Virus record (IMG/VR): IMGVR_UViG_3300027858_000005
Span: 3-64,002 of that record
Reading direction: 5' to 3' (one strand)
DNA from: a virus
DNA: 64,000 nucleotides
Shown here: positions 1 through 64,000 of the stretch, one piece after another
How positions within the stretch are numbered: position 1 is the first letter of the stretch
How the letters are laid out: each line of letters opens with the position of its first letter
Notes under the pieces: model-generated
Told to the model about the DNA's origin: nothing
The model's input: only the letters and a program-made list of their open reading frames with translations
The model's database searches: none
Made by a program: the position numbers and the translations under genes

Positions 1-155
1 GTTCCAGTCAAAGCAAAAGTAACGCGCGCCATTCGAAACGTACCAGTCCCGGTAAACTCCTGAAGTGTTCTTCTTGTTGCCCAGTTCGTAAACGATCTTA
101 TCTTTGAACCAGTGCGGCGGCGGCATTGCCGTCAATTCGTCAACGGGTATTTCAG

Positions 156-488
156 TCATGATATCACCATCGGTTTTTCGATCTTAATGATCTTTTCATT
201 ATAGTCGACAATAATGCCGTATTTGTTGCCGGTACGCTTTACGTTTTCGGTTTCCGGGTAAGTGAAGTCGCCTTCAAGCGGTCTGCCGCCCGGTCCCATG
301 TCGTGCCATTCTTCTTTCAGAAACGAATACAAAGCTTCCATCGTCACGCCGTTCGCGTTGACGGTCATTCCATACGTGTGCGTTTCTGTAAGCGTCGCAA
401 CACGCATCAGGTTGTCAGCCTTGATGATCGCCGGGGCGCAGAACAGCGCCGCCGTGCCTTGTAAAAATCTTCGTCTGGTGATGTTCAT
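156..488 (-). CDS. Tat (twin-arginine) signal small protein carrying a segment shared with the large virion protein at 48001-50241
   Basis: N-terminus MNITRRRFLQGTAALFCAPAIIKA fits the RRxFL Tat motif plus h-region; internal VNANGVTMEALYSFLKEEW matches VDADGVTEQALYSFLKEEW in the 48001 protein. Confidence 0.75.
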   Translation of the reverse strand: MNITRRRFLQGTAALFCAPAIIKADNLMRVATLTETHTYGMTVNANGVTMEALYSFLKEEWHDMGPGGRPLEGDFTYPETENVKRTGNKYGIIVDYNEKIIKIEKPMVIS

Positions 489-919
489 TTCATTAAGTCG
501 TCTGGAAACTCTACAAAACTGGGCTGATCCGGTGAGCCGCGCAGTTCCCGCGCCAAGTCGACCCCGCGTTCAGACAGCGCACCGCCGACCGTTTCCCGTA
601 CTATATCATCGTGACTGAATTCAGCCCAGTACAATTCGAACGCGACCGTGTTTTCTGTCGCCTCGAACGAATGGTATAGCCCGGGCTTTACTTGCATGAA
701 GTCACCACGAATCAAACGGGTTTCATCGACAAGGTCGTAATCTTTTTGCCATACCTTAACGACCAGTTCACCGTTTTCAACGTAGAAGCCGTTCCACTTG
801 TAATCGTGTTTATGCTTTGAACAGTGACCGCCCGCCGTGATTGCGATGCGATGAAATTCAAGCACGCCGTTCGCATGTATCAAACTGGTTTCACCCCAGA
901 CTTTGCCCGCGATTCTCAT
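485..919 (-). CDS. Cupin-fold protein (possible sugar isomerase type)
   Basis: GKVWG start, cupin motif 1 CSKHKHDYKWNGFYVENGEL and motif 2 GDFMQVKPGLYHSF; ATGA overlaps. Confidence 0.8.
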   Translation of the reverse strand: MRIAGKVWGETSLIHANGVLEFHRIAITAGGHCSKHKHDYKWNGFYVENGELVVKVWQKDYDLVDETRLIRGDFMQVKPGLYHSFEATENTVAFELYWAEFSHDDIVRETVGGALSERGVDLARELRGSPDQPSFVEFPDDLMK

Positions 920-990
920 ATCGACAACCACAAAAAAATCAATGCCGTAACCAGTACCGCAAGCAAAAGTTGTTTGTCTAGCTCCTTCAT
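916..990 (-). CDS. 24-aa hydrophobic peptide
   Basis: MKELDKQLLLAVLVTALIFLWLSI, ATGA-coupled to both neighbours. Confidence 0.5.
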   Translation of the reverse strand: MKELDKQLLLAVLVTALIFLWLSI

Positions 991-1241
991 CAGAAGTTCA
1001 CCGACAAGTAACCGCGCGGAAAGTATTTCATCTGGTCTTCGTCCCAGCGGTCTTCCGGGCAGTGCTGATGAAACTTGCCGTCGAACAATTCGAACGCCAG
1101 CTTGTCGGCGGCTTCGTACGTGTCCGCCGCAATCACGCCGACGCAATCTTTGTCGAACGTTTTGCCGTTAACCGAATGAACGTGCACCTGACCAAATGTG
1201 ACGAACAGTTTCTTCAGCGGTATGTCGCTTCCAGTAATCAT
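990..1241 (-). CDS. Hypothetical phage protein
   Basis: 83-aa ORF in operon, coupled overlaps. Confidence 0.7.
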   Translation of the reverse strand: MITGSDIPLKKLFVTFGQVHVHSVNGKTFDKDCVGVIAADTYEAADKLAFELFDGKFHQHCPEDRWDEDQMKYFPRGYLSVNF

Positions 1242-1390
1242 AATTTTTCCTTTCTGTTGTGTTCTTTTGTTATGTCTTCTTGTATTTTTCGCATCATACA
1301 GAACGCGGCGAAGTCTACGGCGCAGGTTATCGCGAACAGTACGCCGCCACTAACCACAACCAGTAAAACAAAACTTAAAAATTCTTTCAT
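1238..1390 (-). CDS. Small membrane protein
   Basis: MKEFLSFVLLVVVSGGVLFAITCAV hydrophobic stretch; probable ATG at 1390. Confidence 0.55.
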   Translation of the reverse strand: MKEFLSFVLLVVVSGGVLFAITCAVDFAAFCMMRKIQEDITKEHNRKEKL

Positions 1391-1415
1391 AAAACTATTT
1401 CCTTTCTGTTGTGTT

Positions 1416-2042
1416 TTACCCGTGAAATTTTTCTGGTTCAATTGCCCTGATCACCGCGCCGTAATCGACTTCGATTTTGCAATCGCGCAGTGCTTCGTAA
1501 ATACCTGACAACGCCTGATCTTCGCCCGTGCCGACAAGCAAGTTCGTCGCAACGAATTCCCCGGGCAAGCCTTCCATCAGCTTCAACCGTTTGACCGCGA
1601 CCTTGTATCCTAGCGCATAACTACCGATATGCCTGCGTTCCAGTGATTCGGCGATATCTTCCGGCGGGCGATAAACCTTTATGAAATCGACAGACTTTCC
1701 GGTGTGCGCGGCGAACTCTTGCCAGCATTGCGCAAACTCGACACCGACTTTCACGAAATCGATTTGCGGTTGATTGATGTAGTACGCCAGCAGTTTATTG
1801 ATTCGCATCGGCGTCGGTTCGAGCATTTCACCCAGCGGCCATTTCGGGTTGTTATCGGAAACCAGCGACTTCATGCACTTTTTCCAGCCCGGGTGTTCGT
1901 AGGTTTTGTAACTGGCATTTTCAACACCGTGCCCTATTTGAACCGGGTCGTTCTGTCCATCTTTCCACAGCAACCCATGTTCAGCCAGAACCCGGCAGAC
2001 CATAGAAGACCCGCTGCGCGATGTCATCAAAACAACGATCAT
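1416..2042 (-). CDS. Sulfotransferase-like P-loop protein
   Basis: N-terminal IVVLMTSRSGSSMV resembles the 5'-PSB loop; FIKVYRPPEDIAESL resembles the 3'-PB R-x-P-x-D-x-x-x-S motif. Confidence 0.65.
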   Translation of the reverse strand: MIVVLMTSRSGSSMVCRVLAEHGLLWKDGQNDPVQIGHGVENASYKTYEHPGWKKCMKSLVSDNNPKWPLGEMLEPTPMRINKLLAYYINQPQIDFVKVGVEFAQCWQEFAAHTGKSVDFIKVYRPPEDIAESLERRHIGSYALGYKVAVKRLKLMEGLPGEFVATNLLVGTGEDQALSGIYEALRDCKIEVDYGAVIRAIEPEKFHG

Positions 2043-2242
2043 TGCGGTAAATCCTTCGACAGTTTTCGGATTTCGTCGAACGCCTTGATCAGTTCAACAC
2101 AAACGCCGGGGGAATCACAAGCCAGCGACGCGCTTGCGCCGTTGATTCGGGTCGCCTTCCAGCAGTTCAAGTTTTCCTTGACAAGTTCTTCAACGGTCAG
2201 TTCCATCGGAACACCGAAGTCGATGACAACTTTCACGGTCAT
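2039..2242 (-). CDS. Hypothetical protein
   Basis: 67-aa ORF with coupled overlaps. Confidence 0.6.
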   Translation of the reverse strand: MTVKVVIDFGVPMELTVEELVKENLNCWKATRINGASASLACDSPGVCVELIKAFDEIRKLSKDLPQ

Positions 2243-2496
2243 TTCAGCAGATCAATTTTGATCGCTTCGAGTGCGCCGACGGTCTGGTATTTATGTTCCG
2301 CCAGACGGTGCGACGACATCATGCCGACCGCGACTTCGTGTTCCGCGTCTTCAGGTTCCAACAGAAACACGCCGGTCATGCCGTTCAACCGTCCGCGCTT
2401 CGCTTCTTCTAGCAGAAACGTTAACATGGTTTCCATGCTTTTATCGTCGGTCACTTCTGGCGGTATCCAGTCTTGCATTTTGACAACGTTAGTCAT
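2239..2496 (-). CDS. Hypothetical protein
   Basis: Probable ATG at 2496 (MTNVVKMQDW). Confidence 0.6.
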   Translation of the reverse strand: MTNVVKMQDWIPPEVTDDKSMETMLTFLLEEAKRGRLNGMTGVFLLEPEDAEHEVAVGMMSSHRLAEHKYQTVGALEAIKIDLLK

Positions 2497-2501
2497 AACT
2501 T

Positions 2502-2684
2502 TTAACCCTCGCAAGGTTGATCGTGTTCGATTTCGAAGTTCGTCAACGTGATGTCTTCCATCAACGCTTCGCCGTTCTTCGCGTCGTACACCGTCGCCGA
2601 CACAACTCGCGTGTCGCATTCGGTCATGTATGTTTGATCGTAAACCGTTAACTGACGGTCTTCGACTGTGATTGATTCTTTCAT
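2502..2684 (-). CDS. Hypothetical acidic protein
   Basis: 60-aa ORF in operon. Confidence 0.55.
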   Translation of the reverse strand: MKESITVEDRQLTVYDQTYMTECDTRVVSATVYDAKNGEALMEDITLTNFEIEHDQPCEG

Positions 2685-3043
2685 CTTAAACCTTCCCGTT
2701 TTACTCGTTGATAAACTTCGTGCAAGTCCGGCACTGAATTTTTCAGGTTCGGATACTTCACGAACAGAATTCGCAGTTCGTCCGACAATGCTTTCAAGTC
2801 GGCTTCGATGTTGTCGGCGCGCAGTTCAGCTTCGTCGACGTCGTCTTGAAGGTCGTTGACTTTGTCTTCAAGTTCGTCGGCGCGTTGTTCGGTGCCTTCG
2901 TGTTCGTCTTGCAGATACGCCAATTGTTCACCGAACCTTTCCCCAACTTTAGCGGGCACACCTTCGACCGCATCGATTCCAACATAGTGCGCAAATTCTT
3001 CCGCGCTTAAATGTTCTTGCTTTAACTGGTTCATTGTAGCCAC
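2681..3043 (-). CDS. Coiled-coil hypothetical protein
   Basis: Heptad-rich QRADELEDKVNDLQDDVDEAELRADNIEADLKAL. Confidence 0.7.
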   Translation of the reverse strand: MATMNQLKQEHLSAEEFAHYVGIDAVEGVPAKVGERFGEQLAYLQDEHEGTEQRADELEDKVNDLQDDVDEAELRADNIEADLKALSDELRILFVKYPNLKNSVPDLHEVYQRVKREGLR

Positions 3044-3153
3044 TCCACAAGCGGTTCAAGAATAATCGGGTCGGTCATCCCTATTGCAAAGATCGCAAGA
3101 ATCAGCAGAACCCAGCCGGTATCGATTAAAAACCTTTTAGTTTGATATCTCAT
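3031..3153 (-). CDS. 40-aa membrane peptide (below ORF-track cutoff)
   Basis: MRYQTKRFLIDTGWVLLILAIFAIGMTDPIILEPLVEWLQ, fills the gap with coupled overlaps. Confidence 0.5.
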   Translation of the reverse strand: MRYQTKRFLIDTGWVLLILAIFAIGMTDPIILEPLVEWLQ

Positions 3154-3548
3154 GCTTCGTACGCCTTCCGAATTGTCAGGGCGTTTTGCGCTTGCGGGAT
3201 TACTACCGCTGACGCGCGTCGCCCGTCGTTGTCAATCTGCATCCGTTCGACGTCAAAGATCATGCGAATGTCGCCGTCGCGGGTCGGGTTGATATTCAAA
3301 CGTAACCCATTATCAAGTTCGATGTCAATGTTGCTGGCGACAAAAAAGCGCGTCGAGATTCCGCCGTTGATCATGTCCGAAGTTTTGATCGTGTGTTCAT
3401 GCCAGTCGGCACGCTGTTTCTGATCATCGTTCAGCAAAATAACTTGATTGCGCAGATCGAAACATTCGCGTTCCAGCCCTTCAATGCGGGCTTTCGCCCA
3501 CTTCGGCAACCGCGACAGTTTCATCGCGTCTGTGACAGGGCCGTTCAT
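3150..3548 (-). CDS. Hypothetical phage protein
   Basis: LSRLPKWAKARIEGLERE N-terminal motif; in operon. Confidence 0.7.
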   Translation of the reverse strand: MNGPVTDAMKLSRLPKWAKARIEGLERECFDLRNQVILLNDDQKQRADWHEHTIKTSDMINGGISTRFFVASNIDIELDNGLRLNINPTRDGDIRMIFDVERMQIDNDGRRASAVVIPQAQNALTIRKAYEA

Positions 3549-3832
3549 GACTCGCGCCTTTCAGCTAACCACTTGTTGACACCAGCGATAGTCATTTCCT
3601 GACGCGGGCGAAAACCGTTGTCAGACTTGTAGCAGTTGTGAAAAACTTCGTACGTGTCCGCGTCTTCATAAGCCGGGGTCTTGTCTTCGCCGCCGTAAAT
3701 TTCAACGATCTTCGACAGGATGTAATTGTACGAATGAACCGCGTCGGCGTGTTCGGTCGTGTTCAACTCCGCACGGTAAATCGCGTTCAGGTTGTCCGAC
3801 AATTGTTCTCTATAAGTTTCTAACATTTCCAT
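3545..3832 (-). CDS. Hypothetical early protein
   Basis: Preceded by the promoter at 3888-3915 and ACTTAGAAAGGA RBS. Confidence 0.75.
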   Translation of the reverse strand: MEMLETYREQLSDNLNAIYRAELNTTEHADAVHSYNYILSKIVEIYGGEDKTPAYEDADTYEVFHNCYKSDNGFRPRQEMTIAGVNKWLAERRES

Positions 3833-3887
3833 TTTTCCTTTCTAAGTTTATAAAAGCTGGTCAGTTCTTATAACTAACCATGTATAG

Positions 3888-3915
3888 ATAATAACACAAT
3901 ACAAAATAATTGCAA
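3888..3915 (-). promoter_or_regulatory. Repeated early promoter P1
   Basis: TTGCAA-N16-TATTAT with TG extension. Confidence 0.7.
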
Positions 3916-3940
3916 GGATTATTACAGATATTTTTAAGCT

Positions 3941-4117
3941 TTATTCAACCGCCGTCGGGTATTTGTTGGGGTCCGGTTTTTCTTTGGTTTCAATCCATCC
4001 GATACCGACCCATTCCATGACAACGCCTTTGACTATGACCGCGTCATATTTCTTTTCGTTACCGGCAACCATTTTCATCGTTGACAGTTCTGATCGTTTT
4101 ACTGTTTTGTTTTTCAT
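3941..4117 (-). CDS. 58-aa hypothetical protein (not in track)
   Basis: MKNKTVKRSELSTMKMV...MEWVGIGWIETKEKPDPNKYPTAVE with AAAGGAG RBS. Confidence 0.65.
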   Translation of the reverse strand: MKNKTVKRSELSTMKMVAGNEKKYDAVIVKGVVMEWVGIGWIETKEKPDPNKYPTAVE

Positions 4118-4146
4118 TTCAATTTCTCCTTTAAAAGTTTAGGAAT

Positions 4147-4185
4147 GTCGACCCGGCGAAGAACGCACGCGGGGGCCGGGTCGAC
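4147..4185. repeat. Perfect 11-bp inverted repeat (stem-loop)
   Basis: GTCGACCCGGC ... GCCGGGTCGAC, 17-nt loop, intergenic. Confidence 0.7.
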
Positions 4186-4222
4186 TTATACGGTGATACC
4201 TGCACCGCCTTAGAATGCCCCG

Positions 4223-4381
4223 CTAGTTTTCAATTTCTTCAGTTGAAAGCAGAACGCCAAAATAATAATCGTTGTCCCATGCTAAATCGAAAGCTTCGCT
4301 TTCATCTTCGGCTTCGCCTTCCCATGTGCGGACAGACTCGCCGGTCTTGTCATCCAGATATGTCACTTTATACCACGGCAT
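4223..4381 (-). CDS. 52-aa acidic hypothetical protein (not in track)
   Basis: MPWYKVTYLDDKTGESVRTWEGEAEDESEAFDLAW..., TAATG-coupled. Confidence 0.6.
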   Translation of the reverse strand: MPWYKVTYLDDKTGESVRTWEGEAEDESEAFDLAWDNDYYFGVLLSTEEIEN

Positions 4382-5031
4382 TACTTCACCGCCCAGTCGT
4401 CACCGACTGAAACAATTCGGTCGCGGCCCGCGTCGACAACAAACTGCGTCGCAAGATATTCGGTGACCGTACCTTCGAAGGTTTCGTTGCCAACGTGCAC
4501 GACAACGGTTTCACCTTTCTTCGGTGCGCCGCGCGGGCGGGGTTGATCTTTCAACCACGGCTTCGCGCTTTCGATATCCAGTATCGGCAAGCTTTCGAAA
4601 ACTTCGCCCGCCGTGCGGTCGACCATTTTCAAAACCGCTTGCTCGACACGCTTCACCCGGTAAACTTTCTTGATCCGGTGGCGGCGACCTTGCGCCCAGT
4701 CAACAAACTGTTCACCGTTGAACGCCAGAAAGTGACGGTCGACCGTGACGAAAAATCTTCGGCCCCGGGCGTATCGTTTTAGATCGCGTTCAAGTGTCAC
4801 GACGGTTTTGCCGGGAAACGTTTCTTCGATAACCTCGAAGCCTAACGATTCAATTGCCGGTTTGCAATGATCTATGAAATATGAAGTGCGACGATTTTTT
4901 CGCCCCGCTTCTTTCATCGCGGCGTGTGCCTTTTCGTAAGACACCCCGCAGGAAATCGCAACCGACTTTACACCGCAGTCGTTGTGTTCGTTGAACTCCT
5001 TGCGCTTCTTTTCTAGTTCAGCAAAGTTCAT
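4381..5031 (-). CDS. Conserved phage hypothetical protein
   Basis: NDCGVKSVAISCGVSYEKAH motif, typical of an NDC-x-V-x-A phage family. Confidence 0.7.
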   Translation of the reverse strand: MNFAELEKKRKEFNEHNDCGVKSVAISCGVSYEKAHAAMKEAGRKNRRTSYFIDHCKPAIESLGFEVIEETFPGKTVVTLERDLKRYARGRRFFVTVDRHFLAFNGEQFVDWAQGRRHRIKKVYRVKRVEQAVLKMVDRTAGEVFESLPILDIESAKPWLKDQPRPRGAPKKGETVVVHVGNETFEGTVTEYLATQFVVDAGRDRIVSVGDDWAVK

Positions 5032-5186
5032 TTCATGTCACCCCAATATTCTTCATTGGCGCGCTTTCCTTCTTCTTCGTCGGCACGCGCTTTTTCTTCG
5101 TGACCGTCGCAATCGCAACCGTCGCCACGTCCGCACGCGCATTCGTCGTACTCGGTGGTGTAACCATTGTATTCAGGGTAGTTCAT
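5028..5186 (-). CDS. 52-aa Cys/acid-rich mini-protein (not in track)
   Basis: MNYPEYNGYTTEYDECACGRGDGCDCDGHEEKARADEEEGKRANEEYWGDMK after ACTTAGAAAGGAG RBS. Confidence 0.65.
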   Translation of the reverse strand: MNYPEYNGYTTEYDECACGRGDGCDCDGHEEKARADEEEGKRANEEYWGDMK

Positions 5187-5263
5187 TTTTCATTTCTCCT
5201 TTCTAAGTGTAACAAAATTCGGGAAAGTAACCCGGTCAACGTCCTTGTCAACCGGGGATCATT

Positions 5264-5467
5264 TTAAAGCAGTTCGAAGTTATTCCAAACAGTGCGCAAA
5301 AAATGATCGTGGTTGCCACTAGCCGCCTTCAGAACCAAAGCTTCAATTTCAGCTTCGGGAACGCCTGCTTCCCGCAGTGCTCGGACCATCCGTTTCGATA
5401 TTTCGAACGGGTCGCCCTTCAGGTCGGTGACTAAAACAGTGACGTCAGGGTAGTTAACGAATTTCAC
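5264..5467 (-). CDS. Hypothetical phage protein
   Basis: GTG start after AAAGGAGG; GDPFEISKRMVRALREAG...SGNHDHFL motif. Confidence 0.7.
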   Translation of the reverse strand: MKFVNYPDVTVLVTDLKGDPFEISKRMVRALREAGVPEAEIEALVLKAASGNHDHFLRTVWNNFELL

Positions 5468-5544
5468 TTCGCGTTCCTCCTTTCTCACTTCCCGGGACAC
5501 CATTGCCCCAAGATCATTCCAAATCCCTTTTTGACCATGTAAAG

Positions 5545-5572
5545 ATTATAACAGGTTGTTACAGGAAAGCAA
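5545..5572 (-). promoter_or_regulatory. Repeated early promoter P2
   Basis: TTGCTT-N16-TATAAT-CTTTACAT. Confidence 0.75.
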
Positions 5573-5615
5573 GAACTTTCGTAATTATTTTTTTCGGGCG
5601 GTTTTAAAAAAACGT

Positions 5616-5643
5616 TTGACTTTTGATAACCGTGTGTTATAAT
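5616..5643 (+). promoter_or_regulatory. Repeated early promoter P3 (divergent from P2)
   Basis: TTGACT-N16-TATAAT-CTTTACAT-CACTTAGAAAGGA. Confidence 0.85.
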
Positions 5644-5672
5644 CTTTACATCACTTAGAAAGGAAAAACGAA

Positions 5673-5858
5673 ATGAACTTACTTACCAAAATGATCGAGC
5701 AACTTGAAAACGAAGCGCAAGAAATTGTGAACACCCTGTCAAATGAAGAACTGTTGAACGGTGAATACGGCGCAGAATATGACAGCCTTGTTAACCAACT
5801 TGTTGAACTTCGAATGAACGACACCAACGCGAAACTTGAAGCACTGTTGAACCAGTAA
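5673..5858 (+). CDS. Small acidic early protein
   Basis: Strong RBS downstream of P3. Confidence 0.75.
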   Translation: MNLLTKMIEQLENEAQEIVNTLSNEELLNGEYGAEYDSLVNQLVELRMNDTNAKLEALLNQ

Positions 5859-5903
5859 AACAACCGCCCCTTCGGGGGCACCAACTTAGAAAGGAAAAAT
5901 GAA

Positions 5904-6125
5904 ATGAATACAGTATTAGACGGAAAACTTGTGAAGGTTGAATATGAAGTTGATCGCTTCGGCGATGTCGGACTCGATACAACTTTCGTTTTCGACATGT
6001 TCGGTAAAGAAATTGATATCGATACTTTGTCGAAGCACGCTACATGGAAGCTTGAAGAAATTGTCAGCGTCGACTTCGCTGGCGAAATGATCGAAGCTGC
6101 CCGTCACTTCGGCGGTGCAGCATGA
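5904..6125 (+). CDS. Small acidic early protein
   Basis: Hairpin plus ACTTAGAAAGGA RBS upstream. Confidence 0.75.
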   Translation: MNTVLDGKLVKVEYEVDRFGDVGLDTTFVFDMFGKEIDIDTLSKHATWKLEEIVSVDFAGEMIEAARHFGGAA

Positions 6126-6310
6126 ACGACGCGGAAAAGTTAAAGAAACTTCAACGCGATGTTCGCGTCGCGATTCGCCCGTTCGTCAACGCGAAGAAGT
6201 ACAGCCCCAGCAACAGCATTGACATTCAAACAAAACGTGTAATGAACGTCAAAGCGATTGACATTATCGTGCTGAAAAATTTATTACAAAGACTTGACAA
6301 CATCGGATAA
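6122..6310 (+). CDS. Small basic early protein
   Basis: ATGA-coupled; 3' end overlaps promoter P4. Confidence 0.65.
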   Translation: MNDAEKLKKLQRDVRVAIRPFVNAKKYSPSNSIDIQTKRVMNVKAIDIIVLKNLLQRLDNIG

Positions 6311-6321
6311 GGTGCTATAAT
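6294..6321 (+). promoter_or_regulatory. Repeated early promoter P4
   Basis: TTGACA-N16-TATAAT-TATAACAC. Confidence 0.85.
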
Positions 6322-6351
6322 TATAACACTTAGAAACAGAAAGGAAACGAA

Positions 6352-6543
6352 ATGAAAAACAGAACTTACCCCAACTTCAAGCCCGGGTCTTACGACCGCA
6401 ACGGCAAAGCACGCAACGAAGTTTATACTGGTTGTTGTGACGCGGCCCGCGACGGTTTCACGGGTAGCAAGTTTGATGACCCAGTCGAAGTTTCAAGCAA
6501 GAGCGTTTTCGAAGCCTTGCGCGAAATGGGAATCAAAATTTAA
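6352..6543 (+). CDS. Small early protein
   Basis: AGAAAGGA RBS after P4. Confidence 0.7.
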   Translation: MKNRTYPNFKPGSYDRNGKARNEVYTGCCDAARDGFTGSKFDDPVEVSSKSVFEALREMGIKI

Positions 6544-6589
6544 TCCACCGCCCCGGGCAACCGGGGCACCAACTTAGAAAGGAAAAATT

Positions 6590-6769
6590 ATGAAAAAGCG
6601 AGTATGGGAAATAACATTAGACAACGGCGACAAGTTCGAATTCTTTGCTGACAATAAAGGCGAAGCAATGGATCATGTTGTACAGTTGGAATCTGACCCA
6701 AATTTCAAAGAACTGACAAACTACGACCACCCGATGTTCACGCGCTGGGCGCTGGATGGTGACTTATGA
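6590..6769 (+). CDS. 59-aa early protein (not in track)
   Basis: MKKRVWEITLDNGDKFEFFADNKGEAMDHV... after hairpin and RBS. Confidence 0.7.
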   Translation: MKKRVWEITLDNGDKFEFFADNKGEAMDHVVQLESDPNFKELTNYDHPMFTRWALDGDL

Positions 6770-6942
6770 TCACGTACAAACAAATCAACGGCAAGAAATT
6801 TCATTTGCAAGTCAAGCTTGACGGTCGGGTCGTTGGTTCAATTCGACCCGTGCTGGACGGCTTTAAATATTTTCCGAAAGGTTCCTGCAACGGCGGTGAA
6901 CGGTTCGCGACAATTGACGAAGTCAAAGCCAGTTTGCTATAA
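6766..6942 (+). CDS. 58-aa early protein (not in track)
   Basis: MITYKQINGKKFHLQVKLDGRVVGSIRPVLDGFKYFPKG..., ATGA-coupled. Confidence 0.65.
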   Translation: MITYKQINGKKFHLQVKLDGRVVGSIRPVLDGFKYFPKGSCNGGERFATIDEVKASLL

Positions 6943-7642
6943 CCCACGGTTCCCGGCACTGATCAGGTTTCGGGTCACCATGAAAAACCACGACCCGCGA
7001 AAGCGGGTTTTGTTTTTTGCCCCGGCAATCGTACTTGTAAGAATCGATAAGATCGCGCGGCCAGTTTGCGACGTTGTCACGAAGCACGCGCCAAATCCAA
7101 CATTGATCGCCGTGCAACGCGTTCATGATTTTATCCGAATCGTTTGCGTACTGGGTAAATATCGGGTTCAATCTTTCATCGTTCGCTGACCACAACATGA
7201 CCGAAGAATTGTGCGCGCAGTGTCCCCGGTTCGGGCCGAAGTTGTAAATCATGATTAACGGTTCGGGTGCCCATTGGTGCGCAAGATAATCAAGGTCACC
7301 AGTGATCACGACGTCAAGATCGAAATACAAAACCCGGTCGCCGTCTTCAAACAAGCCCGGGTAAAACAACCAGACTTTTTGCCACCAGCCTTCGCGCTTT
7401 TTGTCGAGCGTCGGCAGCGGGACAGTTTCGACGCCGTCAATTTCCCGGTCAGACAAACAAACGAATCTTATCGGAACTGACAAGTTTCTTTCAACTGCTG
7501 ACTTCAGTTTGTGAACGTATTCGACTTTGTATTTCGTTCCATAGAAAACGCAAGTGACAACCAGCGGGCGGTTCCCGGGCGGGTGATCGCGATAGATCGA
7601 CCAGCGCGTCGGCGTAATCGGCGGGGTTTTTAAATCGATCAT
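6923..7642 (-). CDS. GT-A fold glycosyltransferase (GT8-like phage family)
   Basis: GTKY..EYV..L, GWWQKVWLF, LYFDLDVVI (DxD), NSSVMLW, GDQ, VVVFHGDPKP; probable ATG at 7642. Confidence 0.85.
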   Translation of the reverse strand: MIDLKTPPITPTRWSIYRDHPPGNRPLVVTCVFYGTKYKVEYVHKLKSAVERNLSVPIRFVCLSDREIDGVETVPLPTLDKKREGWWQKVWLFYPGLFEDGDRVLYFDLDVVITGDLDYLAHQWAPEPLIMIYNFGPNRGHCAHNSSVMLWSANDERLNPIFTQYANDSDKIMNALHGDQCWIWRVLRDNVANWPRDLIDSYKYDCRGKKQNPLSRVVVFHGDPKPDQCREPWVIANWL

Positions 7643-8364
7643 TGTGGCGGTGCCAAAATTACATCGCGGTGAACTTTCTGCACGACTTGATACTTGTGAA
7701 TTCTTTCGAGCCATTCGGTCGCTTCGCCTGCTTGGTGATTGACCTGTTTGCCCGGTCCCATTTGCGGCAACGGCTTTTCTTCGATCATGATGAAAGGCTG
7801 ATAACGTTCGATAGTATCGTACGCCCCGCGCAGTGCTTCCACTTCGCGCCCTTCGATGTCAAGGCAGATCAGATCGCACGCGACCATCTTCAAATCATCC
7901 AGAACGATTCTCGGCACGACTTCAGAGTAACCAGCCGAAAATTCTGGCGCGTCAATCGTAAAGAAGGCACCAGCGTTTCCCCGTTCTGATGGATGTAGTG
8001 CTGTCGTAACGTTACCGGGCTTTTCACCCAGTGCCGCGTTCAGCGGCATTATTTTTTCTGGCAAGTGCGACACGTTCGCCGCCAAACACCAGTAATTTAA
8101 TTTGTCTGGTTCATACGTGAACACTAAATCGAAATGCTGCGCCAACGCAACAGGCCAAACGCCCATAGCGCCGCCAGCCTGAACCGCGATTTGCATGTCG
8201 CGCCCCGCCTTGGTCATCAACAACAACGTCGCGTTCAGATCGTTGACCCAGTCGTTGACCGCTTTCAACTTCGTATCTTGCTTCGGCCATTTCCAGCGGC
8301 GACCATCGAATTCGATGTACTCGCAAAAATCGTCGTAGTCAGTTGGTGTGTTAGTAGTCATCAA
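7639..8364 (-). CDS. FkbM-family SAM methyltransferase
   Basis: AVQAGGAMGVWP...YEPD, ALGEK, LICLDIEGREVEALRGA. Confidence 0.85.
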   Translation of the reverse strand: MMTTNTPTDYDDFCEYIEFDGRRWKWPKQDTKLKAVNDWVNDLNATLLLMTKAGRDMQIAVQAGGAMGVWPVALAQHFDLVFTYEPDKLNYWCLAANVSHLPEKIMPLNAALGEKPGNVTTALHPSERGNAGAFFTIDAPEFSAGYSEVVPRIVLDDLKMVACDLICLDIEGREVEALRGAYDTIERYQPFIMIEEKPLPQMGPGKQVNHQAGEATEWLERIHKYQVVQKVHRDVILAPPQ

Positions 8365-8986
8365 TTTTCCCTTTCTTGAAGTGGTTCAGTGCTGATGTTT
8401 CGCACAAGTTTATCACAGTTATTCCAAGGTCGCTTTCATCAATCGTTTCGAACTGTTTGATCAGCCCGGTGAATTCACCGTTCGGGCCGGTTCGTGGGTT
8501 GTGATACAAACTGCGCGGGTACTCGCCGAAGTAATGCCGCTTTTCCCCGGGCGGGTATGCCATGTCGTACCCCAATAAATAGAATTCTCGAATTCCTGCA
8601 TGATACGCGATTCCAAGTATCTGATAGCCGCTTGCGTGTCCGAAGTGGATAAACGCGGGGTCTTTGGACAGACTGTCACCCCAACGACCTTCGATATAGT
8701 TAAGGTTTTTGATTTCACCTGACCGCCAGATATAAGTTGGTTTGTGCCACGTCCACTTTTCAAAAGGCGCGTCGCGAATGCGCGGGTCTTGTGCGTATTC
8801 GTCCCACCATTCCGGGTTGCACGCCATGAAGTAGTCAAGCGACGGCACGCGCTGATAAACGTTGTTGATACCGAACAAAGGAACGCCCAGCCGTTGCCAG
8901 TTAAGCGCCCATTCAATTTGATCATCTGACAAAGACGGGCCAGTCCCGATAATAATTCCTTTAGTCTGTGGCGTTCGCGATTGCAT
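8351..8986 (-). CDS. Maf/DUF115 (MptE-like) glycosyltransferase-like protein
   Basis: IIIGTGPSL, FGINN, ASGYQILGIAYHAGIREFYLLGYDM. Confidence 0.75.
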   Translation of the reverse strand: MQSRTPQTKGIIIGTGPSLSDDQIEWALNWQRLGVPLFGINNVYQRVPSLDYFMACNPEWWDEYAQDPRIRDAPFEKWTWHKPTYIWRSGEIKNLNYIEGRWGDSLSKDPAFIHFGHASGYQILGIAYHAGIREFYLLGYDMAYPPGEKRHYFGEYPRSLYHNPRTGPNGEFTGLIKQFETIDESDLGITVINLCETSALNHFKKGKIDDY

Positions 8987-9691
8987 CTTCAAGACTCATT
9001 TGCGGGAAACATTTTAACCGGGTCGGCGACGTTGCGTTGATGACCTGCATACCCGGGGGAACTTTGATCTTGTCAAACTGCGCCGCGAAAGAATGATACG
9101 ACGTGTTGCGTGAAAGCCCTTTCGGGTGATCGCCGAAGAAATGCAGCTTCGGTTTTTTGTTGTCACCAACAGCCATCATGTTGAACCCAACTAGCACCAT
9201 ATATCTGATTCCCAGCAGGTAGGCGATGTTCGTGATTTGGTATCCTGAATTTGAACCGTAATGAATTTTCGATTGGTCGCGGGACCATCCGGCCCCGCCG
9301 TTCCCAGCAATCCGATACAAGTCAGGGTAAGTTTTTTTCGTCCCGCTTTCAGTACACCAGAACCCATTACGACTTCCGTTCCATTCCTTGACTTTATCGT
9401 AATGAATTTTCCACCAGCGGTTGTCGCACGCATAGTGGAAATCCAGATAAGGGCAGATTCTATAGCAATCCGAGATTCCGATATATTTCCACCCGCTTTC
9501 CGAATAAATTCGATCAATAACTTCTTGTGTGAGGCTTGGACCCGTAGCCATGACAAACGCTTTTTCTCCTTCAAAGATTCTGGGGATGGGGCTGCATCCA
9601 GCGTCGATTTTTGTGTTTCTATGCCCTTTAATCGGGCGCGCTCGCGCCCTACCGGGGGGAAGTGACGTGGTTTTTTTGGGGTGTCTTCCAT
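8961..9691 (-). CDS. Second Maf/DUF115-like glycosyltransferase; the coupled ATG (9691) is out of frame with the domain
   Basis: VMATGPSL, IGISD, NSGYQITNIAYLLGIRYMVLVGFNM, VINAT; needs a -1 shift in the CCCCAAAAAAA or CCCCCC tracts. Confidence 0.7.
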
Positions 9692-9694
9692 TTT

Positions 9695-11692
9695 CTATTT
9701 GGCTTCGCCCCAGTTGTCCCCGTGATTGCTGTCGCACGTTAACGGCAGGTTTAGCAGGACGCAGTTTTCCATTATCCGTTTCGCTTCGTCGTGGGCTTGG
9801 TGTGCTTCCGTCGTTTTGGGCACCGACCAGTTTAGTTCGTCGTGTACGGTGAGAAGCGGAGCCCCTAATGTGTCGATTATACCAGCCGTTTCCCATATAT
9901 CCACCATTGCAATTTTCATAATGTCCGCCGCTGAACCTTGCAGTAAAGCGTTCAGGGCTTTATGTGTGTTAGCGACTTCGTATTCGTCGCCGTACTTTTC
10001 CCGGGCGACGGTTTCATTGAACGCGCCTTCTGCTTTCGCTATTTTACGATTGACTGATTGGTAACGATCCCAGCGCCGACGCCGCCCCTGATATGTTCGA
10101 ATCCATTTCCGGTTTTTCGCGCGCCTGTCGCATTCGTCATACAGCGATTTGATGAATGGTAACCTACTATGGTATTGCAAGAAAAGCGGTTTTACATCTT
10201 CCAGCGAACGTCCCAGATTTGCCGCCATCGTGGGTTCACCCATACCGTACACCAAGCCGAAGTTAATGTTCTTTGCGGGCTTGCGGTCAATCCCTGTCAG
10301 TTCTGAAACGAATTTGTGAAAGTCTGTCGTTGGATCGTCGCGAAACTGTCGGCAAATAACGTCGGCGGCGCTTCCCGGGTCGCGCTTCCCGTATTGCTCG
10401 AACGCATAATGCACCAGCATTCGAAATTCGATTTGTGACCAATCGTCCGAATACCAGTCTTCACCTTCGTCGGGTATGAACAGCGACCGGATACGCGGCC
10501 CGAGTTCTTCATCGCGTGCCGGGATGTTCTGAAGGTTAGGATTACTGGAACTGAAGCGCCCTGATACCGCCCCGTAGGCGTCGTTTTTAAGTTGGTGAAA
10601 CTGGGTGTGAATGCGCCCGTTGATCTCATTGCCCAGTATAGCGCCCTTGATGAACGTTCCTGAATGCTTGTCCAGCTTGCGCAGTTGGTGAACGTCGCGC
10701 AATATTTGTTCTGGGTGTTCTTCCAGAAAATCAGCCGTGAATGAAGGCTTTTTCGTGGGCGTCAGATTGAAGCTGACAGCGTGCTTGTGACACCATGCCG
10801 CAATCGATTCAGCGCCCCACACGTCGATTCCAGCGGCGGTAACCTTCTTTCTGATGCCGTCGGCCACGGTCATCAATTCGTCGTCAAGGGCGTGCGCTGC
10901 GGGCTTGTCAACGGCAACACCGCGTCGGCGCATGGCTAGCATCATCGGCAGCAACCGCGTTTCAATGTCCCAAACACGCCCTAGTTCTTGATCTGCGATG
11001 ATTTCTCGTTGCTTAGCTAAGATGTCCCGGGGCTGTTCAACGTCGCCCATCGCGTATTCTGCGACCACTTCCGGCGGTGCCCGGTATATGTTCTTCGCCT
11101 GACCCGCCCGGGTAGGCTTTCCACCATACGCAGCGGCTAGCCACGCGTAAAGCTGTTCCTCGCGCTTGCCTTCACCCAGATACTTTCGCGCACAACCGCC
11201 CAGTGAGAACGTGAAGGCGTTTTCGTCAATCAGGGGTTCAGCAATCAGGATATCGTAATACGGTCCCGGGACTTCAACCCCGGCTTCCCACAAGTAATCC
11301 AGATCGTACAACAAGTTCGCGCCGATCTTCGCAACGCCCGGGCGGCACAGTTCATGCTTTGCCCAGTTAAGAACATTCTTCCGGGGCAGGTTGTATCCGC
11401 TGGGGTCGTATTTGTCGGGGTGGTCGTGTTGCATAGGGAAATACCAAGAACGGTCTTCAGTAGCGACAGAAATTCCGACCATGAACCCATCGCGTCGAAC
11501 GCCCGGGCCTTTTTCTTTCAAGTCGGGGTCGTAGGTTTCGACATCGATGACCAGTTCTTTTGCGCTATCAAGACGTGGGAATTCTGTTGGCTTCCATATC
11601 ACGTTGTCCGGTATCTTCGGCATGACGCGCGGACCTTTGCGCTTCCCTGCTGGCGCGTCCCACAATAGCCCGGAATTTTTCGGGTAGCTCAT
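9695..11692 (-). CDS. polA: Family A DNA polymerase with 3'-5' exonuclease
   Basis: DVETYD exo I, GRFSSSNPNLQNIP, DWSQIEFR (motif A), KNINFGLVYG (motif B, Phe at the 762-equivalent position), TVHDEL (motif C). Confidence 0.97.
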   Translation of the reverse strand: MSYPKNSGLLWDAPAGKRKGPRVMPKIPDNVIWKPTEFPRLDSAKELVIDVETYDPDLKEKGPGVRRDGFMVGISVATEDRSWYFPMQHDHPDKYDPSGYNLPRKNVLNWAKHELCRPGVAKIGANLLYDLDYLWEAGVEVPGPYYDILIAEPLIDENAFTFSLGGCARKYLGEGKREEQLYAWLAAAYGGKPTRAGQAKNIYRAPPEVVAEYAMGDVEQPRDILAKQREIIADQELGRVWDIETRLLPMMLAMRRRGVAVDKPAAHALDDELMTVADGIRKKVTAAGIDVWGAESIAAWCHKHAVSFNLTPTKKPSFTADFLEEHPEQILRDVHQLRKLDKHSGTFIKGAILGNEINGRIHTQFHQLKNDAYGAVSGRFSSSNPNLQNIPARDEELGPRIRSLFIPDEGEDWYSDDWSQIEFRMLVHYAFEQYGKRDPGSAADVICRQFRDDPTTDFHKFVSELTGIDRKPAKNINFGLVYGMGEPTMAANLGRSLEDVKPLFLQYHSRLPFIKSLYDECDRRAKNRKWIRTYQGRRRRWDRYQSVNRKIAKAEGAFNETVAREKYGDEYEVANTHKALNALLQGSAADIMKIAMVDIWETAGIIDTLGAPLLTVHDELNWSVPKTTEAHQAHDEAKRIMENCVLLNLPLTCDSNHGDNWGEAK

Positions 11693-11937
11693 TGGTTAGC
11701 GTACTTTAGCAAAACGTCACCGTGACAAGCTTTCGGCGTGCACCAGCAACCAAGAACTTTTCCTTCTAATTCATGTAAATCAGAAAACAAAGTTGGATGA
11801 CTTAAAAGCCAACGTTCAAATTTATCAATTACTTCGGCCCGTGTTCCATCGCGGCCAATCGTGAAAGGATTGCCCCATTTAGACGGACGACCAATATAGA
11901 CGTCGAACGGTTCGCGCTTGCAATGAACAACCTTCAT
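11689..11937 (-). CDS. DUF4326-like protein
   Basis: VVHCK...DVYIGRPSKWGNPF...LGCWC.P..CHGDVL; ATG at 11937. Confidence 0.85.
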   Translation of the reverse strand: MKVVHCKREPFDVYIGRPSKWGNPFTIGRDGTRAEVIDKFERWLLSHPTLFSDLHELEGKVLGCWCTPKACHGDVLLKYANQ

Positions 11938-12902
11938 GCCCGCACGCCCATCGTTACACCTTGCACGCCGTCGCCGCTGAAAGGAATCGGTTTCGGGTAC
12001 TGGCTCAAATCCATGCAGTCGGCAATGCTTAATATCTTGATGATCGGCTCCGCGAAAAAGTGCGCCGGTTCGTCGACGTCGAATTTCATTTCGATTTCCG
12101 CTTCGCTTTCCCCGGTCATAGTTGTTACCGCGCCCGGTTTGAAACAGATGACCGGCACGCGTCCAGTGCTGGGCGTGAATGGTAATAAATCCTTTACCGC
12201 TTGTTGCGCGCCTTCCGGCAGCTTCGGCAAGTCCCAATCGTAATTGAAAAACTTTCCAATGTCCGGCCAGTCCGCTTGATACTTTTTAAACTCTATCCAG
12301 TAGTCACCGAATTCAATGCCCCCCGCGTTTTCTCGGTCGTGCAGTGCGGTAATTTCGTGCGGGGTGCGCAGGATTAAATCAACTGCGAAGTCAGGCAAAA
12401 TAAAATTGTTATTCCATGACGTTTCCCACTGCACCCGAACCAGCGTTACGTTGTTCGTCGCGTACAACCAACCGTCGCTATACATGATCGTTCGCGCAAA
12501 CAGTTTTCCGATGTCAGCGTCGACGCCCATGAACGGTTTCAACTTGCGCAGGGGTTCTTTGATTGAGTCGTCGAGCGGTTCCCAGATTTGCGGCTTCTCG
12601 CACAACGGATATGGGTCGGTAGAAATCGCCATCTTCGCACGCATCCGCCCGCCCTTCACAATCAGGTTCCCATCTTTCGATTCGAATTTCGGGTTCTTGA
12701 TTTTCTGCAAAGCTGCAACGAATTTGTCAGCCGGTAGATTGACCGGGTTGCCTTCGCGCGGCCACGGTCCATCGAAGTTCATTGTTCCGTCAGTTGCTTG
12801 AACCCGGTTGTCGTAAAAGTGAAGATTCGACATTACCGGGACGGTTGCCTTTTTGTCAATCACGCTGGCGACCAGCTTGGCAACTTCAAAATCGGACATC
12901 AC
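11934..12902 (-). CDS. DNA polymerase III beta-clamp-like protein
   Basis: IDKKATVPVMSNL...VQATDG N-terminus, second-domain LYATN, ~320 aa. Confidence 0.7.
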   Translation of the reverse strand: MMSDFEVAKLVASVIDKKATVPVMSNLHFYDNRVQATDGTMNFDGPWPREGNPVNLPADKFVAALQKIKNPKFESKDGNLIVKGGRMRAKMAISTDPYPLCEKPQIWEPLDDSIKEPLRKLKPFMGVDADIGKLFARTIMYSDGWLYATNNVTLVRVQWETSWNNNFILPDFAVDLILRTPHEITALHDRENAGGIEFGDYWIEFKKYQADWPDIGKFFNYDWDLPKLPEGAQQAVKDLLPFTPSTGRVPVICFKPGAVTTMTGESEAEIEMKFDVDEPAHFFAEPIIKILSIADCMDLSQYPKPIPFSGDGVQGVTMGVRA

Positions 12903-13656
12903 AAAGCCTTGGACCGCGACGCGGGTTTAGTTGATCCCAGAACAAACCGCATTCGATATCAGTGAAATGATACTGACACATCGCAAGATACGACAACAAT
13001 TTTTCCCGGGGCGGTTCCAGCTTGACATTGCAACCCGGGGCGCAAACAGCCCAAACCGGGGAACCTTCGTCGAATGCGGCGGTCGGGTGCCCCAGAATTA
13101 AAGTTTCGATTGCGACCGTTGAATTCAACGTCACTGAAATTCCAGCCCGGGCGACGTCGGCGCGAAGGTTTCTGTCACCCGGCCATTTTCGAAAAATGAA
13201 ATTTTGATTGAACATCCGCTGCATGTCGTGATACCAATCGGGAAGCATTCGCCAGAATGTGCAACGACCCAGATCAGCTTGACCCATGATCAACGCGCGC
13301 GGGTCGGTGGTTCTTTTCCACGGCAGCAACGTCACCATTGATTGAACATCCGCGTCGATTGATTCGGGCACATCGTCAACGCAGAATTGACCGCGACCGT
13401 TGAAACCGTTCCAGCCGATTGTGACATTGTCGTTCACGTTGCCCAGAAACTTTCGGTTGACCTGCAAGAAATTATCGTAACCGCGTTCGCAGTTCTTCCA
13501 GTAGTTCGGCCCGAACAGAACATGTATGTCGCCGGGTACAATCCTGTCGGAACTGGTAAGTTCTGATTGTATGCCGTGCTTTGCAAATCCTTTCTTGAAA
13601 AATTCAAGGTAACGTTTTTGCCAAGCGATTCCGGTTGCGTGAATGACTGCTTTCAT
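12886..13656 (-). CDS. KpsS/KpsC-like (capsule biosynthesis) GT-B glycosyltransferase
   Basis: ALIMGQ, IFRKWP, VTLNSTVAIETLILGHP. Confidence 0.7.
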   Translation of the reverse strand: MKAVIHATGIAWQKRYLEFFKKGFAKHGIQSELTSSDRIVPGDIHVLFGPNYWKNCERGYDNFLQVNRKFLGNVNDNVTIGWNGFNGRGQFCVDDVPESIDADVQSMVTLLPWKRTTDPRALIMGQADLGRCTFWRMLPDWYHDMQRMFNQNFIFRKWPGDRNLRADVARAGISVTLNSTVAIETLILGHPTAAFDEGSPVWAVCAPGCNVKLEPPREKLLSYLAMCQYHFTDIECGLFWDQLNPRRGPRLCDVRF

Positions 13657-13949
13657 CGGGTCATCCGGTGTTCTTCAACGCCCTTCAACAAGGCTTCGTT
13701 CAATACTTGCATCCACGTTCGGCCCGCAGCTTCTTCGAACGGCATACCTTTTTCTTTGCATTCGGTTAGCCGGGTCATCTGAATATTCAGGCACGAAATT
13801 GCGCCCGCCAGAAACACCAGATACAATTCGTGATAGCGTTTCGAATCCATAATTTCTTCGCCGTACAATTCTTCATAGTATGTCGACCACGCTTCGTCGA
13901 AGTCCCGGTACTGTTTGCCGTCGATACCGGCAAAGGTCATTTTTAACAT
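13653..13949 (-). CDS. Hypothetical protein
   Basis: AAGGAG RBS, in operon. Confidence 0.7.
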   Translation of the reverse strand: MLKMTFAGIDGKQYRDFDEAWSTYYEELYGEEIMDSKRYHELYLVFLAGAISCLNIQMTRLTECKEKGMPFEEAAGRTWMQVLNEALLKGVEEHRMTR

Positions 13950-14029
13950 TTCGTCTGCTCCTTTATAACCAGAACATTACCACAGTTCCAGCACAAAACA
14001 AAATCGTGTGGTTAGTTTCCCGAGTACAA

Positions 14030-14106
14030 CGCGCAGCGGTTTCGAACCCGCTGGTTGTCGATGCCTGAACACCACAATTCAGAAACGTCTATCAGTCCGG
14101 TTCGCG
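14030..14106 (-). ncRNA. Degenerate tRNA-His(GUG)-like element
   Basis: Anticodon arm CTGAA-TTGTGGTG-TTCAG, T-like arm AGCGG-GTTCGAAA-CCGCT, weak D and acceptor stems, no CCA. Confidence 0.4.
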
Positions 14107-14140
14107 ACCCTCGCTGATAACAATAGTTCTCGTTTAAGAA

Positions 14141-14190
14141 GGTAGCGGCGGCGGGGACTCGAACCCCAGTGTCAACCGACTTTGACCGCC
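14141..14190 (-). ncRNA. Anticodon-less tRNA-like element
   Basis: GGCG-[GTCAA AGTCGG TTGAC]-[GGGG TTCGAGT CCCC]-CGCC. Confidence 0.45.
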
Positions 14191-14201
14191 TCATAAATTT
14201 T

Positions 14202-14288
14202 TGGTGGATGCCGAAGGATTCGAACCTTCTACGGTCTAGCCGCGTCCCGCTTTACAGGCGGGCGAACTTCCAGTCGTTCATCGCATCC
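14202..14288 (-). tRNA. trnY: tRNA-Tyr (GUA) with encoded CCA
   Basis: GGATGC/GCATCC acceptor (G7:G66 mismatch), GAAC/GTTC D stem, CCCGC-CTGTAAA-GCGGG anticodon arm, long variable arm, GAAGG-TTCGAAT-CCTTC T arm, ACCA end. Confidence 0.92.
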
Positions 14289-14325
14289 ACTGATCAAAAA
14301 ACTTCGTAAAGCGTTTTGATCAGTG
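14288..14325. repeat. 12-bp inverted repeat abutting the tRNA 5' end
   Basis: CACTGATCAAAA ... TTTTGATCAGTG. Confidence 0.7.
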
Positions 14326-14329
14326 CCCC

Positions 14330-14615
14330 GAAGGGTGACCGGATTCCAAAACCGTGAAACAGGAACAGTAGTGGTTGTCCTAACATTTTTTCGTCTTGCT
14401 TGACGTCGGCTATTGCATCCTGTACTGATTTTTCGCCCTTCTGTCTAGGTGTCATCCTGAACCTAGCTATTGATTTCTGGGTAGGTAGCCGACAGCCCTT
14501 CAATAGTAGGGGTGTCGGTTATAAGCGGCTTACCTGATTCGTGCGACCTTTCGGCCCGTTTCCGCTTAACCTTTTAAATTCACCATTTGCGTTTCTTGTA
14601 TCTCCTTTCTCTAAG
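14330..14615 (-). ncRNA. Candidate structured RNA or tRNA leader downstream of P5
   Basis: Nested helices AAGCGG/CCGCTT, GGCC-GAAA-GGTC, CCGACA/TGTCGG, CTAGGT/ACCTAG; no credible ORF. Confidence 0.45.
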
Positions 14616-14625
14616 TGATGTAAAG

Positions 14626-14653
14626 ATTATAACAGCACCCTACAAAAAGTCAA
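14626..14653 (-). promoter_or_regulatory. Repeated early promoter P5
   Basis: TTGACT-N16-TATAAT-CTTTACAT. Confidence 0.85.
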
Positions 14654-14693
14654 GGGTTTTTTTAATCTTTTTTAAACACCGCGTACGATGCTT

Positions 14694-14720
14694 AAAAAAA
14701 GTGCCCCGGTTTCCCGGGGC
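14694..14720 (-). terminator. Rho-independent terminator
   Basis: GCCCCGG/CCGGGGC stem followed by a U7 tract on the minus strand. Confidence 0.75.
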
Positions 14721-14728
14721 GGTTGATG

Positions 14729-15493
14729 CTATGCGGCTTCTGCGATTTTCAGTTCCAGCTTCGGAACTTCGCAAACGGTGTCAAGGTGACTGTGCAGCTT
14801 ACCCGACAAGTTCTGAATCCATTCAGGTGACGTACCCTTGTAAGATTCGGTGCAAGCGTTGAACAGCTTCCACACGTTGTCGTTTTTGAATTCTTCGTGG
14901 TCGGGCTGGTCCCACTGTTCAACAACCTTCGGAAGATTGCGAGTGTTCAAAGCACCTTGACGAAAAAGTTCAATGATCGTTGCTTCGGCTTCGTAGTTGT
15001 CGAAGTCACGATCTTTGTAAGCGATGTACCGGGTTGCCTGATGATCGTCAAGCTTTACAACTTGATCCATCGCGGCGGCGATACGAAGCGGTAAGTATTC
15101 GCGAACGTTTGTGGTGTGCTTGTGACCGACTACGATTTCACCAGAAAACGCGAGGTTGTCACAAACGAAGACACCAGAACCGACAGCAATCATCGCAGCG
15201 AATTCTTTTGCGTGACTGTTACGAAGACCGATTACCGTGCTGTAATCTTCGCGCAAGTTCTTACCAATCACTTCGAACATTCCGAAGTAGTTTTGACCAT
15301 TTTTAGTCAAACCGTGGGCTTCTGATAAAACCTTCAAGCCTCGATCTTCTAAACGGTCCTGAACCATGTCAACGAAATAATCGTGGTTGACTGGTTGAAA
15401 GCTGCGAGTCGAAGCCGGAAGTTCAACCTTTCCCAGTGCGGGACGGTCAACAGCGGCAGCGCCACAATGCAACATTAAGTTAAGATTTGACAT
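14729..15493 (-). CDS. DUF932-like protein
   Basis: LMLHCG, IGLRNSH, VGSGVFVCDNLAFSGE, KHT, WKLFNACTE. Confidence 0.85.
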   Translation of the reverse strand: MSNLNLMLHCGAAAVDRPALGKVELPASTRSFQPVNHDYFVDMVQDRLEDRGLKVLSEAHGLTKNGQNYFGMFEVIGKNLREDYSTVIGLRNSHAKEFAAMIAVGSGVFVCDNLAFSGEIVVGHKHTTNVREYLPLRIAAAMDQVVKLDDHQATRYIAYKDRDFDNYEAEATIIELFRQGALNTRNLPKVVEQWDQPDHEEFKNDNVWKLFNACTESYKGTSPEWIQNLSGKLHSHLDTVCEVPKLELKIAEAA

Positions 15494-15549
15494 ACAATTT
15501 TCTCCTTTCCAATTAAGTTAAAGTAGAACCAAAATTGATTCATGTAAAG

Positions 15550-15577
15550 ATTATAACAACTTTACCAGAATTGTCAA
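15550..15577 (-). promoter_or_regulatory. Repeated early promoter P6
   Basis: TTGACA-N16-TATAAT-CTTTACAT. Confidence 0.85.
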
Positions 15578-15597
15578 GCCTTAAATAAAATTAATTA

Positions 15598-16065
15598 TCA
15601 AGGTTCATACTTTGTTAGGTCGCCCGCTTTTTTCCATAGGGCTTCGTGATTTGCAACCCTGTATGAAATATGTTCGTACCCGCCACCAGCCCCATGCTGC
15701 ATAGAAAAAATAATTGACGCTGCGTCGCTAGTATTAATCCCGAAACCGGCAGTCGCATCAGCCGGTAATTTACCAATTGATTTTGAAAACCCGAAATCAA
15801 AAGTGCTTACAATGTGATCGTAGAAATCCTTGAAATCGAAGTACGGTTTCACTTCTACTAATAGAGCGTGGTAACCGTAGCATTCTGAATGACCACAAGA
15901 AAATTTAACCCTAAAGTCTGGCGTCCACCCCGGAAAATCAATCGGTTCATATTCCCATTCCCAACCAGCAAGATCGAAAAAAGCCGCCCAGCGTGCTTCC
16001 AATCTTGACCGGAAGACAACGTCGGCGTATTCGGTGGGGTGCGCTTTAAAAGTATATTCCATCAC
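15598..16065 (-). CDS. PD-(D/E)XK nuclease-like phage protein
   Basis: FRSRLEARWAAFFD..GW.WEYEP....WTPDF...LVEVKP. Confidence 0.75.
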   Translation of the reverse strand: MMEYTFKAHPTEYADVVFRSRLEARWAAFFDLAGWEWEYEPIDFPGWTPDFRVKFSCGHSECYGYHALLVEVKPYFDFKDFYDHIVSTFDFGFSKSIGKLPADATAGFGINTSDAASIIFSMQHGAGGGYEHISYRVANHEALWKKAGDLTKYEP

Positions 16066-16406
16066 TCACCCCCGCACTTGATCCGAAACATGCCTTTCAA
16101 TTCGTTCGGGCGCAGCGCCATGATCAATCGGGAAACGAACGGCGTCATGTTGTTACTGATTTTGTATTCGGTTCCGATTTCAGACAGCATTGAATCCCAT
16201 CGTATTTTTTCACGAATGCAATACGCACTGTAATATTCACGATGAACGCGTTGCTTCAGATAAAGCGCGGCTTTACCGAACGCGTTGACGATGTGCATGT
16301 TGTCGGGTAACCAAGCCAAAAACTCCCGGGTTTGCCGCTTCTTCAACCCTTCAAATATTTTGGGGTTGTCATCAATGCGTTGTTTCGCTTCTAAATATGT
16401 CGCCAT
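16062..16406 (-). CDS. Conserved phage hypothetical protein
   Basis: YSAYCIREKIRW...YKISNN...SRL motif. Confidence 0.7.
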   Translation of the reverse strand: MATYLEAKQRIDDNPKIFEGLKKRQTREFLAWLPDNMHIVNAFGKAALYLKQRVHREYYSAYCIREKIRWDSMLSEIGTEYKISNNMTPFVSRLIMALRPNELKGMFRIKCGGE

Positions 16407-16407
16407 T

Positions 16408-16860
16408 TCATAACCCCTTTCTTTCAGCGCGTCGTTTCATGTAACGGTCGACGATGTCTTCCGGCTTCATTGAAAAAACAACAACGGGTTCTTCGTTTTG
16501 AATTATTTCTTCAAGCGCCCCGTCCAGTTCGATTAACATTTCATCCCACGGTCCGTAATGACCATGTTCAGCAAGCATCCCCATCAGTGCAGACCAGTCA
16601 TACTTGACGATCTTCAACGGGTCGATGTTTCCAAGAACGTAATAAATCGGCGTCGCAATGGTGACATCGGCGTTCGTGTCGTGAACGATTGCCGGTGAAC
16701 TTTTTTCAAGCCACGCGTGCGGATGAACCAGCCCTTTCGCTTCACCGCTGCGCCCGGTCGGCGCACCATGACAAAGAACCCAGTTTTGATCACGTTCTTC
16801 GATCATTTTCTTCGCGGCGCTGTCGAAGCATGTGCCGTTGCGCTTTCTCATTTCATCCAC
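16408..16860 (-). CDS. Hypothetical protein with C...H...HAW motif
   Basis: CFDSA, LCHG, HPHAWLE. Confidence 0.65.
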   Translation of the reverse strand: MDEMRKRNGTCFDSAAKKMIEERDQNWVLCHGAPTGRSGEAKGLVHPHAWLEKSSPAIVHDTNADVTIATPIYYVLGNIDPLKIVKYDWSALMGMLAEHGHYGPWDEMLIELDGALEEIIQNEEPVVVFSMKPEDIVDRYMKRRAERKGL

Positions 16861-17174
16861 TCGATGACGTCGCCTTTCTTGTGACTGTCGCCGTGACTGT
16901 CGGTGAATTCAACATCACCAATAACAACCCATTCAATGCCGTGCGGGTCACAATCGTCGGGTGCACCGCTGCCGGGGATGTAAGACTTGTCGAGCAAGCC
17001 AACATTACGAAGATCGCCGAAACAAAGATCAGGCGATGAAATGCCGCCAGCAGTGAGAACGTTTTCGATCTTCAGTGTGTAGCCAAGATATTTAGCGAAA
17101 TCCGTCGCAAGCTTCAGGTCTTCAACCTTGAAGTTGTATACGCCAGCAGTTATTTTTTGTGTGTTCATTTTCAT
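16848..17174 (-). CDS. Hypothetical early protein
   Basis: Hairpin plus ACTTAGAAAGGA RBS. Confidence 0.7.
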   Translation of the reverse strand: MKMNTQKITAGVYNFKVEDLKLATDFAKYLGYTLKIENVLTAGGISSPDLCFGDLRNVGLLDKSYIPGSGAPDDCDPHGIEWVVIGDVEFTDSHGDSHKKGDVIEWMK

Positions 17175-17215
17175 TTATCCTTTCTAAGTTAAGCCCCGTT
17201 GCCGGGGCGGTTAAG

Positions 17216-17485
17216 TTACTGGGTCCAAGCATCGGCCAGTGGTTCAACTTCAAACGTCGAAGCCATGTGCGCAATATCGATAATGTTGTTCGGCAGTGAA
17301 GCATTAAAACGTGCGTAACATTTATACTGTGCTTCAACATTGTATGAAAGATTATCAAAAGCACTTTCAAGAATAGTTTCATCAAACTGGTTTGAAACAT
17401 TCCATTGAATTTCACCTTTTGACCATGCGGTGATTTCGTCGGCTATCAGTTGCTTTACGCGTGTTAAAAAAGTATCAAAGTTCAT
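17216..17485 (-). CDS. Hypothetical early protein
   Basis: Directly under P7. Confidence 0.75.
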   Translation of the reverse strand: MNFDTFLTRVKQLIADEITAWSKGEIQWNVSNQFDETILESAFDNLSYNVEAQYKCYARFNASLPNNIIDIAHMASTFEVEPLADAWTQ

Positions 17486-17518
17486 TTCGTTTTTCCTTTC
17501 TAAGTTGACTATGTAAAG

Positions 17519-17546
17519 ATTATAACAGACCTTGCCAGAATTGCAA
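17519..17546 (-). promoter_or_regulatory. Repeated early promoter P7
   Basis: TTGCAA-N16-TATAAT-CTTTACAT. Confidence 0.8.
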
Positions 17547-17554
17547 GGTTTTTT

Positions 17555-19096
17555 TCAACCCGTTTTTGGAACCGGGAAACCGCAACGCGGCGACAGCTTG
17601 ACGAATAACCGCTTCTTTGCCCGGGTCGCGGCGACATAAAAGATTCGCGCTTCGTCGTCGCGGGTGTAACCGATCTTGTAATAATGATGCGGGCGTCGCC
17701 CCATGCTATTCGAAAAGTATACGTTATCAGCTTCGCCGCCTTTGACGCCGTGTATCGTATGAATTTCAATTTTCGGTTTGTCCAGTAACGCAGATAAACC
17801 AAAGCGGTCTTTCACTGCGGAATAATAGTGGCTGTCGTTCTCGCCTACCAGAAGGGCTTCGTTCCAGATAGCATCTGTTTTCTTGAACCCGTAGTCGCGA
17901 ACCAGTGTCGTCATTCTAATTCTGTCGGCGGGCTCTCGTTGCATTAATCTTTCGCGCGTCGTCTTCTCGATCTGGTTGTCTTGCATACTATCAACAATTG
18001 ATATAATCGAAGAAACGGGGACAGACTCGCCGTTCTGTAATTTCGTCCAAGCGTTAGCAAGGCGCAAGTGTTGTTGTTTAACTGAATTGCGTTCGTTGCA
18101 AACAAACGGGTAACCGTGTCGGCGTAGCCATGCCGCAAGGTCGTCTTGTTGGCTTCGCGTTCTTGTCAGAAGATACCAGCTTTCACCGTTATCAAGTGGG
18201 CAGTCTTCGAGCCCGCCCACGAAATTGAATTCGCCGTCTTCGTCGCGCGGCGACCATTCTTTTTCGTATCGGTCGTCGATCATCGAAACGATGCTGATTG
18301 CAAATTCCCAAACCGCCCGGGGTAGCCGGTACGATTCCGCCAGAACCGTTCGGTGTGCGTCCATGTGTCGAAACGTGTGCAGGTCAGCGCCCGCCCACGA
18401 ATAAATTGCTTGATCATCGTCGCCAGCAATCCAGACTGTTTGCACGTCTTTAAACATTTGCTTCGCGAACTTCCATTGCAACGGCGACAGGTCTTGCGCT
18501 TCATCGATGATTGCGAAGTCGACGTCGAGCGGATCAAGACTGCACCCCATTTCAAGCATGTCATGAAAATCAACAAGACCGTTTAATTTTTTGTAGGTTT
18601 CCAGCGCAACGCCCATCTTGACGAATTCGTTCAAGCCGTCGGTCATGCCGCCGAAGTAGAACCGGCGCAGTGTCATTGACGCGGCTATTTTTTCGAAGTG
18701 GTCGCCGTAGCCCCGGCATAGATTCCGGGCAAGCCCCAAATGAAACCCGGTCATATTGCGCGCTAAAACTGACGTATCCATTTCGGCGGGCATAATATCT
18801 TTCCCCAGATATTCGCCCAGTTCGCGCCAGTGGTCCGGCTTCATTACGTCGTTGTGCTTTAATCGGTTCCGATGAAAAGCCGTGCTGTGCATTGTTCGAA
18901 AATGGGGGAAGTCGTCTTTCGGTAAATCGAACCGGGCGGCGGCTCGGTCGCGTGCTTCGTTCGCTGCCTTGCGTGTGAAACTCACGTACGCAATTCGGTC
19001 TGGGGTGACTCCTTTGTCAAGCAACTGTTCAACGACGTCGATGCAGGTAGAAGTTTTACCCGTTCCCGGCGGTCCTAGTATCATTTCTTTCCGCAT
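17555..19096 (-). CDS. UvrD/Rep-type SF1 helicase
   Basis: GPPGTGKT, IIDEAQD, AGDDDQAIY, SYRLP, TIHGVKGGE, FYVAATRAK. Confidence 0.95.
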   Translation of the reverse strand: MRKEMILGPPGTGKTSTCIDVVEQLLDKGVTPDRIAYVSFTRKAANEARDRAAARFDLPKDDFPHFRTMHSTAFHRNRLKHNDVMKPDHWRELGEYLGKDIMPAEMDTSVLARNMTGFHLGLARNLCRGYGDHFEKIAASMTLRRFYFGGMTDGLNEFVKMGVALETYKKLNGLVDFHDMLEMGCSLDPLDVDFAIIDEAQDLSPLQWKFAKQMFKDVQTVWIAGDDDQAIYSWAGADLHTFRHMDAHRTVLAESYRLPRAVWEFAISIVSMIDDRYEKEWSPRDEDGEFNFVGGLEDCPLDNGESWYLLTRTRSQQDDLAAWLRRHGYPFVCNERNSVKQQHLRLANAWTKLQNGESVPVSSIISIVDSMQDNQIEKTTRERLMQREPADRIRMTTLVRDYGFKKTDAIWNEALLVGENDSHYYSAVKDRFGLSALLDKPKIEIHTIHGVKGGEADNVYFSNSMGRRPHHYYKIGYTRDDEARIFYVAATRAKKRLFVKLSPRCGFPVPKTG

Positions 19097-20664
19097 CAGA
19101 AATTTGTTTCGGGTGGTATGACTGGGTCTAGTTCCTGCGTCGAATCAACTCGAAGTGTTCCCGCGTCCGCTTCCCAATAAGTCAGCCCGATAGTATCGGA
19201 ACCGTTTCGAATGGTTGTCCGGTCACGTCGCATGTCAAAGGCTTCTAAGTGCTTTCCTATTACTTTCGGGTTTGGGGTCACACGCGTTTTTTCACGAATG
19301 AAGTCAACGAGTGATTCCAACCTGAAACGGTACACCCCTTCGACTTTCAAAGCAAGACCGTCGAACAACTGGTTGTTGTTTTTCGCGTGCGACATCATTT
19401 TCAGGTAGTCTTTCAAATGCTCCAACGTCTGCGACTGGGGTGACAACTCGAATGGTATTTCAATTGTCTGGCAACCGTCCAGCGCATTTTGAATCACGTT
19501 TCGCCAGCGGGCTTGCGGAATTATCTGCGGGTAAAAGTTAACCTTTTCAATACACTGCGCGCCGAACTTCTTCTGCTCCATTAAACCGCTTACGTCTTCG
19601 TAGCGCAGAACATGACCGCGCACCGTGATTTCCCATTCTGGCTTTTCGTCGATTACCTTGCCGGTCGGCGTCATGTAAACCAGTTTTTTCAAATCCTGTA
19701 AATCGATGTCCATTTCGAATCGTTCTTCGATAGCCCCGCCGACGCCGTGCTTTCGTCGCATACAAACAGCCCGGTTGCAAACCTGCGTCAATGGCGCTTG
19801 CGTGCAAAGGTAACCGTAATCGCGCCGCCCTAGCGATTTGTAAATCGTGTCGTTCAACTCCCGGGTCGACAGCGGCGGGTTCACATACTTGATATTGAAT
19901 TCGTCAACGTACTCTTGCCAGTCGTCTTCGCCGTATTTGATCTTCGCATAAACGCCCATCTGCAACAGAACCGTATTGCGCCCGCCCTCGCTGATGCCGT
20001 CCCGGGCGAAGTGCTGGCAGCACGGCGGACCGTCCGAGAATGGGTATTCAATGGTCGGCACTTTTAAATCGCGGAATTGTTTCCTGCTCAAACTACTGCG
20101 TTTTGCTAATTCAAGGAATTCATCAAGGTCAAGCTGATCGCCGTCACGGCTGAACGCATAGCGAACGGTAAAGTCGGCTTGAAAATACGGCATGTTCAAC
20201 CAGTTGCCATATTGATCTTCTTCCAGTTTTATTTGCTTCGGGAAAATTTCTGTACCATCGAAGCCCATCGCTTGCGCAAACGCCTTCAGCTTTTTGACGA
20301 CTTCCGACGCTTTGATTTTCTCGGTAAAGAAAACGTACACGTGAGCCCCGCCAGATTTTGACCGGACAACGATAAACGGCAAGCCGTGTTCTTTGATGAA
20401 CTGATTCATCGTGGCGCAAACGTTCGCGCCATACGAATCGATATCGAGCGCCGCCCACATGACCGTTCCGTCGTCGCAAATTGGAATGATGCCCAGACTT
20501 CGAATGCCGTCAAGATGTTGCTGCCACATTTCAAGCGTCGGCGGGGTTGCAATGGTCTTCGCTTCGCCGGATACTTTTTCGCCTTCGATGGTTTCATCGA
20601 TTGCGTATGTGCCGTGCGCCCGGTCGAGCCCGACGAATAACTTTTGTAACTTTTTTGCTGACAT
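19096..20664 (-). CDS. AEP-superfamily primase with PriCT-like domain
   Basis: ALDID, RSKSGGAHVY, EIFPKQ, GNWLNMPY, EGGRNTVL. Confidence 0.85.
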   Translation of the reverse strand: MSAKKLQKLFVGLDRAHGTYAIDETIEGEKVSGEAKTIATPPTLEMWQQHLDGIRSLGIIPICDDGTVMWAALDIDSYGANVCATMNQFIKEHGLPFIVVRSKSGGAHVYVFFTEKIKASEVVKKLKAFAQAMGFDGTEIFPKQIKLEEDQYGNWLNMPYFQADFTVRYAFSRDGDQLDLDEFLELAKRSSLSRKQFRDLKVPTIEYPFSDGPPCCQHFARDGISEGGRNTVLLQMGVYAKIKYGEDDWQEYVDEFNIKYVNPPLSTRELNDTIYKSLGRRDYGYLCTQAPLTQVCNRAVCMRRKHGVGGAIEERFEMDIDLQDLKKLVYMTPTGKVIDEKPEWEITVRGHVLRYEDVSGLMEQKKFGAQCIEKVNFYPQIIPQARWRNVIQNALDGCQTIEIPFELSPQSQTLEHLKDYLKMMSHAKNNNQLFDGLALKVEGVYRFRLESLVDFIREKTRVTPNPKVIGKHLEAFDMRRDRTTIRNGSDTIGLTYWEADAGTLRVDSTQELDPVIPPETNF

Positions 20665-20724
20665 TTTTATTTTTCCGTATCTAAGTATTTTTATTACAGT
20701 GTATCTGTTTACTACTAGGGAAAT

Positions 20725-20753
20725 AAAAGGGGCTACGTTTCCGTAGCCCCTTT
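20725..20753 (-). terminator. Rho-independent terminator
   Basis: GGGGCTAC/GTAGCCCC stem plus U tract. Confidence 0.75.
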
Positions 20754-20757
20754 CACG

Positions 20758-21597
20758 CTAGAACGTCGCCGGTTCTGAAGGTTGTGGATTTTCAGATTCA
20801 CCCGTTGGCGTTTTTGCTTTTTCACTGGTGGCTTCGCCGCCGGGTTCTTGATCGACGCTTTTCACTGCCCCTTGTTGAAACGCCTGATAAAACTTTATTG
20901 CTGCGTTTAACTGGTTCTGGTCAGTCACAAGCGACGGCGCTTTGATGTCCCAAATACGCCACGTGTTGTTGTCTTTCTGCTGGGCTTCAGACCCGACGGA
21001 ATAGATCAACTGGCAGGTCGCCCGCAAACCGCGCGCGGTGACTTGCTTGTTCATGTCCGAAAACCATCGACGCGAACGCTTGACTTGCGTGCGTTCCATG
21101 TTGATGACGCCCGGGTAAAAAATACCGTTACCACGAACAACGACCACGTAATGAATCCGGGTGTCGTTCAGTTCATGCCCATTCGGAAGAATGTCACGGT
21201 TCTTATCGTTAAGCGTTGTCTGACGCATCAGTTCTTCGCCTTCGACCGGGTCGTATTCCGCGATGAAACCTTGTCGACCATCGGAATCAGTTTCGTTACG
21301 GGGAACCCATTCGACAAAGACGCGTTTGTACCCAACAGGTATAAACTGAATCTTTTCTTTTTCCGGGTCGATTACTTCGCCGCCGATGGTGTCGTATAAC
21401 ATCCCGGCTTTTGTACCTTCGATGAAACTTTCGCTGTCAGGGTCAGCTTGTGGCGAACCCTTTTGCAATAGCCGCATGAACGGGGTGGCAAACGAAGACG
21501 AATCAGCGTTTTCTAAACCCGCGCCATCTGGTAGGACGTCATCGGGAATGGTAAGCGCGGTTGCGCCTGATGTTTCTAGGTCTTTTTTGTTACTCAT
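20758..21597 (-). CDS. ssDNA-binding/annealing-type protein
   Basis: PFMRLLQKGSPQ...GTKAG motif; polar tail ending in Phe; replication-module position. Confidence 0.6.
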   Translation of the reverse strand: MSNKKDLETSGATALTIPDDVLPDGAGLENADSSSFATPFMRLLQKGSPQADPDSESFIEGTKAGMLYDTIGGEVIDPEKEKIQFIPVGYKRVFVEWVPRNETDSDGRQGFIAEYDPVEGEELMRQTTLNDKNRDILPNGHELNDTRIHYVVVVRGNGIFYPGVINMERTQVKRSRRWFSDMNKQVTARGLRATCQLIYSVGSEAQQKDNNTWRIWDIKAPSLVTDQNQLNAAIKFYQAFQQGAVKSVDQEPGGEATSEKAKTPTGESENPQPSEPATF

Positions 21598-21666
21598 TGG
21601 TGTTACCTCATTGGTGATTGATTAAAATGGGCTGTTTTCTAAATAGGGAACCCGACCCTATTCACC

Positions 21667-22212
21667 TTACTTCTTTACCTTCGACACTCGCTTTTCGTAA
21701 TAGCTGATGCTTTCTGGTACTACGTTGCTGTTCGCAAGTTGTTCGTTAACCCACGCGCGCAATGTTCCGGGGTGGATAGACGTTTTCGCCTCGAAGGCGA
21801 TTTCGTTCGTATCCAATAATGATTTTAATATTTCCGCTTTGCCGTCTTCACCGGGTCCGAACGTCGTCGTGATCGCGTTGCGAATAATAGCGCCGTGATT
21901 GTGATCTTTCAACCAGCGATGTGCTTCGGCCCGATTTTTTTCACTGATGTTTGCAAAAACTGATTCTTTGACATCGATTTCGGTGCCGTCGGTCAAGCGA
22001 AAAGTTTCAAACCCGATTGCAAGCATGGCGTCAGGCAATAGATTTTCGTTTATTGTTTGTAAATTCTGCTTTGCAAGACGCAGGGAATTTTCAAGGTCTG
22101 CGACGGTACTTTCAGCGGCAAGCTGACGATTCGCAAGTGCTTCGACAGTTTTCATTTGTTCGTCGGATGGGGTCCGCACTTCTTCGAGTGCAGTTAAGTC
22201 TAGTTCTGGCAT
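21667..22212 (-). CDS. Conserved replication-module protein
   Basis: LPDAM...FRLTDG...WLKDHNHGAIIRN...HPGTLRAWV pattern. Confidence 0.65.
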   Translation of the reverse strand: MPELDLTALEEVRTPSDEQMKTVEALANRQLAAESTVADLENSLRLAKQNLQTINENLLPDAMLAIGFETFRLTDGTEIDVKESVFANISEKNRAEAHRWLKDHNHGAIIRNAITTTFGPGEDGKAEILKSLLDTNEIAFEAKTSIHPGTLRAWVNEQLANSNVVPESISYYEKRVSKVKK

Positions 22213-22236
22213 TTCGTTTTCTCCTTTCTATGATCG

Positions 22237-22617
22237 TTAAATTTTGAAATCCATCTTGACGTATTGCCGGGTGTTGCCCGCCCAGCGCAAGATACTGAAG
22301 CCGCCGAAATCCCGAACGGCAATGGCACAACAAAGCGCGACTGCGACTGGGTCACCGACAGCAATGATTGAATCTTCGTCGGGGTTGAAATCTCGCAAAG
22401 CCCTTCGAACCTGACTGATGTTCGCAGCCATCGCCGCCGGGGGAACCCCGTGCCCACCGAAGACAGGTTCGTTTTGAATCTCGCCGTACGCCGACGCGAT
22501 GGTCACATCGACAGCCGGGTCTTTCAACACTTCGCCGGTATCACGATCACGAAGCGGTTTGCCCGTTCCGTCGCGACGAATTCGATACGGGATCGACGGT
22601 ATAAAACATTTTGGCAT
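22237..22617 (-). CDS. Hypothetical protein
   Basis: ATG at 22617 with GAAAGGAG RBS. Confidence 0.7.
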   Translation of the reverse strand: MPKCFIPSIPYRIRRDGTGKPLRDRDTGEVLKDPAVDVTIASAYGEIQNEPVFGGHGVPPAAMAANISQVRRALRDFNPDEDSIIAVGDPVAVALCCAIAVRDFGGFSILRWAGNTRQYVKMDFKI

Positions 22618-22645
22618 TTCGGTTTCTCCTTTCGAACTGTTAATG

Positions 22646-24277
22646 TTACAACTTCGCGGGGCAAGGTGCAAATAAATCTTGCACAATTCCAGCGGCAACG
22701 ACGCCGGTGTGCGCCTTCTCGCTTTCCATAATCCGCAAACTGTCTTGTGTGATCATGTCCGCGAGACTCATTTTCTTTGCTAGCGCCATAACAATTTTAG
22801 TGTCAACCGTTCCCCGGCATTCCAGATCAACGTAGTTGACAGGGTGATGTTGTCCGATGCGGTGTGCCCGGTCTTCTGATTGCAACCGCGCTTCAAGACT
22901 GAAATCGTTGCTGTAATAAATCACCGTTGTTGCAGCGGTCAAGGTCAACCCGTAGCCGCCGGAATGTTGTTGACCGACAAAGAAGCGCGACTGTTCTTCT
23001 TCGGGCACCGGGTCCACGCGAACGACTTGGCGTGTTTCCGGGTCGATGATGGGGCGCTCACCTTGAAACAATGTCTGCGCTTCTTCCCGGTCAGCATCTT
23101 TTACGCCGCCGTGATAACTGACAACACTTGTCGGCCCATATTCTTTTCGTAGGGCGTTTTCTATCGCTTCGATTTCAGGGCGAAACCTCGACCAGATAAT
23201 AACCTTGCCTTCGGTTTCTTCGATGACGTCCAGCATCGATTGAATACGTGGGTTGCTGGTGCCGATGGGTTGCGCAACACCGTATTCTTCTTCGGGCACA
23301 AAGCCGCCGATGATTTGTTGTAAACGCAAAAGCCGGGTCAGTACATTCGACACCGGCACGTTCTGCCCATCCATTTCGATGACTGAATCGTGAATCAGTT
23401 TGTTGTAAACTTTGCGCTGATCTTCGCTTAATTCGACGTAGCGAATCTGATAAATCTTGTCGGGTAGGTCAAGGCATTCTTCTTTCGTTATGCGAGAACT
23501 ATGCGGGGCTAGTAGTGCAATCAGTTTGTCGAGATTTTTATATTCGACTAGTGCTTCGAATTCTTGTTTTTCGTCTTTGCCGGGGATGTAACGATATTCA
23601 GTTTGCCATTCCGCAAAATACTTCTTGAACGAAACGAAATTGTCGAAGCCAATTATCGACGGGTCGAGAAATCGGAACTGTGAATAAATATCGAACGGGC
23701 TGTTCGTGACGGGTGTTCCTGTCAGTATCCGACGGCAGACCGCGTGTCGTCCAAGATGGTACATTGCCCGGGTTCGTTTCGCGCCGGGTGTTTTGATCTT
23801 GCTCGATTCGTCGACCGCCATCATGACTTTCAACGAATTCAAAATCGGGCGCAGGAACTTCGCCGGTCGGCAAGCTTGGGAATTCGTGAAGCCTTCGAGA
23901 TTGATCGCGATGACGCGCAAGCCTTCGAAGCCGGGTTCGAGAACATGATCGACGGCGCGCTTTTCCGCGACCCTCATTGTCGCTGACCACGTAGCGCCCC
24001 GGTAGTTTGTCCATTCTGGCATGTGCGCAGGTAGTTCACGACTGATCCAGTTGCGGTGAACGCCCTTCGGCGCGACGATGACCAGACAGTTGACCCGCCC
24101 GTGGTAGAAGTTGTACGCGGCGGTATCGATCACGATTTTCGATTTGCCGGTTCCCATCCCCATCAACAGCGCAAAACTTAATGTATCACGGGAACGCAGG
24201 AAGATTTCACGTTGATGATCGTATGGCTTGGTTTTCCAGACATAATCTTCCGCTTTCACGGGTATCGGTTCTGACAT
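22646..24277 (-). CDS. SNF2-type SF2 helicase
   Basis: GMGTGKS, VDESSKIK, ILTGTPVTNSP, GGYGLTL, QSEDRAHRIGQ. Confidence 0.95.
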   Translation of the reverse strand: MSEPIPVKAEDYVWKTKPYDHQREIFLRSRDTLSFALLMGMGTGKSKIVIDTAAYNFYHGRVNCLVIVAPKGVHRNWISRELPAHMPEWTNYRGATWSATMRVAEKRAVDHVLEPGFEGLRVIAINLEGFTNSQACRPAKFLRPILNSLKVMMAVDESSKIKTPGAKRTRAMYHLGRHAVCRRILTGTPVTNSPFDIYSQFRFLDPSIIGFDNFVSFKKYFAEWQTEYRYIPGKDEKQEFEALVEYKNLDKLIALLAPHSSRITKEECLDLPDKIYQIRYVELSEDQRKVYNKLIHDSVIEMDGQNVPVSNVLTRLLRLQQIIGGFVPEEEYGVAQPIGTSNPRIQSMLDVIEETEGKVIIWSRFRPEIEAIENALRKEYGPTSVVSYHGGVKDADREEAQTLFQGERPIIDPETRQVVRVDPVPEEEQSRFFVGQQHSGGYGLTLTAATTVIYYSNDFSLEARLQSEDRAHRIGQHHPVNYVDLECRGTVDTKIVMALAKKMSLADMITQDSLRIMESEKAHTGVVAAGIVQDLFAPCPAKL

Positions 24278-24319
24278 GTTTTTCCCTTTCTGATTTTCGC
24301 AATTGTATCACGGGGTCAG

Positions 24320-24590
24320 GATAAATTGCGACGCCCTAATAAGTAAACGGATTTTCAAACTTTCAGACAGGGTGTTAAGATTATAACACGTTTCGCACGC
24401 GCGCGCCATTAGAGAATTACACTTTTCAAATACCTGATAACTTGAAAAACGGCTAACTGACAACAAAGCTGTAAAACTATACCCTGTTATAAAACAGCAA
24501 ATAATCTTCACACACGTTTGAAATCTATGTATATTGTTTAACCTTATAGGAGATTACAATTTTCGGGGTCTTAATGGGTGTTCAAAAGCG
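24320..24590. promoter_or_regulatory. AT-rich control region A, paralogous to 61265-61665; contains an extended -10 (24380-24385, minus strand)
   Basis: Shares 23-, ~45-, 21- and (inverted) 16-nt blocks with region B. Confidence 0.75.
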
Positions 24591-24593
24591 GGG

Positions 24594-24878
24594 TTATTCG
24601 TCGAGAATCCACAAACGCAGGGATTCGTGCCTAGCGGCACAATCTCGGTATATCTGGTCTGCGAGTACCTTATTTTGGAGAACGGCCCGCAGGGCGTCTT
24701 CAGCGGGCAGTGTGACGGTGATTTGAGCTAGCGTCGGAAGCGGTTTGCAGTGTTCCATCGCTTCGATGGGTTTTCCCCGGGGAATTTCAGTTGGTGGTAA
24801 CACCACGGGCTGAATCGTTCCACAACCTGACAAACTCATAAGAAATAGGGTTGTAATCGACTTGCGCATTGCATTCAC
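24594..24878 (-). CDS. o-spanin (Rz1-like lipoprotein)
   Basis: Lipobox LSGC, Pro-rich, overlaps the 3' end of the i-spanin. Confidence 0.8.
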   Translation of the reverse strand: MNAMRKSITTLFLMSLSGCGTIQPVVLPPTEIPRGKPIEAMEHCKPLPTLAQITVTLPAEDALRAVLQNKVLADQIYRDCAARHESLRLWILDE

Positions 24879-25206
24879 CTTCTATCGTCAGTATTTGGGG
24901 CACAGGCTTCGCCAGTTTAGCCAGTTTCAATGATTCGGTAAGACGGCGTGCCTTGGCGTCACTTTCAGCTATCGTCGCTGTCAGCGCAATTCTCGCGGTC
25001 GTGTCCCGCTTCACTTGCGCCGTGTGCTTCTCGATCAAAATATCTTGTTCCGCTTTCCAGACTTCTATTGCGGCTATCTGGGCTTCCGCGAACTTCGCTT
25101 CTAGCCGCCACCCGTTCACACTCCAACCTGCGCCGAAGGCGACTGCGCTCGCGACGCCGACGATCACGACGGTCGATTTCAATTTTGTAATGAAGCCCAG
25201 TGCCAT
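24787..25206 (-). CDS. i-spanin (Rz-like)
   Basis: N-terminal TM (AFGAGWSVNGWRL), coiled coil, FVRLWN C-terminus. Confidence 0.8.
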   Translation of the reverse strand: MALGFITKLKSTVVIVGVASAVAFGAGWSVNGWRLEAKFAEAQIAAIEVWKAEQDILIEKHTAQVKRDTTARIALTATIAESDAKARRLTESLKLAKLAKPVPQILTIEGECNAQVDYNPISYEFVRLWNDSARGVTTN

Positions 25207-25221
25207 CGATTACAGACGCCT

Positions 25222-25746
25222 TCACCGAAGCTTCGACAGCTTGGCGTTGATGACGTCCCACGCGGCTTCGCGCAGGTCGTCGCCGTCGTTGCTGACGGTC
25301 GCGTGGCAAAGCGCATCAGGAAAGTATGAAACGTTGCTGTCATCGTCCGGGCTTTCAACGCGTAGCAGGAACCCACCAGCTTCCACAATCCATTTCGCTT
25401 CGTTGCCAAGTTGAACATCAGGGATCACCATGCGCCCTTCGTTGTCCGCGTTGACCATGTGCCAGCGACCTTCAGCCATCAGAACCCACAAGTTTTTGTC
25501 AACGCTGTTCATACCCCATCCAACTAGAAGTGAATTCAATAAGTATTCCGGCGATTTTCCCAGCCACGGGATAGAACGGTATCGCGCGTCGTCGTTTGTC
25601 CAGACGTCTTCGCGAATGTGCAATTGCTTCAGCATGTTTTTGACAGGGTCGGCGAAACAGTATTGTTCATATACATCATGCTCGACCATCTTTTGCGCTA
25701 GTTCATCTTTCCCGCACTCGGGCGTTCCCGTCAGACCAATCAACAT
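25222..25746 (-). CDS. Deoxynucleoside monophosphate kinase
   Basis: LIGLTGTPECGKDELA, FADPVK, VIPDV. Confidence 0.8.
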   Translation of the reverse strand: MLIGLTGTPECGKDELAQKMVEHDVYEQYCFADPVKNMLKQLHIREDVWTNDDARYRSIPWLGKSPEYLLNSLLVGWGMNSVDKNLWVLMAEGRWHMVNADNEGRMVIPDVQLGNEAKWIVEAGGFLLRVESPDDDSNVSYFPDALCHATVSNDGDDLREAAWDVINAKLSKLR

Positions 25747-25810
25747 TGCGGCTTCTCCTTTATTCAGCAATGCAGAATTGTAACTTCTTTTTGCATAACT
25801 GCATAGCCAC

Positions 25811-25832
25811 AAAAAAGCCCCGTTGCCGGGGC
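25811..25832 (-). terminator. Rho-independent terminator
   Basis: GCCCCG-GCAA-CGGGGC plus U6 on the minus strand. Confidence 0.8.
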
Positions 25833-25838
25833 TGGTTG

Positions 25839-26120
25839 TTAGTAGGTGTAAAATCCTGTACAGATTCCAAGGTAACCGCCGATGGTTTCGGGGCGACTGA
25901 TCAGTTCAGTCAGGTCAATCGCGCCAACCCAACCAAGACCGTCAACTTTAAATGTCAAGAAACGTGCGGGGCGGTTGCTGTCAAAATGTTCACCAGCTAT
26001 TTCAGCCATTTTACGCGTCGCTTTAACTGCGCCGTCATCAGTCTTGTAATGTTTACAAGGGTTTTTCGTTTCAGTCATTCGGTTATGAATACGTGCTGTT
26101 AATGTTTCAGTGATGTGCAT
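25839..26120 (-). CDS. Hypothetical early protein
   Basis: Single gene between P8 and a terminator. Confidence 0.75.
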   Translation of the reverse strand: MHITETLTARIHNRMTETKNPCKHYKTDDGAVKATRKMAEIAGEHFDSNRPARFLTFKVDGLGWVGAIDLTELISRPETIGGYLGICTGFYTY

Positions 26121-26155
26121 TGCTTTTTTCCTTTCTAAGTTTAAGTAATGTAAAG

Positions 26156-26183
26156 ATTATAACACGGTCTTACAGAAACGCAA
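26156..26183 (-). promoter_or_regulatory. Repeated early promoter P8
   Basis: TTGCGT-N16-TATAAT-CTTTACAT. Confidence 0.8.
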
Positions 26184-26197
26184 GCGTTTTTTTAAAT

Positions 26198-26761
26198 TTA
26201 TTTCCAAGCCCAAAGAAGATAGCACCCGTCGTCATAACGAACTTCGTCAACCCGGCTGAAATGTTTCAACAACTTTTCGTCCCACCAGTCGCGGTCCTGA
26301 ATCGTCAAATGTAATTGAAGACCAAGTGCGTCGCCGTCTTTGTCTGGCAACCGAGCAATACCGAAAAATACCGCGTCAGTGACGTGCGCAGCGATGTTCA
26401 TCAAAACCGTGCTAACGTCGTCAGTCGGTATGTGTTCCATCAAGTCAGTGCAGATTCCGAACTGCGCTTGTCCGAGCGTGACCATAGAACCGGCGTCGCG
26501 AAGATCGCCGACAGTTATCAGGTTATGATTTTGCGTGATCGCGTTCGCGGCGATTTCGATTCCTTTTGGCAAGAAGCTTGCTTGCTTCAACCAGCCCAGC
26601 GAAGAACCGTTGCCGCAACCGAAGTCGATGACAGTAGAACCGTATACCGCTGTTTTTAGAAACGGACGTTTGTACGGGCGACCAAGTCCAATATCAACCC
26701 AGTTTTTACCGTAGCGTTTACAATCACGCCAGACTTTTTCATACTTTTCTTTTTCGTTCAT
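26198..26761 (-). CDS. Class I SAM-dependent methyltransferase
   Basis: VIDFGCGNG, GIEI, CTDLMEHIP. Confidence 0.85.
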   Translation of the reverse strand: MNEKEKYEKVWRDCKRYGKNWVDIGLGRPYKRPFLKTAVYGSTVIDFGCGNGSSLGWLKQASFLPKGIEIAANAITQNHNLITVGDLRDAGSMVTLGQAQFGICTDLMEHIPTDDVSTVLMNIAAHVTDAVFFGIARLPDKDGDALGLQLHLTIQDRDWWDEKLLKHFSRVDEVRYDDGCYLLWAWK

Positions 26762-26979
26762 CGCGACAGTATAAAAGATTCACATATTTTTCGCCCAGCT
26801 ATTTTGACAACAATGCACGCTTCGTAAATATCGCGCTCGGTTCCGTCAAGCCCGAAGTACATCAGCACTAGACACTTGAACCCGGCGTCGGCTTCTTCCC
26901 GGGTCGAGTCCGGCAAGGCGTCGAAAAATTCTTTCGCTGCCGTGTCGAACTCGCTGCGTGTTGCGGTAAGTGTAGCCAT
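26758..26979 (-). CDS. Hypothetical protein
   Basis: Coupled overlaps. Confidence 0.6.
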   Translation of the reverse strand: MATLTATRSEFDTAAKEFFDALPDSTREEADAGFKCLVLMYFGLDGTERDIYEACIVVKIAGRKICESFILSR

Positions 26980-27419
26980 CAGATTTCCGTCATCAGGTTC
27001 AAGTTGTCTGCAACCAAACCGTACATCGATTTCACTTGCAACTGGTGGTTGCGACCGTCGCCCTTGTAAAGACTGTCGGTATCTTTCACCAATGCTTCGA
27101 ACTTTTCCAATGCTTCTTCTTTCGAGTCAGCCCGGATCACTTTCGACAAATGGTACGTCGCATCTTCAACGTGAAGTTCGACATCGATCAAGTAAGCGTT
27201 GCCGATGGTCAGCGGTCGCGTGTCGTGCTTGACGATCATGTCGGCAGTGAAGAACAATGGCGGGTTCGGCGATTCAAGCGTGTGATCCCACGGCGAAACT
27301 TCTTTCAACCAGTAACCTTCAGTACCACCGACCAGTTCAACGCCTTTTGATTCGACGCGAAAAATTCCGCAGTTACGACCGGCGACGATTTCGCCGTTTT
27401 CAAATTTTTCAATATTCAT
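26979..27419 (-). CDS. Hypothetical early protein
   Basis: Hairpin plus ACTTAGAAAGGAG RBS. Confidence 0.7.
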   Translation of the reverse strand: MNIEKFENGEIVAGRNCGIFRVESKGVELVGGTEGYWLKEVSPWDHTLESPNPPLFFTADMIVKHDTRPLTIGNAYLIDVELHVEDATYHLSKVIRADSKEEALEKFEALVKDTDSLYKGDGRNHQLQVKSMYGLVADNLNLMTEI

Positions 27420-27466
27420 TTCAATTTCTCCTTTCTAAGTTTTGCCCCGTTGCCGGGGCGGTTAAG

Positions 27467-27715
27467 TTATGAATAACAATCCAGACCTAAAGCTTCGATC
27501 ATTCCTTTCGCGAGGTAATCAAGGTAATGGAAAACATCGCCGTTTTTGAAATCGATGATTACCAGTGTCTTACGAATTTGTGCATGGTAATCTTTAGCTT
27601 CGTGAATGTAGTCAACCAGCATTTCGTAAGTTAATCCGAAGTGACCTTCGATTTTAATTTCTTGGTCAAGGTCGACGCCTTTTTCGTTGATCAGTGTTTT
27701 CAGGTACTTTTTCAT
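27467..27715 (-). CDS. Hypothetical early protein
   Basis: Under P9; TLVIIDFKNGDVFHYL motif. Confidence 0.75.
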   Translation of the reverse strand: MKKYLKTLINEKGVDLDQEIKIEGHFGLTYEMLVDYIHEAKDYHAQIRKTLVIIDFKNGDVFHYLDYLAKGMIEALGLDCYS

Positions 27716-27755
27716 TTCTGTTATTTCCTTTCTTCGTTTCGTTGATGTTGTAATA

Positions 27756-27783
27756 ATTATAACAGGGTCTTACCAGAAGTCAA
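27756..27783 (-). promoter_or_regulatory. Repeated early promoter P9
   Basis: TTGACT-N16-TATAAT. Confidence 0.85.
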
Positions 27784-27826
27784 GCGTTTTGGTGAAAATA
27801 AATATAAAAAGAATTATTAAAAAAAC

Positions 27827-27854
27827 TTGACAGTTCCGATAAGTGTGTTATAAT
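27827..27854 (+). promoter_or_regulatory. Repeated early promoter P10
   Basis: TTGACA-N16-TATAAT-CTTTACAT. Confidence 0.85.
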
Positions 27855-27860
27855 CTTTAC

Positions 27861-28030
27861 ATGAATTAGGAAACAACCTGATTCGCAAACGGGTCAACCA
27901 GATGTCGCACCCGCAGCCCGCGAGGCAAAAGACTTCATCGTTATTGTAACAGCGGTTCCCTGCACCGAAGCGTAGCAGGGTCGGGACAACGAACCGACCT
28001 TGTGTGAAGACAGGCAGAATTTAGTTTTAA
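27861..28030 (+). ncRNA. Candidate structured small RNA
   Basis: Consensus promoter, no RBS, ATG-AAT-TAG only; hairpins GAATTAGG/CCTGATTC, CCCTGC/GCAGGG, GGTCGG/CCGACC. Confidence 0.55.
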
Positions 28031-28036
28031 GAAAGC

Positions 28037-28064
28037 TTGACAATTTTGGTAACACTGCTATAAT
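28037..28064 (+). promoter_or_regulatory. Repeated early promoter P11
   Basis: TTGACA-N16-TATAAT. Confidence 0.85.
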
Positions 28065-28094
28065 TATTACATTACTTAGAAAGGAGAAACAAGA

Positions 28095-28304
28095 ATGACT
28101 GTAGACATGAAAAAAGTACGCGAAGACATGGACCGCGAATGGGACATGACCGGCGAAGAATTTGATAAGTTCGACGTTGCGCAAGCAAACGACTTGAACG
28201 AAGGATGGAAAGAAATTGTCATGGAAAACGTCAACGACGACAGCGACAGGTTCTTCATTGAAGTTAACGCCGATTCAGAAGTTTGGAATTTCGAACGAAT
28301 CTAA
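28095..28304 (+). CDS. Small acidic early protein
   Basis: ACTTAGAAAGGAG RBS, followed by a GC hairpin. Confidence 0.75.
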   Translation: MTVDMKKVREDMDREWDMTGEEFDKFDVAQANDLNEGWKEIVMENVNDDSDRFFIEVNADSEVWNFERI

Positions 28305-28331
28305 AATCACCGCCCCGGTAACCCCGGGGCT

Positions 28332-28505
28332 TCATTCGTTGTGAATTTTTCTGATGTGATACGCAATGGCTAAACCGCCCGCGATGATCGCAACAAGTCC
28401 CGCGACCAAATGAACAATATTATTCCATTGCCCCAACGACAAACCAAGAAAAGTCAGCACTGATCCCCCGGCGGCGATGTCGGCGATTACGTCTTTGTTG
28501 CTCAC
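28332..28505 (-). CDS. Holin-like 2-TM protein
   Basis: Two hydrophobic segments, basic C-terminus, next to the endolysin; probable GTG at 28505. Confidence 0.6.
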   Translation of the reverse strand: MSNKDVIADIAAGGSVLTFLGLSLGQWNNIVHLVAGLVAIIAGGLAIAYHIRKIHNE

Positions 28506-28529
28506 GCTATGCCCTCGAATTAACACTGT

Positions 28530-28754
28530 TCATGACCCGTCGCCTGATTCAACATAAAATTTGAAGAAAGCAACAGCGCCAAGAACGACGGCAGCAAGAC
28601 CGCCTGATTCAGCGTAATTCACACTTGGGTTTTCCATGTACCAGCGAACAATTCTGTCCATTTGGTAAGCGTAAAACCCGCAAAGCAAAATAGGAATCGG
28701 TCGGTGAATTAATCGTTCAAAAAATGTTTTGGCAGTTTCAGTCATTGCTTCCAT
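28530..28754 (-). CDS. Holin-like 2-TM protein
   Basis: PIPILLCGFYAY and GGLAAVVLGAVAFF segments. Confidence 0.6.
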   Translation of the reverse strand: MEAMTETAKTFFERLIHRPIPILLCGFYAYQMDRIVRWYMENPSVNYAESGGLAAVVLGAVAFFKFYVESGDGS

Positions 28755-29215
28755 CCAACGCCTTCGATAAAACCAGTCCAGTTAAAACCTGCGCCCGGGT
28801 CGACCTTCCTTCCCGGGCTAATGTCACTATGCCGGACCAGACGCTTGATATCATACGCAGATAACCAGCTTTTTACAACTTCTGTAAGAGTGTCCATTTG
28901 CGCAAGGGTAACCCAGTCGGTCTTGATCGCTTCCAGAAACGTTCCGTAATTGTGGTGCCCCTCGACCAAAACTTCGACGCCCAGTGAATCAGTGTTGTAG
29001 CCCCGAGCATGGTAAGCGCCTTGATCATCGTCACGGCAAACGTACACGTCACCGTTCGGTGATATCAATGCGTGCGCCGAGTAACCCATCTTGACCAGAA
29101 AGTCACTAGCATGAATCGGGTGCGGGTCATTGATAAATTCGCCCATGCTGTGAACGACGATCATTTTCGGGGTGTTGCTGGAACTGCCGAATTCTGATGG
29201 TTCTTGAATAATCAT
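28742..29215 (-). CDS. Endolysin, N-acetylmuramoyl-L-alanine amidase (Amidase_2)
   Basis: IVVHS, SAHALI, AYHARG.N..SLGVE, HSDISPGRKVDPG. Confidence 0.92.
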   Translation of the reverse strand: MIIQEPSEFGSSSNTPKMIVVHSMGEFINDPHPIHASDFLVKMGYSAHALISPNGDVYVCRDDDQGAYHARGYNTDSLGVEVLVEGHHNYGTFLEAIKTDWVTLAQMDTLTEVVKSWLSAYDIKRLVRHSDISPGRKVDPGAGFNWTGFIEGVGWKQ

Positions 29216-29217
29216 GG

Positions 29218-29322
29218 TTAGCCCCAGACTTTACCGGAAACCCAACGATACCCGGCGACGATTTTCGACCAGACTAGCATCGTCGCGGCGAAAGCCAACA
29301 TTTTCAATTTTGCAGTATTCAT
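29218..29322 (-). CDS. 34-aa hydrophobic peptide upstream of the endolysin (not in track)
   Basis: MNTAKLKMLAFAATMLVWSKIVAGYRWVSGKVWG. Confidence 0.45.
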   Translation of the reverse strand: MNTAKLKMLAFAATMLVWSKIVAGYRWVSGKVWG

Positions 29323-29325
29323 GTT

Positions 29326-31896
29326 TTATACCCTTGTGAAATCACGTTCCCATTTGCCAGAAATAACTTCAGGACTTCCGACAACCGCTTCAATTTCGAT
29401 TCGGTACGTTTGCGCGAATGGTTGTGGTGATGCCCACGGCGAAGTAATCGGGCTGAAGTCTACAGCGTAACCTGTGACCGCCTGCGTGCCGCCTATAGGC
29501 GATGTGCCGCCCGCGTCGCTGATGCCTGTTTGATTGAACACTTCGACTTCAGGACTGACGCCAGTATGGTAAACGCGCACGTTGTACGTGTAGCCAGTTC
29601 CGGTCGCGTTTCCGTCTTCTTGGTCGGCTTGGCGGATGGTGAACGAATTCAAACGATTGCGCCAGTTAATGTTGAACGTATCGCCCAGTTCGTCGACGTC
29701 GCCCAAACGAACACCATCAATTGAAACGTTGACCGGGGCGCTGGGTCCAAGATAACGATTTGGTGTTGCTATCGAATGATATACGCCTATTTCTGGGCTT
29801 CCGGTAGGGCTTCCGTCTGGTGGGCCTTGATCACCGCCGCCGCTGTTGCTCATAAACCACGCGGAAACACTTGCCGCCGACGGATCGAGCGCCGTCACCA
29901 TTTGCCCGACTCCATACGTGAAAAACCAAAGCACTGAATTGTCGTCGTGTCTTGCAACAGCCGTGTCGAGCATCCCTCGATGCACGCCGTTTAACTGGTA
30001 CTGCCCGCCGCCAAGATCAGACAGTGATTCGAAGAACATGATTTCGTCGTCGACTAACACCAGATTCGGCGGTACTGGGTCGTCCAATTCTGAAACTACC
30101 GCGCTATCTGTAACAAGGTCGATGTCACTCGTTGCATTTATTGTGATCACGTCATTATTAAAATTGTTCGGTGACCCTTCGTTAATTTCAACAGCGCCGT
30201 CGAGCAAGCCCGCCGGGGTGAACGGCGAAACTTGTTGGTCGAATGTGAATCCGGTTCGAACTTGCGAAACAGGGAATGTAGTATCTTGTTTTATATACGC
30301 GTCAAACGAAACCTGCGTACCGTTCGCCCGGGCCGCGAGTAATCCGATTTGCTGTATGGTGTTCACGTCTTGATACCCTAGCGGCAACAAGAACAATCGA
30401 GCGGCGCTAACGTTCACGGGGTCGTCTTGAATCGGTGTCCACAAGCTATCTGTCGGGTCTGCGAAGCTTGGCAACTCGACCCTGAAAATATCTTCGACCC
30501 AGTCATAAATAATTTCGTTCGACTCTGCTGTCCCCAGCGAAATCTTTATGATGCGAACAACAAGGTCTTCGATTTCATACGGGGGCCACGTAATTCTTGC
30601 AAGGTCGCCCGGGCGCAGGGTGTAGTTCGAACGGTCAGCTTTAATCTTGCCCTTGGCGAGCGGATAAGACAACGTACGCAGGTCACGCCATGCCAAAGCA
30701 TTCGCCAATGATCGTTCTTGTACTGCTGGGTAATTAGATGTCGCGATGACGTCGTCGTTGTTTTGAATAATCTTGTTCGCCATATCTTGCGCAACAGCGA
30801 ACGACGGTTGAAAGTTTTTTTCGCGGTCGGTGAACTGAACCTTGACCTGATTCGATGTGTCAGCCCACGCACCCCGGGCAAAATCAAACGACATTATATT
30901 CGTTTCATTGAACACGGGGATATCAGACAGGGGCGACGGGTAGTCCGTTTCGCGGATTAACCGAAGCTGCCAAAATTTTGTAACAGCATCTTGAACAAGG
31001 AACCCGTCGACTTGCTGTTCTATTTCTGTCAACAGTTCAACCGCTTGCATACCACGGTCAAGGATTCTGGCGTACCCGTTGTCTTCCCCGGCGAGTACGA
31101 CGCCCGCCGCTGCCATCTGCGTGACGTCAACATTTGAAAGACCAAGACCCCATTCAGAATTCGTCATAATTTCATAAATGACGTTCGCGGGGTTTGCGTC
31201 GTTGCCGTTGACTATGGCGTTCGCGCCCAGTGAAAGACCGTCTGGAATACGGCGCATTTCAAACGACCACGGGCGCAGGTTCGGCGCGTTGCCGATGTAC
31301 ATTTTTTCAAGTACCGCGTGAATTGTGCCCCGGTAGTTCGGCAACAACGTCGCGTCGACATCTGACAAACCCGCCATGTACGACGATTGCGCTTGATTAT
31401 TTCGCCCAGCGTACAATTGAATGGTGCCGACAACGCCGCCAGAATCTTTGCCGAAGAAGTTTTTGTCGTTTAATGTGATCGCGCCTTGTTTGATCCATCC
31501 GGCGGAAGAAGGGCGAATCAGGTTGTCGTCAATCCAGATGCGGCGAATACCTTCGTCGTACCCGGGAGCCGCCACCGTGAATTCACCACGCCCCAGCATG
31601 AAATCGATGCCAATATAATATTCATGCCCGACGGTCACCTTGTCAGAACTGAACAACCCAGTTTTAACTTTTTCCTTGATTGAATTCGTTCCGAGGTCGC
31701 CGTACCACCCGATGTTCGGCCCGTTCATTCGAACGGTTCCCCAGATAATTTGAACGGCGCGACCTTCTTCAGCGGTCGGAACTTGAAAATCTCCGAGCCC
31801 GGCGGGCTTCGCGTTTTCAAGATTTGGTTTCGGGCGCAATAATTCCGTCAGCAGGAAAACCGCCGCGTACACCAATAGTGTGATAAAGAAGCCCAT
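29326..31896 (-). CDS. Tail tip / host-specificity (central fibre hub) protein
   Basis: PTAEEGRAVQIIWGT, DANPANVIYE, NQVKVQFTDR, RGMLDT; probable ATG at 31896. Confidence 0.85.
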   Translation of the reverse strand: MGFFITLLVYAAVFLLTELLRPKPNLENAKPAGLGDFQVPTAEEGRAVQIIWGTVRMNGPNIGWYGDLGTNSIKEKVKTGLFSSDKVTVGHEYYIGIDFMLGRGEFTVAAPGYDEGIRRIWIDDNLIRPSSAGWIKQGAITLNDKNFFGKDSGGVVGTIQLYAGRNNQAQSSYMAGLSDVDATLLPNYRGTIHAVLEKMYIGNAPNLRPWSFEMRRIPDGLSLGANAIVNGNDANPANVIYEIMTNSEWGLGLSNVDVTQMAAAGVVLAGEDNGYARILDRGMQAVELLTEIEQQVDGFLVQDAVTKFWQLRLIRETDYPSPLSDIPVFNETNIMSFDFARGAWADTSNQVKVQFTDREKNFQPSFAVAQDMANKIIQNNDDVIATSNYPAVQERSLANALAWRDLRTLSYPLAKGKIKADRSNYTLRPGDLARITWPPYEIEDLVVRIIKISLGTAESNEIIYDWVEDIFRVELPSFADPTDSLWTPIQDDPVNVSAARLFLLPLGYQDVNTIQQIGLLAARANGTQVSFDAYIKQDTTFPVSQVRTGFTFDQQVSPFTPAGLLDGAVEINEGSPNNFNNDVITINATSDIDLVTDSAVVSELDDPVPPNLVLVDDEIMFFESLSDLGGGQYQLNGVHRGMLDTAVARHDDNSVLWFFTYGVGQMVTALDPSAASVSAWFMSNSGGGDQGPPDGSPTGSPEIGVYHSIATPNRYLGPSAPVNVSIDGVRLGDVDELGDTFNINWRNRLNSFTIRQADQEDGNATGTGYTYNVRVYHTGVSPEVEVFNQTGISDAGGTSPIGGTQAVTGYAVDFSPITSPWASPQPFAQTYRIEIEAVVGSPEVISGKWERDFTRV

Positions 31897-31897
31897 A

Positions 31898-32746
31898 TCA
31901 GCTTTTCGTGAACTGTGATTGATTAAAAGGATTCTTCCCGGGGACCAGTGGGAAGCCGCCGAAGTTCGGAACGTTGCTGAACTTCGTCTTGCATGTGGAA
32001 ACACTGTGGTCGCAACCCTGAAACGCCGTGACGGTTTCGCCCAGTATGTCGCGGAACGGTAACAACAAAGTAAACGTGTCGCCGCTGTGCGCGATGATCA
32101 TGCGGTAATCGTTGCCTGCTTGGTTCTGCACGTACCCACCAGTAAAATCGGACCCGGTAAAACCGTTGACAGCGATGTCGTTTCCGTCGACGCCGTTGAC
32201 CGTCCCGCTTTGCTTGAATGAGTTTTTATCGACGGTGCAGAACGAATCGTAAAGAACGTGATTGCAAAGCGACTGATATTTGTAGCGGGGGATTTCTCGA
32301 CTGAACTGTTCGTTGAACGGGTTCATGTCGATTTTGCAAGTGCGCCCGCTGAACGCGATGCTGGTGACGTAACCTTCGAACAATACAAACCCGGTCGTCG
32401 GTGCGGGCGCGGGTTCTGGGGAAGGTAACGGCGAAGTAGTCGCGACTTCATCAAGCTGTATGCGGGTGATTATGCAGTCAAGTGTCAGTGCGGGTTGAAT
32501 ACCGATGTAGTCGTTGAAGGGTCGTTCAGACGCCAACGAATCAAGGTGAACTTTTGTGTTGCGGCGCTCGCGCGGGTTTTCGCTTGGCGCGCTGCGCTTT
32601 ATTTCCAGCGGTGTATATGTGGCACCGCCGAAGATTATTTCTTCCGCGTGACTGGTAAAAAAGAACGTTTCCGAGCCGTAATCAAAACGATACAAGTCTG
32701 CCGGTCTGCTGTACCGTCCGCCTTCTAATTCTGCGAAAGTGGTCAT
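31898..32746 (-). CDS. Tail tip protein, DUF2163/BR0599-like
   Basis: CNHVLYDSFC, GCDHSVSTCKTKFSNVPNFGGFP Cys cluster. Confidence 0.9.
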   Translation of the reverse strand: MTTFAELEGGRYSRPADLYRFDYGSETFFFTSHAEEIIFGGATYTPLEIKRSAPSENPRERRNTKVHLDSLASERPFNDYIGIQPALTLDCIITRIQLDEVATTSPLPSPEPAPAPTTGFVLFEGYVTSIAFSGRTCKIDMNPFNEQFSREIPRYKYQSLCNHVLYDSFCTVDKNSFKQSGTVNGVDGNDIAVNGFTGSDFTGGYVQNQAGNDYRMIIAHSGDTFTLLLPFRDILGETVTAFQGCDHSVSTCKTKFSNVPNFGGFPLVPGKNPFNQSQFTKS

Positions 32747-34629
32747 GATTGCACGTCGCCGATGAAAACGGCTTCAACTGTAGAATCGAGAACGTCGCTT
32801 TCTGCGTCTTGCCAGTCGTGGTTGATTGTGACGTCGTCAGTTGCAAGTCGCGCAAGAATCATCAGATCAACTTTGTCGACTTCAGCAACAGTCGCCGCGA
32901 ATGATGTCGCGGGTTCGATGTTAACGCGTTCTGTTGTATCGTCAATCTTCGTGACGCTCAAAATTCTGTGGTAACTGATGCTGCCGTCGGTTTTCTTTAA
33001 CCTGAGTCCGGCCCACGGTCGTTGACCGCTGACGAAATCTGACATGCCCCAGTTGTCAACGTCAAAGTTAAACGCACCGCTACCGATGTTTGCGTTTACG
33101 TTGAAGTCGTGGCGGTGTGTCGGAATCCACGCGTTGCGAAGTTTTCCGCGCAGGTAGTACAGCAAGGAACGAAGCTGCCATTCAAACTGAACACTTTCGA
33201 CAATCCAGTTGAACGGGGTTGAACGTCTGGCAGCTAGTTCTTGCGTTAACTGCTGGAACTTGCCTATACCGTAATCGATACGTTGCAGTTTCAATTCCCA
33301 GCCTTCAGCCAAGGTGCCGCCGTCGATGTTGTTTGCATCGTCAATGATCAACGTGTCGTTGCCGTCGAAGTCGGTCAGTTCTGGATACCACGCGTTGTCG
33401 ATGCCGGGTATTGTCGGGTCGTTTTCAAGCAGGTCGAACTTCATACTGTACCGCGAAGTTTCGCCCGCTTGCGGGGTGCGCTGTTTCGCGGGGGACGCCA
33501 GAATAGAAGGCACAACCGGAACCACCGTGGCAAGGCTTCCGTCGTAGGCATTCTGCACACCTGTCGCAAAAGTGATTGTGTCCTGCGTGCTTTCTGGTGA
33601 AGCGACAGACATGATTACGTCGGATATCTGCAAGCTGTCCTGCGTGATTGTGCCGTCTGGGTTTTCCTGAAAGACCATCGCCAGCCCGCCGATTCTGAAA
33701 TCAGCGTTGTCGAGCCCACCCGGGCGAACAAATACGACGGTGTCGTTTACCGCAACATCAGCGATTAATGATCGTTCAAACCACCAAAGCGGGACACCGA
33801 AAACCCGGGAAGTCCAATCAACGAGCAGGTTACGAATCTTGTTCATGTTGGCGAGTGTCGTCGATGAAATTTCATACGATACGCTTTGTCGTGGATTCGG
33901 TCGCAGGGCGTGGCGTTGTTCGCTGCCGTCGGCACTTTTGATTATATCGGTTGACCACGCAAGAACTTCTTTTGAAGCACCTTGCGGGGTGTACGGAAAT
34001 ATAATGATCCGCGTACCAGTTAACGACAGAACAAGCGTCCCGCCTGTTGTAATGAAATCAATCGTGCCGTTGATGTTTGGCGGACCGTCCGTCGTTACGG
34101 TGACGACGTAAACCTTGTCGGCGTTCGGTGCAAGGTTCGCTGGTGTGCCCGCTCCCGTGATCGTTATTCCCGCCCCGGCATTATTGTCAATACTGTTAAG
34201 CGTCTGATTATCTTTTCGGAATGTATTTTGAATAGTTGCGTTGAAAACAGTGTCACTGACCACGTTACCCAGTGCAACAACCCCGGGATTTAACAAAACT
34301 TTTTCAAAGTAATCGAATCCTACCCCTTTCATGTCCGCCGGACCAGTGCCTAAATTTTTCCACCGCCCGGTTCCGTTCGCGCCGCGTGCGCTTCGTTGCC
34401 TCCACCCAACAATATTATCTGTTGGGGTGACCAAAATATGATAACCGCGTGCGGGAATGTCAGCGGAAAAACCGAAAGTTACGGCGTCGGGAAACCGCGT
34501 CGGTTGAACGTAAACACCACGGGAAAGTTCGTGGTTTACAGAATCGTTTAAGTCTTGGTAATTCCTATGAAACGGAACTTCTGGACCCGCTTGATTTCTA
34601 TAAAGTAATGCTCCGCTTCTCGCAGCCAT
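32743..34629 (-). CDS. Distal tail / tail assembly protein
   Basis: EVLAWSTDII...GSEQRHALRPNPRQ, LRGKLRNAWIPT; Ig-like N-terminal part. Confidence 0.75.
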   Translation of the reverse strand: MAARSGALLYRNQAGPEVPFHRNYQDLNDSVNHELSRGVYVQPTRFPDAVTFGFSADIPARGYHILVTPTDNIVGWRQRSARGANGTGRWKNLGTGPADMKGVGFDYFEKVLLNPGVVALGNVVSDTVFNATIQNTFRKDNQTLNSIDNNAGAGITITGAGTPANLAPNADKVYVVTVTTDGPPNINGTIDFITTGGTLVLSLTGTRIIIFPYTPQGASKEVLAWSTDIIKSADGSEQRHALRPNPRQSVSYEISSTTLANMNKIRNLLVDWTSRVFGVPLWWFERSLIADVAVNDTVVFVRPGGLDNADFRIGGLAMVFQENPDGTITQDSLQISDVIMSVASPESTQDTITFATGVQNAYDGSLATVVPVVPSILASPAKQRTPQAGETSRYSMKFDLLENDPTIPGIDNAWYPELTDFDGNDTLIIDDANNIDGGTLAEGWELKLQRIDYGIGKFQQLTQELAARRSTPFNWIVESVQFEWQLRSLLYYLRGKLRNAWIPTHRHDFNVNANIGSGAFNFDVDNWGMSDFVSGQRPWAGLRLKKTDGSISYHRILSVTKIDDTTERVNIEPATSFAATVAEVDKVDLMILARLATDDVTINHDWQDAESDVLDSTVEAVFIGDVQS

Positions 34630-34630
34630 A

Positions 34631-35701
34631 TCACGTTGTTACCTTTTTATAGGCAAGACCATAAAGACCAGAATTTTCAAGATTGTCAGCGGTGTTGGCT
34701 GTTTGCTTTCTGGCAACAGGGAAAGCAAGCCATGTATCTGACCCTATTGTAAATTCATCACCACCTTGTAATGAACCTTCCATTGATATATTCCTTATAT
34801 CGGGGAGAACTCCAACAGGGCGATAGTTGTCGGGGCTTGAAGCCCGGTATGTTGTCCAAAGATGAATCGGGAACATGGAACGGTAACCATTGAAAGGGGA
34901 TATCCCGTTCAAATAAAGTGGATAGTGCAGTCCACCGCGCGGGCCATTCGAGAACAACGTCCCTTTCTGCCGCCCATCTGCGTCAAGTGCGCCGGAACCG
35001 GCACCGTTATCGGCAAGACTTTGTGCTACATGCCACGCGGTTTCCGGGGACTGCCTGCCCACTACATCAGGAAAACCAGTGCCGTCTAGTTGCCTTCCGT
35101 ACAGCCAAGCAGCCGCAAACCCAGAAACACTGTCCACACACATTGCGTGTTGACCAGAAAACTTATTTTCAATGAAGGATGGTGATTGGTCCCAAACAGA
35201 ACCGTAGTAATATTCACCACCAAACCATCGACCAATCTTGTTCACCGCCCCCATACCGAAATGTCTAAAATACCCGACCGCAAATTCAACAACCGCGTGC
35301 GCGTAATAGTCACTTTCAAAGAACCAATAATTTTCAAACGGGTCAGTCGGGAAACCCGTTCTAATATGCGTCGCGCCAGTGTCCGCGTATGTCGACGACG
35401 ACGTGCCGACTTCCGTTCCAAGGTTCGGGTCGCCACTACCAGAATAATCGCGCATAGGAATCATGTTAATCAGGTCGCCGTATGAACTAGAAAAACCGAC
35501 TGGCGCAAAACCACAGTACAGGTTCACCGTGTTTTCGTCTTCCGGGCTTAACTGATTTTGACGATGGATGACCCCATAGCTAGGGCTTTGACCGGCAGCG
35601 GCGTAGTCAACGTCAGCGGTCCAGCCGTTCGCCTGCAAAAAGTTGAACCATTTGGCAGTTAAATCTTCATGCCCGGTTGCGGTTCCTGTTTCAAATGACA
35701 T
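34631..35701 (-). CDS. Virion structural protein (tail)
   Basis: MSFETGTATG N-terminus shared with the neighbour; after the tape measure. Confidence 0.7.
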   Translation of the reverse strand: MSFETGTATGHEDLTAKWFNFLQANGWTADVDYAAAGQSPSYGVIHRQNQLSPEDENTVNLYCGFAPVGFSSSYGDLINMIPMRDYSGSGDPNLGTEVGTSSSTYADTGATHIRTGFPTDPFENYWFFESDYYAHAVVEFAVGYFRHFGMGAVNKIGRWFGGEYYYGSVWDQSPSFIENKFSGQHAMCVDSVSGFAAAWLYGRQLDGTGFPDVVGRQSPETAWHVAQSLADNGAGSGALDADGRQKGTLFSNGPRGGLHYPLYLNGISPFNGYRSMFPIHLWTTYRASSPDNYRPVGVLPDIRNISMEGSLQGGDEFTIGSDTWLAFPVARKQTANTADNLENSGLYGLAYKKVTT

Positions 35702-36858
35702 TACTCATTCCTCATCGCCATAAATGTCCACGCATCAGTTCTGTGCACATTCTGAAAAACTAAATTAACGGCTTCTGGGCTTTCCCCCGTATCTGTTATC
35801 GTATCTTCTGACGACAAACCACCACCACCGGGGCACCAGTAACACCCGTCAAATTCACCAAGTAATTGATTAGAGTCAGGCATGTAAACTGTCAGCGGCC
35901 AAAGAAGCGTTGTCACCGGGGAACCCACCGTTTGCAATTGTTGAATTAGCGGCGCTCCCCCCGGAGTGGTCGAAGTGTGACTGGTGTCAATACTGACTGT
36001 CGATTGTATTTCGTTGCCCCAGTCCACACCGACTGCTATATCTCTATCCGCCAGCGGCCAAACAGAAAATATACCCGCGCCGCTATCGTGCCGACCTTCA
36101 GAACTTCCCTGCGCGTAAAAGTGCTTTCCTTGATACCAGTTACCGTCTGTGAAACGAACCCACCCGGTAGATTGCGGCGTCGGGTATGGGTCAGTGTTAG
36201 CCAGCGACCCGTTGTTGTTCCCAGCCGGTGCCACAATACCAGACGACGCGTCAATTGCATTTGTGCTGAATATTCTATTTTCAAGGTGTGATGTTCCGCA
36301 CATCATCATCGGATAGGGATATTCTGCGGCGGTCGCGAAAGTGTTCAAGAACCCGAAATAAAAAGGCTGGTATGAAGAACCTGTTTTAATAACGCCCTTG
36401 ACATGTCGGTCGTCGCCCATGAACCAATACGTCATCGACACGTTTTGCAACATCAAGTAAGAAGGCGGACTTCTACCGGGCTGATCGACAAGGTTTACAT
36501 AATCCGTTATTGGTGAATTCTGCGCAAACCCGGTTAACCCGCGAAGCTGCCAATTGTAATAACCAGTCGTTGATAAACCATAGGTTTGAATTGCGAAGTA
36601 GCATGGAACTTCAGGACTAACACCGCCGGTACTTTTAAATATAATTTGGTCGTGTGTCTGGTCGTTATTGGCGGCAGCAAGCATCAGTTCACCAGAACCA
36701 CCGACCCCAATTTCTGTTTGTGGTGAAGTTTGCGCGCTTCGTTCTTCCAGCACTTCCCAGTTAAGCCCACTTTCCGGGGAACCCGTGCCCGTCAAAAATG
36801 CCTTCAGCTTTTGAAGAAGGTCGCGGTAATCTGTTGCTGTTCCTGTTTCTGTTGCCAT
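35701..36858 (-). CDS. Virion structural protein (tail)
   Basis: MATETGTATDYRDLL, LGEFDGCYW, VFQNVHRT. Confidence 0.7.
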   Translation of the reverse strand: MATETGTATDYRDLLQKLKAFLTGTGSPESGLNWEVLEERSAQTSPQTEIGVGGSGELMLAAANNDQTHDQIIFKSTGGVSPEVPCYFAIQTYGLSTTGYYNWQLRGLTGFAQNSPITDYVNLVDQPGRSPPSYLMLQNVSMTYWFMGDDRHVKGVIKTGSSYQPFYFGFLNTFATAAEYPYPMMMCGTSHLENRIFSTNAIDASSGIVAPAGNNNGSLANTDPYPTPQSTGWVRFTDGNWYQGKHFYAQGSSEGRHDSGAGIFSVWPLADRDIAVGVDWGNEIQSTVSIDTSHTSTTPGGAPLIQQLQTVGSPVTTLLWPLTVYMPDSNQLLGEFDGCYWCPGGGGLSSEDTITDTGESPEAVNLVFQNVHRTDAWTFMAMRNE

Positions 36859-39302
36859 TAGCTTAAAGCCCTTTTGATTGCGTCGGGGTTCTGCGAAATC
36901 GCGTTCATGATTGCTTGTTGACCACCCGTGGATTCCATCGCAGCGACCGCCGCTTGTGGATCACTGACGTTTATGATCTGCGGAGTAACGTTAACAATCG
37001 GCGGCGCTTGGGACATCATCGCGGACGACTTGTCATTCGGAATTATGGTGCTTTGCGACCGGGGCGTGATAATCTCCGGGCCTTCTTCACCAACTAAGAC
37101 GGGTTGACCGCCGGGGAAAGTGCCGCCATCAGCGGCGGCAAAACTGGTTAATGCGCCGCCGAGTAAGCCACCCAACCCACCGCCGCCGCCAGCCGCCCCA
37201 GCGGCCCCCCCGAAAAGGGATTGAAAAATTTGCGCGGTAATGGCGTCCGCCGCCATTCGCTGCAAAGCTTTCGAAAATGAATCTGCCATGTCTTCGAACC
37301 CTTCGGCGGTTGGGTCAAGTAAGAAATCCGAGAACGCAGATTCGATACTTTGCGCGGCGGTTTCGCCAAGTTGCACAAGTTTTGATAACAACGGATCAGC
37401 AGCAAGCGCCGCTTCTTCGAACGCGGCTTTCGCGGCGTCTTTCAACCGGGTATAGTCTTCCGGGTCCATGTCATCTTGCAGTGATGCCAGTTCCGCCAGT
37501 TTGGCGTTGTATTCTTCTTGCGGTGTCGCGACATCAGCAAGCAATTCTTGAATTTTCGCCAGCCGTTCTTCTTGGGTCAGGTACGCCGGGTCAGCGGCGC
37601 GCATTTCTTCGGCTGAATCTTCGATCGCACGTCCGAACGTTTCCCACGTAATAAGGTTTTGTTTCATCAGGTTGTCGATGTTCTCGACGTTGGCCGCGTG
37701 CTTTTCTTGTGGCGTCTGCAAATCTTCTGTTAACTGTGCAGCTTCTTCGACGGCGTCGTTGTACGCTTCGACTTCTGGTAACGTTTCACTGTACGCTTCT
37801 GAAGTACGAACAATGACTTTGTTGTATTCTTCTTGATCAAGCGCGCCAGCTTTTAAAAGAACACCGGCTTCTTCGATTGTCCTGTTGAATTTTTCTTGAT
37901 CAGTTTCCAGTGATTTAAGAAGCTTCGCCGCATCTTTAAGTTGTTCAGGGTTCGCAACTAGCCCCGCTTCGACCTTCGCTTTTTGATCAAGGTCAGCGGC
38001 GTTCGCCCTTGCCCGGGCGGCGGCGCGGTCGTCAATTGCGGCTTGAAGCCGTTGTTCTTGACTGATAATCGCGTCGCCATTTCTAATCCGTTCTGCGTCC
38101 AGTTCAGCGCCAAGCCCTTCGACTTGCGCGAATAACTCTAATCTTTTCCGGGTGGTTTCTTCTAACGCTTCTTCGTCGCCAATCAAAGTCGCGAACAATG
38201 TTTTGTTATCATTGATGAACGACTCAAAACCTGTTTGCGCAAATGCGAACAGCCCGCCAAGTTCCGTTGTAATGATGCCGAACGCGTTGACAAGATTCGT
38301 GGGTATTTCTACAAGCGCGTCGCCGATAAAACCTGTCACCGAAGTAATGTCGATGCCCATTGCTTCGAAACGTCTGGCGGAATCGTCCGCGCCATCGCCA
38401 ATCGCTTCAAACGCGATTGCCAATTGATCGCCAAATTCAAGTAGCCCCGGGGTGAAATCTTTTTCGATGAATTCTGCAAGGTCGATGATGATGCCTGCAA
38501 AACCGCCAGCCGCGCCGGACGCGTCACTAAACGCGCCGACAGATTTAATCACCGCGTTTTCAAGAATTACAAAAGACTGCGCCACGGTCGCGGATGTTTG
38601 CGCAAATTCTTTTTCTAATACTTCTTTCTGATCCTGCAACGCTTTAACAACCGCCGCGCCGGTCAACTTGCCTTGCTTACCCATTTCGCGCAGTGCGCCG
38701 ATAGGTAAATCCATACCATCGGCAATCGCCCGGGCAAGTCGTGGTGTTTGTTCCAGTACAGAACGCAATTCGTCACCGCGTAGAGTGCCAGACGCAAGAC
38801 CCTGCCCTAACTGGATGATAGCGGCGTTAGCTGAATCGGCGGCGGTTCCAGAAATTGTTATTGCTTGCGCAACAGATTCCGTAACACCGAGCAGGTCATT
38901 TTGGCTTAACCCGAGCGTGTCTGATGACCGAGCAATACGGGCGTAAAGGTCAGCAGTGGATTCAAGCCCGGAACGGGTGCGTTGCGCAATCTGAAATACT
39001 TCTTCGGTGACCGCGTTTAATTCGTCTTGTCCTTTCGTGACAAGCTTCAGGCGGTTGTTTAACTGGGTCCATGCGTCTGCGTACTGAACAACCTTCTTGG
39101 CGACCAGAAACGCCCCGATACCGCCCAGAACGCGCCCAGTTGTCAACCCGGTTCTTCCGACCTTGCGCAAAGACCCCGATGTCTTTTTCAGGGCTCTATC
39201 TGTTTGCCCTGCTTTCTTGGTTATTCCGTCAAGCGACCGGACAACGACGCTAGCGCCTTTTACTGCGCCTCGACCGTCGATTACTACTTCCAGTTCTGCC
39301 AT
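36858..39302 (-). CDS. Tape measure protein
   Basis: Tape-measure domain (QLGQGLASGTLRGDELRSVLEQTP), long helical Ala-rich body, VGEEGPE C-terminus. Confidence 0.95.
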   Translation of the reverse strand: MAELEVVIDGRGAVKGASVVVRSLDGITKKAGQTDRALKKTSGSLRKVGRTGLTTGRVLGGIGAFLVAKKVVQYADAWTQLNNRLKLVTKGQDELNAVTEEVFQIAQRTRSGLESTADLYARIARSSDTLGLSQNDLLGVTESVAQAITISGTAADSANAAIIQLGQGLASGTLRGDELRSVLEQTPRLARAIADGMDLPIGALREMGKQGKLTGAAVVKALQDQKEVLEKEFAQTSATVAQSFVILENAVIKSVGAFSDASGAAGGFAGIIIDLAEFIEKDFTPGLLEFGDQLAIAFEAIGDGADDSARRFEAMGIDITSVTGFIGDALVEIPTNLVNAFGIITTELGGLFAFAQTGFESFINDNKTLFATLIGDEEALEETTRKRLELFAQVEGLGAELDAERIRNGDAIISQEQRLQAAIDDRAAARARANAADLDQKAKVEAGLVANPEQLKDAAKLLKSLETDQEKFNRTIEEAGVLLKAGALDQEEYNKVIVRTSEAYSETLPEVEAYNDAVEEAAQLTEDLQTPQEKHAANVENIDNLMKQNLITWETFGRAIEDSAEEMRAADPAYLTQEERLAKIQELLADVATPQEEYNAKLAELASLQDDMDPEDYTRLKDAAKAAFEEAALAADPLLSKLVQLGETAAQSIESAFSDFLLDPTAEGFEDMADSFSKALQRMAADAITAQIFQSLFGGAAGAAGGGGGLGGLLGGALTSFAAADGGTFPGGQPVLVGEEGPEIITPRSQSTIIPNDKSSAMMSQAPPIVNVTPQIINVSDPQAAVAAMESTGGQQAIMNAISQNPDAIKRALS

Positions 39303-39642
39303 TTTCTTTCGGTGCCTTACCCTTCAGGAATTCAAAATAAACGTCGTCAAGCTGTCTGACAAACCCCAGCAGTGAACCCGAGTCTTCCCGATTGAGTCCG
39401 GCTAGATCACTATATGCTAGAACATCCTGCAAAGCAATCGGCTGTGGTTGACCGCCGAACCACATTCGGCCTTTTCCTAATGTTGAATACCCTTCCCAAA
39501 TCCAGTCGTCGTACCCTAAATCCATTTCTGCACGCCTTTCCAGCGCGGGTACTTTGTTGCCAGCTTCTTGAAGGGTGCGGAGTTCTTTTATTCTGGGACC
39601 GTACTGCAAATCCCAGCGCAACAACTCCGCTAGTCGTTTCCC
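39250..39642 (-). CDS. Tail assembly chaperone C-terminal extension via -1 frameshift
   Basis: In-frame slippery heptamer G GGA AAC (39636-39642) just before the TAG; the -1 frame continues KRLAELLRWDLQY. Confidence 0.8.
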   Translation of the reverse strand, partial: GKRLAELLRWDLQYGPRIKELRTLQEAGNKVPALERRAEMDLGYDDWIWEGYSTLGKGRMWFGGQPQPIALQDVLAYSDLAGLNREDSGSLLGFVRQLDDVYFEFLKGKAPKENGRTGSSNRRSRRSKRR

Positions 39643-40025
39643 GTTTCTTCAGCCGCTATCAGCGCGAAAGACGACTGTTCTTCAGCAACCAACATCACAT
39701 TCGAGCGAAAATCTTTCAGCCCGTGCAACATATCGAAAGCATTCTTTTCGGAATACTTTATGGCTTTGCCGTTGTCGTCTTCCCAGCCTTTCCAATCAAG
39801 CAAGATAGTTTTAGATTCAACTTTGCAGTTAATATCCAACCAGTCTTCTTCGGAGATATTTTTGCGGGAGTGCTTGTTCTGGAACGGTTTTAAAAGCTCG
39901 CGCAGTATTTTCTTGTATTCTGGGTTTCCGACGCGAGCAATCTTGCAGCTTGCGCCGTCGCCAAAATCTACCCAAACCCCGTTTTCTTCAAGGTCCAGAT
40001 CGGTTGCGAATGTACTGAATTTCAT
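39630..40025 (-). CDS. Tail assembly chaperone
   Basis: Between tail tube and tape measure; LEENGVW, ILLDWKG. Confidence 0.85.
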   Translation of the reverse strand: MKFSTFATDLDLEENGVWVDFGDGASCKIARVGNPEYKKILRELLKPFQNKHSRKNISEEDWLDINCKVESKTILLDWKGWEDDNGKAIKYSEKNAFDMLHGLKDFRSNVMLVAEEQSSFALIAAEETGND

Positions 40026-40052
40026 GGTGGCTTACCTTATTCATGGTTGAAA

Positions 40053-41282
40053 TTACGCTGCAAATCTGTTGATCGCAACGGTGAAGTCGCTGTCAGGGTC
40101 GCGCTTACCGTTAAACTCGACCGAAACTAGAATGTCTTGATCGTTGCCGCCCGTGTCAGTGTTGCCGCTGATAAACTTCACTGCCGGGAAATCGAAAACG
40201 TAATTGTCGCCGCCGAGCGTTGCCCGGAAACTTAAACTGACGGTATCGAAGTTCAGGTACTTGTCAAAGAAGGTACGATCTAACAGATACGCTTCAATTG
40301 TGCCAGTCAGTAATGACCGACCCAGACCGATTCCGTTGTTCGCTAACGAACCAATACACGGTTGCGCCCGCAGTGTGTTGTCAACGGTGAAATCGACATT
40401 CGTAAATATGCAGTTCGTATCGGGTAAACCGTCGACCAGAATGTCAGTGATGTTGTCGACCGCGTTCATGACATCATCCGCGCTGACCGCTTGCGGTGCG
40501 CCGTCGCCAATGGTTGCACCAACACTGAAAGCTTGCTTGCCTTCGAAGGTGAAACCGCCGTTGATAATTGCACCCGGGGCGATGGTCAAGTTCATGGTGC
40601 CGACGCGCATTCCGGTGTAATACTGAATGACGCTTGATTCTGGTGAATCCTGATCGTCGGTAATGTCGCTAAACAATTTTTCAATGGTGAACGACTTTCG
40701 AGTGACGCCGTTCTTGATGAACTGCCCCTTGATATTGAACGTGCCGCCCGCTTCGTCTTGCTGCGGGGCTTGCTCGAACAGAATAGTGTTTGCTTCGGCG
40801 TCAACGCTGGCGACTTTGTAGTAACCGTCGTTCGTTGGCGACACGGCAGAACCCGAGAGTTGCAACCACTGCCCCGCAACAACATTTTCCATCCAGTTAG
40901 GCGACGCGGTAGGCGACGCCGTTAGAATGAAAGACCCGGGGCCGGGGGACGCAGTAATGAAGCCAGCGCCAACGCCGGTTTCATCAACCAGTGTTGACCA
41001 TTCATCGGCCAATGCGCCCGCCATCAAATCGTCATGCGACCCGTACGATAGTTCGATGCCGACGTCGCCGCCTGCTGATACTGCCGTTCGAATGATATCC
41101 GAAACTTGACGGTCACTTCGAATTTCTTCCGACTGTGAAGTCTCGGTTGTCTGGGTTAGTGAATCGCTTGTGAATCGAAATTCATTCAGCTTCGGGGCTT
41201 CAGGAGAACCGCCGCTGACCGGAATTTCGCCCCATGTGGATTCTTCCACATAGTATAGCTGAACTGAACTTGAATCTGACAT
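40053..41282 (-). CDS. Major tail tube protein
   Basis: FRFTSDSL, SEEIRSDRQ, FDFPAVKF; position. Confidence 0.9.
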   Translation of the reverse strand: MSDSSSVQLYYVEESTWGEIPVSGGSPEAPKLNEFRFTSDSLTQTTETSQSEEIRSDRQVSDIIRTAVSAGGDVGIELSYGSHDDLMAGALADEWSTLVDETGVGAGFITASPGPGSFILTASPTASPNWMENVVAGQWLQLSGSAVSPTNDGYYKVASVDAEANTILFEQAPQQDEAGGTFNIKGQFIKNGVTRKSFTIEKLFSDITDDQDSPESSVIQYYTGMRVGTMNLTIAPGAIINGGFTFEGKQAFSVGATIGDGAPQAVSADDVMNAVDNITDILVDGLPDTNCIFTNVDFTVDNTLRAQPCIGSLANNGIGLGRSLLTGTIEAYLLDRTFFDKYLNFDTVSLSFRATLGGDNYVFDFPAVKFISGNTDTGGNDQDILVSVEFNGKRDPDSDFTVAINRFAA

Positions 41283-41295
41283 TTTTGCTTAACCT

Positions 41296-41709
41296 CTACG
41301 TGATAGGGATACAATCATCTGCTTGATAAGGGGTGCCAGCATTCCACATGCTGAAAGCCCCTTCAACGCCAACACGGTCAAGCCCGGTCCCCCGGAAAAT
41401 GACCCCGCTAATTGTGCGACCTTGAAAGATGTTTGCCACGCTGTCGGCTAATTCTCTTGCAAGACCATCGCCGCTTCCCGCAGGCACAAAAATTTGAACA
41501 ACAACAACCCCGATTCGACGAAAGCGCCGTACAGCGCCCATGCTAACTTGCGTCTGATCGCCCGGTAAAATGTTCAACCGAACGAAGGGTTGTTCTATAT
41601 CTGGCTTGTAGTCTACATCAGAAAAGGTAAAAGCGACAGTAGGTTGTTCAATTGCCCATTGCGAATTGAACTGGGTTCTGATCGTGACGGCGTCGGCTGC
41701 GTGTCCCAT
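41296..41709 (-). CDS. Tail terminator protein
   Basis: GVVVVQIFVPAGSG. Confidence 0.8.
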   Translation of the reverse strand: MGHAADAVTIRTQFNSQWAIEQPTVAFTFSDVDYKPDIEQPFVRLNILPGDQTQVSMGAVRRFRRIGVVVVQIFVPAGSGDGLARELADSVANIFQGRTISGVIFRGTGLDRVGVEGAFSMWNAGTPYQADDCIPIT

Positions 41710-42098
41710 TACTTAAATTGTGCATCCACTTCCGCGACGGAAACCCGAACCATTCCGGTAGGCGCTTGCCGACTGCTACCTTCTTCCAACTTTCTGATGT
41801 ACTTGACGTTATTGAATATAGTAATGACACTGAACGGCGGTGCGCCAGCGATGACCGCTGCGCCGCCTGCTAACGGTGCGCCGCCGCCTTCGACCGTGCT
41901 TTCATTCGAGCTACCGACAACGGTTTGCCAGTTGCCCCGCGCGCGCCCGGTATCGACCGGGGTGCGGAATACGATTCGACGCAGTAGATCAAGCGCGAGT
42001 CGCCCAGCAAAGAAACGTTCGGCTTCGGGCGTGGTTTGCTTACCAAAAAGCTGCAATTCTTTGTTAAAAGCTGGAAGATTCTTGAATTTAATAGTCAT
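41709..42098 (-). CDS. HK97 gp10-like tail completion protein
   Basis: TPVDTGRARGNW, NNVKYIRKLEEG, QAPTGMV. Confidence 0.88.
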   Translation of the reverse strand: MTIKFKNLPAFNKELQLFGKQTTPEAERFFAGRLALDLLRRIVFRTPVDTGRARGNWQTVVGSSNESTVEGGGAPLAGGAAVIAGAPPFSVITIFNNVKYIRKLEEGSSRQAPTGMVRVSVAEVDAQFK

Positions 42099-42101
42099 AA
42101 T

Positions 42102-42467
42102 CTATCGCCGCATCTGCAATTCGTACATCGCCGGGAGTGCCCCGCTGTACAACGGGTTGATGCCGACAACCTGCCATTCATCCCCGGCATACTGTACTTT
42201 ATCGCCAATTGCGGGAACAAAACTGATTGCGGCGGCTGCAATATTCGATGCCATATCACCATTCTGAATCACTGTACCGTCAATCCTACCAGTTTTAAAC
42301 GGTTCTGGTGGTGTTATTATCACCGACGATTCGACTTCTGTCGACGTCGTCTTGCCCGTTAACGCGTTGAACGCCTCGGTGACTTGGGTATACGTGACCG
42401 TTCCGCCGAAATCACCAATCAGGTTCACCGCCAGCGGCACCATTACCGAATCAAGCTTTCCCGTCAT
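42102..42467 (-). CDS. Head closure / head-tail joining protein
   Basis: Position; PAIGDKV motif. Confidence 0.7.
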   Translation of the reverse strand: MTGKLDSVMVPLAVNLIGDFGGTVTYTQVTEAFNALTGKTTSTEVESSVIITPPEPFKTGRIDGTVIQNGDMASNIAAAAISFVPAIGDKVQYAGDEWQVVGINPLYSGALPAMYELQMRR

Positions 42468-43051
42468 GATCTAACAACCTGCCCCGTGTGCGGGTTTGAC
42501 TGGTTCAGGAACGGTTCTACCGTCTTTGCTGCGTCCCAGTAAGTGTTCGTCATGCTGGTGTTGCCGCCTTCTTCAGCGGTCATGTATTCGACTTCTAGTG
42601 ACCCGGCTTTTTCCCGCTTGGTCTTGCGACCATAATTCGGTTGCAGTGGTGTACTGGACAGCGAGCCGCCGGAAAATGTCGCCAGCGCAAGAAGGTTCTG
42701 CGCTTCTTTAGCTTCGGCGGGAACCTCGTTTTCGGGTATGAAATACGTGTCTTGAAATGCTATCGGAACGTTTACGTTATTGTAAAAAGGGTCAAAAAAG
42801 TCAGGAACAGGAACGCCCCGGCGCGGCCAGTCCATTGACTGAACTGCGTCGACCCGGGAGCCCGCCCACATCAAGCGCCACTTCTGTTCCATGTACTGCG
42901 CGGCTTTTATCAGGGCTGGTTCGATCTGTTCTTCGTCAGCTTCAGCGGCGGCGGTGTTACCTTGGTTTTCGGCGTAGCTGATAAACTCCGCTACCGTGAC
43001 GTAAGTATTCGAGTTTGCGACGACAGTTCCGTCTTCAACGATTAGTGTCAT
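42464..43051 (-). CDS. Head-tail adaptor
   Basis: LIVEDGT...NTYVTV, QSMDWPR, EKAGSLEVEY. Confidence 0.85.
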   Translation of the reverse strand: MTLIVEDGTVVANSNTYVTVAEFISYAENQGNTAAAEADEEQIEPALIKAAQYMEQKWRLMWAGSRVDAVQSMDWPRRGVPVPDFFDPFYNNVNVPIAFQDTYFIPENEVPAEAKEAQNLLALATFSGGSLSSTPLQPNYGRKTKREKAGSLEVEYMTAEEGGNTSMTNTYWDAAKTVEPFLNQSNPHTGQVVRS

Positions 43052-43425
43052 TTCAATTTCCCCTTAACGGTGACCCGGCGCAGGTAACATCGCTGCGGGG
43101 TGTTGTCGTCGAGCGCCAGCACCTTGAACGTGTACGTGGTGCCGACTACAACGTTCACGCCGCTTAACCAGAACACAACAGTATCGTTACGCAGTGGTGA
43201 AGGCTCCGGGCTGGGTTGCGCTTGTGTATTGGTCAGGAACACGAACGGGCTACCGTATTGTAAGTCCGGCAGTTCTGGCGACGGTAGCGGCGACGGGGCG
43301 ACTGATTGTGATTCAAGTTCGACAGTAGCACCAATCAGGCTCCGGCCCGCTGCCATCAAGTCGCTAAATTCGACGCTGTAATCTAAACATTCTTGCGGGT
43401 CTAGTTCCGGTAATTTTAAAGCCAT
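43048..43425 (-). CDS. Fibre-adaptor-like virion protein, SP-rich
   Basis: LDPQECLDYSVEF motif; five SP dipeptides; ATG at 43425. Confidence 0.65.
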   Translation of the reverse strand: MALKLPELDPQECLDYSVEFSDLMAAGRSLIGATVELESQSVAPSPLPSPELPDLQYGSPFVFLTNTQAQPSPEPSPLRNDTVVFWLSGVNVVVGTTYTFKVLALDDNTPQRCYLRRVTVKGKLK

Positions 43426-43937
43426 TAGTTGCAACCCTCGGGTTCTGGTTTCGCGTCCCGCGTTTCTGTTGTAGTCACGACGTTTCGGTCTTCGGATTCG
43501 GGCTTGGTTGATCGCCGTTCCGATGCTGCAACGGTCGATCTGTCTTCCGAACTTGCCGAAACGTTCCGCGCCTCTGATGACGCCTTCGACGTTCTCGCCT
43601 CGCTGGTGGGTTTCGCCGTTCTATCTTCAGCCAGCGCATAACCCCGCCTAGTCTCTGGGTCCAAAGAAGCAAGCCTATCCTCATTACCAACAACCAACTT
43701 TCGACCTTCATCGTCTATTACCAATGTTCTAACTTCGCCCGCTGGGCGTAATATTCGTTGTTCGCTGACGACTTTCAACGTTCTGTCTTCCGGGTCGAAC
43801 GGGCAAACGAAGCGCAAGGCATAATCGACGCGCCCGATTCCGGGTTGTATAGTAAGCGGTTCACGTCCCAAGCCCCAAGCAACAATCGTGCCCAGAACAT
43901 CGATATCACGACCAAGACCGCGTGCAACGATAGCCAC
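43425..43937 (-). CDS. Repeat protein with 13 x 9-aa xExR repeats
   Basis: PEDRTLKVV / SEQRILRPA / ... / TETRDAKPE. Confidence 0.75.
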   Translation of the reverse strand: MAIVARGLGRDIDVLGTIVAWGLGREPLTIQPGIGRVDYALRFVCPFDPEDRTLKVVSEQRILRPAGEVRTLVIDDEGRKLVVGNEDRLASLDPETRRGYALAEDRTAKPTSEARTSKASSEARNVSASSEDRSTVAASERRSTKPESEDRNVVTTTETRDAKPEPEGCN

Positions 43938-43938
43938 A

Positions 43939-44553
43939 TCAAGTCACCTTGCCCCGACGATCTGCGCCTTGACCGCGATACGGCTGCGTTGCAGCAACGT
44001 CTTCGAACAAGTCACCTTGAAGTAGAATTGTGGTGTCATCATCGTCATATATTTCTATTCTACCTGTTCCCGGGTCAGTATGGGTACGATTTGTCAAGAT
44101 TTTTCTGGTCGTGGTAGTGTTCTCGCCGATTAAAGTGATCCCGTCAAGCAGGTTCGTTACTTTATTTTCAACGTTCACAGTGTACGGACCATCGACCGGG
44201 ATCGAAATAGATTGCCCCGCCGGGTCGGTGAAAATGTTACCGACGATCTGCCAGCGGTGATGACCTTCGGCAGCTTTGAACCGCCAGCCGTTTGTCACAA
44301 AGTAGGTAATGCCAAGATTTTCAACGTCAGATGTCGGGTCACCGCCGACTATTCGAACCGCTGGTGGGAATCCAAGATTACCCGTTGACGGCGACCCAGC
44401 GTTGTCCGCGACAAACTGTTTCCACTCGCTATAAATTTCTTGCGCGTTGGTTATGTTATCAACAAGCGTTTCCGGGCTGGTTTCCGGGCTAGGCGGAACC
44501 CCGATTTCGATAATCAGCAAGCGTTCGGTGTCAAATGTGACGACGTTAGGCAT
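43939..44553 (-). CDS. Putative virion protein
   Basis: VTFD...EIYSEWK...VGGDPT...YFVTNGWR; related motif in the 48001 protein. Confidence 0.65.
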   Translation of the reverse strand: MPNVVTFDTERLLIIEIGVPPSPETSPETLVDNITNAQEIYSEWKQFVADNAGSPSTGNLGFPPAVRIVGGDPTSDVENLGITYFVTNGWRFKAAEGHHRWQIVGNIFTDPAGQSISIPVDGPYTVNVENKVTNLLDGITLIGENTTTTRKILTNRTHTDPGTGRIEIYDDDDTTILLQGDLFEDVAATQPYRGQGADRRGKVT

Positions 44554-46451
44554 TACGGATTCTCGAAGTTCCGGTCTAAAATTTGGGAAATCGGGAACGA
44601 CGTTGACGTCGTTGGGATAGTAAAGTTCTTAATGCGGTTGTTCGGCGGCAATATCCAATCGACATTGAACACAACAATATCAACCACCGTGCCCGCTGCG
44701 GCACTGAATGTGAATTCAGACGGCGACCCTGTGTCTTCAATGCCCGCAATTTCAGTGGTATCAATCGGGCTGGTGAAATCTTCCGCATGATAAACGCGGA
44801 CTTCTGTAAATTCTTCAATGTTCGTTAAAGTAACTGACACATTGTTATTAATAGTCGTGCCCGGGGATTGCTTATCGGTGAACGTCGGTGTGTCACCGTC
44901 GGTTATATTCAATATCACTGCACCAATACCGTTAAACAATGCAGCGTCGGTTGTATCGTTACCGTCGGGGCTAGTGCCATCTAACCATTGCCCGTCAAAC
45001 AAGTTGCTCGGAAAAGAAAACTCACCTTCTGCGAGTAAATTTATCGCGTGACCCGCACCCGCACCGGAAAATAAAAAAGAATTACCAATAAGCCCCGCCG
45101 GGTTCGCAGTCCATAGATACGCGACGTCTTCAGGACTTCCCAAAATTGGCGATTCATCAAATGTTTGTGGTGTTGCGGTGACAATTGTGTTCGCTTGAAA
45201 ATTTGCACCGACACCGCCGCCTGACCCAAAAGCAAAACCAAAGCCCAGCCATTCAGACGAAGGGGCGTTAGTGGTAAGTGTGAATTCCCAGCCGTCACTA
45301 TTGAAAGACCACCCAGAAGCAACGACAGCAGAACCAGCGCCGTCGCTATCTAATATATCAAGGTCTGTTGCTGTCATCGACTTTGCAACTGATGTCGAAA
45401 CGTTATCTTGCCCAGAAATCGAAACAACACCTAGTGCGGCTTTCCTATCGAATGCCGCTATAGATATGGTTTTGTCCCCCGTGGCGTCGGCAGCATTTCT
45501 GGAAGACACCCCGCCCGCCGTGAATATCATTCCGAAATCTGGTTCGAATCCCGGGTTCGTTTCGGTGTAATCACCAGACGTCGGCCACGCCATATCAAAA
45601 AGCGCCATTTGTGGGTTGTCAGTGAAACGAAAACATAAGTGCAAAATGTCATCACTCCCGCCGCCGCCAGTACCGTCAGTTCTTATGTCAAACCCGGTTG
45701 CTGTAAACGCTGTTAACGTGCAATCGTATTGAACGCCGCCGCCTAGCATCCCATGCGCGAGAACGTCATTGCTAATTATTGCAGTTATGTCGGTTGGGTC
45801 TTCAGCGTTGCCAGCGGAGTGACCTATTGCCCGTTGTGTCAAACTCCCGTCGTTGATTGCAACACCGAACGAAAGGTAATTATTTTCTTTCCAGTCAGTG
45901 GTTCCAACAGTCGTTAAGTTGTTAATAGCGAAAACTAAATCAGGTGTGAAGCCCGGGGTTGTTATATTAATTGTTTCCCCGTTAGTCGTTCCCATTCTAG
46001 TATGATTGCAATCGACTTCAGCGATATCTGACCCTGTAAACAAAACACAAAGAACTGACGGAAAAATTTGTGGCGAATCGTTAAAAGGTGTTGTAACGGT
46101 AAACCTTATACCGTCTTCTATAAATGAATCAAAATCCCATTGACCCACCGCTTCGGGGCTTTGTGTGTCTGCACGCACCATTATTATAGATGAATTACTA
46201 TCGGCGCGACCGTTGAAAGCTGGGTTATCGTTGTCCCGCATGTAACCAGCGTAAACTCGCTGATTCGTGCCGTCTGTAATTCCAATCGACAACAAACCGC
46301 TTGCTTCAACTACACCGTCAGTTTGACCGTTATTTGTGTAACAAATTGCCGCTTTTGGTAGCCCGATTCCGGGTATGGTGACGTCGACTGTTCCAGCCGC
46401 CCCAGTATCATCGACATTAAAAACAACAACATGTTTTTTTACATCAGCCAT
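44553..46451 (-). CDS. Large beta-rich putative virion (fibre/decoration) protein
   Basis: Three internal PG(F/I)xP-type repeats; C-terminal EVRVY...EIAGIE...DRNFENP. Confidence 0.65.
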   Translation of the reverse strand: MADVKKHVVVFNVDDTGAAGTVDVTIPGIGLPKAAICYTNNGQTDGVVEASGLLSIGITDGTNQRVYAGYMRDNDNPAFNGRADSNSSIIMVRADTQSPEAVGQWDFDSFIEDGIRFTVTTPFNDSPQIFPSVLCVLFTGSDIAEVDCNHTRMGTTNGETINITTPGFTPDLVFAINNLTTVGTTDWKENNYLSFGVAINDGSLTQRAIGHSAGNAEDPTDITAIISNDVLAHGMLGGGVQYDCTLTAFTATGFDIRTDGTGGGGSDDILHLCFRFTDNPQMALFDMAWPTSGDYTETNPGFEPDFGMIFTAGGVSSRNAADATGDKTISIAAFDRKAALGVVSISGQDNVSTSVAKSMTATDLDILDSDGAGSAVVASGWSFNSDGWEFTLTTNAPSSEWLGFGFAFGSGGGVGANFQANTIVTATPQTFDESPILGSPEDVAYLWTANPAGLIGNSFLFSGAGAGHAINLLAEGEFSFPSNLFDGQWLDGTSPDGNDTTDAALFNGIGAVILNITDGDTPTFTDKQSPGTTINNNVSVTLTNIEEFTEVRVYHAEDFTSPIDTTEIAGIEDTGSPSEFTFSAAAGTVVDIVVFNVDWILPPNNRIKNFTIPTTSTSFPISQILDRNFENP

Positions 46452-46454
46452 GTG

Positions 46455-47555
46455 TCACCTTGAATGAATCAAGCGTTGACCGTCGATCAAAGCACAATTT
46501 CGCATGTCGGCGTTTTTGCTATCAATATCGATTACGCCAGAATGCAATAACAAACAACCAAAAAAGTTCGCTTCTTGTAGAGTGCCGTCGGTTGCTTTAA
46601 TAAACCATCTGGGACCGTCTTCCGCTGCGGTTACAACCCAACCCAAAGCACCAACTTCGCCCGCCAACTGCCCCGCCTGAAACAATTGTACATTTGCGTT
46701 GTCTGCAACTATCGTAAACCCGTAAAAACCATCAGCCACAAGTTGACTTTCCCACGCGATGATTCTTGTCAAATCGGAAAATTTATGGTTGCCGGGGTCA
46801 GGGGAAACCGGGATCAGCCCGTTAGAACTTCCGAATTGAATCGGGGCATTAATTTTTATTACACCGTCACTTTGCGATATCATACCCCATGCTTTAGCAG
46901 GGTCGGAATTGTCGCCAGCTTCTACAATATCCAGCCAATTGTAAGGAACTTCTGGGGAACTGCCCGCGTTACCTTCGACAATGATTCCCGGCTCACCTGC
47001 CGGTAGCCGCCACATTGCATCGACAAAATGATTGTCAGCGCCGCCCGGTGCAGAAGATAACACGTCGAACACAATCAAGATTCTGCGAATTGCCGTCGTT
47101 GCTGGCGGGGTTCCGTTTGTTGCGCCATCGGTCGAAGGTGATGCTTCAACAGCAAGTTCGCGGGCTTTATCAATATCGACCACCGACATTTTAAAACCGC
47201 CGCCGTATGTGTCCGACCCGTCAATATTAACTTCGAACCAGTCAGTAACCGTCGCACCTGTAAAACGCATCGTGACCCCGGCAGCGGCTTTCGTTCCCAG
47301 CTTGCCCGCCACGTCAGAACGCCACCAGACATAAAAAACATTCCCCGACCAGTCCCGGTCGGCGTCTTCACGCCACCCGATTCCACCGCGCGAGCTAGAA
47401 AGGCGGTCAGCAGCAGACGAAACACCTTCAATAAACGTGTCAGTATCTAGTGCTATCGCCATCGTGCTGTCGGCGTCGTCAATCCAGTCGCCACCGCTGC
47501 CCGGGGCCAGTGATTCCGCGTCAGCGATTAATATTCTGTTATCAATTATCGGCAT
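46455..47555 (-). CDS. Putative virion protein
   Basis: Acidic beta-rich 366-aa ORF in the structural operon. Confidence 0.6.
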   Translation of the reverse strand: MPIIDNRILIADAESLAPGSGGDWIDDADSTMAIALDTDTFIEGVSSAADRLSSSRGGIGWREDADRDWSGNVFYVWWRSDVAGKLGTKAAAGVTMRFTGATVTDWFEVNIDGSDTYGGGFKMSVVDIDKARELAVEASPSTDGATNGTPPATTAIRRILIVFDVLSSAPGGADNHFVDAMWRLPAGEPGIIVEGNAGSSPEVPYNWLDIVEAGDNSDPAKAWGMISQSDGVIKINAPIQFGSSNGLIPVSPDPGNHKFSDLTRIIAWESQLVADGFYGFTIVADNANVQLFQAGQLAGEVGALGWVVTAAEDGPRWFIKATDGTLQEANFFGCLLLHSGVIDIDSKNADMRNCALIDGQRLIHSR

Positions 47556-47988
47556 GGTCGCCCCTATCCGCCAGCACTATTGCAGCGGCTTGATCAGCCC
47601 ATAAACTGTTCGGTGAAATCGTCAACCAATCCCCCTTCAAATCTGTTTCTTGTTCATGCCAAGCATACGGCATTCCGCAAGCATTACCACCAAAGCAATA
47701 AAGAACATCTGTTGGGTGAACGAAGTCTGAAAGAAACGTTGCAGTTCTGTTAAGCGGAATATCTTTTTCGACGAACACGAACGATTTGTCAGACGGGATT
47801 TCGGCAAAATCGTCAACGATAGTGTGCGGGGTTTGAAGGCTGATTGAATCCCACGCAAGGTTTTGCGCTTTGTTGATCAAATAACAATGCTCCACGCCGA
47901 AAGCGGCGCAAAGCGTTTGCCATCTGTCAAAAGTTACTTCGACCGGGTCAAGTGACCTTCTTTCGACGTAAAAGCATATTTCAAGCAC
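47542..47988 (-). CDS. SPOUT-like RNA methyltransferase
   Basis: FVHPTDVLYCFGGNACG and LTISPNSLWADQAAAIVLADR resemble SPOUT knot motifs. Confidence 0.55.
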   Translation of the reverse strand: MLEICFYVERRSLDPVEVTFDRWQTLCAAFGVEHCYLINKAQNLAWDSISLQTPHTIVDDFAEIPSDKSFVFVEKDIPLNRTATFLSDFVHPTDVLYCFGGNACGMPYAWHEQETDLKGDWLTISPNSLWADQAAAIVLADRGDHADN

Positions 47989-48000
47989 ATCACCCCACCA

Positions 48001-50241
48001 TTACGGATTGTTGAAGTTTCTTTCAAGCGGCGCAACAAGCGTGAAATCGTTGGTCGTTGACCGTTGTATTGTACCAGTAGTTTCAACAAACTGCGCAAGG
48101 TCCGTTCCGATTGCCCGAACTGCGACCGCTGCGTCAGTAGCGGGTGTTCTTCCGCCCTGATCGTTGCCGTCGTAATCGTAGTCATAAGACACACTTGAAC
48201 CCGGCACAAGCCCGGTGATCGGTTGCGGGCTATGTGTGCTGTCCGAATTAACGATGATCGAATCAGGGCTGTCAATCGGGTTTTCGTCAACGCTACCAGA
48301 AACCGGGCCTTCGTCGGTCAGTGTTAGCGTGCTGTCGTATGCCTGAACATCGATATCAGAACTTGAATTGAAAGCGATGACCAAGAAGACGCCGTTGTTG
48401 TTCGGGTCAGTGAACCCGTTCAGGTTGATGTATTCGCCCGCTACAACGGTCGGGAATTGCGCGGTACAAGTGATGTTCGCGTCACTGCCGACAATCGTTC
48501 CAATTGACAAATCGGTAATGACCGTTCGCGTGGTGTACCGATAGAACATTGAATACGTTGCGGGTCCAGTGTCGTTCTGCAAGTTTTCATTGAAGAAAAT
48601 GTTGCCCGCTGCCACGAACGGAAACGTTCTGGTAAGACCGTCGTTATCAATAAACGAAATCCTGTTGGTATCCGCCGCATTGAAGTTGATGATCGTAACA
48701 CCCGTGCCGCCGCCGCTTGGATTGGTCGCAGCGAGTGTACCAAGCGAATCACCAACGAAGGCAAGTAATTCATCTGCCGTTTTGCCGGTAACAACGTCGT
48801 TACCCGGGGACAAAATATTGTCGTTGATGTTGGCCGCTTGCCGCAATGAAAATTGGACGTATTCGTAAACGAATTCGAGTGACAGCCCTTTTGCATCGAT
48901 CACGATTCCGAACGCTGCGTCAGTTTGTGGTGACTGGGTGCTTGCGCCGTCAGCGTTAAAGCCGCTGATGACCTGCGCCGTACCAAAGTATTCAATGGTG
49001 ACTGTTGGCGACCTTGTGGAAACTGTTGCGTCTGCATTAAGAACCTTCAGGTCGGCAGAATTCGCCAACGGGAATCGATACACCTGATTCGTCAATACGG
49101 TTACACCGATATCGGCGAGGGCAGCTTGCGCATAGGTCTTGCCGGAATCCGGGTCAAGTGCCGTGGTGAAACCTTCACGCAGGAACAGGGTTAGCAGGTT
49201 TCTGTTATCGACTGCAACGTCAGCGGTGCGTTCGTTCGGCGAGGTTGTCGCGGTGAATGACGCGGCGGTTACAGTAACGACGCCAGCGGTTACCGCAAGA
49301 ACGTCGAAGGTGCCGTCGTTCACCGGGCTGGTGCCGCTGCAATTCTCGACGGTGATTTGACCGCCAACTTGAACGCCGTCAGTGATCCAGCTTCCACCGT
49401 CGTTCCGCGTGATGCTGTCGGTTCCGAAATCGAGTCCCAGACCAGCGCCGCCGCCGTTATTCACGACGCGGTTGTAAACCAAGACAGATTCGTTGACCGG
49501 GCCGTCGAAATCGAAGTCGATTGCAGCGCCCGTGTCGGTCGGGTCGTTGCCCTGCTGGTAGTACGCCCGGTCGGTTGCTTCAACAAACGGTCCCAGCGTA
49601 ATAGCGCAAATGTACTGTTTGATCAATTCGCCGTCAGTGTCCAGTTCAGACCAGCCGCCAGTTCTAATCAGTTTTCGTGTGCGGAACGTTGCCGGGGAAG
49701 CGTTGGTGTCGTCCGCCGGATTCCAGTTTTCGGAAAATTCGTACTGTTCTGGGGTGATCGCAACCATCGGGAAGACAAACGGAATCAACGTGTCGTCGTC
49801 TTTCCATTCTTCTTTCAGGAACGAATAAAGTGCCTGTTCGGTGACGCCGTCGGCGTCAACACGCCCCTGTTCCAGCAGGTATATGTCACGATCACCCGTG
49901 GCGATGTGAACTGACTTCTGGTTGTCTGATTCTGGCGAACTGGCAGAATTGCCAAGCCACGTTATTGATTCAGACCCGGCGGTGACCGGGTTGTTGCCTG
50001 AAATCTTCTTCGCGGTGACTGAACTTGTCGTTGGTGACCCGCCGACTTCTTGGTATAAGCCGTTGTTGCGTCCGTCACTGTGGTCGCGGATTTCGAAGAA
50101 TTCCCCGGCTATGATTACCGGAAGTGTTGCCGCTGAAGTGATGACTGCTTCGTCAAGTGGTGAACCAACGGTGAAGGTAACTGCGGCGGGGGCTGTAATC
50201 GCGCCTTGCGAAAGATCGTCTGGATCAGTGCGAAGTGTCAT
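48001..50241 (-). CDS. Large putative virion protein (746 aa)
   Basis: GVTEQALYSFLKEEW, IRTGGWSE, C-terminal ERNFNNP; 11 SP motifs; ATG at 50241. Confidence 0.7.
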   Translation of the reverse strand: MTLRTDPDDLSQGAITAPAAVTFTVGSPLDEAVITSAATLPVIIAGEFFEIRDHSDGRNNGLYQEVGGSPTTSSVTAKKISGNNPVTAGSESITWLGNSASSPESDNQKSVHIATGDRDIYLLEQGRVDADGVTEQALYSFLKEEWKDDDTLIPFVFPMVAITPEQYEFSENWNPADDTNASPATFRTRKLIRTGGWSELDTDGELIKQYICAITLGPFVEATDRAYYQQGNDPTDTGAAIDFDFDGPVNESVLVYNRVVNNGGGAGLGLDFGTDSITRNDGGSWITDGVQVGGQITVENCSGTSPVNDGTFDVLAVTAGVVTVTAASFTATTSPNERTADVAVDNRNLLTLFLREGFTTALDPDSGKTYAQAALADIGVTVLTNQVYRFPLANSADLKVLNADATVSTRSPTVTIEYFGTAQVISGFNADGASTQSPQTDAAFGIVIDAKGLSLEFVYEYVQFSLRQAANINDNILSPGNDVVTGKTADELLAFVGDSLGTLAATNPSGGGTGVTIINFNAADTNRISFIDNDGLTRTFPFVAAGNIFFNENLQNDTGPATYSMFYRYTTRTVITDLSIGTIVGSDANITCTAQFPTVVAGEYINLNGFTDPNNNGVFLVIAFNSSSDIDVQAYDSTLTLTDEGPVSGSVDENPIDSPDSIIVNSDSTHSPQPITGLVPGSSVSYDYDYDGNDQGGRTPATDAAVAVRAIGTDLAQFVETTGTIQRSTTNDFTLVAPLERNFNNP

Positions 50242-50651
50242 GGGTCTGAATCTCCAAAGCTGCAAAATTCGCGCAATACGCGCGGGGAATGAATTTTAAC
50301 CCCTTCAAGGCTTCCCGCAGCAAGGGTTCAGTTCCGACAATTGTAGCTGATTGCAGGAACTTTGTGCAACCCATAGGAACCGAATCGAACAAAAACAAAC
50401 AACCGACATTTTCCATCGGTTCTTCGTTGTCGAGATAGAATAGCGCGTTTCGCGGTGCTTGTGGTAGCGAAAACGTAGGAATTCCAGTGAAAATCTTAGA
50501 TTCAACCCGGCTTTTCCGGGTATCGTAACAGTGAACAGGTCGCCCCAGACTAGCGATAACCCCTATCGGTTTCGTGTGATTCAGTATTCCTGCAACGACC
50601 GTGTTTCCGAACTTGTAGTTCGAGCCCCGACAAACTTCGTATATCAGGCTG
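50225..50651 (-). other. Start-less open frame or structured spacer
   Basis: About 140 stop-free codons in the +1 frame of the upstream gene; also several hairpins. Confidence 0.35.
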
Positions 50652-51116
50652 TTAAGGCTGGGTAACTTCTTCCCCTGCGTCATTGCCCGCTTCAGGTTGC
50701 GCGTCGTCAGCAACTTCGGGGTCGCCTTCCGCAACTGCATCGGCTTCTTCTTCTGTAACATCGGGGTCGGCTTGCTCCGCATCGGCATTTGCATCGGCTG
50801 TTGTTCCTTCTGGTGGCGTTTCTGGTTCTGGGTCAACTGGTGCCGCATCTTCGTCAACCCAATTGCCAGCAGTATCGAAGAAATGAATTTCAGTTTCCGG
50901 GGCCGCTTTTCGGTATGTTGCGGCGATTAATTCCGCCCGGGCAGAATCGTTTTGAATGGCGACGGATGCGCAGTTGCGTAAATTGCCGACGCCTTTGAAG
51001 CGAACGGCGGTTGTCAAGTTCGCCAAATGACCTTCATTTCGAATCCTGTTGGCGATATCTTTCGCGGCGGCTTCGCTGCCGGGGGAATAGTAAATTATGG
51101 CGAGTTGTTTTGACAT
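50652..51116 (-). CDS. Head-associated protein with acidic tail
   Basis: Immediately after the capsid gene; GGAGA RBS. Confidence 0.75.
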   Translation of the reverse strand: MSKQLAIIYYSPGSEAAAKDIANRIRNEGHLANLTTAVRFKGVGNLRNCASVAIQNDSARAELIAATYRKAAPETEIHFFDTAGNWVDEDAAPVDPEPETPPEGTTADANADAEQADPDVTEEEADAVAEGDPEVADDAQPEAGNDAGEEVTQP

Positions 51117-51136
51117 GGTGGCGTTCTCCGCTAGTT

Positions 51137-51167
51137 AAAAATGGGGGCTCCCCTGACAGAAGCCCCC
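51137..51167 (-). terminator. Terminator after the major capsid gene
   Basis: GGGGGCT/AGCCCCC stem plus U tract. Confidence 0.75.
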
Positions 51168-51184
51168 GGAACTACCCTGACAAT

Positions 51185-52219
51185 TTAGAGTTGTGAACGG
51201 ATGACCACACCCGGCAAGTCTTTGTTGTCGTCCATCACTGAATCCCAGTTGGAACTGGTGCCCAGTGCGGCTTCGTCGGGGTTAACCCCGCCGTTTGCGA
51301 CATCCCACTTGATACCTTTCAGACCCATGTTGTAGGCAAATTCACCTTGCAAACGGGTTACCAGATTTTCTTGCCCGGTAATGACTTCGGTATGAAGCAT
51401 GTCTTCTTCGCTGTCTTCGGCGACACAACTATTTTCAACCAGACCCAAAGTCGCGTACTGGGTAGGTGAAACACTGTCGTCGATCAGTGCAGCCGAATCG
51501 GTAATCAGAACCGGACGGTTCAGGGTGACCGGCGTCGCTGTGGCAACGTTGAAGTTTGAAACACCGTCAATGTTATCGGTGATCTGTGAAGATACCAACT
51601 CGTAATACGGCTTCGAGTGCATGACCCAGATTTTGACCCGGCTGGCGGCGTCGCCAAACAGTGCCAGACCGTTGACAAGGTCGAGCGTGTCAAGACCGGC
51701 TTGCGGACTTGCACCGCCAGCGTCGCCGTCATACACAAGACCAGCTTGTGCAGTGATCCCGGCAACTAACGATGTAACGCAGGCGTCAAGCATTTCGACT
51801 TGCATTGCTTTCGCGATTTGCTCACCGAGCAAGAACGAAAGAACTTCAAGATCAGCCGAAGCGCCCAGCTTGCGGAATGAATCGAGAGTTTGATCGATAG
51901 GCCCGATACGACGATTCAGCTTCACGCTGATGAATTCTTCGATAGGGACGGCGCTTGATGCTACTGCCGGATTTGCGGGGGACACGTTAACTTCCCGGCG
52001 CTGGATGATATTTGCAACGTTCTTGAAGAACGATTCTTGTGCGAAGTCACCTTTCTGACGATTGGTAACCATGCGGATTGCATTCAGCGATTGCGCGTTA
52101 AACGCATTCGATACCTGAACGAGAGTTTCAGACATGCCCGAATGGACAAGTTCTGGGTAGATAATTCCTTCTGGTAATCTACCAACACCAGCGAACGATT
52201 CGCGAGTACCTTCTGTCAT
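51185..52219 (-). CDS. Major capsid protein
   Basis: 344 aa after the scaffold; FNAQSLNAI, VMHSKPY, GIKWD..NGG.NP. Confidence 0.92.
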   Translation of the reverse strand: MTEGTRESFAGVGRLPEGIIYPELVHSGMSETLVQVSNAFNAQSLNAIRMVTNRQKGDFAQESFFKNVANIIQRREVNVSPANPAVASSAVPIEEFISVKLNRRIGPIDQTLDSFRKLGASADLEVLSFLLGEQIAKAMQVEMLDACVTSLVAGITAQAGLVYDGDAGGASPQAGLDTLDLVNGLALFGDAASRVKIWVMHSKPYYELVSSQITDNIDGVSNFNVATATPVTLNRPVLITDSAALIDDSVSPTQYATLGLVENSCVAEDSEEDMLHTEVITGQENLVTRLQGEFAYNMGLKGIKWDVANGGVNPDEAALGTSSNWDSVMDDNKDLPGVVIRSQL

Positions 52220-52262
52220 GATTTTTACCTGCTAGTTAACGAGATTAATAAAACTCAAGCGG

Positions 52263-53069
52263 TCAAGCGGGCAAATTCTGAAAAGTTTCATCGTCATGTT
52301 CACGTATGAACACGACCTTTTCCTTCGCCGTCATGTTGCTTCGCTTAAGATCAGAAGGGATCACCCCTTTTTTGCCAGATTGTTCGCTGCCGGGTCCGCC
52401 GGGTGGAGTCCCACCGCCCGATTTAACATCCGCGTCAAACGCCTTGGCGAAAGTTGGTTGGTCACGCATCTCGCTAACCAGTTCATCAACGGTAATGAAC
52501 TTACCATCGCCGTTCACCCGTGGGTTCCCGGCGTCGTCGATGACTTGATTTGAAAATCTACCGTTGTCATCTTCGACCATAATTACATGCTTCTTCACAT
52601 GTGGAAGCAACAATTCACTGTTGCCCTTTAGCTTATTCAACGCCGAATTCACTTCCGCGTCAACAGTTTTTTCACGAAGCGCCCCCATTAGTTTTTCTTC
52701 GCGCTTGATATGCTTGTCTAATTCTTTTTGCTGTTTCTCGTTTTGCTGGGCTGCAAGCGTTTCCCATTGACCCTTCTTTTCAAGGTCCGCGTTCTTGGCG
52801 TCTTCTTCCGCCTGAACCAGTCTGGCGAATTCTTCCGGCTCGATGTCACCGTACTTTTCGCGCAGTTCTCGCAACTCCCGGGAAGCGGCTTTATTGTTGT
52901 CGCGTTCCTTACCGAGTGCTGATTTCAAACCCGACACATCTTCGATTTCGGTGTTCGACGTGTAATTCGATAAAATCTTCAGGCGGTAAGAACCGTCGTC
53001 GAGTTTTGTATAATTATCGTGTAGTGATTCTTCCAGCCCGTCAAGGTTGGTTAGAGTGGCTTCAAGCAT
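52263..53069 (-). CDS. Capsid scaffolding protein
   Basis: EDVSGLKSALGKER, coiled coil, KSGGG, acidic; ATG at 53069. Confidence 0.88.
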   Translation of the reverse strand: MLEATLTNLDGLEESLHDNYTKLDDGSYRLKILSNYTSNTEIEDVSGLKSALGKERDNNKAASRELRELREKYGDIEPEEFARLVQAEEDAKNADLEKKGQWETLAAQQNEKQQKELDKHIKREEKLMGALREKTVDAEVNSALNKLKGNSELLLPHVKKHVIMVEDDNGRFSNQVIDDAGNPRVNGDGKFITVDELVSEMRDQPTFAKAFDADVKSGGGTPPGGPGSEQSGKKGVIPSDLKRSNMTAKEKVVFIREHDDETFQNLPA

Positions 53070-53163
53070 TTGTTGGCTTCCCGCTATTATTAACGCAGAA
53101 TTGATTATATTCCTGAATGAGAACAAAAGGCAAACTTTTATGTGAAAATAATTACAAAAACCC

Positions 53164-53191
53164 TTGCGTTCTGCTAATGTGGTGCTATAAT
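53164..53191 (+). promoter_or_regulatory. Repeated early promoter P12 (inside the head module, opposite strand)
   Basis: TTGCGT-N16-TATAAT-TATAACAC. Confidence 0.8.
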
Positions 53192-53228
53192 TATAACACT
53201 TAGAAAGCAAACAGAAAGGAAAAACGAA

Positions 53229-53492
53229 ATGCATACAGAAACAATTTTACGTTACCGAGTAGTTAAACTTGAAGATCGCGGCCCGGAAGTTCGTAAGGCA
53301 CTTGAAGAACGCGGAATCGACCCGGACAACAACTGGAAGCTGATTTGGTCTTTTGACAACGAAGCCGATGCCATCGAACAAATGAACGATGAAATCGAAG
53401 ACGATAAAGAATACGGTCTTGATAAATACACCACTTACAAGATCATCGACAACGGCAAAACCGAACAACGTAAAGTAGAAAGCTGGTTCTAG
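53229..53492 (+). CDS. Small acidic early protein
   Basis: AGAAAGGA RBS after P12. Confidence 0.75.
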   Translation: MHTETILRYRVVKLEDRGPEVRKALEERGIDPDNNWKLIWSFDNEADAIEQMNDEIEDDKEYGLDKYTTYKIIDNGKTEQRKVESWF

Positions 53493-53536
53493 TTAAACGC
53501 CCGGGGCAACCCGGGCAAACAGAAAGGAAAAATGAA

Positions 53537-53842
53537 ATGAAAGTAACAAACGTAAATTATGGTAAAAGCCCGCTTTTCGAAGTGATGACTGAAGACGGTC
53601 CCGGCGATGGTTACAATTTGTTTGTCGTCGCACAAGGTCCGAACGGTTCAGTGTTTACTCACGAAATGCGTTTTGAATATTACGAAACTGAACGCGCCGA
53701 AGCTTTTGCGAAGCGTGTCGAAGCTAAAGGTGAAGTTGATTTAGCGTATTGGTCAGAAGGCACACCGTGGGATTGTTACGCGACGCCCCAGACTTACGAA
53801 GAAGAACGCGCCGAAGCATTGTTCAACGAAGGATATTATTAA
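53537..53842 (+). CDS. Small acidic early protein
   Basis: Hairpin plus AGAAAGGA RBS. Confidence 0.75.
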   Translation: MKVTNVNYGKSPLFEVMTEDGPGDGYNLFVVAQGPNGSVFTHEMRFEYYETERAEAFAKRVEAKGEVDLAYWSEGTPWDCYATPQTYEEERAEALFNEGYY

Positions 53843-53879
53843 ACACTAACTACGCCCCTTCGGGGCAGGAGAAAGGAAA

Positions 53880-54155
53880 ATGGCAATACGAAACAAATAC
53901 TACGAAGTGACCGTCAACGGTCGCGGAAAATTCCCGCTGGACATGTTGCGCTATTCTCGCGCGTTCCCAGTTACCGAAGCGGATGCGGCAACAATGGAAT
54001 TCGACAGCAACAACCGCGAAGACTACCGCCGCCGCCGAACTGTTCGCATCGGCTTACACGCTGGAAACTACCTGACCGCGTTCAACTGCTGTCGCCGTTT
54101 CGAGTCCTTCGGCTGGAAAGCTGAAGTCACTTTCGAAGAACGTGTTGCTGGCTAA
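53880..54155 (+). CDS. Small early protein
   Basis: GRGKFPLDMLRYSRAFP motif; hairpin plus RBS. Confidence 0.75.
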   Translation: MAIRNKYYEVTVNGRGKFPLDMLRYSRAFPVTEADAATMEFDSNNREDYRRRRTVRIGLHAGNYLTAFNCCRRFESFGWKAEVTFEERVAG

Positions 54156-54619
54156 AGTCGAAACAGCCCATAAGACCAGACGCGCGTTTTTTCAAAGCCG
54201 CGCTTGGTTTTATGGTGCAATATTTCGGTAGGTTCGAGCCCGGGCAAACCGTCGATGTCGCAGTACGTCGCAAAAAGCCACGGGATTCCGCTACGCTTGA
54301 AATTATTGATCGCGGCTTCTACCGCCCCGGGTGCATACAGATGATTCAAAACATAGATGCACTGAATCATATCGAACACCGCTGGCACGATTTCCCGGGT
54401 ACAATCAAACTCGATGATCATGCGTTCGCGCGGGTGCGCGTCGAATCCCTGCACTGCGACCGTGTCGAGCCATTTAATTTCGTTCATCCAGTTTTGATCG
54501 CCGCAACCCACATCAGCGATTGATTGAATCTTGTAGGAATGCACAAGCTTTGGTAATTCTTGCCGGATCAGTTCAGTTTCAGCAATCCGAGCACCCTTGC
54601 CGCAAGGTGTTTCAGGCAT
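54152..54619 (-). CDS. Class I SAM-dependent methyltransferase
   Basis: CGKGA...IRQEL..L...KIQSIADVGCGDQNWM; start uncertain (54619 used). Confidence 0.8.
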   Translation of the reverse strand: MPETPCGKGARIAETELIRQELPKLVHSYKIQSIADVGCGDQNWMNEIKWLDTVAVQGFDAHPRERMIIEFDCTREIVPAVFDMIQCIYVLNHLYAPGAVEAAINNFKRSGIPWLFATYCDIDGLPGLEPTEILHHKTKRGFEKTRVWSYGLFRL

Positions 54620-54645
54620 TCCGCTGTGCCAGTAATTCGGATAAT

Positions 54646-55410
54646 TCACAGTGCTTCCAGTTGGTCGAGTGTTAACGGGTTGCCACGAAAATCGACCAAT
54701 TGTGACAAGGTGATTTTCCCTGACCGCCATAGTCGAGCGCGCCCGGGTCCGAGCAGGTTATCTTGAAAGGTTTTCGATTTGCGCTTCAAAAATCCGTCGA
54801 ACGTGATGTCGCCGGGTACTTGCCCGTCCATGCTAGCGCGTGCAGCAAGCGGAACTTCTGTGCCGTCGATGCCCAGTTCTTCTAGTGATTTCATGACAGG
54901 AACCAAACGGCTTCGGCAATTGAAATGTCGGGGCGGTCCGCCATTAAACGGAAGCGTGCTGGGGTCGACGGGTTCCAGTGTGTTGACGTCCCAGACCTGC
55001 CCAGAATACGCGATGCAAATGTCGCTGGTGCGGCTGTCCAATGTGCTTATCTGCTGAATCGCCTTAACCACGTCGTTCATTTCTTGGAACGATTGCAGGG
55101 CGGCTTTGTTGACCACTTCAGCCATTGCGGTTCTTACCAAAGCTTCAGCGTTCCGGCGAGAAGTCGACATAACCCCGGGAACTTCAACCCCAGCGACCAC
55201 GCCGCCAGTAATCCGGGTCGTTGCCTGTATTGTCGATTCCCCGGCTTCAAGCGATAGCCGTACCTGATCCATTACCGCTTGTTGTGTCTGCCGGGAATTG
55301 CGGCGCGTCCATTCCAGCAGGGTTGCCCCTTCAATGACGATTCCTGAAGCAATGGAAGCCGTTACAAACGCTGGCAATTCTTCCGTATTAAATTCAATAA
55401 CTTCGGTCAA
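54646..55410 (-). CDS. Minor head protein (SPP1 gp7 / Mu F-like), C-terminal part
   Basis: ALVRTA, STLDSRTSDIC, PPRHFNCRSRLVP, QDNLLGPGRARLW. Confidence 0.88.
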   Translation of the reverse strand: MTEVIEFNTEELPAFVTASIASGIVIEGATLLEWTRRNSRQTQQAVMDQVRLSLEAGESTIQATTRITGGVVAGVEVPGVMSTSRRNAEALVRTAMAEVVNKAALQSFQEMNDVVKAIQQISTLDSRTSDICIAYSGQVWDVNTLEPVDPSTLPFNGGPPRHFNCRSRLVPVMKSLEELGIDGTEVPLAARASMDGQVPGDITFDGFLKRKSKTFQDNLLGPGRARLWRSGKITLSQLVDFRGNPLTLDQLEAL

Positions 55411-55715
55411 GACTTCGCCCGCTGTTTTGTCAACAGAACTTTGCGCAGGTCAATCAAATACCGCTTTCGGTCGGCTTCGTCTTCAGTCAGCGCGCGCCGT
55501 TCCCTGATGGTACGCAATAACTTCAATTCCAGTTCGACGCGTTGCAGGTCAAGTTCAATATTGCCCGCTATCATTTCCGAGATTATCGCGGCGTGCTGTT
55601 TCTCGCGCTGGTTCTGGTCGTAGGCGTAAGCACCGCCCATCAACCCCAAAAAAACGCAAACGGTCGTGATAACACTGCCATAAATCTTTTGTGTTGTGGT
55701 CGCTTTAAAATTCAT
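55407..55715 (-). CDS. Membrane-anchored coiled-coil protein between the two gp7-like parts
   Basis: TM ITTVCVFLGLMGGAYAY; AAGGAG RBS inside the upstream gene end. Confidence 0.65.
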   Translation of the reverse strand: MNFKATTTQKIYGSVITTVCVFLGLMGGAYAYDQNQREKQHAAIISEMIAGNIELDLQRVELELKLLRTIRERRALTEDEADRKRYLIDLRKVLLTKQRAKS

Positions 55716-56044
55716 GGCAAATTCTCCTTGACGATTTTGACGGCGGTTTTCGCCTCGACCCGGGCTATTCGACGCCCAGCAGCTTTGATAATTCCGTTGA
55801 TTTCTGAATACGCGGTTCTGGTAGCGATGCCCACTTCACGGTTCAGTTTGACAAGGCGACGCGCCCGGGCTTTGACTTGCTTGGTTCCGTTAACGTCAAT
55901 GCGAAGCATTAGCATCACGATTTCGGTTTCGAGTTGGTCAAGGCGGGTGTCGACTTCCCGGCGAACAGCGGCGTCGGCGCGCTTGTACCGGATGTCCTGC
56001 GCGATTATGTCATCACGTATCGATTCGGCGGCTGTTTCGGGCAT
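55712..56044 (-). CDS. Minor head protein N-terminal part
   Basis: ESIRDDIIAQDIRYKR...ARARRLVKL helical pattern, like gp7-family N-termini. Confidence 0.6.
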   Translation of the reverse strand: MPETAAESIRDDIIAQDIRYKRADAAVRREVDTRLDQLETEIVMLMLRIDVNGTKQVKARARRLVKLNREVGIATRTAYSEINGIIKAAGRRIARVEAKTAVKIVKENLP

Positions 56045-56093
56045 TAATATTTCCTGCGACGTTGCCTTTTTTGTTTGCGTTTCTTTTTCGACA

Positions 56094-56618
56094 TCAATGA
56101 AGCTTCCGGTGATCTGGTGGTAAAAGGTCTTCTACCAGATCGATAATAGCCGCCTTCGACGCTGGCGTCAAAGCGGTGTCGCCTGCCGGACCTGTCGCCC
56201 CGGTGTCGCCCTTCGGCCCGGGTGGTCCGGGTTCGCCTTTGGCACCAGTTGCCCCGGGTTCGCCTGTCAAAACTAATGGGTCTGGGTAATTATGCTGATG
56301 ATCTTTCAAATCATTAAACTGCTGTTGCAGGTCGGCAAGCTGATCCATCAATTGTTCGTTCAACATGCCTTTCGTTGTGTCGATTGGCGCGGGGTCTACG
56401 ACACCGATTCCGATTGCCGCTTCTTTGATGAAGTTTTCGTCAACCGCCTGACCAACGACGACCGTTGAAGCCGCACCATAGAACAGAATTTTGAGTGTTA
56501 CGAAAACGCGCTTCAACCACAACGCCGCATCCCACCAACGCTTTAATTTCTCGATGAACGTTAGTGCTTCTTCGACGTCATCGGTTTCGACGTAATCCAG
56601 CCCGGGTGTCATAGTCAA
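56094..56618 (-). CDS. Membrane protein with collagen-like (GXY)n repeat
   Basis: TM VFVTLKILFYGAASTVVV; GEPGATGAKGEPGPPGPKGDTGATGPAGD. Confidence 0.8.
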   Translation of the reverse strand: MTMTPGLDYVETDDVEEALTFIEKLKRWWDAALWLKRVFVTLKILFYGAASTVVVGQAVDENFIKEAAIGIGVVDPAPIDTTKGMLNEQLMDQLADLQQQFNDLKDHQHNYPDPLVLTGEPGATGAKGEPGPPGPKGDTGATGPAGDTALTPASKAAIIDLVEDLLPPDHRKLH

Positions 56619-57052
56619 TCCCCTATCAGAAAAGTAGCACCGACGCCGACCGCGACTTCGTCGTCGTCTTCGATCCAGCCCACTTTACCCACGGCTAGAA
56701 ATTCACCTTCTTCGGTTTCAATCAGCTTGGCGAGCCCCAGCGATACGGAATTCTTTCCGCTGTAATGACCGACGCCGACGCCGACTTGTGTTTTGCGTGT
56801 GCCGTGTGAAAACTCAATTGCCGAAATTGCCATTGACGTCGCCATAATCGAATCTATTGTGTCGTCGTCCAGTTTGTAGCTGATCCCATCGAGCCCGTTC
56901 ACGCCGTCCGCCCCGTCTTGTCCGTCTTGTCCGTCAACACCGTCGGCCCCGGCTTCGTGCGTGTGGTGCGGGTCGGTCGCGCTCGCTTCTTTAAAAATGC
57001 CGTATGTGATCACGATCAAGGCTAGTAACACGATAATATTCAGTTTCATCAT
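56615..57052 (-). CDS. Mini trimeric autotransporter: signal peptide, short collagen stalk, YadA-like anchor
   Basis: GADGVDGQDGQDGADG; ATSMAISAI...VGVGVGHYSGKNSVSLGL...VGVGATF. Confidence 0.8.
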   Translation of the reverse strand: MMKLNIIVLLALIVITYGIFKEASATDPHHTHEAGADGVDGQDGQDGADGVNGLDGISYKLDDDTIDSIMATSMAISAIEFSHGTRKTQVGVGVGHYSGKNSVSLGLAKLIETEEGEFLAVGKVGWIEDDDEVAVGVGATFLIGD

Positions 57053-57552
57053 TTATCCGGGTTCGGTAATCGGCGGTTGAATTGGTGCCTGCTGTGGCGG
57101 ATTTTCCGACCCGAATCATCGCGGACAACGGGCGGCGGTGTTTCAACGGACGCGGTCGGGTCGTCAACTTCGAAGTCAAAATCGGTCGGCGGTCCGGGCG
57201 GAATAGTGGTTAACACGAATTTCGATACCGTGTTCGAAGGCTCCGATTCTGCGTCCGCTTTAATACTCCAAGAAGTCATATAGCAAAACAGTTCACCGCC
57301 GGGGACGTCGTCGTAACTGGCGGCGGCGGTCGTGTAGCCGTAAACGACTTTGTTGTATACGATCTTCGGCGACCCGTCGCCTTGATCAACGGTGCAGTAA
57401 ATACGATATTCGTCAATGACCCAGTCGGACGGAACAGGCGCATTGAATGCGGGGTTCGGAATTATCCAAGTGAACTTAGCTGATCCAAGTGGTGTTTGCG
57501 CGCTGACGTGAGAACAAAACGAGAACAACAGCAACAACAGTAATTTCTTCAT
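57049..57552 (-). CDS. Secreted fibronectin type III-like protein
   Basis: Signal MKKLLLLLLFSFCSHVSA; FTW..P, YRIY, ESEPSN, PPGPP. Confidence 0.65.
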   Translation of the reverse strand: MKKLLLLLLFSFCSHVSAQTPLGSAKFTWIIPNPAFNAPVPSDWVIDEYRIYCTVDQGDGSPKIVYNKVVYGYTTAAASYDDVPGGELFCYMTSWSIKADAESEPSNTVSKFVLTTIPPGPPTDFDFEVDDPTASVETPPPVVRDDSGRKIRHSRHQFNRRLPNPDK

Positions 57553-59222
57553 TGTGAAACCGTTCCTGTCGGGTCGTCTTCGCCTGCGCCGCCCCTGTCG
57601 GTTGCTGCAACGTTCGCCTTCAAGCCGTGTTCATGACCCGGGCCTTCGGATGTTTCGGGGCTGTTCGGTTCCCATTTGTGCCGGTGCCCGTCAACGCTGT
57701 TCGTCCAGCCGTTCGCCTGCAAAATATGCGTGTGCCCGTCGGCGGGCGCTGTTTCGTCGCCAACGTGATTCGCGGCGTCGGCTTCTTCTCCTGTGATGCC
57801 CGGTTGATTGTCTTGGTATTCAAGATCAAGTAAGTCAATTTCGACTTCTGGGTCAAAATCATCAGATAGCAGATTGCGCCGTTTAAGTTCATCCCAGTAT
57901 GAAAGCTGACTGATATCGCCCCGCCCGCGCATCGCGTCCAGTGCCTTAATGTCGTCGCCGTCGCGCATTGTGATTGAGAAATCTTTGTAAAGCGTGACAG
58001 AACCGCCCGCATCTTCGCCAAGGTTCAGGATCACACCGAACAAATCGAACATCATTTCAAGCTGGTTTTCCAGATGCCTTGCAAACATGGCGAGCGGTGA
58101 ATCGGATTCTGATTGATCCAGCGTGCGCGCCGTTGCGGTCGTGTCCCCGGCTTGGCGCTTGACCACCATGTTCAAACCGAGTTTCGCGATTCGTTGTTCG
58201 AGCGTTTCCAAATCTTTCGCCCCGGCTTCGATGCCGTGCCCGGAATGCTCGACGAATTCCAGCGTCGACCCTTGCGGACCCCGGGTCATTGAATTCGGGC
58301 CTACTTCAATACGGAAATCAACACGTTCATCATTACCCAGACCAGCGCCGAACAGTATGGGCACGCGGGCAACGTGCAGGATGTGCCGTTGATCGCTGTC
58401 GCTTTGCCAGTGCGCAATATTCAGGTAGCCAACGTCGAGCATGGTTGGCGTGCCCAGCATGAAGCCGACATGCTTGCCATATACCGGAATCAGGGGGATG
58501 ACTTCAAGGTCGGTCGGCATATCAGATTCGAGTAGCCATTCTTCTTCTTTGGTGTCTTTGTCAACGACCAAAACGTAAACCCGGTGCCGCCCGATTTCCC
58601 AGACGTGAATTCGCTTGACGTTTACTTGTGCAAATTCGTCGCCCGGTACATCTTCTTCGTTTTCCATCAGTATTCGGGCTTGTGTCAAGATGACTTGCCC
58701 GTCGACAACCTCGGTTTTGAAGCCCAGAACTTGCGGCGCTTTTACATGGATTGCATACGGTCGCAATTCCCCGGTCAGCACATCGGCCCGGGTAACTTCC
58801 CGCCCTTCTCGATCTTCGATGACTTCTTTGTTCGGGCTGTCAACTAGCATATAGGTAACGCCGTGATTCATCGCCCAGAATCCAATTCGCTTTGTCCATT
58901 CGTTGATGTCAGTGCCAGCGGCGTCAATGTCGTCTTGATATTGTGCGATAGTCGGCGGGACATCTTCACCCAGAACGACAGGCTGTTTCATGATCTTACC
59001 GATCAGCTTGTTCAGGGTGTCTTCGTACAGCGGCGTCAATACAGAACGCGACAACCGCGATTTGTAAGCGGGTTCAGATTCGGCGGGTTCTTGTGGAAGG
59101 TACGTGGTCCCAGCGGCGCGCATCGCGCGGGTTCCGCCGGTCAGGGTGTTGACTAAATCCCATACAGGCTTCTGCGCTTCCCATTGGGCGGACGGTTGTG
59201 CAACCGAATTCTTTTCTGTCAT
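57549..59222 (-). CDS. Portal protein (DUF4055-like) with His-rich C-terminal extension
   Basis: GGTRAMRAAGTTYLP, YKSRLSRS, NIAHWQSDSD, LHVARVP; follows terL. Confidence 0.93.
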   Translation of the reverse strand: MTEKNSVAQPSAQWEAQKPVWDLVNTLTGGTRAMRAAGTTYLPQEPAESEPAYKSRLSRSVLTPLYEDTLNKLIGKIMKQPVVLGEDVPPTIAQYQDDIDAAGTDINEWTKRIGFWAMNHGVTYMLVDSPNKEVIEDREGREVTRADVLTGELRPYAIHVKAPQVLGFKTEVVDGQVILTQARILMENEEDVPGDEFAQVNVKRIHVWEIGRHRVYVLVVDKDTKEEEWLLESDMPTDLEVIPLIPVYGKHVGFMLGTPTMLDVGYLNIAHWQSDSDQRHILHVARVPILFGAGLGNDERVDFRIEVGPNSMTRGPQGSTLEFVEHSGHGIEAGAKDLETLEQRIAKLGLNMVVKRQAGDTTATARTLDQSESDSPLAMFARHLENQLEMMFDLFGVILNLGEDAGGSVTLYKDFSITMRDGDDIKALDAMRGRGDISQLSYWDELKRRNLLSDDFDPEVEIDLLDLEYQDNQPGITGEEADAANHVGDETAPADGHTHILQANGWTNSVDGHRHKWEPNSPETSEGPGHEHGLKANVAATDRGGAGEDDPTGTVSQ

Positions 59223-60661
59223 ATCTCGACCTGCTGGACAACGGCACCCCGAGAAAACACGGGGTAAGCTTTAGCGATATAATAGCCGACCGAGTCAGTT
59301 AAATGCGTTAACTTCGGGTCTGCCTTCTTGTCTAATTCGCCGCTGCCTCCCGCGAGAAGGCGAACACCTTCAAAATCTTTCACGGTTTGCGGGGCAGTAT
59401 TCGGGTCAACCATCATCTGAATTTCGCCGTCGCCAGTCTTCAGCCGTGTGTTTACCGCGTTGATTCTAGCACGTTCCGTCGGATTACTGCTAGGGACTTG
59501 CAAATGCACCCTTTTATTCCCGAAATGTTTGTACAACGCTTTTTCGATTAAGTCCCAATCAGACCCTTCAGTCTGGGCACTGCCCCGGCTTCCCCCGGTA
59601 GCATCGCCGTATAAATAAACATGCCCTTTGTGATCGCCCCAATCTTCGATAACCTTCCTGCATACTGCCGGGGTGTTGCTGTTGCGCGGTATATGAACTT
59701 CGCCGATTATCGCGGTCCCGGTCGACGCTGGGCGCGTCACATTAACGAACATTTCCCGCCCTTTTACCATGACCGGGGCAGCGGTTTCAATCACCCGGGG
59801 GAATTTCAATTCTTGCACAATGACACAAACACCCGGGTCAACGTTGAAATCGAAGCACAATATCAGGTCTGATGCTGGGTTGTAATGCTCTCGAAGATTG
59901 GTGCAATGCAGATGTCGTTCGAATGGGTAATACGCCTGCCCTTCGAAATTAACAAAACTTGCTTCGTATTCCTGCCGGAACGTAAGCGGGTCGAGTGATC
60001 TACGGGCTGACTCGATTTCCGCTTCGGGCAGTATGTCAGAACTGAACCATGTAAACGCGTCCCAGTCCCCGCCGTTGTCAACATGCAGCGCACCCAGCGC
60101 GTCGTTATAGGTGTCGTAGTAGTGATTCCGCCCTTCTGGTACGCCGATCAACCAACACCAGCCCGTTCGATCTGACAAAGACGGGCGAACATTTTCGCCC
60201 CATGCGTTCGGCTTCATGTTGGCGTATTCGTCCAAAACGCCGCCGTCCCACGGGGAACCTTCTATTCGCTGGGGCTTGTCCATTCCGACAACTGACAGCA
60301 TCGCCCCGGTTTTGTACCAGATGGTTAATTCCGTTTCACTGGTGCGCCAGACGAATTGCCGTGGCGACATGGCTTTCAGGTCATCCCAGTATATGCGCTT
60401 TGCTTGGTCGCGGGTCGGTGCCGCTGCAAAGTAGTTCGGATTATCAAAACTGCTGCGCCCTGATAAACATTCTTCGACTAGTTTACGCTTTGCCCGTTCG
60501 GTCTTACCAGAACGCCGCCCTGCTGGCACAACCTTGAAGCGCGCCATACTGAACCATAATCGAGATTGTTCGGCGTGGTACTTTAAAGCGTTCCAGCGTT
60601 TAGTTAATAGTCCGCTTTTGTCCGGCAGCTTCGACGCCGTCGCCCGGTTCCTGTAACCCAT
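59219..60661 (-). CDS. terL: Terminase large subunit
   Basis: AGRRSGKT, APTRDQAK, LDEYA, IGVPEG, QEYEASF, DFNVDP, HLTDSVGY. Confidence 0.95.
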   Translation of the reverse strand: MGYRNRATASKLPDKSGLLTKRWNALKYHAEQSRLWFSMARFKVVPAGRRSGKTERAKRKLVEECLSGRSSFDNPNYFAAAPTRDQAKRIYWDDLKAMSPRQFVWRTSETELTIWYKTGAMLSVVGMDKPQRIEGSPWDGGVLDEYANMKPNAWGENVRPSLSDRTGWCWLIGVPEGRNHYYDTYNDALGALHVDNGGDWDAFTWFSSDILPEAEIESARRSLDPLTFRQEYEASFVNFEGQAYYPFERHLHCTNLREHYNPASDLILCFDFNVDPGVCVIVQELKFPRVIETAAPVMVKGREMFVNVTRPASTGTAIIGEVHIPRNSNTPAVCRKVIEDWGDHKGHVYLYGDATGGSRGSAQTEGSDWDLIEKALYKHFGNKRVHLQVPSSNPTERARINAVNTRLKTGDGEIQMMVDPNTAPQTVKDFEGVRLLAGGSGELDKKADPKLTHLTDSVGYYIAKAYPVFSRGAVVQQVEI

Positions 60662-61262
60662 TGACTGAATTCATTTCCTGTAATACCCGTTGAATCGATG
60701 CCGCTGTTTCTTCCGGCGGTGTGGTGTCGTTGTCACCCTTGCCGAGAATTCCCATCATGACGGCTAGGTCGTTGTTTGCTTTGTGCTGGTCGTGCAATTC
60801 AAGATCGACGTTCCGTTCGCCCCGGGCGTTATGCGTGATCTTTATTTTTTTGATGCACTGGCGTTGTTCCTTGGTCAGTTGGTCAAGCGGAACAAGTTGA
60901 TAATCGCCGATGAAATAATCACCGACGTCGGAGTCAGCCCAGAGTGACCAGCGAGCAATGACCGATTCTTCGTTCTCGCCAGATACACGCAACAGGCGAC
61001 GCAGTTCAATTTCGACAACCCGGCGAACAGCTTCAAGCTGGAAAAGGTACGGACCGGAAGTCGGCGACATGCCCGCCGCTTCGGCGGCTTTCTTGGCGTC
61101 ACCCAGCCGCGCCATGTGATAACAAAATTCACGCCTTCCCGTAGTCCAGTTAAAATCTGTATTTATTTCATCGGGTATCGACAGGTGCAGGTCGATTTCT
61201 TCTTCAGACATATAACGCTTCTCGCGGTTTGGTTTCTCACCAGTATTCGCAGTTTGTTCCAT
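60600..61262 (-). CDS. terS: Terminase small subunit
   Basis: Upstream of terL; DAKKAAEAAG HTH, IKKIK, LELHDQHKA. Confidence 0.8.
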   Translation of the reverse strand: MEQTANTGEKPNREKRYMSEEEIDLHLSIPDEINTDFNWTTGRREFCYHMARLGDAKKAAEAAGMSPTSGPYLFQLEAVRRVVEIELRRLLRVSGENEESVIARWSLWADSDVGDYFIGDYQLVPLDQLTKEQRQCIKKIKITHNARGERNVDLELHDQHKANNDLAVMMGILGKGDNDTTPPEETAASIQRVLQEMNSVNGLQEPGDGVEAAGQKRTIN

Positions 61263-61264
61263 TC

Positions 61265-61665
61265 GGGCGAAAATTGCAATTTCCTATAAGTAAACGGAAT
61301 TTCAAACTATCTAAGCAGGTATACCCAAAAAAAAAGTTTTCGCGTGCACGTGGCATGTATGTATTTTTACAATATTTTGAGAACAAAACGAGAAAATGAG
61401 AACAAAACGAGAAAATGATATAGGTTTAATCTATACTAAACACACTTCATATAGAGAACAAAACGAGAACCTGTCAGATTATGAACACCCATTAAGAGCA
61501 GAATTATAACAACAAAACTTCAAATTCCTTTTTGATTTTCTGCGTTCACCGTACTGTAAACAATATACCCTGTTATAAAATCACGAATAATATTCACACT
61601 CTGAGGTTTACATAAATAACGTTTACCCTATAGGAGATTACAATTTTCGAGAACAAAACGAGAAC
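61265..61665. repeat. AT-rich control region B with iteron-like repeats and a ~29-bp imperfect inverted repeat
   Basis: GAGAACAAAACGAGAA at 61379, 61398, 61454, 61649; IR arms 61268-61295 and 61621-61649. Confidence 0.8.
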
Positions 61666-61676
61666 TTATCGCCCAC

Positions 61677-61699
61677 AAAAAAGCCCCGATTTCCGGGGC
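61677..61699 (-). terminator. Rho-independent terminator
   Basis: GCCCCG/CGGGGC plus U6. Confidence 0.8.
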
Positions 61700-61728
61700 A
61701 ATTCTGTTCTATTTCAACCTGCGATCTG

Positions 61729-61968
61729 TTAAACAGTTCGTGAAGCGCGCATCATGGGAGCCATGCTGTATCGACCCAACGGCAACATAGTTTCTTCGCC
61801 GTCGTGAACTGTGACCTTGCTGCGAACATCGCCGTGACCAACAACGTACATGGTAACAAACTTGTCAGTACGCTTGACGACAGTTCCCAACCAAACACAA
61901 TCATAGTCACAAACAGAACGCATTTCGTAAGTGGGTCCAACTTCAAATTTTACAGTTTCGTTACTCAT
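61729..61968 (-). CDS. Small early protein
   Basis: RSVCDYDC, LPLGRYSMAP motif; under P13. Confidence 0.75.
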   Translation of the reverse strand: MSNETVKFEVGPTYEMRSVCDYDCVWLGTVVKRTDKFVTMYVVGHGDVRSKVTVHDGEETMLPLGRYSMAPMMRASRTV

Positions 61969-62003
61969 TTAATTTCCTTTCTTCGTTTCGTTTAAGTGTA
62001 ATA

Positions 62004-62031
62004 ATTATAACACTCTTACCAGAATTGTCAA
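62004..62031 (-). promoter_or_regulatory. Repeated early promoter P13
   Basis: TTGACA-N16-TATAAT. Confidence 0.88.
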
Positions 62032-62049
62032 GCTTTTATAACAATTATT

Positions 62050-62337
62050 TTAACCTAATTTAATGACGTCCCCGGGCTTGTAAACCGTCTTGTACTTCTG
62101 GTCTTCTTTGTACAAGTCCAGCATTTCGACGAACAGGTCGGCCCAGCCTTCAACACTGAATGATGTGATGTGCGCAGTGTAAACCGTCGTGCCGTAGAAG
62201 CCAGCAAGCATCATTTGCGTGCTGTAGTCATCCGAAACAAAGTGGTAACAGCCGACATTTGAGTCGCCTTCAAGCCCGATGTCGAGCCCTGTACGACGTT
62301 TGATTTCTTTGCTGATGTTGGTGCGTGTTACTCTCAT
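62050..62337 (-). CDS. Small early protein
   Basis: AGAAAGGA RBS. Confidence 0.72.
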   Translation of the reverse strand: MRVTRTNISKEIKRRTGLDIGLEGDSNVGCYHFVSDDYSTQMMLAGFYGTTVYTAHITSFSVEGWADLFVEMLDLYKEDQKYKTVYKPGDVIKLG

Positions 62338-62357
62338 TTCGTTTATTCCTTTCTGGT

Positions 62358-62567
62358 TTAGATGTATTCGCGGCCTTTGATCTTGCGAACGATGCGCGTC
62401 ATTACCGACGGCTTATTCAAGTCACAAAACAGTTGAAAACATTTGCGGCCATCTTCAAAAGAATCAAACTTGATAGTGTGGTCTTTTGTGATAACGACAT
62501 ACTGTCCGCTATCCAGATCGTGTCCTAATTTGCCGCCTTCGTAAGTTGTTAAGTTCTTGATATTCAT
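62358..62567 (-). CDS. Small early protein
   Basis: Under P14. Confidence 0.72.
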   Translation of the reverse strand: MNIKNLTTYEGGKLGHDLDSGQYVVITKDHTIKFDSFEDGRKCFQLFCDLNKPSVMTRIVRKIKGREYI

Positions 62568-62593
62568 TTCGTTTTTCCTTTCTAAGTGTTATA

Positions 62594-62621
62594 ATTATAG
62601 CACTCTTATCAGAACTGTCAA
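62594..62621 (-). promoter_or_regulatory. Repeated early promoter P14
   Basis: TTGACA-N16-TATAAT-TATAACAC. Confidence 0.88.
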
Positions 62622-62669
62622 GCTTTTTTGTAATATTTATTACAATTAATTTCGTTTTATTACACCCAT

Positions 62670-62691
62670 AAAAAAGCCCCGTTTCCGGGGC
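62670..62691 (-). terminator. Rho-independent terminator
   Basis: GCCCCG-GAAA-CGGGGC plus U6. Confidence 0.8.
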
Positions 62692-62698
62692 TGGTTAG

Positions 62699-62965
62699 TT
62701 ATTGCGGGGGCTTGCCATCAACCCAAAGGTCACGATTCTGTTCAGTGAGTTTCGAAGGGTCGATGCCTTTGACGTTGTCAAGTATCATCTTTCTGCGATA
62801 GCTTGTGATGCTGACCACACCGTCGTATTTAGTCAAGTAGCCGGTAGTACCGTAAAGCGGCTTTCCGTTTTCCTTGCGAACCCACTTCGGTTGATCGCCA
62901 CAGTTTTTGATTTCGACGTTCAGGGTGACTTCTTTGTTGTTGCGGGTTCCGGTAATTGTTGTCAT
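62699..62965 (-). CDS. Small early protein
   Basis: Single gene between P15 and a terminator. Confidence 0.75.
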   Translation of the reverse strand: MTTITGTRNNKEVTLNVEIKNCGDQPKWVRKENGKPLYGTTGYLTKYDGVVSITSYRRKMILDNVKGIDPSKLTEQNRDLWVDGKPPQ

Positions 62966-62999
62966 TTCGTTGTTCCTTTCTGCTTGTTTAAGTGTAATA

Positions 63000-63027
63000 A
63001 TTATAACACAATTACCAGAACTGTCAA
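63000..63027 (-). promoter_or_regulatory. Repeated early promoter P15
   Basis: TTGACA-N16-TATAAT. Confidence 0.88.
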
Positions 63028-63173
63028 GCTTTTGTAGGCTTTTTTATGAAGTTTTTCAATGTGATGTAATGACCTTTCCATCGATCACGCTCGATCTTCA
63101 GGTTGTGAACTTCGACCTTCAACGTTTCAATTTCACGTTCCAGCCGCCGAACGTAGCCGCCTTTGAAAATCAT
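63024..63173 (-). CDS. 49-aa coiled-coil peptide (not in track)
   Basis: MIFKGGYVRRLEREIETLKVEVHNLKIERDRWKGHY...; its TGA lies in the P15 -35 box. Confidence 0.5.
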   Translation of the reverse strand: MIFKGGYVRRLEREIETLKVEVHNLKIERDRWKGHYITLKNFIKKPTKA

Positions 63174-63223
63174 TTCTTCCGCACCCTAGCTTTCCGCTGC
63201 CTTGATCTTGTCTAATTTAGCCA

Positions 63224-63565
63224 TCACTTCAACCTTTCTTCCAGCATTTCGAAAGCCCCGGGCGGTATCTTCTGTTCGGCTTTCAGCCATCGATACAGCG
63301 TGCGCAGGTCAACGGAAAAGAAGACTTGCGCATCTGGCAGCTTCAGCCCCGCACGCGCCATCAGCACGAACAGGTCTTCTTCTGGTTCCATCTTCACCGC
63401 ACGGGCCGGGAATTTTTTTCGCAGGTCAGCAGGCAACCCACGCGCCCCGGTTTCCCATTGTGAAATGCAGCCTTGTGACACGCCGTGACGTGCCGCCGCA
63501 TCTTCTTGTGTTTCGCCTTGGCGGCGACGTTCAATCGTAAAATGTTCGTGACTTTGTAGTTTCAT
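63224..63565 (-). CDS. Tandem helix-turn-helix DNA-binding protein (XRE-like)
   Basis: QEDAAARHGVSQGCISQWETG and AQVFFSVDLRTLYRWLKA. Confidence 0.8.
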   Translation of the reverse strand: MKLQSHEHFTIERRRQGETQEDAAARHGVSQGCISQWETGARGLPADLRKKFPARAVKMEPEEDLFVLMARAGLKLPDAQVFFSVDLRTLYRWLKAEQKIPPGAFEMLEERLK

Positions 63566-63756
63566 ATTTCACCTTCTGTTTTAAAAAAGTCAATGTCGTT
63601 AAGAATATGCGCTGACGCGGCGTTTTCTTTAATCTCGTTTAGCACATTGTCAGCACTTGCGCGCCCAGCATCCCAGCCAACGCGGCACGCTGCAAGATCA
63701 TACTTTGCCCAGTGTTTCGCGGGCAGTGTTTCGACCCATTCGTCAAATGTCATCAT
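63562..63756 (-). CDS. Hypothetical protein
   Basis: TFDEWVE..., coupled overlap. Confidence 0.6.
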   Translation of the reverse strand: MMTFDEWVETLPAKHWAKYDLAACRVGWDAGRASADNVLNEIKENAASAHILNDIDFFKTEGEI

Positions 63757-64000
63757 CGCCCCGCAAATTCTCGCTTAAAAACGTCCCGGTGTGCTTGTTC
63801 AATTCTGCGGCCTGTTCTTCAAGTGTCAATGTCGGCGTGTCCGGTTGACCTTCGGGCGGTCCCGGCACGAATTCCCAGTAATCTTCGAACGCATTGTCAG
63901 AACTATTGCGTCTGTGCCAAAGCGTGCCATCTTCACAAACCGCAAACAATTCAAAGACTACCGTGCCGCGTCCTATTTCGTTTCGAATAATTTCGATCTG
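63743..64000 (-). CDS. Hypothetical protein, 5' end truncated by the window edge
   Basis: FAVCEDGTLW...WEFVPGPP; frame continues toward the window edge. Confidence 0.55.
   Translation of the reverse strand, partial: QIEIIRNEIGRGTVVFELFAVCEDGTLWHRRNSSDNAFEDYWEFVPGPPEGQPDTPTLTLEEQAAELNKHTGTFLSENLRGDDDI

Follow-up and report, generated by a model that had tools for sequence, protein, structure and literature searches.

The window analysed here, a 64,000-nt stretch of an uncultured marine phage (positions 3 to 64,002 of IMG/VR record IMGVR_UViG_3300027858_000005), is nearly a whole virus record of 64,011 bp that is estimated to be 88% complete, and a 69,625-bp assembly of the same phage comes from a marine metagenome. 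All genes lie on the - strand, in the order terminase, portal, scaffold, major capsid protein, a 154-aa gene, a 746-aa gene, further large unknowns, connectors, tail tube, tape measure and tail tip, followed by helicase, primase, DNA polymerase, glycosyltransferases and small accessory genes that end with a cupin gene and the small gene considered here. The phage is therefore a siphovirus. The features that bear on this gene are the following.

156..488 (-), gene of a 110-aa mini-protein with a twin-arginine (Tat)-type leader (P0001), whose ATG overlaps the stop of the upstream cupin gene (ATGA) and whose stop overlaps the start of the next gene (ATGA)
417..488 (-), twin-arginine-type leader, residues 1-24 (MNITRRRFLQGTAALFCAPAIIKA), with a signal-peptidase site predicted from the sequence only after I-K-A
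390..416 (-), conserved stretch just after the predicted cleavage site, residues 25-33 (DNLMRVATL; family consensus [ED]N[IL]M[KR][IV]WVPP)
300..362 (-), residues 43-63, VNANGVTMEALYSFLKEEWHD, the copy of the signature loop and helix of the 746-aa protein
485..931 (-), cupin-domain gene, translationally coupled upstream of the mini-protein gene
44553..46451 (-), 632-aa protein whose C-terminal ~100 residues match the Syn5 gp54 "structural protein"
48001..50241 (-), 746-aa head-module protein (P0006), homologue of the Syn5 gp53 "structural protein" and member of the donor family of the copied helix
48844..48912 (-), second, diverged copy of the same strand-turn-helix element inside the 746-aa protein (FGIVIDAKGLSLEFVYEYVQFSL, residues 444-466), with a helix predicted at 455-466
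49798..49860 (-), donor segment VDADGVTEQALYSFLKEEWKD, residues 128-148 of the 746-aa form, with a helix predicted at 135-148
51185..52219 (-), major capsid protein gene (phrog_247, E 3.9e-44); the donor gene lies two genes downstream

The ORF at 156..488 encodes MNITRRRFLQG...VNANGVTMEALYSFLKEEW..., a protein that begins with MNITRRRFLQGTAALFCAPAIIKADNLM and carries VNANGVTMEALYSFLKEEW at residues 43-61. The large - strand ORF at 48001..50265, which reads 754 aa from a TTG and 746 aa from the ATG at 50241 (the form stored in the databases), contains VDADGVTEQALYSFLKEEW. BLASTP aligns residues 43-63 of the mini-protein with residues 136-156 of the 754-aa reading (128-148 of the 746-aa form), with 16/21 identical and 19/21 similar residues (E 3e-8 for the pair), and a six-frame search of the whole virus record finds this as the only second match of the mini-protein. 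The 15-mer CCATTCTTCTTTCAG occurs exactly twice, at 306-320 and 49804-49818, with 0 matches in 100 shuffles. Over the 63 nt, 46 are identical and 7 of the 16 conserved residues use different synonymous codons, so that the likeness is held at the protein level. The observation behind the original prediction, namely a Tat-type leader followed by a segment shared with a virion protein ~49.5 kb away, with synonymous differences in the DNA, thus proved right in every detail.

Several lines of evidence show that the small ORF is a real gene. It is coupled to both neighbors by ATGA overlaps and is called in the second assembly of the same phage. Its only full-length homologue, P0003 (135 aa, 57% identical, from another metagenome), keeps the leader and the motif as VDANGVSMEELYNFLKREW, and the likeness of P0003 to the big protein extends over 63 residues, for example DELMPL against DTLIPF. 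The Nei-Gojobori dN/dS between the two genes is 0.215 over 110 codons, with dS of about 1 (0.13 in the leader, 0.24 in the motif region and 0.23 in the rest), indicating purifying selection. Searches of 50,697 phage records with the DNA of the locus and with the protein found no cultured relatives, and the mini-protein has no Pfam, PHROG or NCBIfam hit beyond the leader.

The 746-aa protein has more than 840 homologues of 650-900 aa in phage contigs of 40-210 kb. In an alignment of 120 of these, the most conserved 15-residue windows of the first 300 residues start at 131-136, within the block DGVTxQALYSFxKEEWKxDxxLIPxPFPMxAITPEQFEF, and G132, Y139, S140, K143, W146 and K147 are invariant in 85 sequences. 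AlphaFold models of the whole protein (pLDDT 87.6) and of residues 1-275 (pLDDT 87.3) are confident, and both place a helix at 135-148. On a helical wheel, on which this argument rests, the invariant Q136, Y139, S140, K143, W146 and K147 fall on one face (220-340 degrees), whereas L138, F141 and L142 fall on the opposite, hydrophobic face, suggesting a functional surface rather than mere core packing; this is an inference. The mini-protein keeps Y, S, K and W of that face. Foldseek and VIA-align comparisons of the donor matched only generic small beta-barrels (residues 13-110 and 570-655; phi92 endosialidase barrel, Z 7.1-8.3; E1 FCCH) and an Ig/CnaB-like part, and the region 111-275, which holds the helix, returned no match in what was a very limited comparison.

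The decisive annotation of the donor came from cultured phages. The 746-aa protein aligns with gp53 of Synechococcus phage Syn5, annotated "structural protein", at E 2e-45, and the alignment includes the N-terminus (MxLxxDPDDL), the motif DGVTxxxLYSFxKExWK (in gp53, DGVTLKCLYSFTKEQWKEE), the second strand-helix element and the C-terminal LERN[FY]xNP (LERNYSNP in gp53). The 632-aa protein shares its C-terminal ~100 residues with Syn5 gp54, the next structural protein (E 2e-10), and ends in the same ...DRNFENP motif as the 746-aa protein (...ERNFNNP). The proteins gp53 and gp54 are reported to build the Syn5 "horn" at the vertex opposite the tail (Raytcheva et al., 2014, J Virol). The horn itself is documented (PMC4102127; PMC4238041). 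The protein of the window is 300 residues longer than gp53, through inserted beta-barrel domains, and belongs to a siphovirus with a tape measure, and its place in this virion is inferred. The synteny of the major capsid protein, the 154-aa gene and this gene is kept in relatives. The term "virion protein" in the original prediction is accordingly well founded, whereas nothing shows that the helix is a "surface element" of the virion.

Profile-profile comparison of the mini-protein family with the big family gives a probability of 92.8% and E 3.8e-7, but over 21 columns only, so that the shared element is a short segment and not a domain. The mini-protein does not align with the other conserved parts of the gp53-like core (the N-terminus, AITPEQFEF and the C-terminal LERNFxNP); it carries a copy of one element and is not a member of that family. 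The recurrence of the motif-plus-leader fusion had been set beforehand as a test, and a profile of the motif block hits P0001 (37 bits, E 5e-12) and P0003 (16 bits, E 2e-5) but none of 77 other leader proteins. Two proteins, P0126 and P0132, looked motif-like by eye. The C-terminal part of P0132 is homologous to the passenger of P0001 (E 6e-6) and best matches the second strand-helix element of its own big protein (E 6e-5), and P0132 carries three short pieces like its own big protein; nevertheless, neither P0126 nor P0132 matches the motif profile, and the exact fusion is confined to the P0001/P0003 lineage.

It could be argued that the likeness has no function and reflects chance, a recent short gene conversion or a decaying remnant of a partial duplication, given that only 21 residues are shared and that the second half of the tract shares 8 of 9 codons. 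However, the copy is 46/63 identical both to its own big gene and to the big genes of related phages, against 48-50/63 among the big genes themselves, which rules out a recent conversion and indicates an old copy kept by selection. Together with the E values of the two comparisons, the retention of the motif in P0003 at dS of about 1, and the recurrence of the same design with other donors in 8 other genomes (see below), this leaves the no-function reading as the least likely of those we considered.

The leader of the mini-protein is Tat-like. It contains the motif T4-R5-R6-R7-F8-L9-Q10, a 15-residue h-region (FLQGTAALFCAPAII, mean Kyte-Doolittle hydropathy 1.71) and K23-A24|D25 with I22 at position -3; among 29 leaders, R6 and F8 are invariant and R5 is nearly invariant. 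The protein itself scores just under both curated cut-offs (PF10518, 15.1 against 22.7 bits; TIGR01409, 15.4 against 16.7), but 63 of 125 family members hit TAT_signal at E <= 0.01 (best E 7.6e-7). The nearest named clusters in a protein language-model atlas are an [Fe] hydrogenase small subunit, TAT_signal proteins and a Rieske Tat domain, i.e., Tat substrates. The atlas model of the mini-protein is unreliable (pLDDT 0.43), so that there is no usable model of the passenger. In contrast to the Tat signals of bacterial periplasmic proteins, such as hydrogenase small subunits and Rieske proteins, with which it shares the S/T-R-R-x-F-L motif, a moderately hydrophobic h-region, a basic residue in the c-region and an A-x-A-type site, this leader is phage-encoded and almost invariant across hundreds of otherwise unrelated small proteins, its conservation runs 8-10 residues past the predicted cleavage site, and its passengers are pieces of head proteins and not cofactor enzymes.

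An exhaustive phmmer search of 1.84 billion representatives with P0001 found 27 proteins at E <= 1e-3 (26 besides the query), nearly all of 74-237 aa and sharing only residues 1-30/45, with a few aligned further, up to residue 92. A profile of the 29 leaders found at least 868 clusters of 80 aa or more and 75 loci in IMG/VR; in species genomes, the leader occurs almost only in Alphaproteobacteria (12 of 13 loci; Bradyrhizobium, Xanthobacteraceae, Roseiarcus and others). The consensus is xRRxFLxGxAALFxAPAIV[KR]A[ED]N[IL]M[KR][IV]WVPP, with R6, P19, A20 and M28 invariant in 125 sequences, and is followed by a hypervariable passenger of 50-200 residues. Literature searches, which covered open-access papers only, gave no description of this design or of phage tatA, and a 2026 review of Tat transport mentions phages only in passing.

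The strongest support for genuine Tat transport is genomic and comes from two unrelated phages. In the 71,123-bp close relative that carries a big protein 86% identical to that of the window (P0009), the leader protein P0132 is followed directly by a tatA gene (PF02416, 37.2 bits), and in the unrelated complete phage G008 (60,870 bp, 63% G+C) a tatA (23.5 bits, cut-off 21) directly precedes a second leader gene. Such linkage is rare, however. No tatA was found in the window or in the 5.5 kb that the longer assembly adds, within 4 kb of the leader in the 75 IMG/VR loci, or in 43 of 44 whole leader-bearing viral records; a pattern scan for phage tatA only re-found G008, and no genuine phage tatA turned up among 50,697 phage records.

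All confident Pfam and PHROG hits of the passengers are virion proteins, namely SU10, GP7 and PhiKZ capsid families, tail collar or fibre, fn3 and a lectin fold. We then compared each passenger in 17 near-complete leader-bearing genomes and in the present one with all ORFs of its own genome. Nine of 21 leader proteins, this one included, match a larger ORF, eight of them at E < 1e-4. The targets are seven major head proteins of three families, mostly over residues ~2-95 (for example, 56% over 48 aa, E 2e-17, in G008; 42% over 81 aa, E 1e-20, in G027; 67% over 33 aa in G049; the latter two being further genomes of the set), one P22-type portal (residues 605-632) and the gp53-like protein described here, which is an unusual donor and gave the shortest copy seen in this analysis. 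By comparison, 10 of 5349 other small ORFs in the same genomes had such a match, and at least two of these ten lie next to a leader gene, one of which copies another part of the capsid protein. The remaining 12 of 21 passengers had no traceable donor, and intragenomic searches likewise found none for the loci L090 and L062. The leader genes lie in accessory regions and not inside split structural genes: that of P0001 lies between the cupin gene and small unknown genes, about 49.5 kb from the donor by window coordinates, and the same holds for two other leader proteins, P0155 and P0217.

Taken together, these findings indicate that P0001 is a real, selected accessory gene that belongs to a large family, described in no paper that we found, in which a nearly invariant twin-arginine leader and the stretch that follows it precede a passenger that, where it can be traced, is a diverged copy of a short segment of one of the phage's own head proteins. 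The gene, the copy, the selection acting on it, the family with its copy rule and the linkage to tatA in two other phages are established by the sequence analysis, whereas everything beyond is inferred: that the protein is made from an accessory operon (a promoter-like site lies at 3915-3888), that the host Tat machinery exports it to the cell envelope, that the leader is cut after I-K-A, and that the roughly 85-residue passenger then presents the conserved polar-aromatic face of the helix (Y54, S55, K58, W61) as a competitive mimic of the interface that this helix would form in the virion protein. We consider this reading about as likely as not. For every member of the family, export, cleavage and location are inferred, and the stretch after the predicted cleavage site is conserved more strongly than a mere signal peptide requires, such that the N-terminal module may do more than target, or something else. 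The end use is more tentative still. Of the options considered, we slightly favor interference with an incoming particle of the same or a kin phage, i.e., superinfection exclusion by trapping a partner that normally docks on that head-protein element, but this last step is speculation. By analogy, the envelope superinfection-exclusion proteins T5 Llp, T4 Imm and Sp, lambdoid Cor and P22 SieA are also small phage-encoded proteins sent to the envelope of the infected cell; however, P0001 has no sequence or profile match to a described family of this kind, and those proteins use Sec-type or lipoprotein signals or membrane helices, and none is known to be a copy of the phage's own virion protein.

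Most donors in the family (the capsid N-arm and the portal) act in the cytoplasm during assembly, and it is not obvious what a periplasmic copy would meet. An alternative, unlikely but close behind the preferred end use, is that the twin-arginine module only takes the protein to the inner membrane or the TatBC receptor, with the passenger remaining on the cytoplasmic side, where, as a copy of an assembly interface, it might bind the partner of the head protein (for example, scaffolding protein, capsid protein or the docking site of the gp53-like appendage) and regulate the phage's own head assembly or poison that of a co-infecting kin phage. The N-arm of P22-type coat proteins is the scaffolding-binding site, the conservation beyond the cleavage site fits an uncleaved anchor, and most leader-bearing phages have no tatA. 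Nevertheless, an h-region of about 15 residues is short for a stable membrane anchor, and tatA, which is needed for passage and not for targeting, sits beside leader genes in two phages. Tail assembly blocker (Tab) type prophage proteins, which interfere with assembly of competing phages, offer a resemblance of idea only: they too are small accessory proteins, and P0001 is plausibly aimed at a structural protein of a phage, but Tab acts in the cytoplasm and has no export leader.

The original prediction, an envelope-localized mimic of a virion surface element acting as a receptor decoy, superinfection-exclusion factor or immune-sensor decoy, is supported only in part, namely for the Tat-like leader and the copy of a virion-protein segment, while the decoy and exclusion roles remain conjecture. 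An immune-sensor decoy, in which the fragment would occupy a host defense sensor without triggering it and might, as Tat can carry bound partners, even remove it from the cytoplasm, appears doubtful. The copied segments are the most constrained parts of capsid, portal and gp53-like proteins, major capsid and portal proteins are triggers of bacterial defense sensors (CapRel, Lit/Gol, Avs4), and the genes lie in accessory regions near early-type promoters; however, this reading has no defense partner, co-occurrence data or precedent for export of a sensor behind it, and an exported decoy leaves the compartment where these sensors act. A receptor decoy in the narrow sense is less likely again. 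The donor is a multi-domain, beta-barrel-rich appendage protein of the kind found in fibres and decorations, and its Syn5 homologue is a structural protein, but the motif lies in the conserved N-terminal core shared by phages of very different hosts, including a cyanophage and a Maribacter phage, and not in the variable C-terminal part, where receptor binding is expected. Furthermore, Tat delivers only to the periplasm, and the segments copied by sister family members, mostly capsid N-arms and a portal segment, are assembly or interior elements rather than receptor-binding surfaces, which argues against a receptor decoy as the general function.

A broader and rather doubtful possibility, which the data nevertheless allow, is that the leader family is a general phage device that sends "self-epitopes" out of the cytoplasm, i.e., short copies of the most constrained interface elements of the phage's own head proteins (capsid N-arm, portal segment, gp53-like helix). 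In the periplasm, such copies might catch the ejection or pilot proteins that normally dock on those elements inside the head as a kin phage injects them, giving kin-specific superinfection exclusion; alternatively, the fragment might bind a cytoplasmic host sensor of head proteins and carry it out by Tat hitch-hiking. In this view, some phages would bring their own TatA to raise export capacity.

If the design works as read, phages of (mainly) Alphaproteobacteria and of marine bacteria routinely export miniature copies of their own head-protein interfaces, and a few even bring a TatA subunit of the export machine. Tat signals and envelope exclusion proteins are known, but no described exclusion, decoy or assembly-control system works this way, and a conserved export leader joined to copies of the phage's own head-protein interfaces, sometimes with a phage tatA, was in no open-access paper or family library searched. 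The large size of the family and the small size of its members make it easy to test. The rule that the passenger copies the phage's own head protein is also a practical annotation tool, in that it would mark which segments of capsid, portal and appendage proteins are the functionally critical interfaces; here, it flags the unannotated 746-aa protein as a head component, with the predicted helix 135-148 as its putative key contact.

Two unrelated phages, the relative L018 (ENA ERZ23499439 scaffold_2) and L117 (IMGVR_UViG_3300045119_000559), encode a TatA/E-type translocase subunit (PF02416; L018:8761-8964 and L117:1269-1484; 37.2 and 23.5 bits, respectively) directly beside a gene with the conserved twin-arginine leader. 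No genuine phage tatA was found in 50,697 phage records. In the relative, a DUF1353 gene (L018:7585-8004) lies directly upstream of the leader-tatA pair. In the phage analyzed here, the same gene (L021:13810-14217, in the longer assembly of this phage) is followed directly by a methyltransferase gene, so that the leader-tatA block looks like an insertion in the relative.

Four regions of the window are relevant to what follows:
1-159 (- strand), the ORF cut by the window start
390-416 (- strand), the stretch that follows the predicted cleavage site of the mini-protein
44553-46451 (- strand), the 632-aa protein
48001-50241 (- strand), the 746-aa protein

The 8-10 residues after the predicted cleavage site ([ED]N[IL]M[KR][IV]WVPP) are as conserved as the leader itself in both alignments of the leader family (A3 and A6). 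This stretch might resemble a TonB box (DTMVVWP in colicin B), although this is only a tentative lead that rests on sequence resemblance alone. The truncated ORF at the window start is coupled to the mini-protein gene and, in the longer assembly, corresponds to a 204-aa gene of unknown family (L021:10330-10944).

Several phages carry two leader genes in tandem, with unrelated passengers (L045:3552-4285, L052:3623-4199, and 40314-40987 of genome G033). A different arrangement is seen in G027, the IMG/VR record behind locus L053 (30205-31337), where the leader gene copies capsid residues 12-84 and the ORF directly after it matches residues 234-332 of the same capsid protein (E 6e-8), so that it looks like a second piece of one old capsid-gene duplicate. 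In G046, the record behind locus L088 (50257-51144 and 8774-9763), two small ORFs at the contig end are 67-80% identical to parts of a 329-aa ORF 40 kb away, which is either a partial gene duplicate or an assembly artefact.

The model of the 746-aa protein has two matched small beta-barrels (residues 13-110 and 570-655), of the kind found in the phi92 endosialidase barrel and the E1 FCCH domain, and, by sequence, a third repeat at about residues 280-345. Syn5 gp53 lacks these insertions. The 632-aa and 746-aa proteins are homologues of Syn5 gp54 and gp53, respectively, and end in the same motif (..DRNFENP and ..ERNFNNP). Thus, a siphovirus carries the pair that builds the "horn" of a podovirus.

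Follow-up and report, generated by a model that had tools for sequence, protein, structure and literature searches.

A dispersed family of 15 phage promoters whose core may double as the site of a tandem-HTH regulator

Beyond a few models, little has been mapped of the ways in which lytic phages without a polymerase or sigma factor of their own silence their very strong early promoters. The 64,000-nucleotide stretch analysed here, which we call the window (positions 3 to 64,002 of IMG/VR record IMGVR_UViG_3300027858_000005), raises this question: it carries 15 dispersed promoters (P1–P15), each with a TGY-N10-ACA dyad over its -10 box. A preliminary description had read them as one regulon under a single repressor and, at the same time, as recombination handles. 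We assign a probability of about 0.5 to the reading that they are strong early promoters whose core doubles as the site of a phage regulator, with the helix-turn-helix (HTH) protein encoded at 63224 as the best candidate. The source is an uncultured, apparently lytic marine phage; a search of the record (88% complete) for integrase, resolvase and sigma70 region 2 found none of them.

All 15 promoters lie where they had been placed, and the core of their anatomy was described correctly: a 16-nt spacer in 15/15, a TG element in every copy (TGT in 11, TGC in 4), ACA 4 nt past each -10 to complete the dyad, TATTAT as the -10 of P1, a near-palindromic form in P4, P12 and P14, and one additional copy devoid of a -35 box. 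The -35 boxes are TTGACA (seven), TTGACT (three), TTGCAA (two), TTGCGT (two) and TTGCTT (one). A PWM splits the 15 members cleanly from the rest: the weakest of them scores 34 bits and the best other site 17. None of 200 local shuffles of the window contained the full pattern (chance ~0), and a stricter pattern gives 14 copies against 0.00 expected. Softer claims survived in part. TTCTGRTAAG, said to occur often, is exact only in P9, P13 and P14, but looser variants occur in about five more; the repeat described after most copies follows only 6 of the 15 as exact ACTTAGAAAGGA (11 exact occurrences in the whole window), but its GAAAGGA core follows 14; and the small ORF expected downstream is not what P5, P6 and P10 head. 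A possible 17th site at 9881 (TGGATA-16-TGG TATAAT CGAC ACA), inside polA, was left out of the count.

By sequence, near-consensus sigma70-type elements are present in 15/15 copies: a sigma70-like -35/-10 pair with an A/T-rich upstream region, TG at -15/-14, a TATAAT-type -10, a purine at +1 7 nt downstream and a pyrimidine at -1. The last features correspond to established start-site rules, by which transcription begins at a purine seven positions past the -10, with a pyrimidine just before it (PMC5730371). Reading the copies as strong promoters for the host sigma70-type RNA polymerase is thus supported, also by the failure to find a phage sigma factor, with function and start site predicted from established knowledge.

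The promoters head diverse cargo. On the minus strand, P1 (3881–3915, TTGCAA-16-TATTAT with TGT..ACA, first T of the -10 at 3893) heads a long leftward small-gene operon and has an orthologue in a relative, R. P2 (5538–5572, minus, -10 at 5550) stands back-to-back with P3 (5616–5650, plus, -10 at 5638), a match to the pattern whose first ORF (61 aa), flanked by two Shine-Dalgarno (SD) repeats (5653 and 5884), is missing from R; P4 (6294–6328, plus, -10 at 6316) matches likewise. Upstream of the polA operon, P5 (14619–14653, minus, -10 at 14631), preceded by a terminator hairpin at 14703–14720, heads tRNA-Tyr (14202–14288) and an array of tRNA-like RNAs, and P6 (15543–15577, minus, -10 at 15555) a 254-aa DUF932 gene. 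In R, the first cargo ORF of P7 (17512–17546, minus, -10 at 17524) is replaced directly after the ATG, and the cargo of P8 (26149–26183, minus, -10 at 26161) is replaced as well. The -35-less copy (24373–24388, minus), of the extended -10 type, lies upstream of an SNF2 helicase gene; the block holding it is duplicated before terS, and the copy is retained in R and found before terS in L272. P9 (27749–27783, -10 at 27761) forms a unit with an 82-aa ORF and a GC hairpin (27443–27790, minus). P10 (27827–27861, plus, -10 at 27849) heads a non-coding transcript of about 165 nt (27861–28025), for which an Rfam scan gave no match, nor anything at gathering score in the window; P11 (28037–28071, plus, -10 at 28059) is missing in R, where its gene nevertheless remains. 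The genes behind P12 (53164–53198, plus, -10 at 53186) form an island of three, inserted against the head operon, and its cargo in L002 and L003 is different. P13 (61997–62031, -10 at 62009) and P15 (62993–63027, -10 at 63005), both minus, match the pattern and enclose P14 (62587–62621, minus, -10 at 62599).

But does the dyad act as an operator? A regulon under one repressor is plausible, but the symmetry that had been offered as the reason does not carry it: TGY..ACA on its own is weak evidence, because TG is the extended -10 and CA the -1/+1 start site. At least 117 other viral loci have the same TGY-TATAAT-N4-ACA core. A serious alternative, somewhat less probable than our main reading, is that these are ordinary constitutive strong promoters without an operator, the dyad being a by-product of the extended -10 and the start site. 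Among 135 distinct sites with the core in other viruses, the spacer is 17 bp in 120 and 16 bp in 11, and TGC (70) is about as frequent as TGT (65). A set of 137 unselected viral promoters has a pyrimidine at position 6 in 71% and an A at position 7 in 50%, and the presence of ACA does not depend there on which base follows TG. The four TGC copies of the window likewise retain ACA, with no mirrored change, and ACA without TG in 38 of 175 sister promoters among the other viral loci also counts against an operator. Generic strong viral sigma70/sigmaA promoters (TTGACA-17-TGn-TATAAT) share all core elements, with N4-ACA in ~8% of unselected sites; what sets the family here apart is a spacer that is always 16 bp, against 15% of the unselected sites, together with an upstream second copy of the dyad.

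The search for these second copies used a symmetric matrix for which the -15 to +1 tract was the sole source. They lie upstream of 5 of the 15 window promoters (0.13 expected) and 7 of 14 promoters of relative R/L272 (0.12 expected), counts that are not independent, since the promoter copies are paralogues; none was found upstream of the 131 other viral promoters that carry the same core and served as controls. Distances are 30, 40, 41, 42, 53 and 56 bp, with one at 72. The copy over the P1 -35 (3911–3926), 30 bp from the -10 dyad, is identical in R; a dyad-like copy 40 bp upstream of P4 (6273–6288) is retained there; that 42 bp upstream of P12 (53141–53156) also abuts the -35 of a divergent late-type promoter; and the best, which reads TGTAAT-N4-ATTACA (62629–62644) and precedes the P14 -10 dyad by 42 bp, is retained in L272. 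A model-free count of ATTACA/TGTAAT upstream agrees, with 5/15 in the window and 11/14 in the relative versus 22/343 in controls. The signal is mainly one half-site within the A/T tract and is raised also at 8 and 11 nt spacing; 10 of the 15 window promoters have no second site, and L002/L003 have 0/5. Two orthologues break the dyad geometry, that of P1 in R, which reads GTG..ACA, and that of P12 in L002/L003, with 11 nt between the halves.

Without an operator, all copies would stem from one ancestral cassette kept alike by recombination, and the upstream match would be an inherited UP element. Distant copies indeed have identical tracts of 25–28 bp in common, and in L002 three forward copies share a TAAAACA that is not present in the window or R, the pattern expected from homogenisation. 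What this leaves unexplained is the 0/131 in controls, the fixation of bases without a known role for RNA polymerase while the spacer diverges, and two further observations. First, both R and the 5.2 kb missing from the window have, upstream of the HTH gene, a TTGAC-16/17-TACACT promoter over which TGT-N10-ACA recurs in a different register. Second, the sister branch has an HTH orthologue together with its own motif, GTATTAWAYGA, which lies over the -35, spacer or -10 in either orientation, both beside the HTH gene and ahead of terS. In L336 it has four exact occurrences and nine with one mismatch (0.17 and 1.5 expected), in the window no exact one; the G003 motif, derived from G003 itself, was counted against the operator reading. 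Upstream copies, the second-register dyad and this mobile motif favour an operator, and on balance we consider the -15 to +1 tract slightly more likely than not to be one. Were there none, this would be an ordinary early-promoter family, and TGY-N10-ACA over a -10 alone should not be read as an operator.

What might bind there? The 113-aa protein with two tandem HTH domains (63224–63565, minus) is a candidate regulator and, tentatively, our candidate binder of the dyad. Its gene, the end of which closes a long early operon, is conserved in relatives having the promoter family; in two relatives that are more distant and lack the promoters, it was not found. The motif change between phage branches tracks a change in the HTH recognition helix. 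With two domains the protein could bind as a monomer, not necessarily as the dimer first proposed. No fold match reached E<=0.001, the search giving XRE/Cro-like single-domain matches only, and structural likeness to Aca10/Aca2 is weak and confined to one domain. Host regulators are known with similar sites: NifA with TGT-N10-ACA, the NtcA/CRP family with TGTA-N8-TACA, and HexR-like proteins. Such a factor would couple early transcription to host physiology, and the dyad geometry, like the best upstream copy, fits these consensus sites; the shift of the motif with the phage recognition helix fits a host factor only given a host change, and we regard one as very unlikely.

In our main reading, each promoter comprises an A/T-rich upstream tract, the -35, the 16-bp spacer, the extended -10, TATAAT and a predicted +1 at the last A of ACA, and a long Shine-Dalgarno mostly follows. 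The promoters would serve early and early-middle genes via the host sigma70-type polymerase, and the -15 to +1 tract most likely also binds a regulator that the phage encodes; a third to half of promoters would have another, weaker site 30–56 bp upstream. The tandem-HTH protein would accumulate from the early operon and then shut off the whole set. The sequences and how they are conserved are observed, as are the additional copies and the exchanges of cargo; that a protein binds and represses, and which protein it is, we infer. More speculatively, and with less confidence than in the site itself, one tandem-HTH repressor may control the whole early programme (accessory genes, replication operons, tRNA/ncRNA units) in a clade of apparently lytic marine phages, its operator built here from the extended -10 and start site and changed in sequence and position along with the recognition helix in the sister branch, with the 16-bp spacer fixed. 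Since the protein is named, the 16-bp site is defined and the sister branch supplies a protein and site that differ (P0006 protein, GTATTATATGA), specificity is open to a direct test by swapping.

The second proposed role, as recombination handles, held only in part. The P9 unit recurs as a 78% identical unit at a different locus, before terS, in L002, two promoter copies in R enclose an additional unit of promoter and gene, and sequence identity stops at the ATG after P3, P4, P7 and P8. Gene turnover, though, is not enriched at cassettes: of the small genes, 9/19 led by a cassette are missing or replaced versus 10/24 others (p=0.76), and the most recent indel (94 aa, between near-identical strains) has no cassette repeat at either end. 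The longest exact match between promoter copies has a median of 11 bp. Shared promoter-SD tracts as convenient, not obligatory, exchange points for accessory genes are thus partly supported by these comparisons; that the repeats are mainly dedicated PeSL-type recombination sites driving cassette exchange, with regulation secondary, seems very unlikely.

PeSLs are known in the T4-like phages RB49/phi1, PST/T4 and nt-1/KVP40 (PMC2839356, PMC4122927), and the label fits in behaviour but not in anatomy. As in PeSLs, repeated consensus sigma70 early promoters with an A/T-rich upstream tract and an SD precede variable small ORFs, and cargo varies among relatives. The 3' end consists of an SD and the start codon that belongs to a variable ORF, with P10 and P5 heading RNAs. 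Several junctions between relatives fall at promoter-SD-ATG, without the enrichment at cassettes that a strict PeSL role would bring. However, this phage is not T4-like and has a 16-bp spacer and a candidate operator. Nor does a stable stem-loop lie within or next to each promoter: GC-rich hairpins (-15 kcal/mol or better) within 130 nt upstream occur at P5, P11 and P14 only and none lies in the promoter core, so 12/15 lack one; GC hairpins mostly follow cargo or precede the next SD. P14 with its terminator (62676–62691) and A/T tract is the most PeSL-like unit, retained in L272 and L002 with other cargo and to that extent in line with a recombination role. The dyad as an RNA hairpin or terminator was rejected, as the core folds weakly (-2 to -10 kcal/mol).

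In acr-aca systems, a strong early promoter is blocked by an HTH Aca protein at an inverted repeat (Aca2, PMC6765145). An inverted repeat over a strong early promoter, a second weaker repeat, a small XRE-type HTH protein as candidate repressor and small uncharacterised cargo genes recall Aca2; in contrast, there are 15 dispersed promoters rather than one operon, and the HTH gene, encoding two tandem domains, does not lie beside the cargo or an anti-CRISPR gene in the same operon. A Pfam scan of seven cargo proteins gave no family and identified no anti-CRISPR. The SAS/ESAS elements of Cluster K mycobacteriophages, extended SD-like repeats just before the ATG of non-structural genes (PMC3203893), offer an analogy only: a conserved extended SD-like repeat is shared, but here it is ACTTAGAAAGGA, not the 13-bp GGGATAGGAGCCC, it follows a full promoter or GC hairpin, and the paired 17-bp inverted repeats are absent. 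The family does not consist of strict PeSLs. Exact or spacer-specific scans of viral contigs gave no further members, a primase search no loci, a polA search of species genomes for the host no match, and the literature searched nothing relevant on the exact motif. Terminase matches are distant (35–58%), and a 16S tail complementary to the phage SD is found in many phyla.

A different promoter class (53104–53133, minus; TTGCCT-18 nt-TATAAT with a TTTTGTTCTC box) lies upstream of the gene that comes before the one for the major capsid protein. A supercoiling switch, with 16-bp early promoters favoured on relaxed incoming DNA and 18-bp late ones on supercoiled DNA, was rejected, because 16-nt spacers are a stated exception that behaves like long spacers (PMC9303308) and spacer length has little effect, synthetic 16-bp spacers being as strong as 17-bp ones (PMC8695583). 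The 18-nt spacing of this late-type promoter is retained in L001–L006.

The 15 copies P1–P15 are real, occur far above chance and very probably act as promoters. Invariant among them are the 16-bp spacer, the TG and an ACA four bases 3' of the -10, while the spacer sequence is loosely conserved (0–1.2 bits per position). The preliminary description overstated some accompanying features: TTCTGRTAAG, said to occur often in the spacer, is found in exact form in 3/15 copies, and ACTTAGAAAGGA, said to follow most copies, does so exactly in six of the 15. Its view of the copies as accessory-gene promoters needs exceptions for P5 (tRNA array), for P10 (165-nt non-coding transcript) and for the position of P5/P6 upstream of the polA operon. 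The copy reported to lack a -35 was confirmed: positions 24373–24388 keep a perfect TG-T-TATAAT plus ACA, and a promoter with an extended -10 can do without a -35 (PMC8695583). This copy is kept in relatives, and L272, a relative carrying the promoter family, has a second one before terS. The fixed 16-bp spacer is a clade trait; it is present in 36/36 pooled copies and, in the sister branch, in early promoters of G003 (5/6), L336 (5/5) and L338 (1/1). Supercoiling as the reason for it does not agree with published data.

But is the TGY-N10-ACA dyad an operator, as proposed in the idea of one regulon under a single dimeric repressor? The TG is the extended -10, and the last A of the ACA lies 7 bp past the -10 and is preceded by C, the position at which transcription is documented to start most often (PMC5730371). 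Each half of the dyad thus has a basal-promoter explanation. A scan of viral contigs for TTGACA..TGY-TATAAT-N4-ACA returned at least 117 stretches; among the matches listed, the spacer of this core was 17 bp in 120/135 sites and 16 bp in 11/135, and TGC and TGT were equally common. Of 137 unselected viral promoters, 8% have ACA at this offset, whatever base follows the TG, and 15% have 16-bp spacers; ACA is also found at 38/175 TG-less sister promoters, from loci picked for holding one ACA promoter. Moreover, orthologous copies depart from the dyad geometry: P1 of relative R reads GTG..ACA, and the halves of P12 are 11 nt apart in relatives L002 and L003. Taken alone, the dyad is not special, and the basal explanation, viral scans and bent orthologues would, before the second copies are considered, favor the absence of an operator.

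Three observations raise the odds of an operator: second copies upstream, the dyad in another register, and a sister-branch motif. Using a symmetric matrix built from the -15..+1 tract only, we detected a second copy that overlaps the -35 or lies upstream of it; 5/15 promoters of the window and 7/14 of R/L272 have one, counts from paralogous and hence non-independent copies, against ~0.12 expected from dinucleotide shuffles and 0/131 further viral promoters sharing this core. Spacings of 30, 40, 41, 42, 53 and 56 bp approximate full turns of the helix; a further one is 72 bp. The robust part in a model-free recount is the half-site ATTACA (5/15 in the window and 11/14 in R/L272 versus 22/343 controls); spacings of 8 and 11 nt are likewise elevated. 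The second site occupies the place expected of an UP element, and no second copies were found in L002/L003.

A near-identical strain (99.9%) from a marine metagenome measures 69,625 bp, and ~5.2 kb of it at the junction are absent from the window. This missing segment and R each have a TTGAC-16/17-TACACT promoter that lies upstream of the HTH gene and is oriented like it. Across its spacer and -10, TGT-N10-ACA is kept, with internal changes; at this place the TGT does not form an extended -10, nor does the ACA mark the start site. A dyad-like match (score 10.6) at 52214–52229 overlaps the major capsid gene start codon. In a strain with 99.9% identity, there is a 94-aa gene (L275, 2289–2573), of which window 61700–61730 keeps the last codons only.

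The sister branch (G003, L006, L336) has the HTH orthologue, and its early promoters are without the TGY-N10-ACA dyad. They carry GTATTAWAYGA, which lies on the -35, spacer or -10 in either orientation; further, free-standing sites are found next to the HTH gene and ahead of terS. This is the behavior of an operator. The motif was derived from G003, making its 10 exact sites there a circular count; L336 holds four exact and nine one-mismatch sites versus 0.17 and 1.5 expected. No exact site occurs in the window; the motif resembles the window's half-site and by inspection agrees with the P14 upstream copy at 9/12 positions. As an operator candidate, GTATTAWAYGA is cleaner than the dyad of the window. 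Overall, we put the probability that the -15..+1 tract doubles as a regulator site slightly above even, at roughly 0.55.

The candidate regulator (63224–63565, minus strand) is an XRE-type protein of 113 aa, with a predicted model of nine helices and two HTH-like domains (pLDDT 85); its full-length relatives (110–128 aa) form a small family. All longer relatives that show a promoter family have it; in two more distant records, which have no such family, it was not detected. Recognition-helix groups coincide with motif groups, although three groups on one tree cannot demonstrate co-evolution. That this protein acts at the tract is a tentative proposal. If the operator is real, the system resembles Aca repression (PMC6765145), enlarged to a regulon that spans the genome, but does not constitute an acr-aca locus.

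The cassettes had also been described as recombination handles resembling PeSLs (PMC2839356, PMC4122927). P1–P15 work in a way similar to PeSLs, but most of them lack the stem-loop that belongs to a PeSL; the extended SD is reminiscent of SAS elements in mycobacteriophages (PMC3203893). Evidence for exchange comes from P9, whose unit of promoter, 82-aa ORF and GC hairpin lies at 27.5 kb here and before terS in L002, 78% identical from A-tract to hairpin. In relative R, an additional promoter-gene unit lies next to P9, the 61-aa gene that two SD repeats flank after P3 is absent, and cargo has been exchanged directly 3' of the ATG at P4, P7 and P8. In L272, L002 and L003, the P12 slot and the one before terS combine the same promoters with other genes. 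Exact tracts common to distant copies reach 25–28 bp. Against a dedicated system, loss of small genes is no commoner behind cassettes than elsewhere (cassette-led 9/19, others 10/24; p=0.76), the sole indel separating near-identical strains is not flanked by repeats, and selection alone would also leave promoter and SD in place while cargo changes. Occasional service of these tracts as exchange points is likely; a dedicated recombination system is unlikely. The P9 cargo (27467–27715, minus strand) belongs to no Pfam family; its homologues occur at 41 loci, from metagenomes that differ widely in GC content, often directly behind a promoter of another type.

The window covers almost all of the 64,011-bp record, classed as linear and 88% complete, and encodes DNA polymerase A, an AEP primase, two helicases, terminase, portal and major capsid protein. 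The phage collection contains no close cultured relative. Neither a tyrosine integrase nor a resolvase nor sigma70 region 2 turned up in this 88% complete record, so we treat the phage as apparently lytic and reliant on the RNA polymerase of its host.

Several other elements were seen. The TTTTGTTCTC box occurs six times in the window versus 0.16 expected, once within the promoter with an 18-bp spacer that precedes the capsid operon (53104–53133, minus strand) and four times before terS (61379–61658, minus strand); it is kept in L001–L003, L272 and R and is a candidate late-activator or terminase site. A duplicated multi-block non-coding element, conserved in relatives, heads the helicase and terS operons (24330–24560 and 61290–61640, minus strand); here one of its two copies contains the -35-less promoter, whereas in the JGI relative both do. 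The P10 non-coding transcript (27861–28025, plus strand; folding z -2.4) has no Rfam match; over the 80 nt at its 3' end, identity with R is 96%, versus ~80% for coding DNA. Behind P5 (14000–14600, minus strand) lie a tRNA-Tyr and tRNA-like fragments with weak mascRNA/tmRNA-like scores; R has another RNA set there, without P5. Finally, GCCCCG-loop-CGGGGC hairpins at 5865, 6549, 14721, 17209, 25832, 27460, 28330, 53498, 53853, 61699 and 62691 are followed by a T tract, as terminators, or run straight into the AGAAAGGA SD that serves the following small gene.

Follow-up and report, generated by a model that had tools for sequence, protein, structure and literature searches.

Virion glycosylation is established for mycobacteriophages and hardly explored elsewhere. 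We analysed a viral DNA stretch of 64,000 nucleotides (the window), from a record that is about 88% complete and represents a phage known from metagenomes only. Its structural genes raise the question why the outer virion proteins are so rich in Ser-Pro (SP) dipeptides, and whether these could be the sequon of a phage-encoded O-glycosylation, as an earlier note on this DNA had proposed. In the literature that we searched, no virion surface marked by SP in this way was described.

Ser-Pro dipeptides in exposed and internal virion proteins

Across the 15 proteins of the outer virion set (5,821 amino acids) we counted 67 SP, compared to 22.5 expected from shuffles within each protein (z=9.9), that is, about three times chance. 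By the same shuffles SP ranked first among all 400 dipeptides, PE was raised (31 observed, 14.7 expected), and the reversed and Thr-containing pairs stayed at expectation (observed/expected: PS 24/22.3, TP 24/26.0, PT 25/26.2). An SP excess was also looked for by shuffles in internal, packaging and replication proteins and was absent (internal set 5/5.7, non-structural proteins 23/18.2). The claim that SP is dense on surface proteins and not on internal ones was thus borne out, and it survives the comparison of SP with PS as a control for composition. Our recount agreed almost exactly with the per-protein numbers given before, including the six SP in six replication proteins (2,844 amino acids), the absence of SP from tape measure and scaffold, and the 20 SPE sites (about 20 in our hands).

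Shuffling of codons yielded 20.3 ± 4.4 SP (maximum 34 in 500 shuffles, versus 67 observed). Since 18 different Ser-Pro hexamers are in use, the SP excess is not a DNA motif. BLAST revealed neither paralogy nor internal repeats among the SP-rich proteins. Varied codons encode the sites, and the proteins are unrelated to one another, so the signal lies at the protein level. The motif excess is Ser-specific, specific for the direction S-then-P and restricted to exposed virion proteins. Around the sites we found a 6.4-fold enrichment of Glu at +2 and one of about 2-fold for Thr or Gly at -2; SPE is mostly followed by Thr, Val, Ser or Pro. The sites are located in loops and indels, some of them within Pro-rich linkers, and are either positionally conserved or part of insertions.

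The structural genes, all on the minus strand, carry the motif from head to tail tip. The major capsid protein (51185–52219; Gp13-like HK97 fold, Pfam PF20036, E=1e-80) contains SP three times, at positions 80, 171 and 251 of its 344 residues; a structure model of low confidence places all three in segments without regular structure. A 754-residue homologue of the Syn5 structural protein gp53 (48001–50265; tblastn to Syn5 gp53, Rctr197k_178 and Panino_100) contains 11 SP versus 2.8 expected, and a 632-residue protein (44553–46451), whose C-terminus is similar to Syn5 gp54 and Rctr197k_179, contains 8 versus 2.3. The 366-residue protein of the same block (46455–47555; no family found), with orthologues in G003 and L009, has 3 versus 1.3. 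Three SP, among them those of the stretch PPSPETSPET, occur in a 204-residue protein (43939–44553) that resembles Syn5 gp55 (BLAST 4e-6) and Rctr197k_180 (2e-27); Syn5 gp55 is a knob-like capsid decoration positioned on the capsid E-loop (PMC4102127). A 128-residue Pro-rich protein (43048–43434; no family found) has 5 versus 1.1 expected.

In the tail, the tube-like protein (40053–41282; phrog_290) has 6 SP versus 1.5 expected and no PS, the sites lying within residues 26–213 of 409. The two distal tail proteins (34631–36858; both phrog_687) follow with 6 versus 1.6 (34631 protein) and 7 versus 2.0 (35701 protein). Family matches place tail tip (phrog_1101), hub (BR0599-type) and a further tail protein (phrog_1082) at 29326–34629; the tip has 12 SP versus 3.5 expected (11 if it starts downstream of its overlap with 31898–32746), the other two have two each. 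No SP was present in the internal tape measure protein (36858–39302; 814 residues), in any of the neck proteins (41296–43051; terminator, two small proteins and a DnaT_2-type adaptor) or in the scaffold protein (52263–53234; phrog_206).

A cassette of putative glycan enzymes

Four genes on the minus strand form a candidate cassette. Enzyme A (8961–9896; phrog_4603, 2e-28) and its tandem paralogue B (8351–8992; phrog_4603, 1.9e-18) are about 30% identical and share the invariant columns. The AlphaFold model of A (pLDDT 94.6), whose catalytic core comprises about the last 206 residues, found its best predicted fold matches in CstII/Cst-I (GT42), the Maf protein 5mu5 and WaaZ at TM 0.72, with a probability of 1.00 for 5mu5 and CstII in the structure search. 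Its motifs GxGPSL and NSGYQ...G.D align to Cst-I, ATGPSL falling on GNGPSL. Judged from these models, the 'Maf-like' genes have the fold of CMP-ulosonic-acid glycosyltransferases, with the signature motifs kept. Matches to Pfam PF01973 (Maf/MptE, DUF115) scored 23.3 and 20.0 bits, below the cut-off of 34.6; some homologues at 31–40% identity carry a precomputed PF01973 match, and homologues are 190–260 residues long. The phage enzymes thus share core fold and GxGPSL motif with Maf, but stay below the Pfam threshold and lack the flagellin-binding domains.

The two other genes encode an FkbM-type methyltransferase (7639–8364; PF05050, 6.4e-8, above cut-off; phrog_8156) and a glycosyltransferase (GT, 6923–7714; phrog_1962, nearest named clusters GT8 and Nucleotid_trans), the latter conserved in G002, G003 and G020–G023. 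Both had been announced together with a sulfotransferase, which family searches of the genome's proteins did not find. A 256-residue protein of a viral family (12886–13656, minus strand) had no direct Pfam match; Capsule_synth (KpsS/KpsC-type) occurs in a minority of its neighbouring clusters, a lead only.

Some observations count against glycosylation. It is the replication module, and not the late genes, that harbours the cassette, which has polA beside it and the clamp as a further neighbour. The record, about 88% complete, encodes no CMP-sugar synthetase. No sequon is known for Maf enzymes, which also accept Thr and have large substrate-binding domains that the phage proteins lack.

The position beside polA and clamp could also mean that the cassette glycosylates phage DNA and that the SP excess is unrelated. 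A dNMP-kinase-like gene fits this explanation, and phage GTs that hypermodify DNA have a precedent (Pyle et al. 2024, as cited in PMC12619734). However, a hydroxymethyl-pyrimidine pathway would be expected beside the GTs, and no thymidylate-synthase-like hydroxymethylase was detected in the 64-kb record (no PF00303 match at about 88% completeness; the control matched in 10 of 14 genomes). DNA glycosylation would leave the SP signal unexplained, and to our knowledge no member of the sialyltransferase/Maf/WaaZ fold acts on DNA. We regard it as very improbable.

Both proline-directed kinases and the hydroxyproline glycosylation of plants have Ser-Pro as their minimal motif. Host or phage enzymes might modify SP differently, either by phosphorylation or, as in the Ser-Hyp motifs of plants, by hydroxylation of the proline and subsequent glycosylation. 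The small cupin gene at 485–931, which is highly conserved, would suit this. Yet this cupin is of the Cupin_2 type, and its 148 residues are fewer than a typical prolyl hydroxylase needs. Among the proteins of at least 150 residues we found no protein kinase, prolyl hydroxylase, hydroxymethylase or 2-oxoglutarate oxygenase domain, and the only recognised protein- or glycan-modifying enzymes are glycosyltransferases and methyltransferases. Such a modification appears improbable to us.

Motif and cassette among relatives

Every sufficiently complete clade member carries the cassette, and the SP excess was present in every clade relative. Pooled over the clade orthologues, the outer proteins contain 154 SP versus 48.5 expected, internal and packaging proteins 29 versus 41.7 and replication proteins 22 versus 38.0. 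Of the Ser at SP sites 62% were conserved, of the remaining Ser 44% (Fisher P=2e-4); where a site was lost, a gap mostly took its place, and TP did so in a single case. SP is thus over-represented on outer proteins, neutral or under-represented elsewhere and conserved above background, as would be expected of a sequon. The three capsid sites are kept across clade relatives at 61–80% identity. The tail tube sites are conserved in G001, and G002 retains some and adds four of its own, holding its SP density through its own sites. Tail-tip orthologues have 13 SP versus 4.7 expected (G020) and 15 versus 5.4 (G023).

A composition or gene-calling artefact has next to no chance of causing this pattern, and nothing was found in its favour. 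It is rejected by the within-protein and codon shuffles and by direction and Ser specificity, and is also countered by the recurrence of the excess in 26 orthologues from other records and by reading frames that are backed by families or homologues.

In phages without the cassette, pooled outer orthologues contain 9 SP versus 9.1 expected. Five cassette-less proviruses have a 4-residue gap or other residues in place of the capsid sites, and the single SP in the tail tube homologue of cassette-less G004 is at a different position. The gp53-like homologues of Syn5, Rctr197k and Panino, where a profile that matched the positive control D3 detected no Maf-like gene, have 2, 3 and 0 SP. In a matched comparison, Rctr197k has its 3 SP at 48% identity versus 10–14 in each of the clade members at 53%, and several clade SP columns are TP or gaps in Rctr197k. 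Its 632-residue protein homologue, Rctr197k_179, has 0 versus 1.0 expected. The expectation that orthologues from GT-less relatives lack the SP insertions was thus confirmed for capsid and gp53-like homologues at similar distance.

The family phrog_4603 occurs on at least 567 viral contigs; its members in P1 (PmgO/PmgP), D3 (orf6.5-7) and Caulobacter jumbo phages are 25–28% identical to the phage enzymes and lie inside head or tail morphogenesis modules, which counts in favour of virion glycosylation. We looked for an SP excess in 15 other lineages with distant homologues (phage D3 and 14 IMG/VR records; enzyme identity 41% or less, GT also present in five) and it was absent, the D3 virion proteins having 26 SP versus 21.4 expected. 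Motif and enzyme occur together in all clade members, and both cassette-less homologues and distant-enzyme lineages are without the motif. The link between them therefore rests on one clade and one evolutionary event.

This absence, together with the cassette's location and the position of the sites in loops, indels and Pro-rich linkers, would also suit an unmodified structural or biophysical motif, selected because it keeps exposed surfaces rigid, resistant to proteases or soluble in seawater, while the cassette acts elsewhere, for example on the host envelope. But such a motif does not explain why TP and PS are not enriched, or why Rctr197k has TP where the clade has SP, and same-fold homologues in other marine phages manage without it. 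The residues after SPE do not fit a helix N-cap, and in this phage's non-structural proteins, which are rich in helices, SP is hardly in surplus. We consider it unlikely, albeit with a real chance of being correct.

The best reading, at a probability of roughly 45% and on one clade-level correlation, is that S-P(-E) may be a sequon whose Ser is O-glycosylated by phage-encoded enzymes, because every sufficiently complete clade member carries the cassette. The earlier proposal of a sequon-directed glycan coat is supported in part, by the restriction to exposed proteins, the conservation in the clade together with the cassette and the absence from cassette-less homologues; the 15 lineages with distant enzymes do not conform to it. 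We infer Ser modification, initiating enzyme, sugar identity and coat role as follows. S-P, often S-P-E/Q/T after a small or Thr/Gly residue, would be a selected surface motif of the clade; inside the host cytoplasm, enzymes of the phage itself would O-glycosylate it at the Ser hydroxyl of exposed loops. Enzyme A, B or both might load Ser with an ulosonic acid, either Kdo or a nonulosonic acid, that is drawn in CMP-activated form from the host pool; the GT and the FkbM methyltransferase could extend or cap the glycan. The product would be a glycan coat over capsid, Syn5-type appendages, tail tube and tail tip. The specific version, in which minimal Maf-like enzymes of a marine siphophage clade attach CMP-activated ulosonic acid to a strict Ser-Pro(-Glu) sequon on a dozen exposed proteins, is more tentative.

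If true, this would be the first description, for a phage other than actinobacteriophages, of an acidic glycan coat that is directed by a sequon and covers the whole particle. Selection would have turned Thr-Pro loops into Ser-Pro and inserted new SP loops, and phrog_4603 (P1 PmgO/PmgP, D3 orf7) would gain a function. Such a coat might change how the particle adsorbs, how stable it is in seawater, how capsid-sensing defences recognise it and how antigenic a therapeutic phage is. The signature is simple and countable; if it predicts the modified proteins and loops, the question could be tested on metagenomes alone. Even without a glycan, a Ser-specific dipeptide selected only on exposed virion surfaces would need explaining.

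Comparison with known systems

The best structural matches, GT42 CstI/CstII and the Kdo transferase WaaZ (E 1e-4 to 2e-6, TM 0.6–0.72), share the signature motifs, but are 10–14% identical to the phage enzymes and use lipooligosaccharide sugars as acceptors, not protein. The Maf/DUF115 flagellin GTs (PDB 5mu5) have the catalytic core fold and a GxGPSL-type nucleotide motif in common with them. Maf takes nonulosonic acid from its CMP-activated form and O-links it to Ser/Thr of a protein that is in the cytoplasm but bound for an external filament, and by analogy the same chemistry is proposed here. True Maf proteins, however, have about 600 residues with extra flagellin- or substrate-binding domains, belong to flagellar glycosylation islands and modify Thr too, without a known sequon; the phage enzymes are cores of about 200 residues below the Pfam threshold, beside polA, clamp, FkbM methyltransferase and GT. 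The phrog_4603 proteins of P1, D3 and Caulobacter phages are of the same family and sit in morphogenesis modules; the D3 virion proteins, however, have no SP excess.

In the O-glycosylation of Bacteroidota, a short motif (D-S/T-A/I/L/V/M/T) likewise directs Ser/Thr glycosylation to numerous proteins that have no relation to each other, but the system is periplasmic, lipid-linked and host-encoded, and the motif is another one. For mycobacteriophages of the Che8 type (Freeman et al. 2023), virion O-glycosylation with capsid and tail tube sites is described in PMC12619734 and PMC11256854. According to these sources, phage-encoded GTs probably cover the subunits of capsid and tube with glycans that are synthesised in the cytoplasm of the host, as would be the case here; the glycans, shown by mass spectrometry in an actinobacterial host, are at the C-termini of two proteins. 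In contrast, the marine siphophage studied here, known from its sequence, combines sialyltransferase-fold enzymes with a Ser-Pro motif that is dispersed over a dozen proteins of head and tail, the tail tip included, and not gathered at C-termini.

Genome layout and the outer virion proteins

The IMG/VR record originates from marine metagenomes; it is linear, 64,011 bp long and ~88% complete, and the window covers almost all of it. No RNA datasets are listed among the sequencing runs containing the record, and the DNA runs are marine metagenomes, one of which probably yielded the record. Using megablast, we found no close relative among GenBank phages, the capsid identity being 38% at best. The minus strand carries nearly all genes of the window. 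Its late region starts with the terminase (59219-60661), followed by the portal and a MuF-like protein, and continues through the scaffold (52263-53234) and the Gp13-like major capsid protein (51185-52219) to a block of large proteins without family assignment between capsid and neck genes (43939-50265). After the neck proteins come a tail tube-like protein (40053-41282), chaperones, the tape measure (36858-39302) and, at the end of the late region, five distal tail proteins (down to 29326) and an amidase. The head module further contains a collagen-like Gly-X-Y protein (56094-56618, minus strand; Pfam Collagen 1.7e-5, under the cut-off) and a 192-aa ORF faintly similar to methyltransferases (54152-54730, minus strand).

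Genes of the replication region specify Pam3 gp32/33/34-like proteins, an SNF2 helicase, an AEP primase, a UvrD helicase, a clamp and a family A polymerase. Immediately after the polymerase gene come two tandem phrog_4603 genes, enzyme A (8961-9896) and enzyme B (8351-8992). Together with an FkbM methyltransferase (7639-8364) and a phrog_1962 glycosyltransferase (6923-7714) they form a four-gene group 3' of the polymerase, here called the cassette.

Syn5 is a podovirus whose gp53 and gp54 form a 'horn'. Within the block between capsid and neck genes, the 754-aa protein is homologous to the structural protein gp53 of Syn5 (an Atlas look-up of it was uninformative), the 632-aa protein matches gp54 with its C-terminus and the 204-aa protein matches gp55. 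In Syn5, gp55 decorates the capsid exterior as a knob bound at the E-loop (PMC4102127). Thus, the outer proteins of our phage are plausibly exposed on the virion. The order of the three genes is the same in virus Rctr197k. In this siphophage, a block homologous to and collinear with Syn5 gp53-gp54-gp55 and Rctr197k genes 178-180 occupies the space between capsid and neck genes (43939-50265, minus strand), and the module seems to be exchanged among marine phages that differ widely.

Ser-Pro excess in the window and across the clade

An earlier note had proposed that Ser-Pro(-Glu) motifs on surface virion proteins are a sequon for phage-encoded O-glycosylation. Its counts of Ser-Pro (SP) were reproduced by recounting, and comparison with shuffled versions of each protein confirmed an excess on the outer virion proteins that is stronger than its author could know. 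In 15 outer virion proteins (5,821 aa) we found 67 SP versus 22.5 expected (z 9.9), which makes SP the most enriched of all 400 dipeptides in this set. Neither the reverse order Pro-Ser (24 observed versus 22.3 expected) nor Thr-Pro (24 versus 26.0) or Pro-Thr (25 versus 26.2) was enriched in the outer set, and its Pro-Glu excess (31 versus 14.7) arises because about 20 of the sites read SPE. The internal proteins (tape measure, scaffold, MuF, portal and terminase) contained 5 SP versus 5.7 expected, 30 non-structural proteins contained 23 versus 18.2, and all five neck proteins contained none. SP sites carry a small or Thr/Gly residue at position -2 or -1, and Glu at +2 is enriched 6.4-fold.

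Shuffling codons within genes yielded 20.3 ± 4.4 in-frame Ser-Pro hexamers versus the 67 observed, which are encoded by eighteen different hexamers. The signal therefore lies in the protein, and a DNA motif is ruled out as its source. Repeats or paralogy are likewise ruled out: BLAST among the SP-rich proteins revealed neither paralogy nor internal repeats, which means that the sites evolved independently in proteins of unrelated fold. A helix N-cap role is unlikely, judged from the residues following SPE and from the baseline of the non-structural proteins.

We then analysed relatives with capsid proteins 61-80% identical to ours, using whole IMG/VR records with called ORFs. An SP excess was present in all of G002, G003, G020, G021, G023, L001/L002 and L009, for instance in a 492-aa protein (15 versus 3.0 expected), a 583-aa protein (11 versus 1.9) and two tail tips (13 versus 4.7 and 15 versus 5.4). 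In the relative G001 it was weaker (tube 6 versus 1.9, capsid protein 4 versus 1.3). Pooled without the window, and with a few near-identical fragments counted twice (L004 with G001, L007 with G003), the outer orthologues of the relatives (26 proteins, 12,395 aa) contained 154 SP versus 48.5 expected, a 3.2-fold excess, and only 35 Pro-Ser. The same pool gave ratios of 0.70 for internal and packaging orthologues (29 versus 41.7; 43 proteins, 16,120 aa) and 0.58 for replication and glyco-enzyme orthologues (22 versus 38.0; 44 proteins, 15,762 aa). This deficit in non-virion proteins of G001-G003 and G020-G023 (loci L034-L043, L153-L156 and L182-L186), which could reflect avoidance of off-target sites, is not seen in the window.

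In the capsid alignment, three SP sites are kept clade-wide between variable flanks. Among all alignable orthologues, serine was conserved in 62% of cases at SP sites and in 44% at other positions (Fisher P=2e-4). SP sites that were not kept most often corresponded to a gap in the orthologue (19 of 43) and only once to Thr-Pro. In the tail tube of G002, some sites were lost and four private ones acquired. Such turnover in the alignments points to selection acting on motif density rather than on a particular structural contact.

Homologues without the enzymes

We compared two independent outgroups of homologues from records in which no Maf-like gene was detected. The first consists of ten proviruses and viral contigs with related capsid, tube and tape-measure genes, in which the enzyme A query found no match. 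Their outer orthologues contained 9 SP versus 9.1 expected. In five cassette-less proviruses with capsid proteins 46-53% identical to ours, the first capsid SP site is a four-residue gap and the others are replaced by other residues.

As second outgroup we used the gp53-like homologues. A Maf-like profile search of the Syn5, Rctr197k and Maribacter phage Panino records returned nothing and found the positive control, phage D3; the Rctr197k genome is partial, so that the absence of the enzyme is uncertain there. The homologue of Rctr197k (48% identity) contained 3 SP versus 2.0 expected, that of Syn5 2 versus 1.4 and that of Panino 0 versus 1.2. Clade members at 53% identity showed 10-14. Several homologous columns read Ser-Pro in the clade and Thr-Pro or a gap in Rctr197k. 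Both outgroups address the comparison with glycosyltransferase-less relatives that the earlier note had named.

SP might be a purely structural loop motif. The AlphaFold model of the capsid protein is poor (pLDDT 61.5) and supports only that all three SP sites lie in non-regular segments, not that they are solvent-exposed: one within the low-confidence stretch 55-96 before strand 97-105, one after the long helix 124-156 and one before the strand at 254. A loop motif leaves unexplained the specificity for Ser over Thr and for S-P over P-S, as well as its absence from homologous folds in other marine phages. We conclude that SP is very likely functional, as a selected surface motif. The sites may carry a modification other than a glycan; among proteins of at least 150 aa, however, neither kinase nor hydroxylase domains were detected.

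The cassette and its candidate role in glycosylation

Pfam matches of the phage enzymes to MptE-like/Maf families were sub-threshold, and a PDB sequence search returned nothing significant. The 206-residue core of enzyme A gave a confident AlphaFold model (pLDDT 94.6), whose best structural matches were the Campylobacter sialyltransferases CstII and Cst-I, Maf 5mu5, the Kdo transferase WaaZ (TM 0.72) and eukaryotic sialyltransferases. In a sub-threshold profile match, the family motifs ATGPSL and NSGYQ...G.D align to the matching motifs of Cst-I. CstII/Cst-I, Maf, WaaZ and the eukaryotic sialyltransferases all use CMP-activated ulosonic acids; a donor of this kind would therefore be the most economical assumption for the phage enzymes. 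The record encodes no cytidylyltransferase or CMP-sugar synthetase; if the phage infects a Gram-negative host, the CMP-Kdo pool of the cell could be one source.

The start of enzyme A deserves mention. On the minus strand (9540-9760), polA stops at TAG 9697-9695; translation from the ATG at 9691 would read another frame (ORF 9191-9691). The enzyme A frame is open from 9896 and contains no ATG, GTG or TTG from ~9734 to a Val-Met just before ATGPSL, yet a conserved strand upstream of this Val-Met is part of the fold. For the true start this leaves two options, a GTG with which the gene would overlap polA by ~40 nt, or recoding at A7 or C6 tracts.

The sulfotransferase gene of the earlier note was not found in Pfam and PHROGs scans of the window. 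A KpsS-like identity of 12886-13656 was dismissed as a weak lead, carried by a minority of its Atlas cluster and with no Pfam match. A 148-aa Cupin_2 protein (485-931, minus strand) is 50-73% identical in G001, G002, G003 and G021; its identity in G001 (72%) and G002 (66%) is as high as that of the capsid protein (71% and 64%). One possibility is a sugar-nucleotide isomerase or epimerase. No family matches a 115-aa ORF (5651-5998, minus strand) in which 28% of the residues are serine, and the ORF may be spurious.

The cassette, located among early or middle genes, occurs in every sufficiently complete clade member, and its co-occurrence with the motif is one evolutionary origin. Phage D3 showed no SP excess (26 versus 21.4 expected), nor did 14 IMG/VR lineages with distant enzyme homologues (identity 41% or less), five of which also encode the glycosyltransferase. 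Thus, encoding an enzyme of this family is not by itself a predictor of the motif: either the lineages differ in acceptor specificity, or enzyme and motif are linked by coincidence. A search of further phage lineages carrying distant Maf-like genes for an SP excess or an alternative Ser/Thr dipeptide turned up only localised Ser-Gly or Gly-Ser excesses in single large proteins. Two such proteins, one in each of the unrelated phages G034 (6393-8465) and G026 (3934-5586; loci L177 and L187), have a strong excess (32 versus 13.1 and 29 versus 12.5) that is not particle-wide.

The cassette might instead glycosylate phage DNA, but the usual hydroxymethylase was not found in the record and the motif would be left unexplained. 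An S-P(-E) sequon that is O-glycosylated by the sialyltransferase-fold enzymes is the best-supported reading, to which we assign a probability of roughly 45%. Our literature searches yielded no described equivalent.

Members of the phrog_4603 family are widespread among phages, occurring on at least 567 IMG/VR stretches, and in annotated phages they sit in morphogenesis modules. The family member of D3 is flanked by the major head protein and the head-tail adaptor, those of P1 are pmgO/pmgP, and in Caulobacter phages it adjoins a tail protein. In D3 (L072, 5858-6391) the profile matches two pieces within one 215-aa open frame that GenBank lists as two genes; judged from this frame, orf6.5 and orf7 are probably one Maf-like gene. 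Flagellar Maf enzymes have extra domains that are absent from the phage proteins, which at ~200 aa consist of a minimal core.
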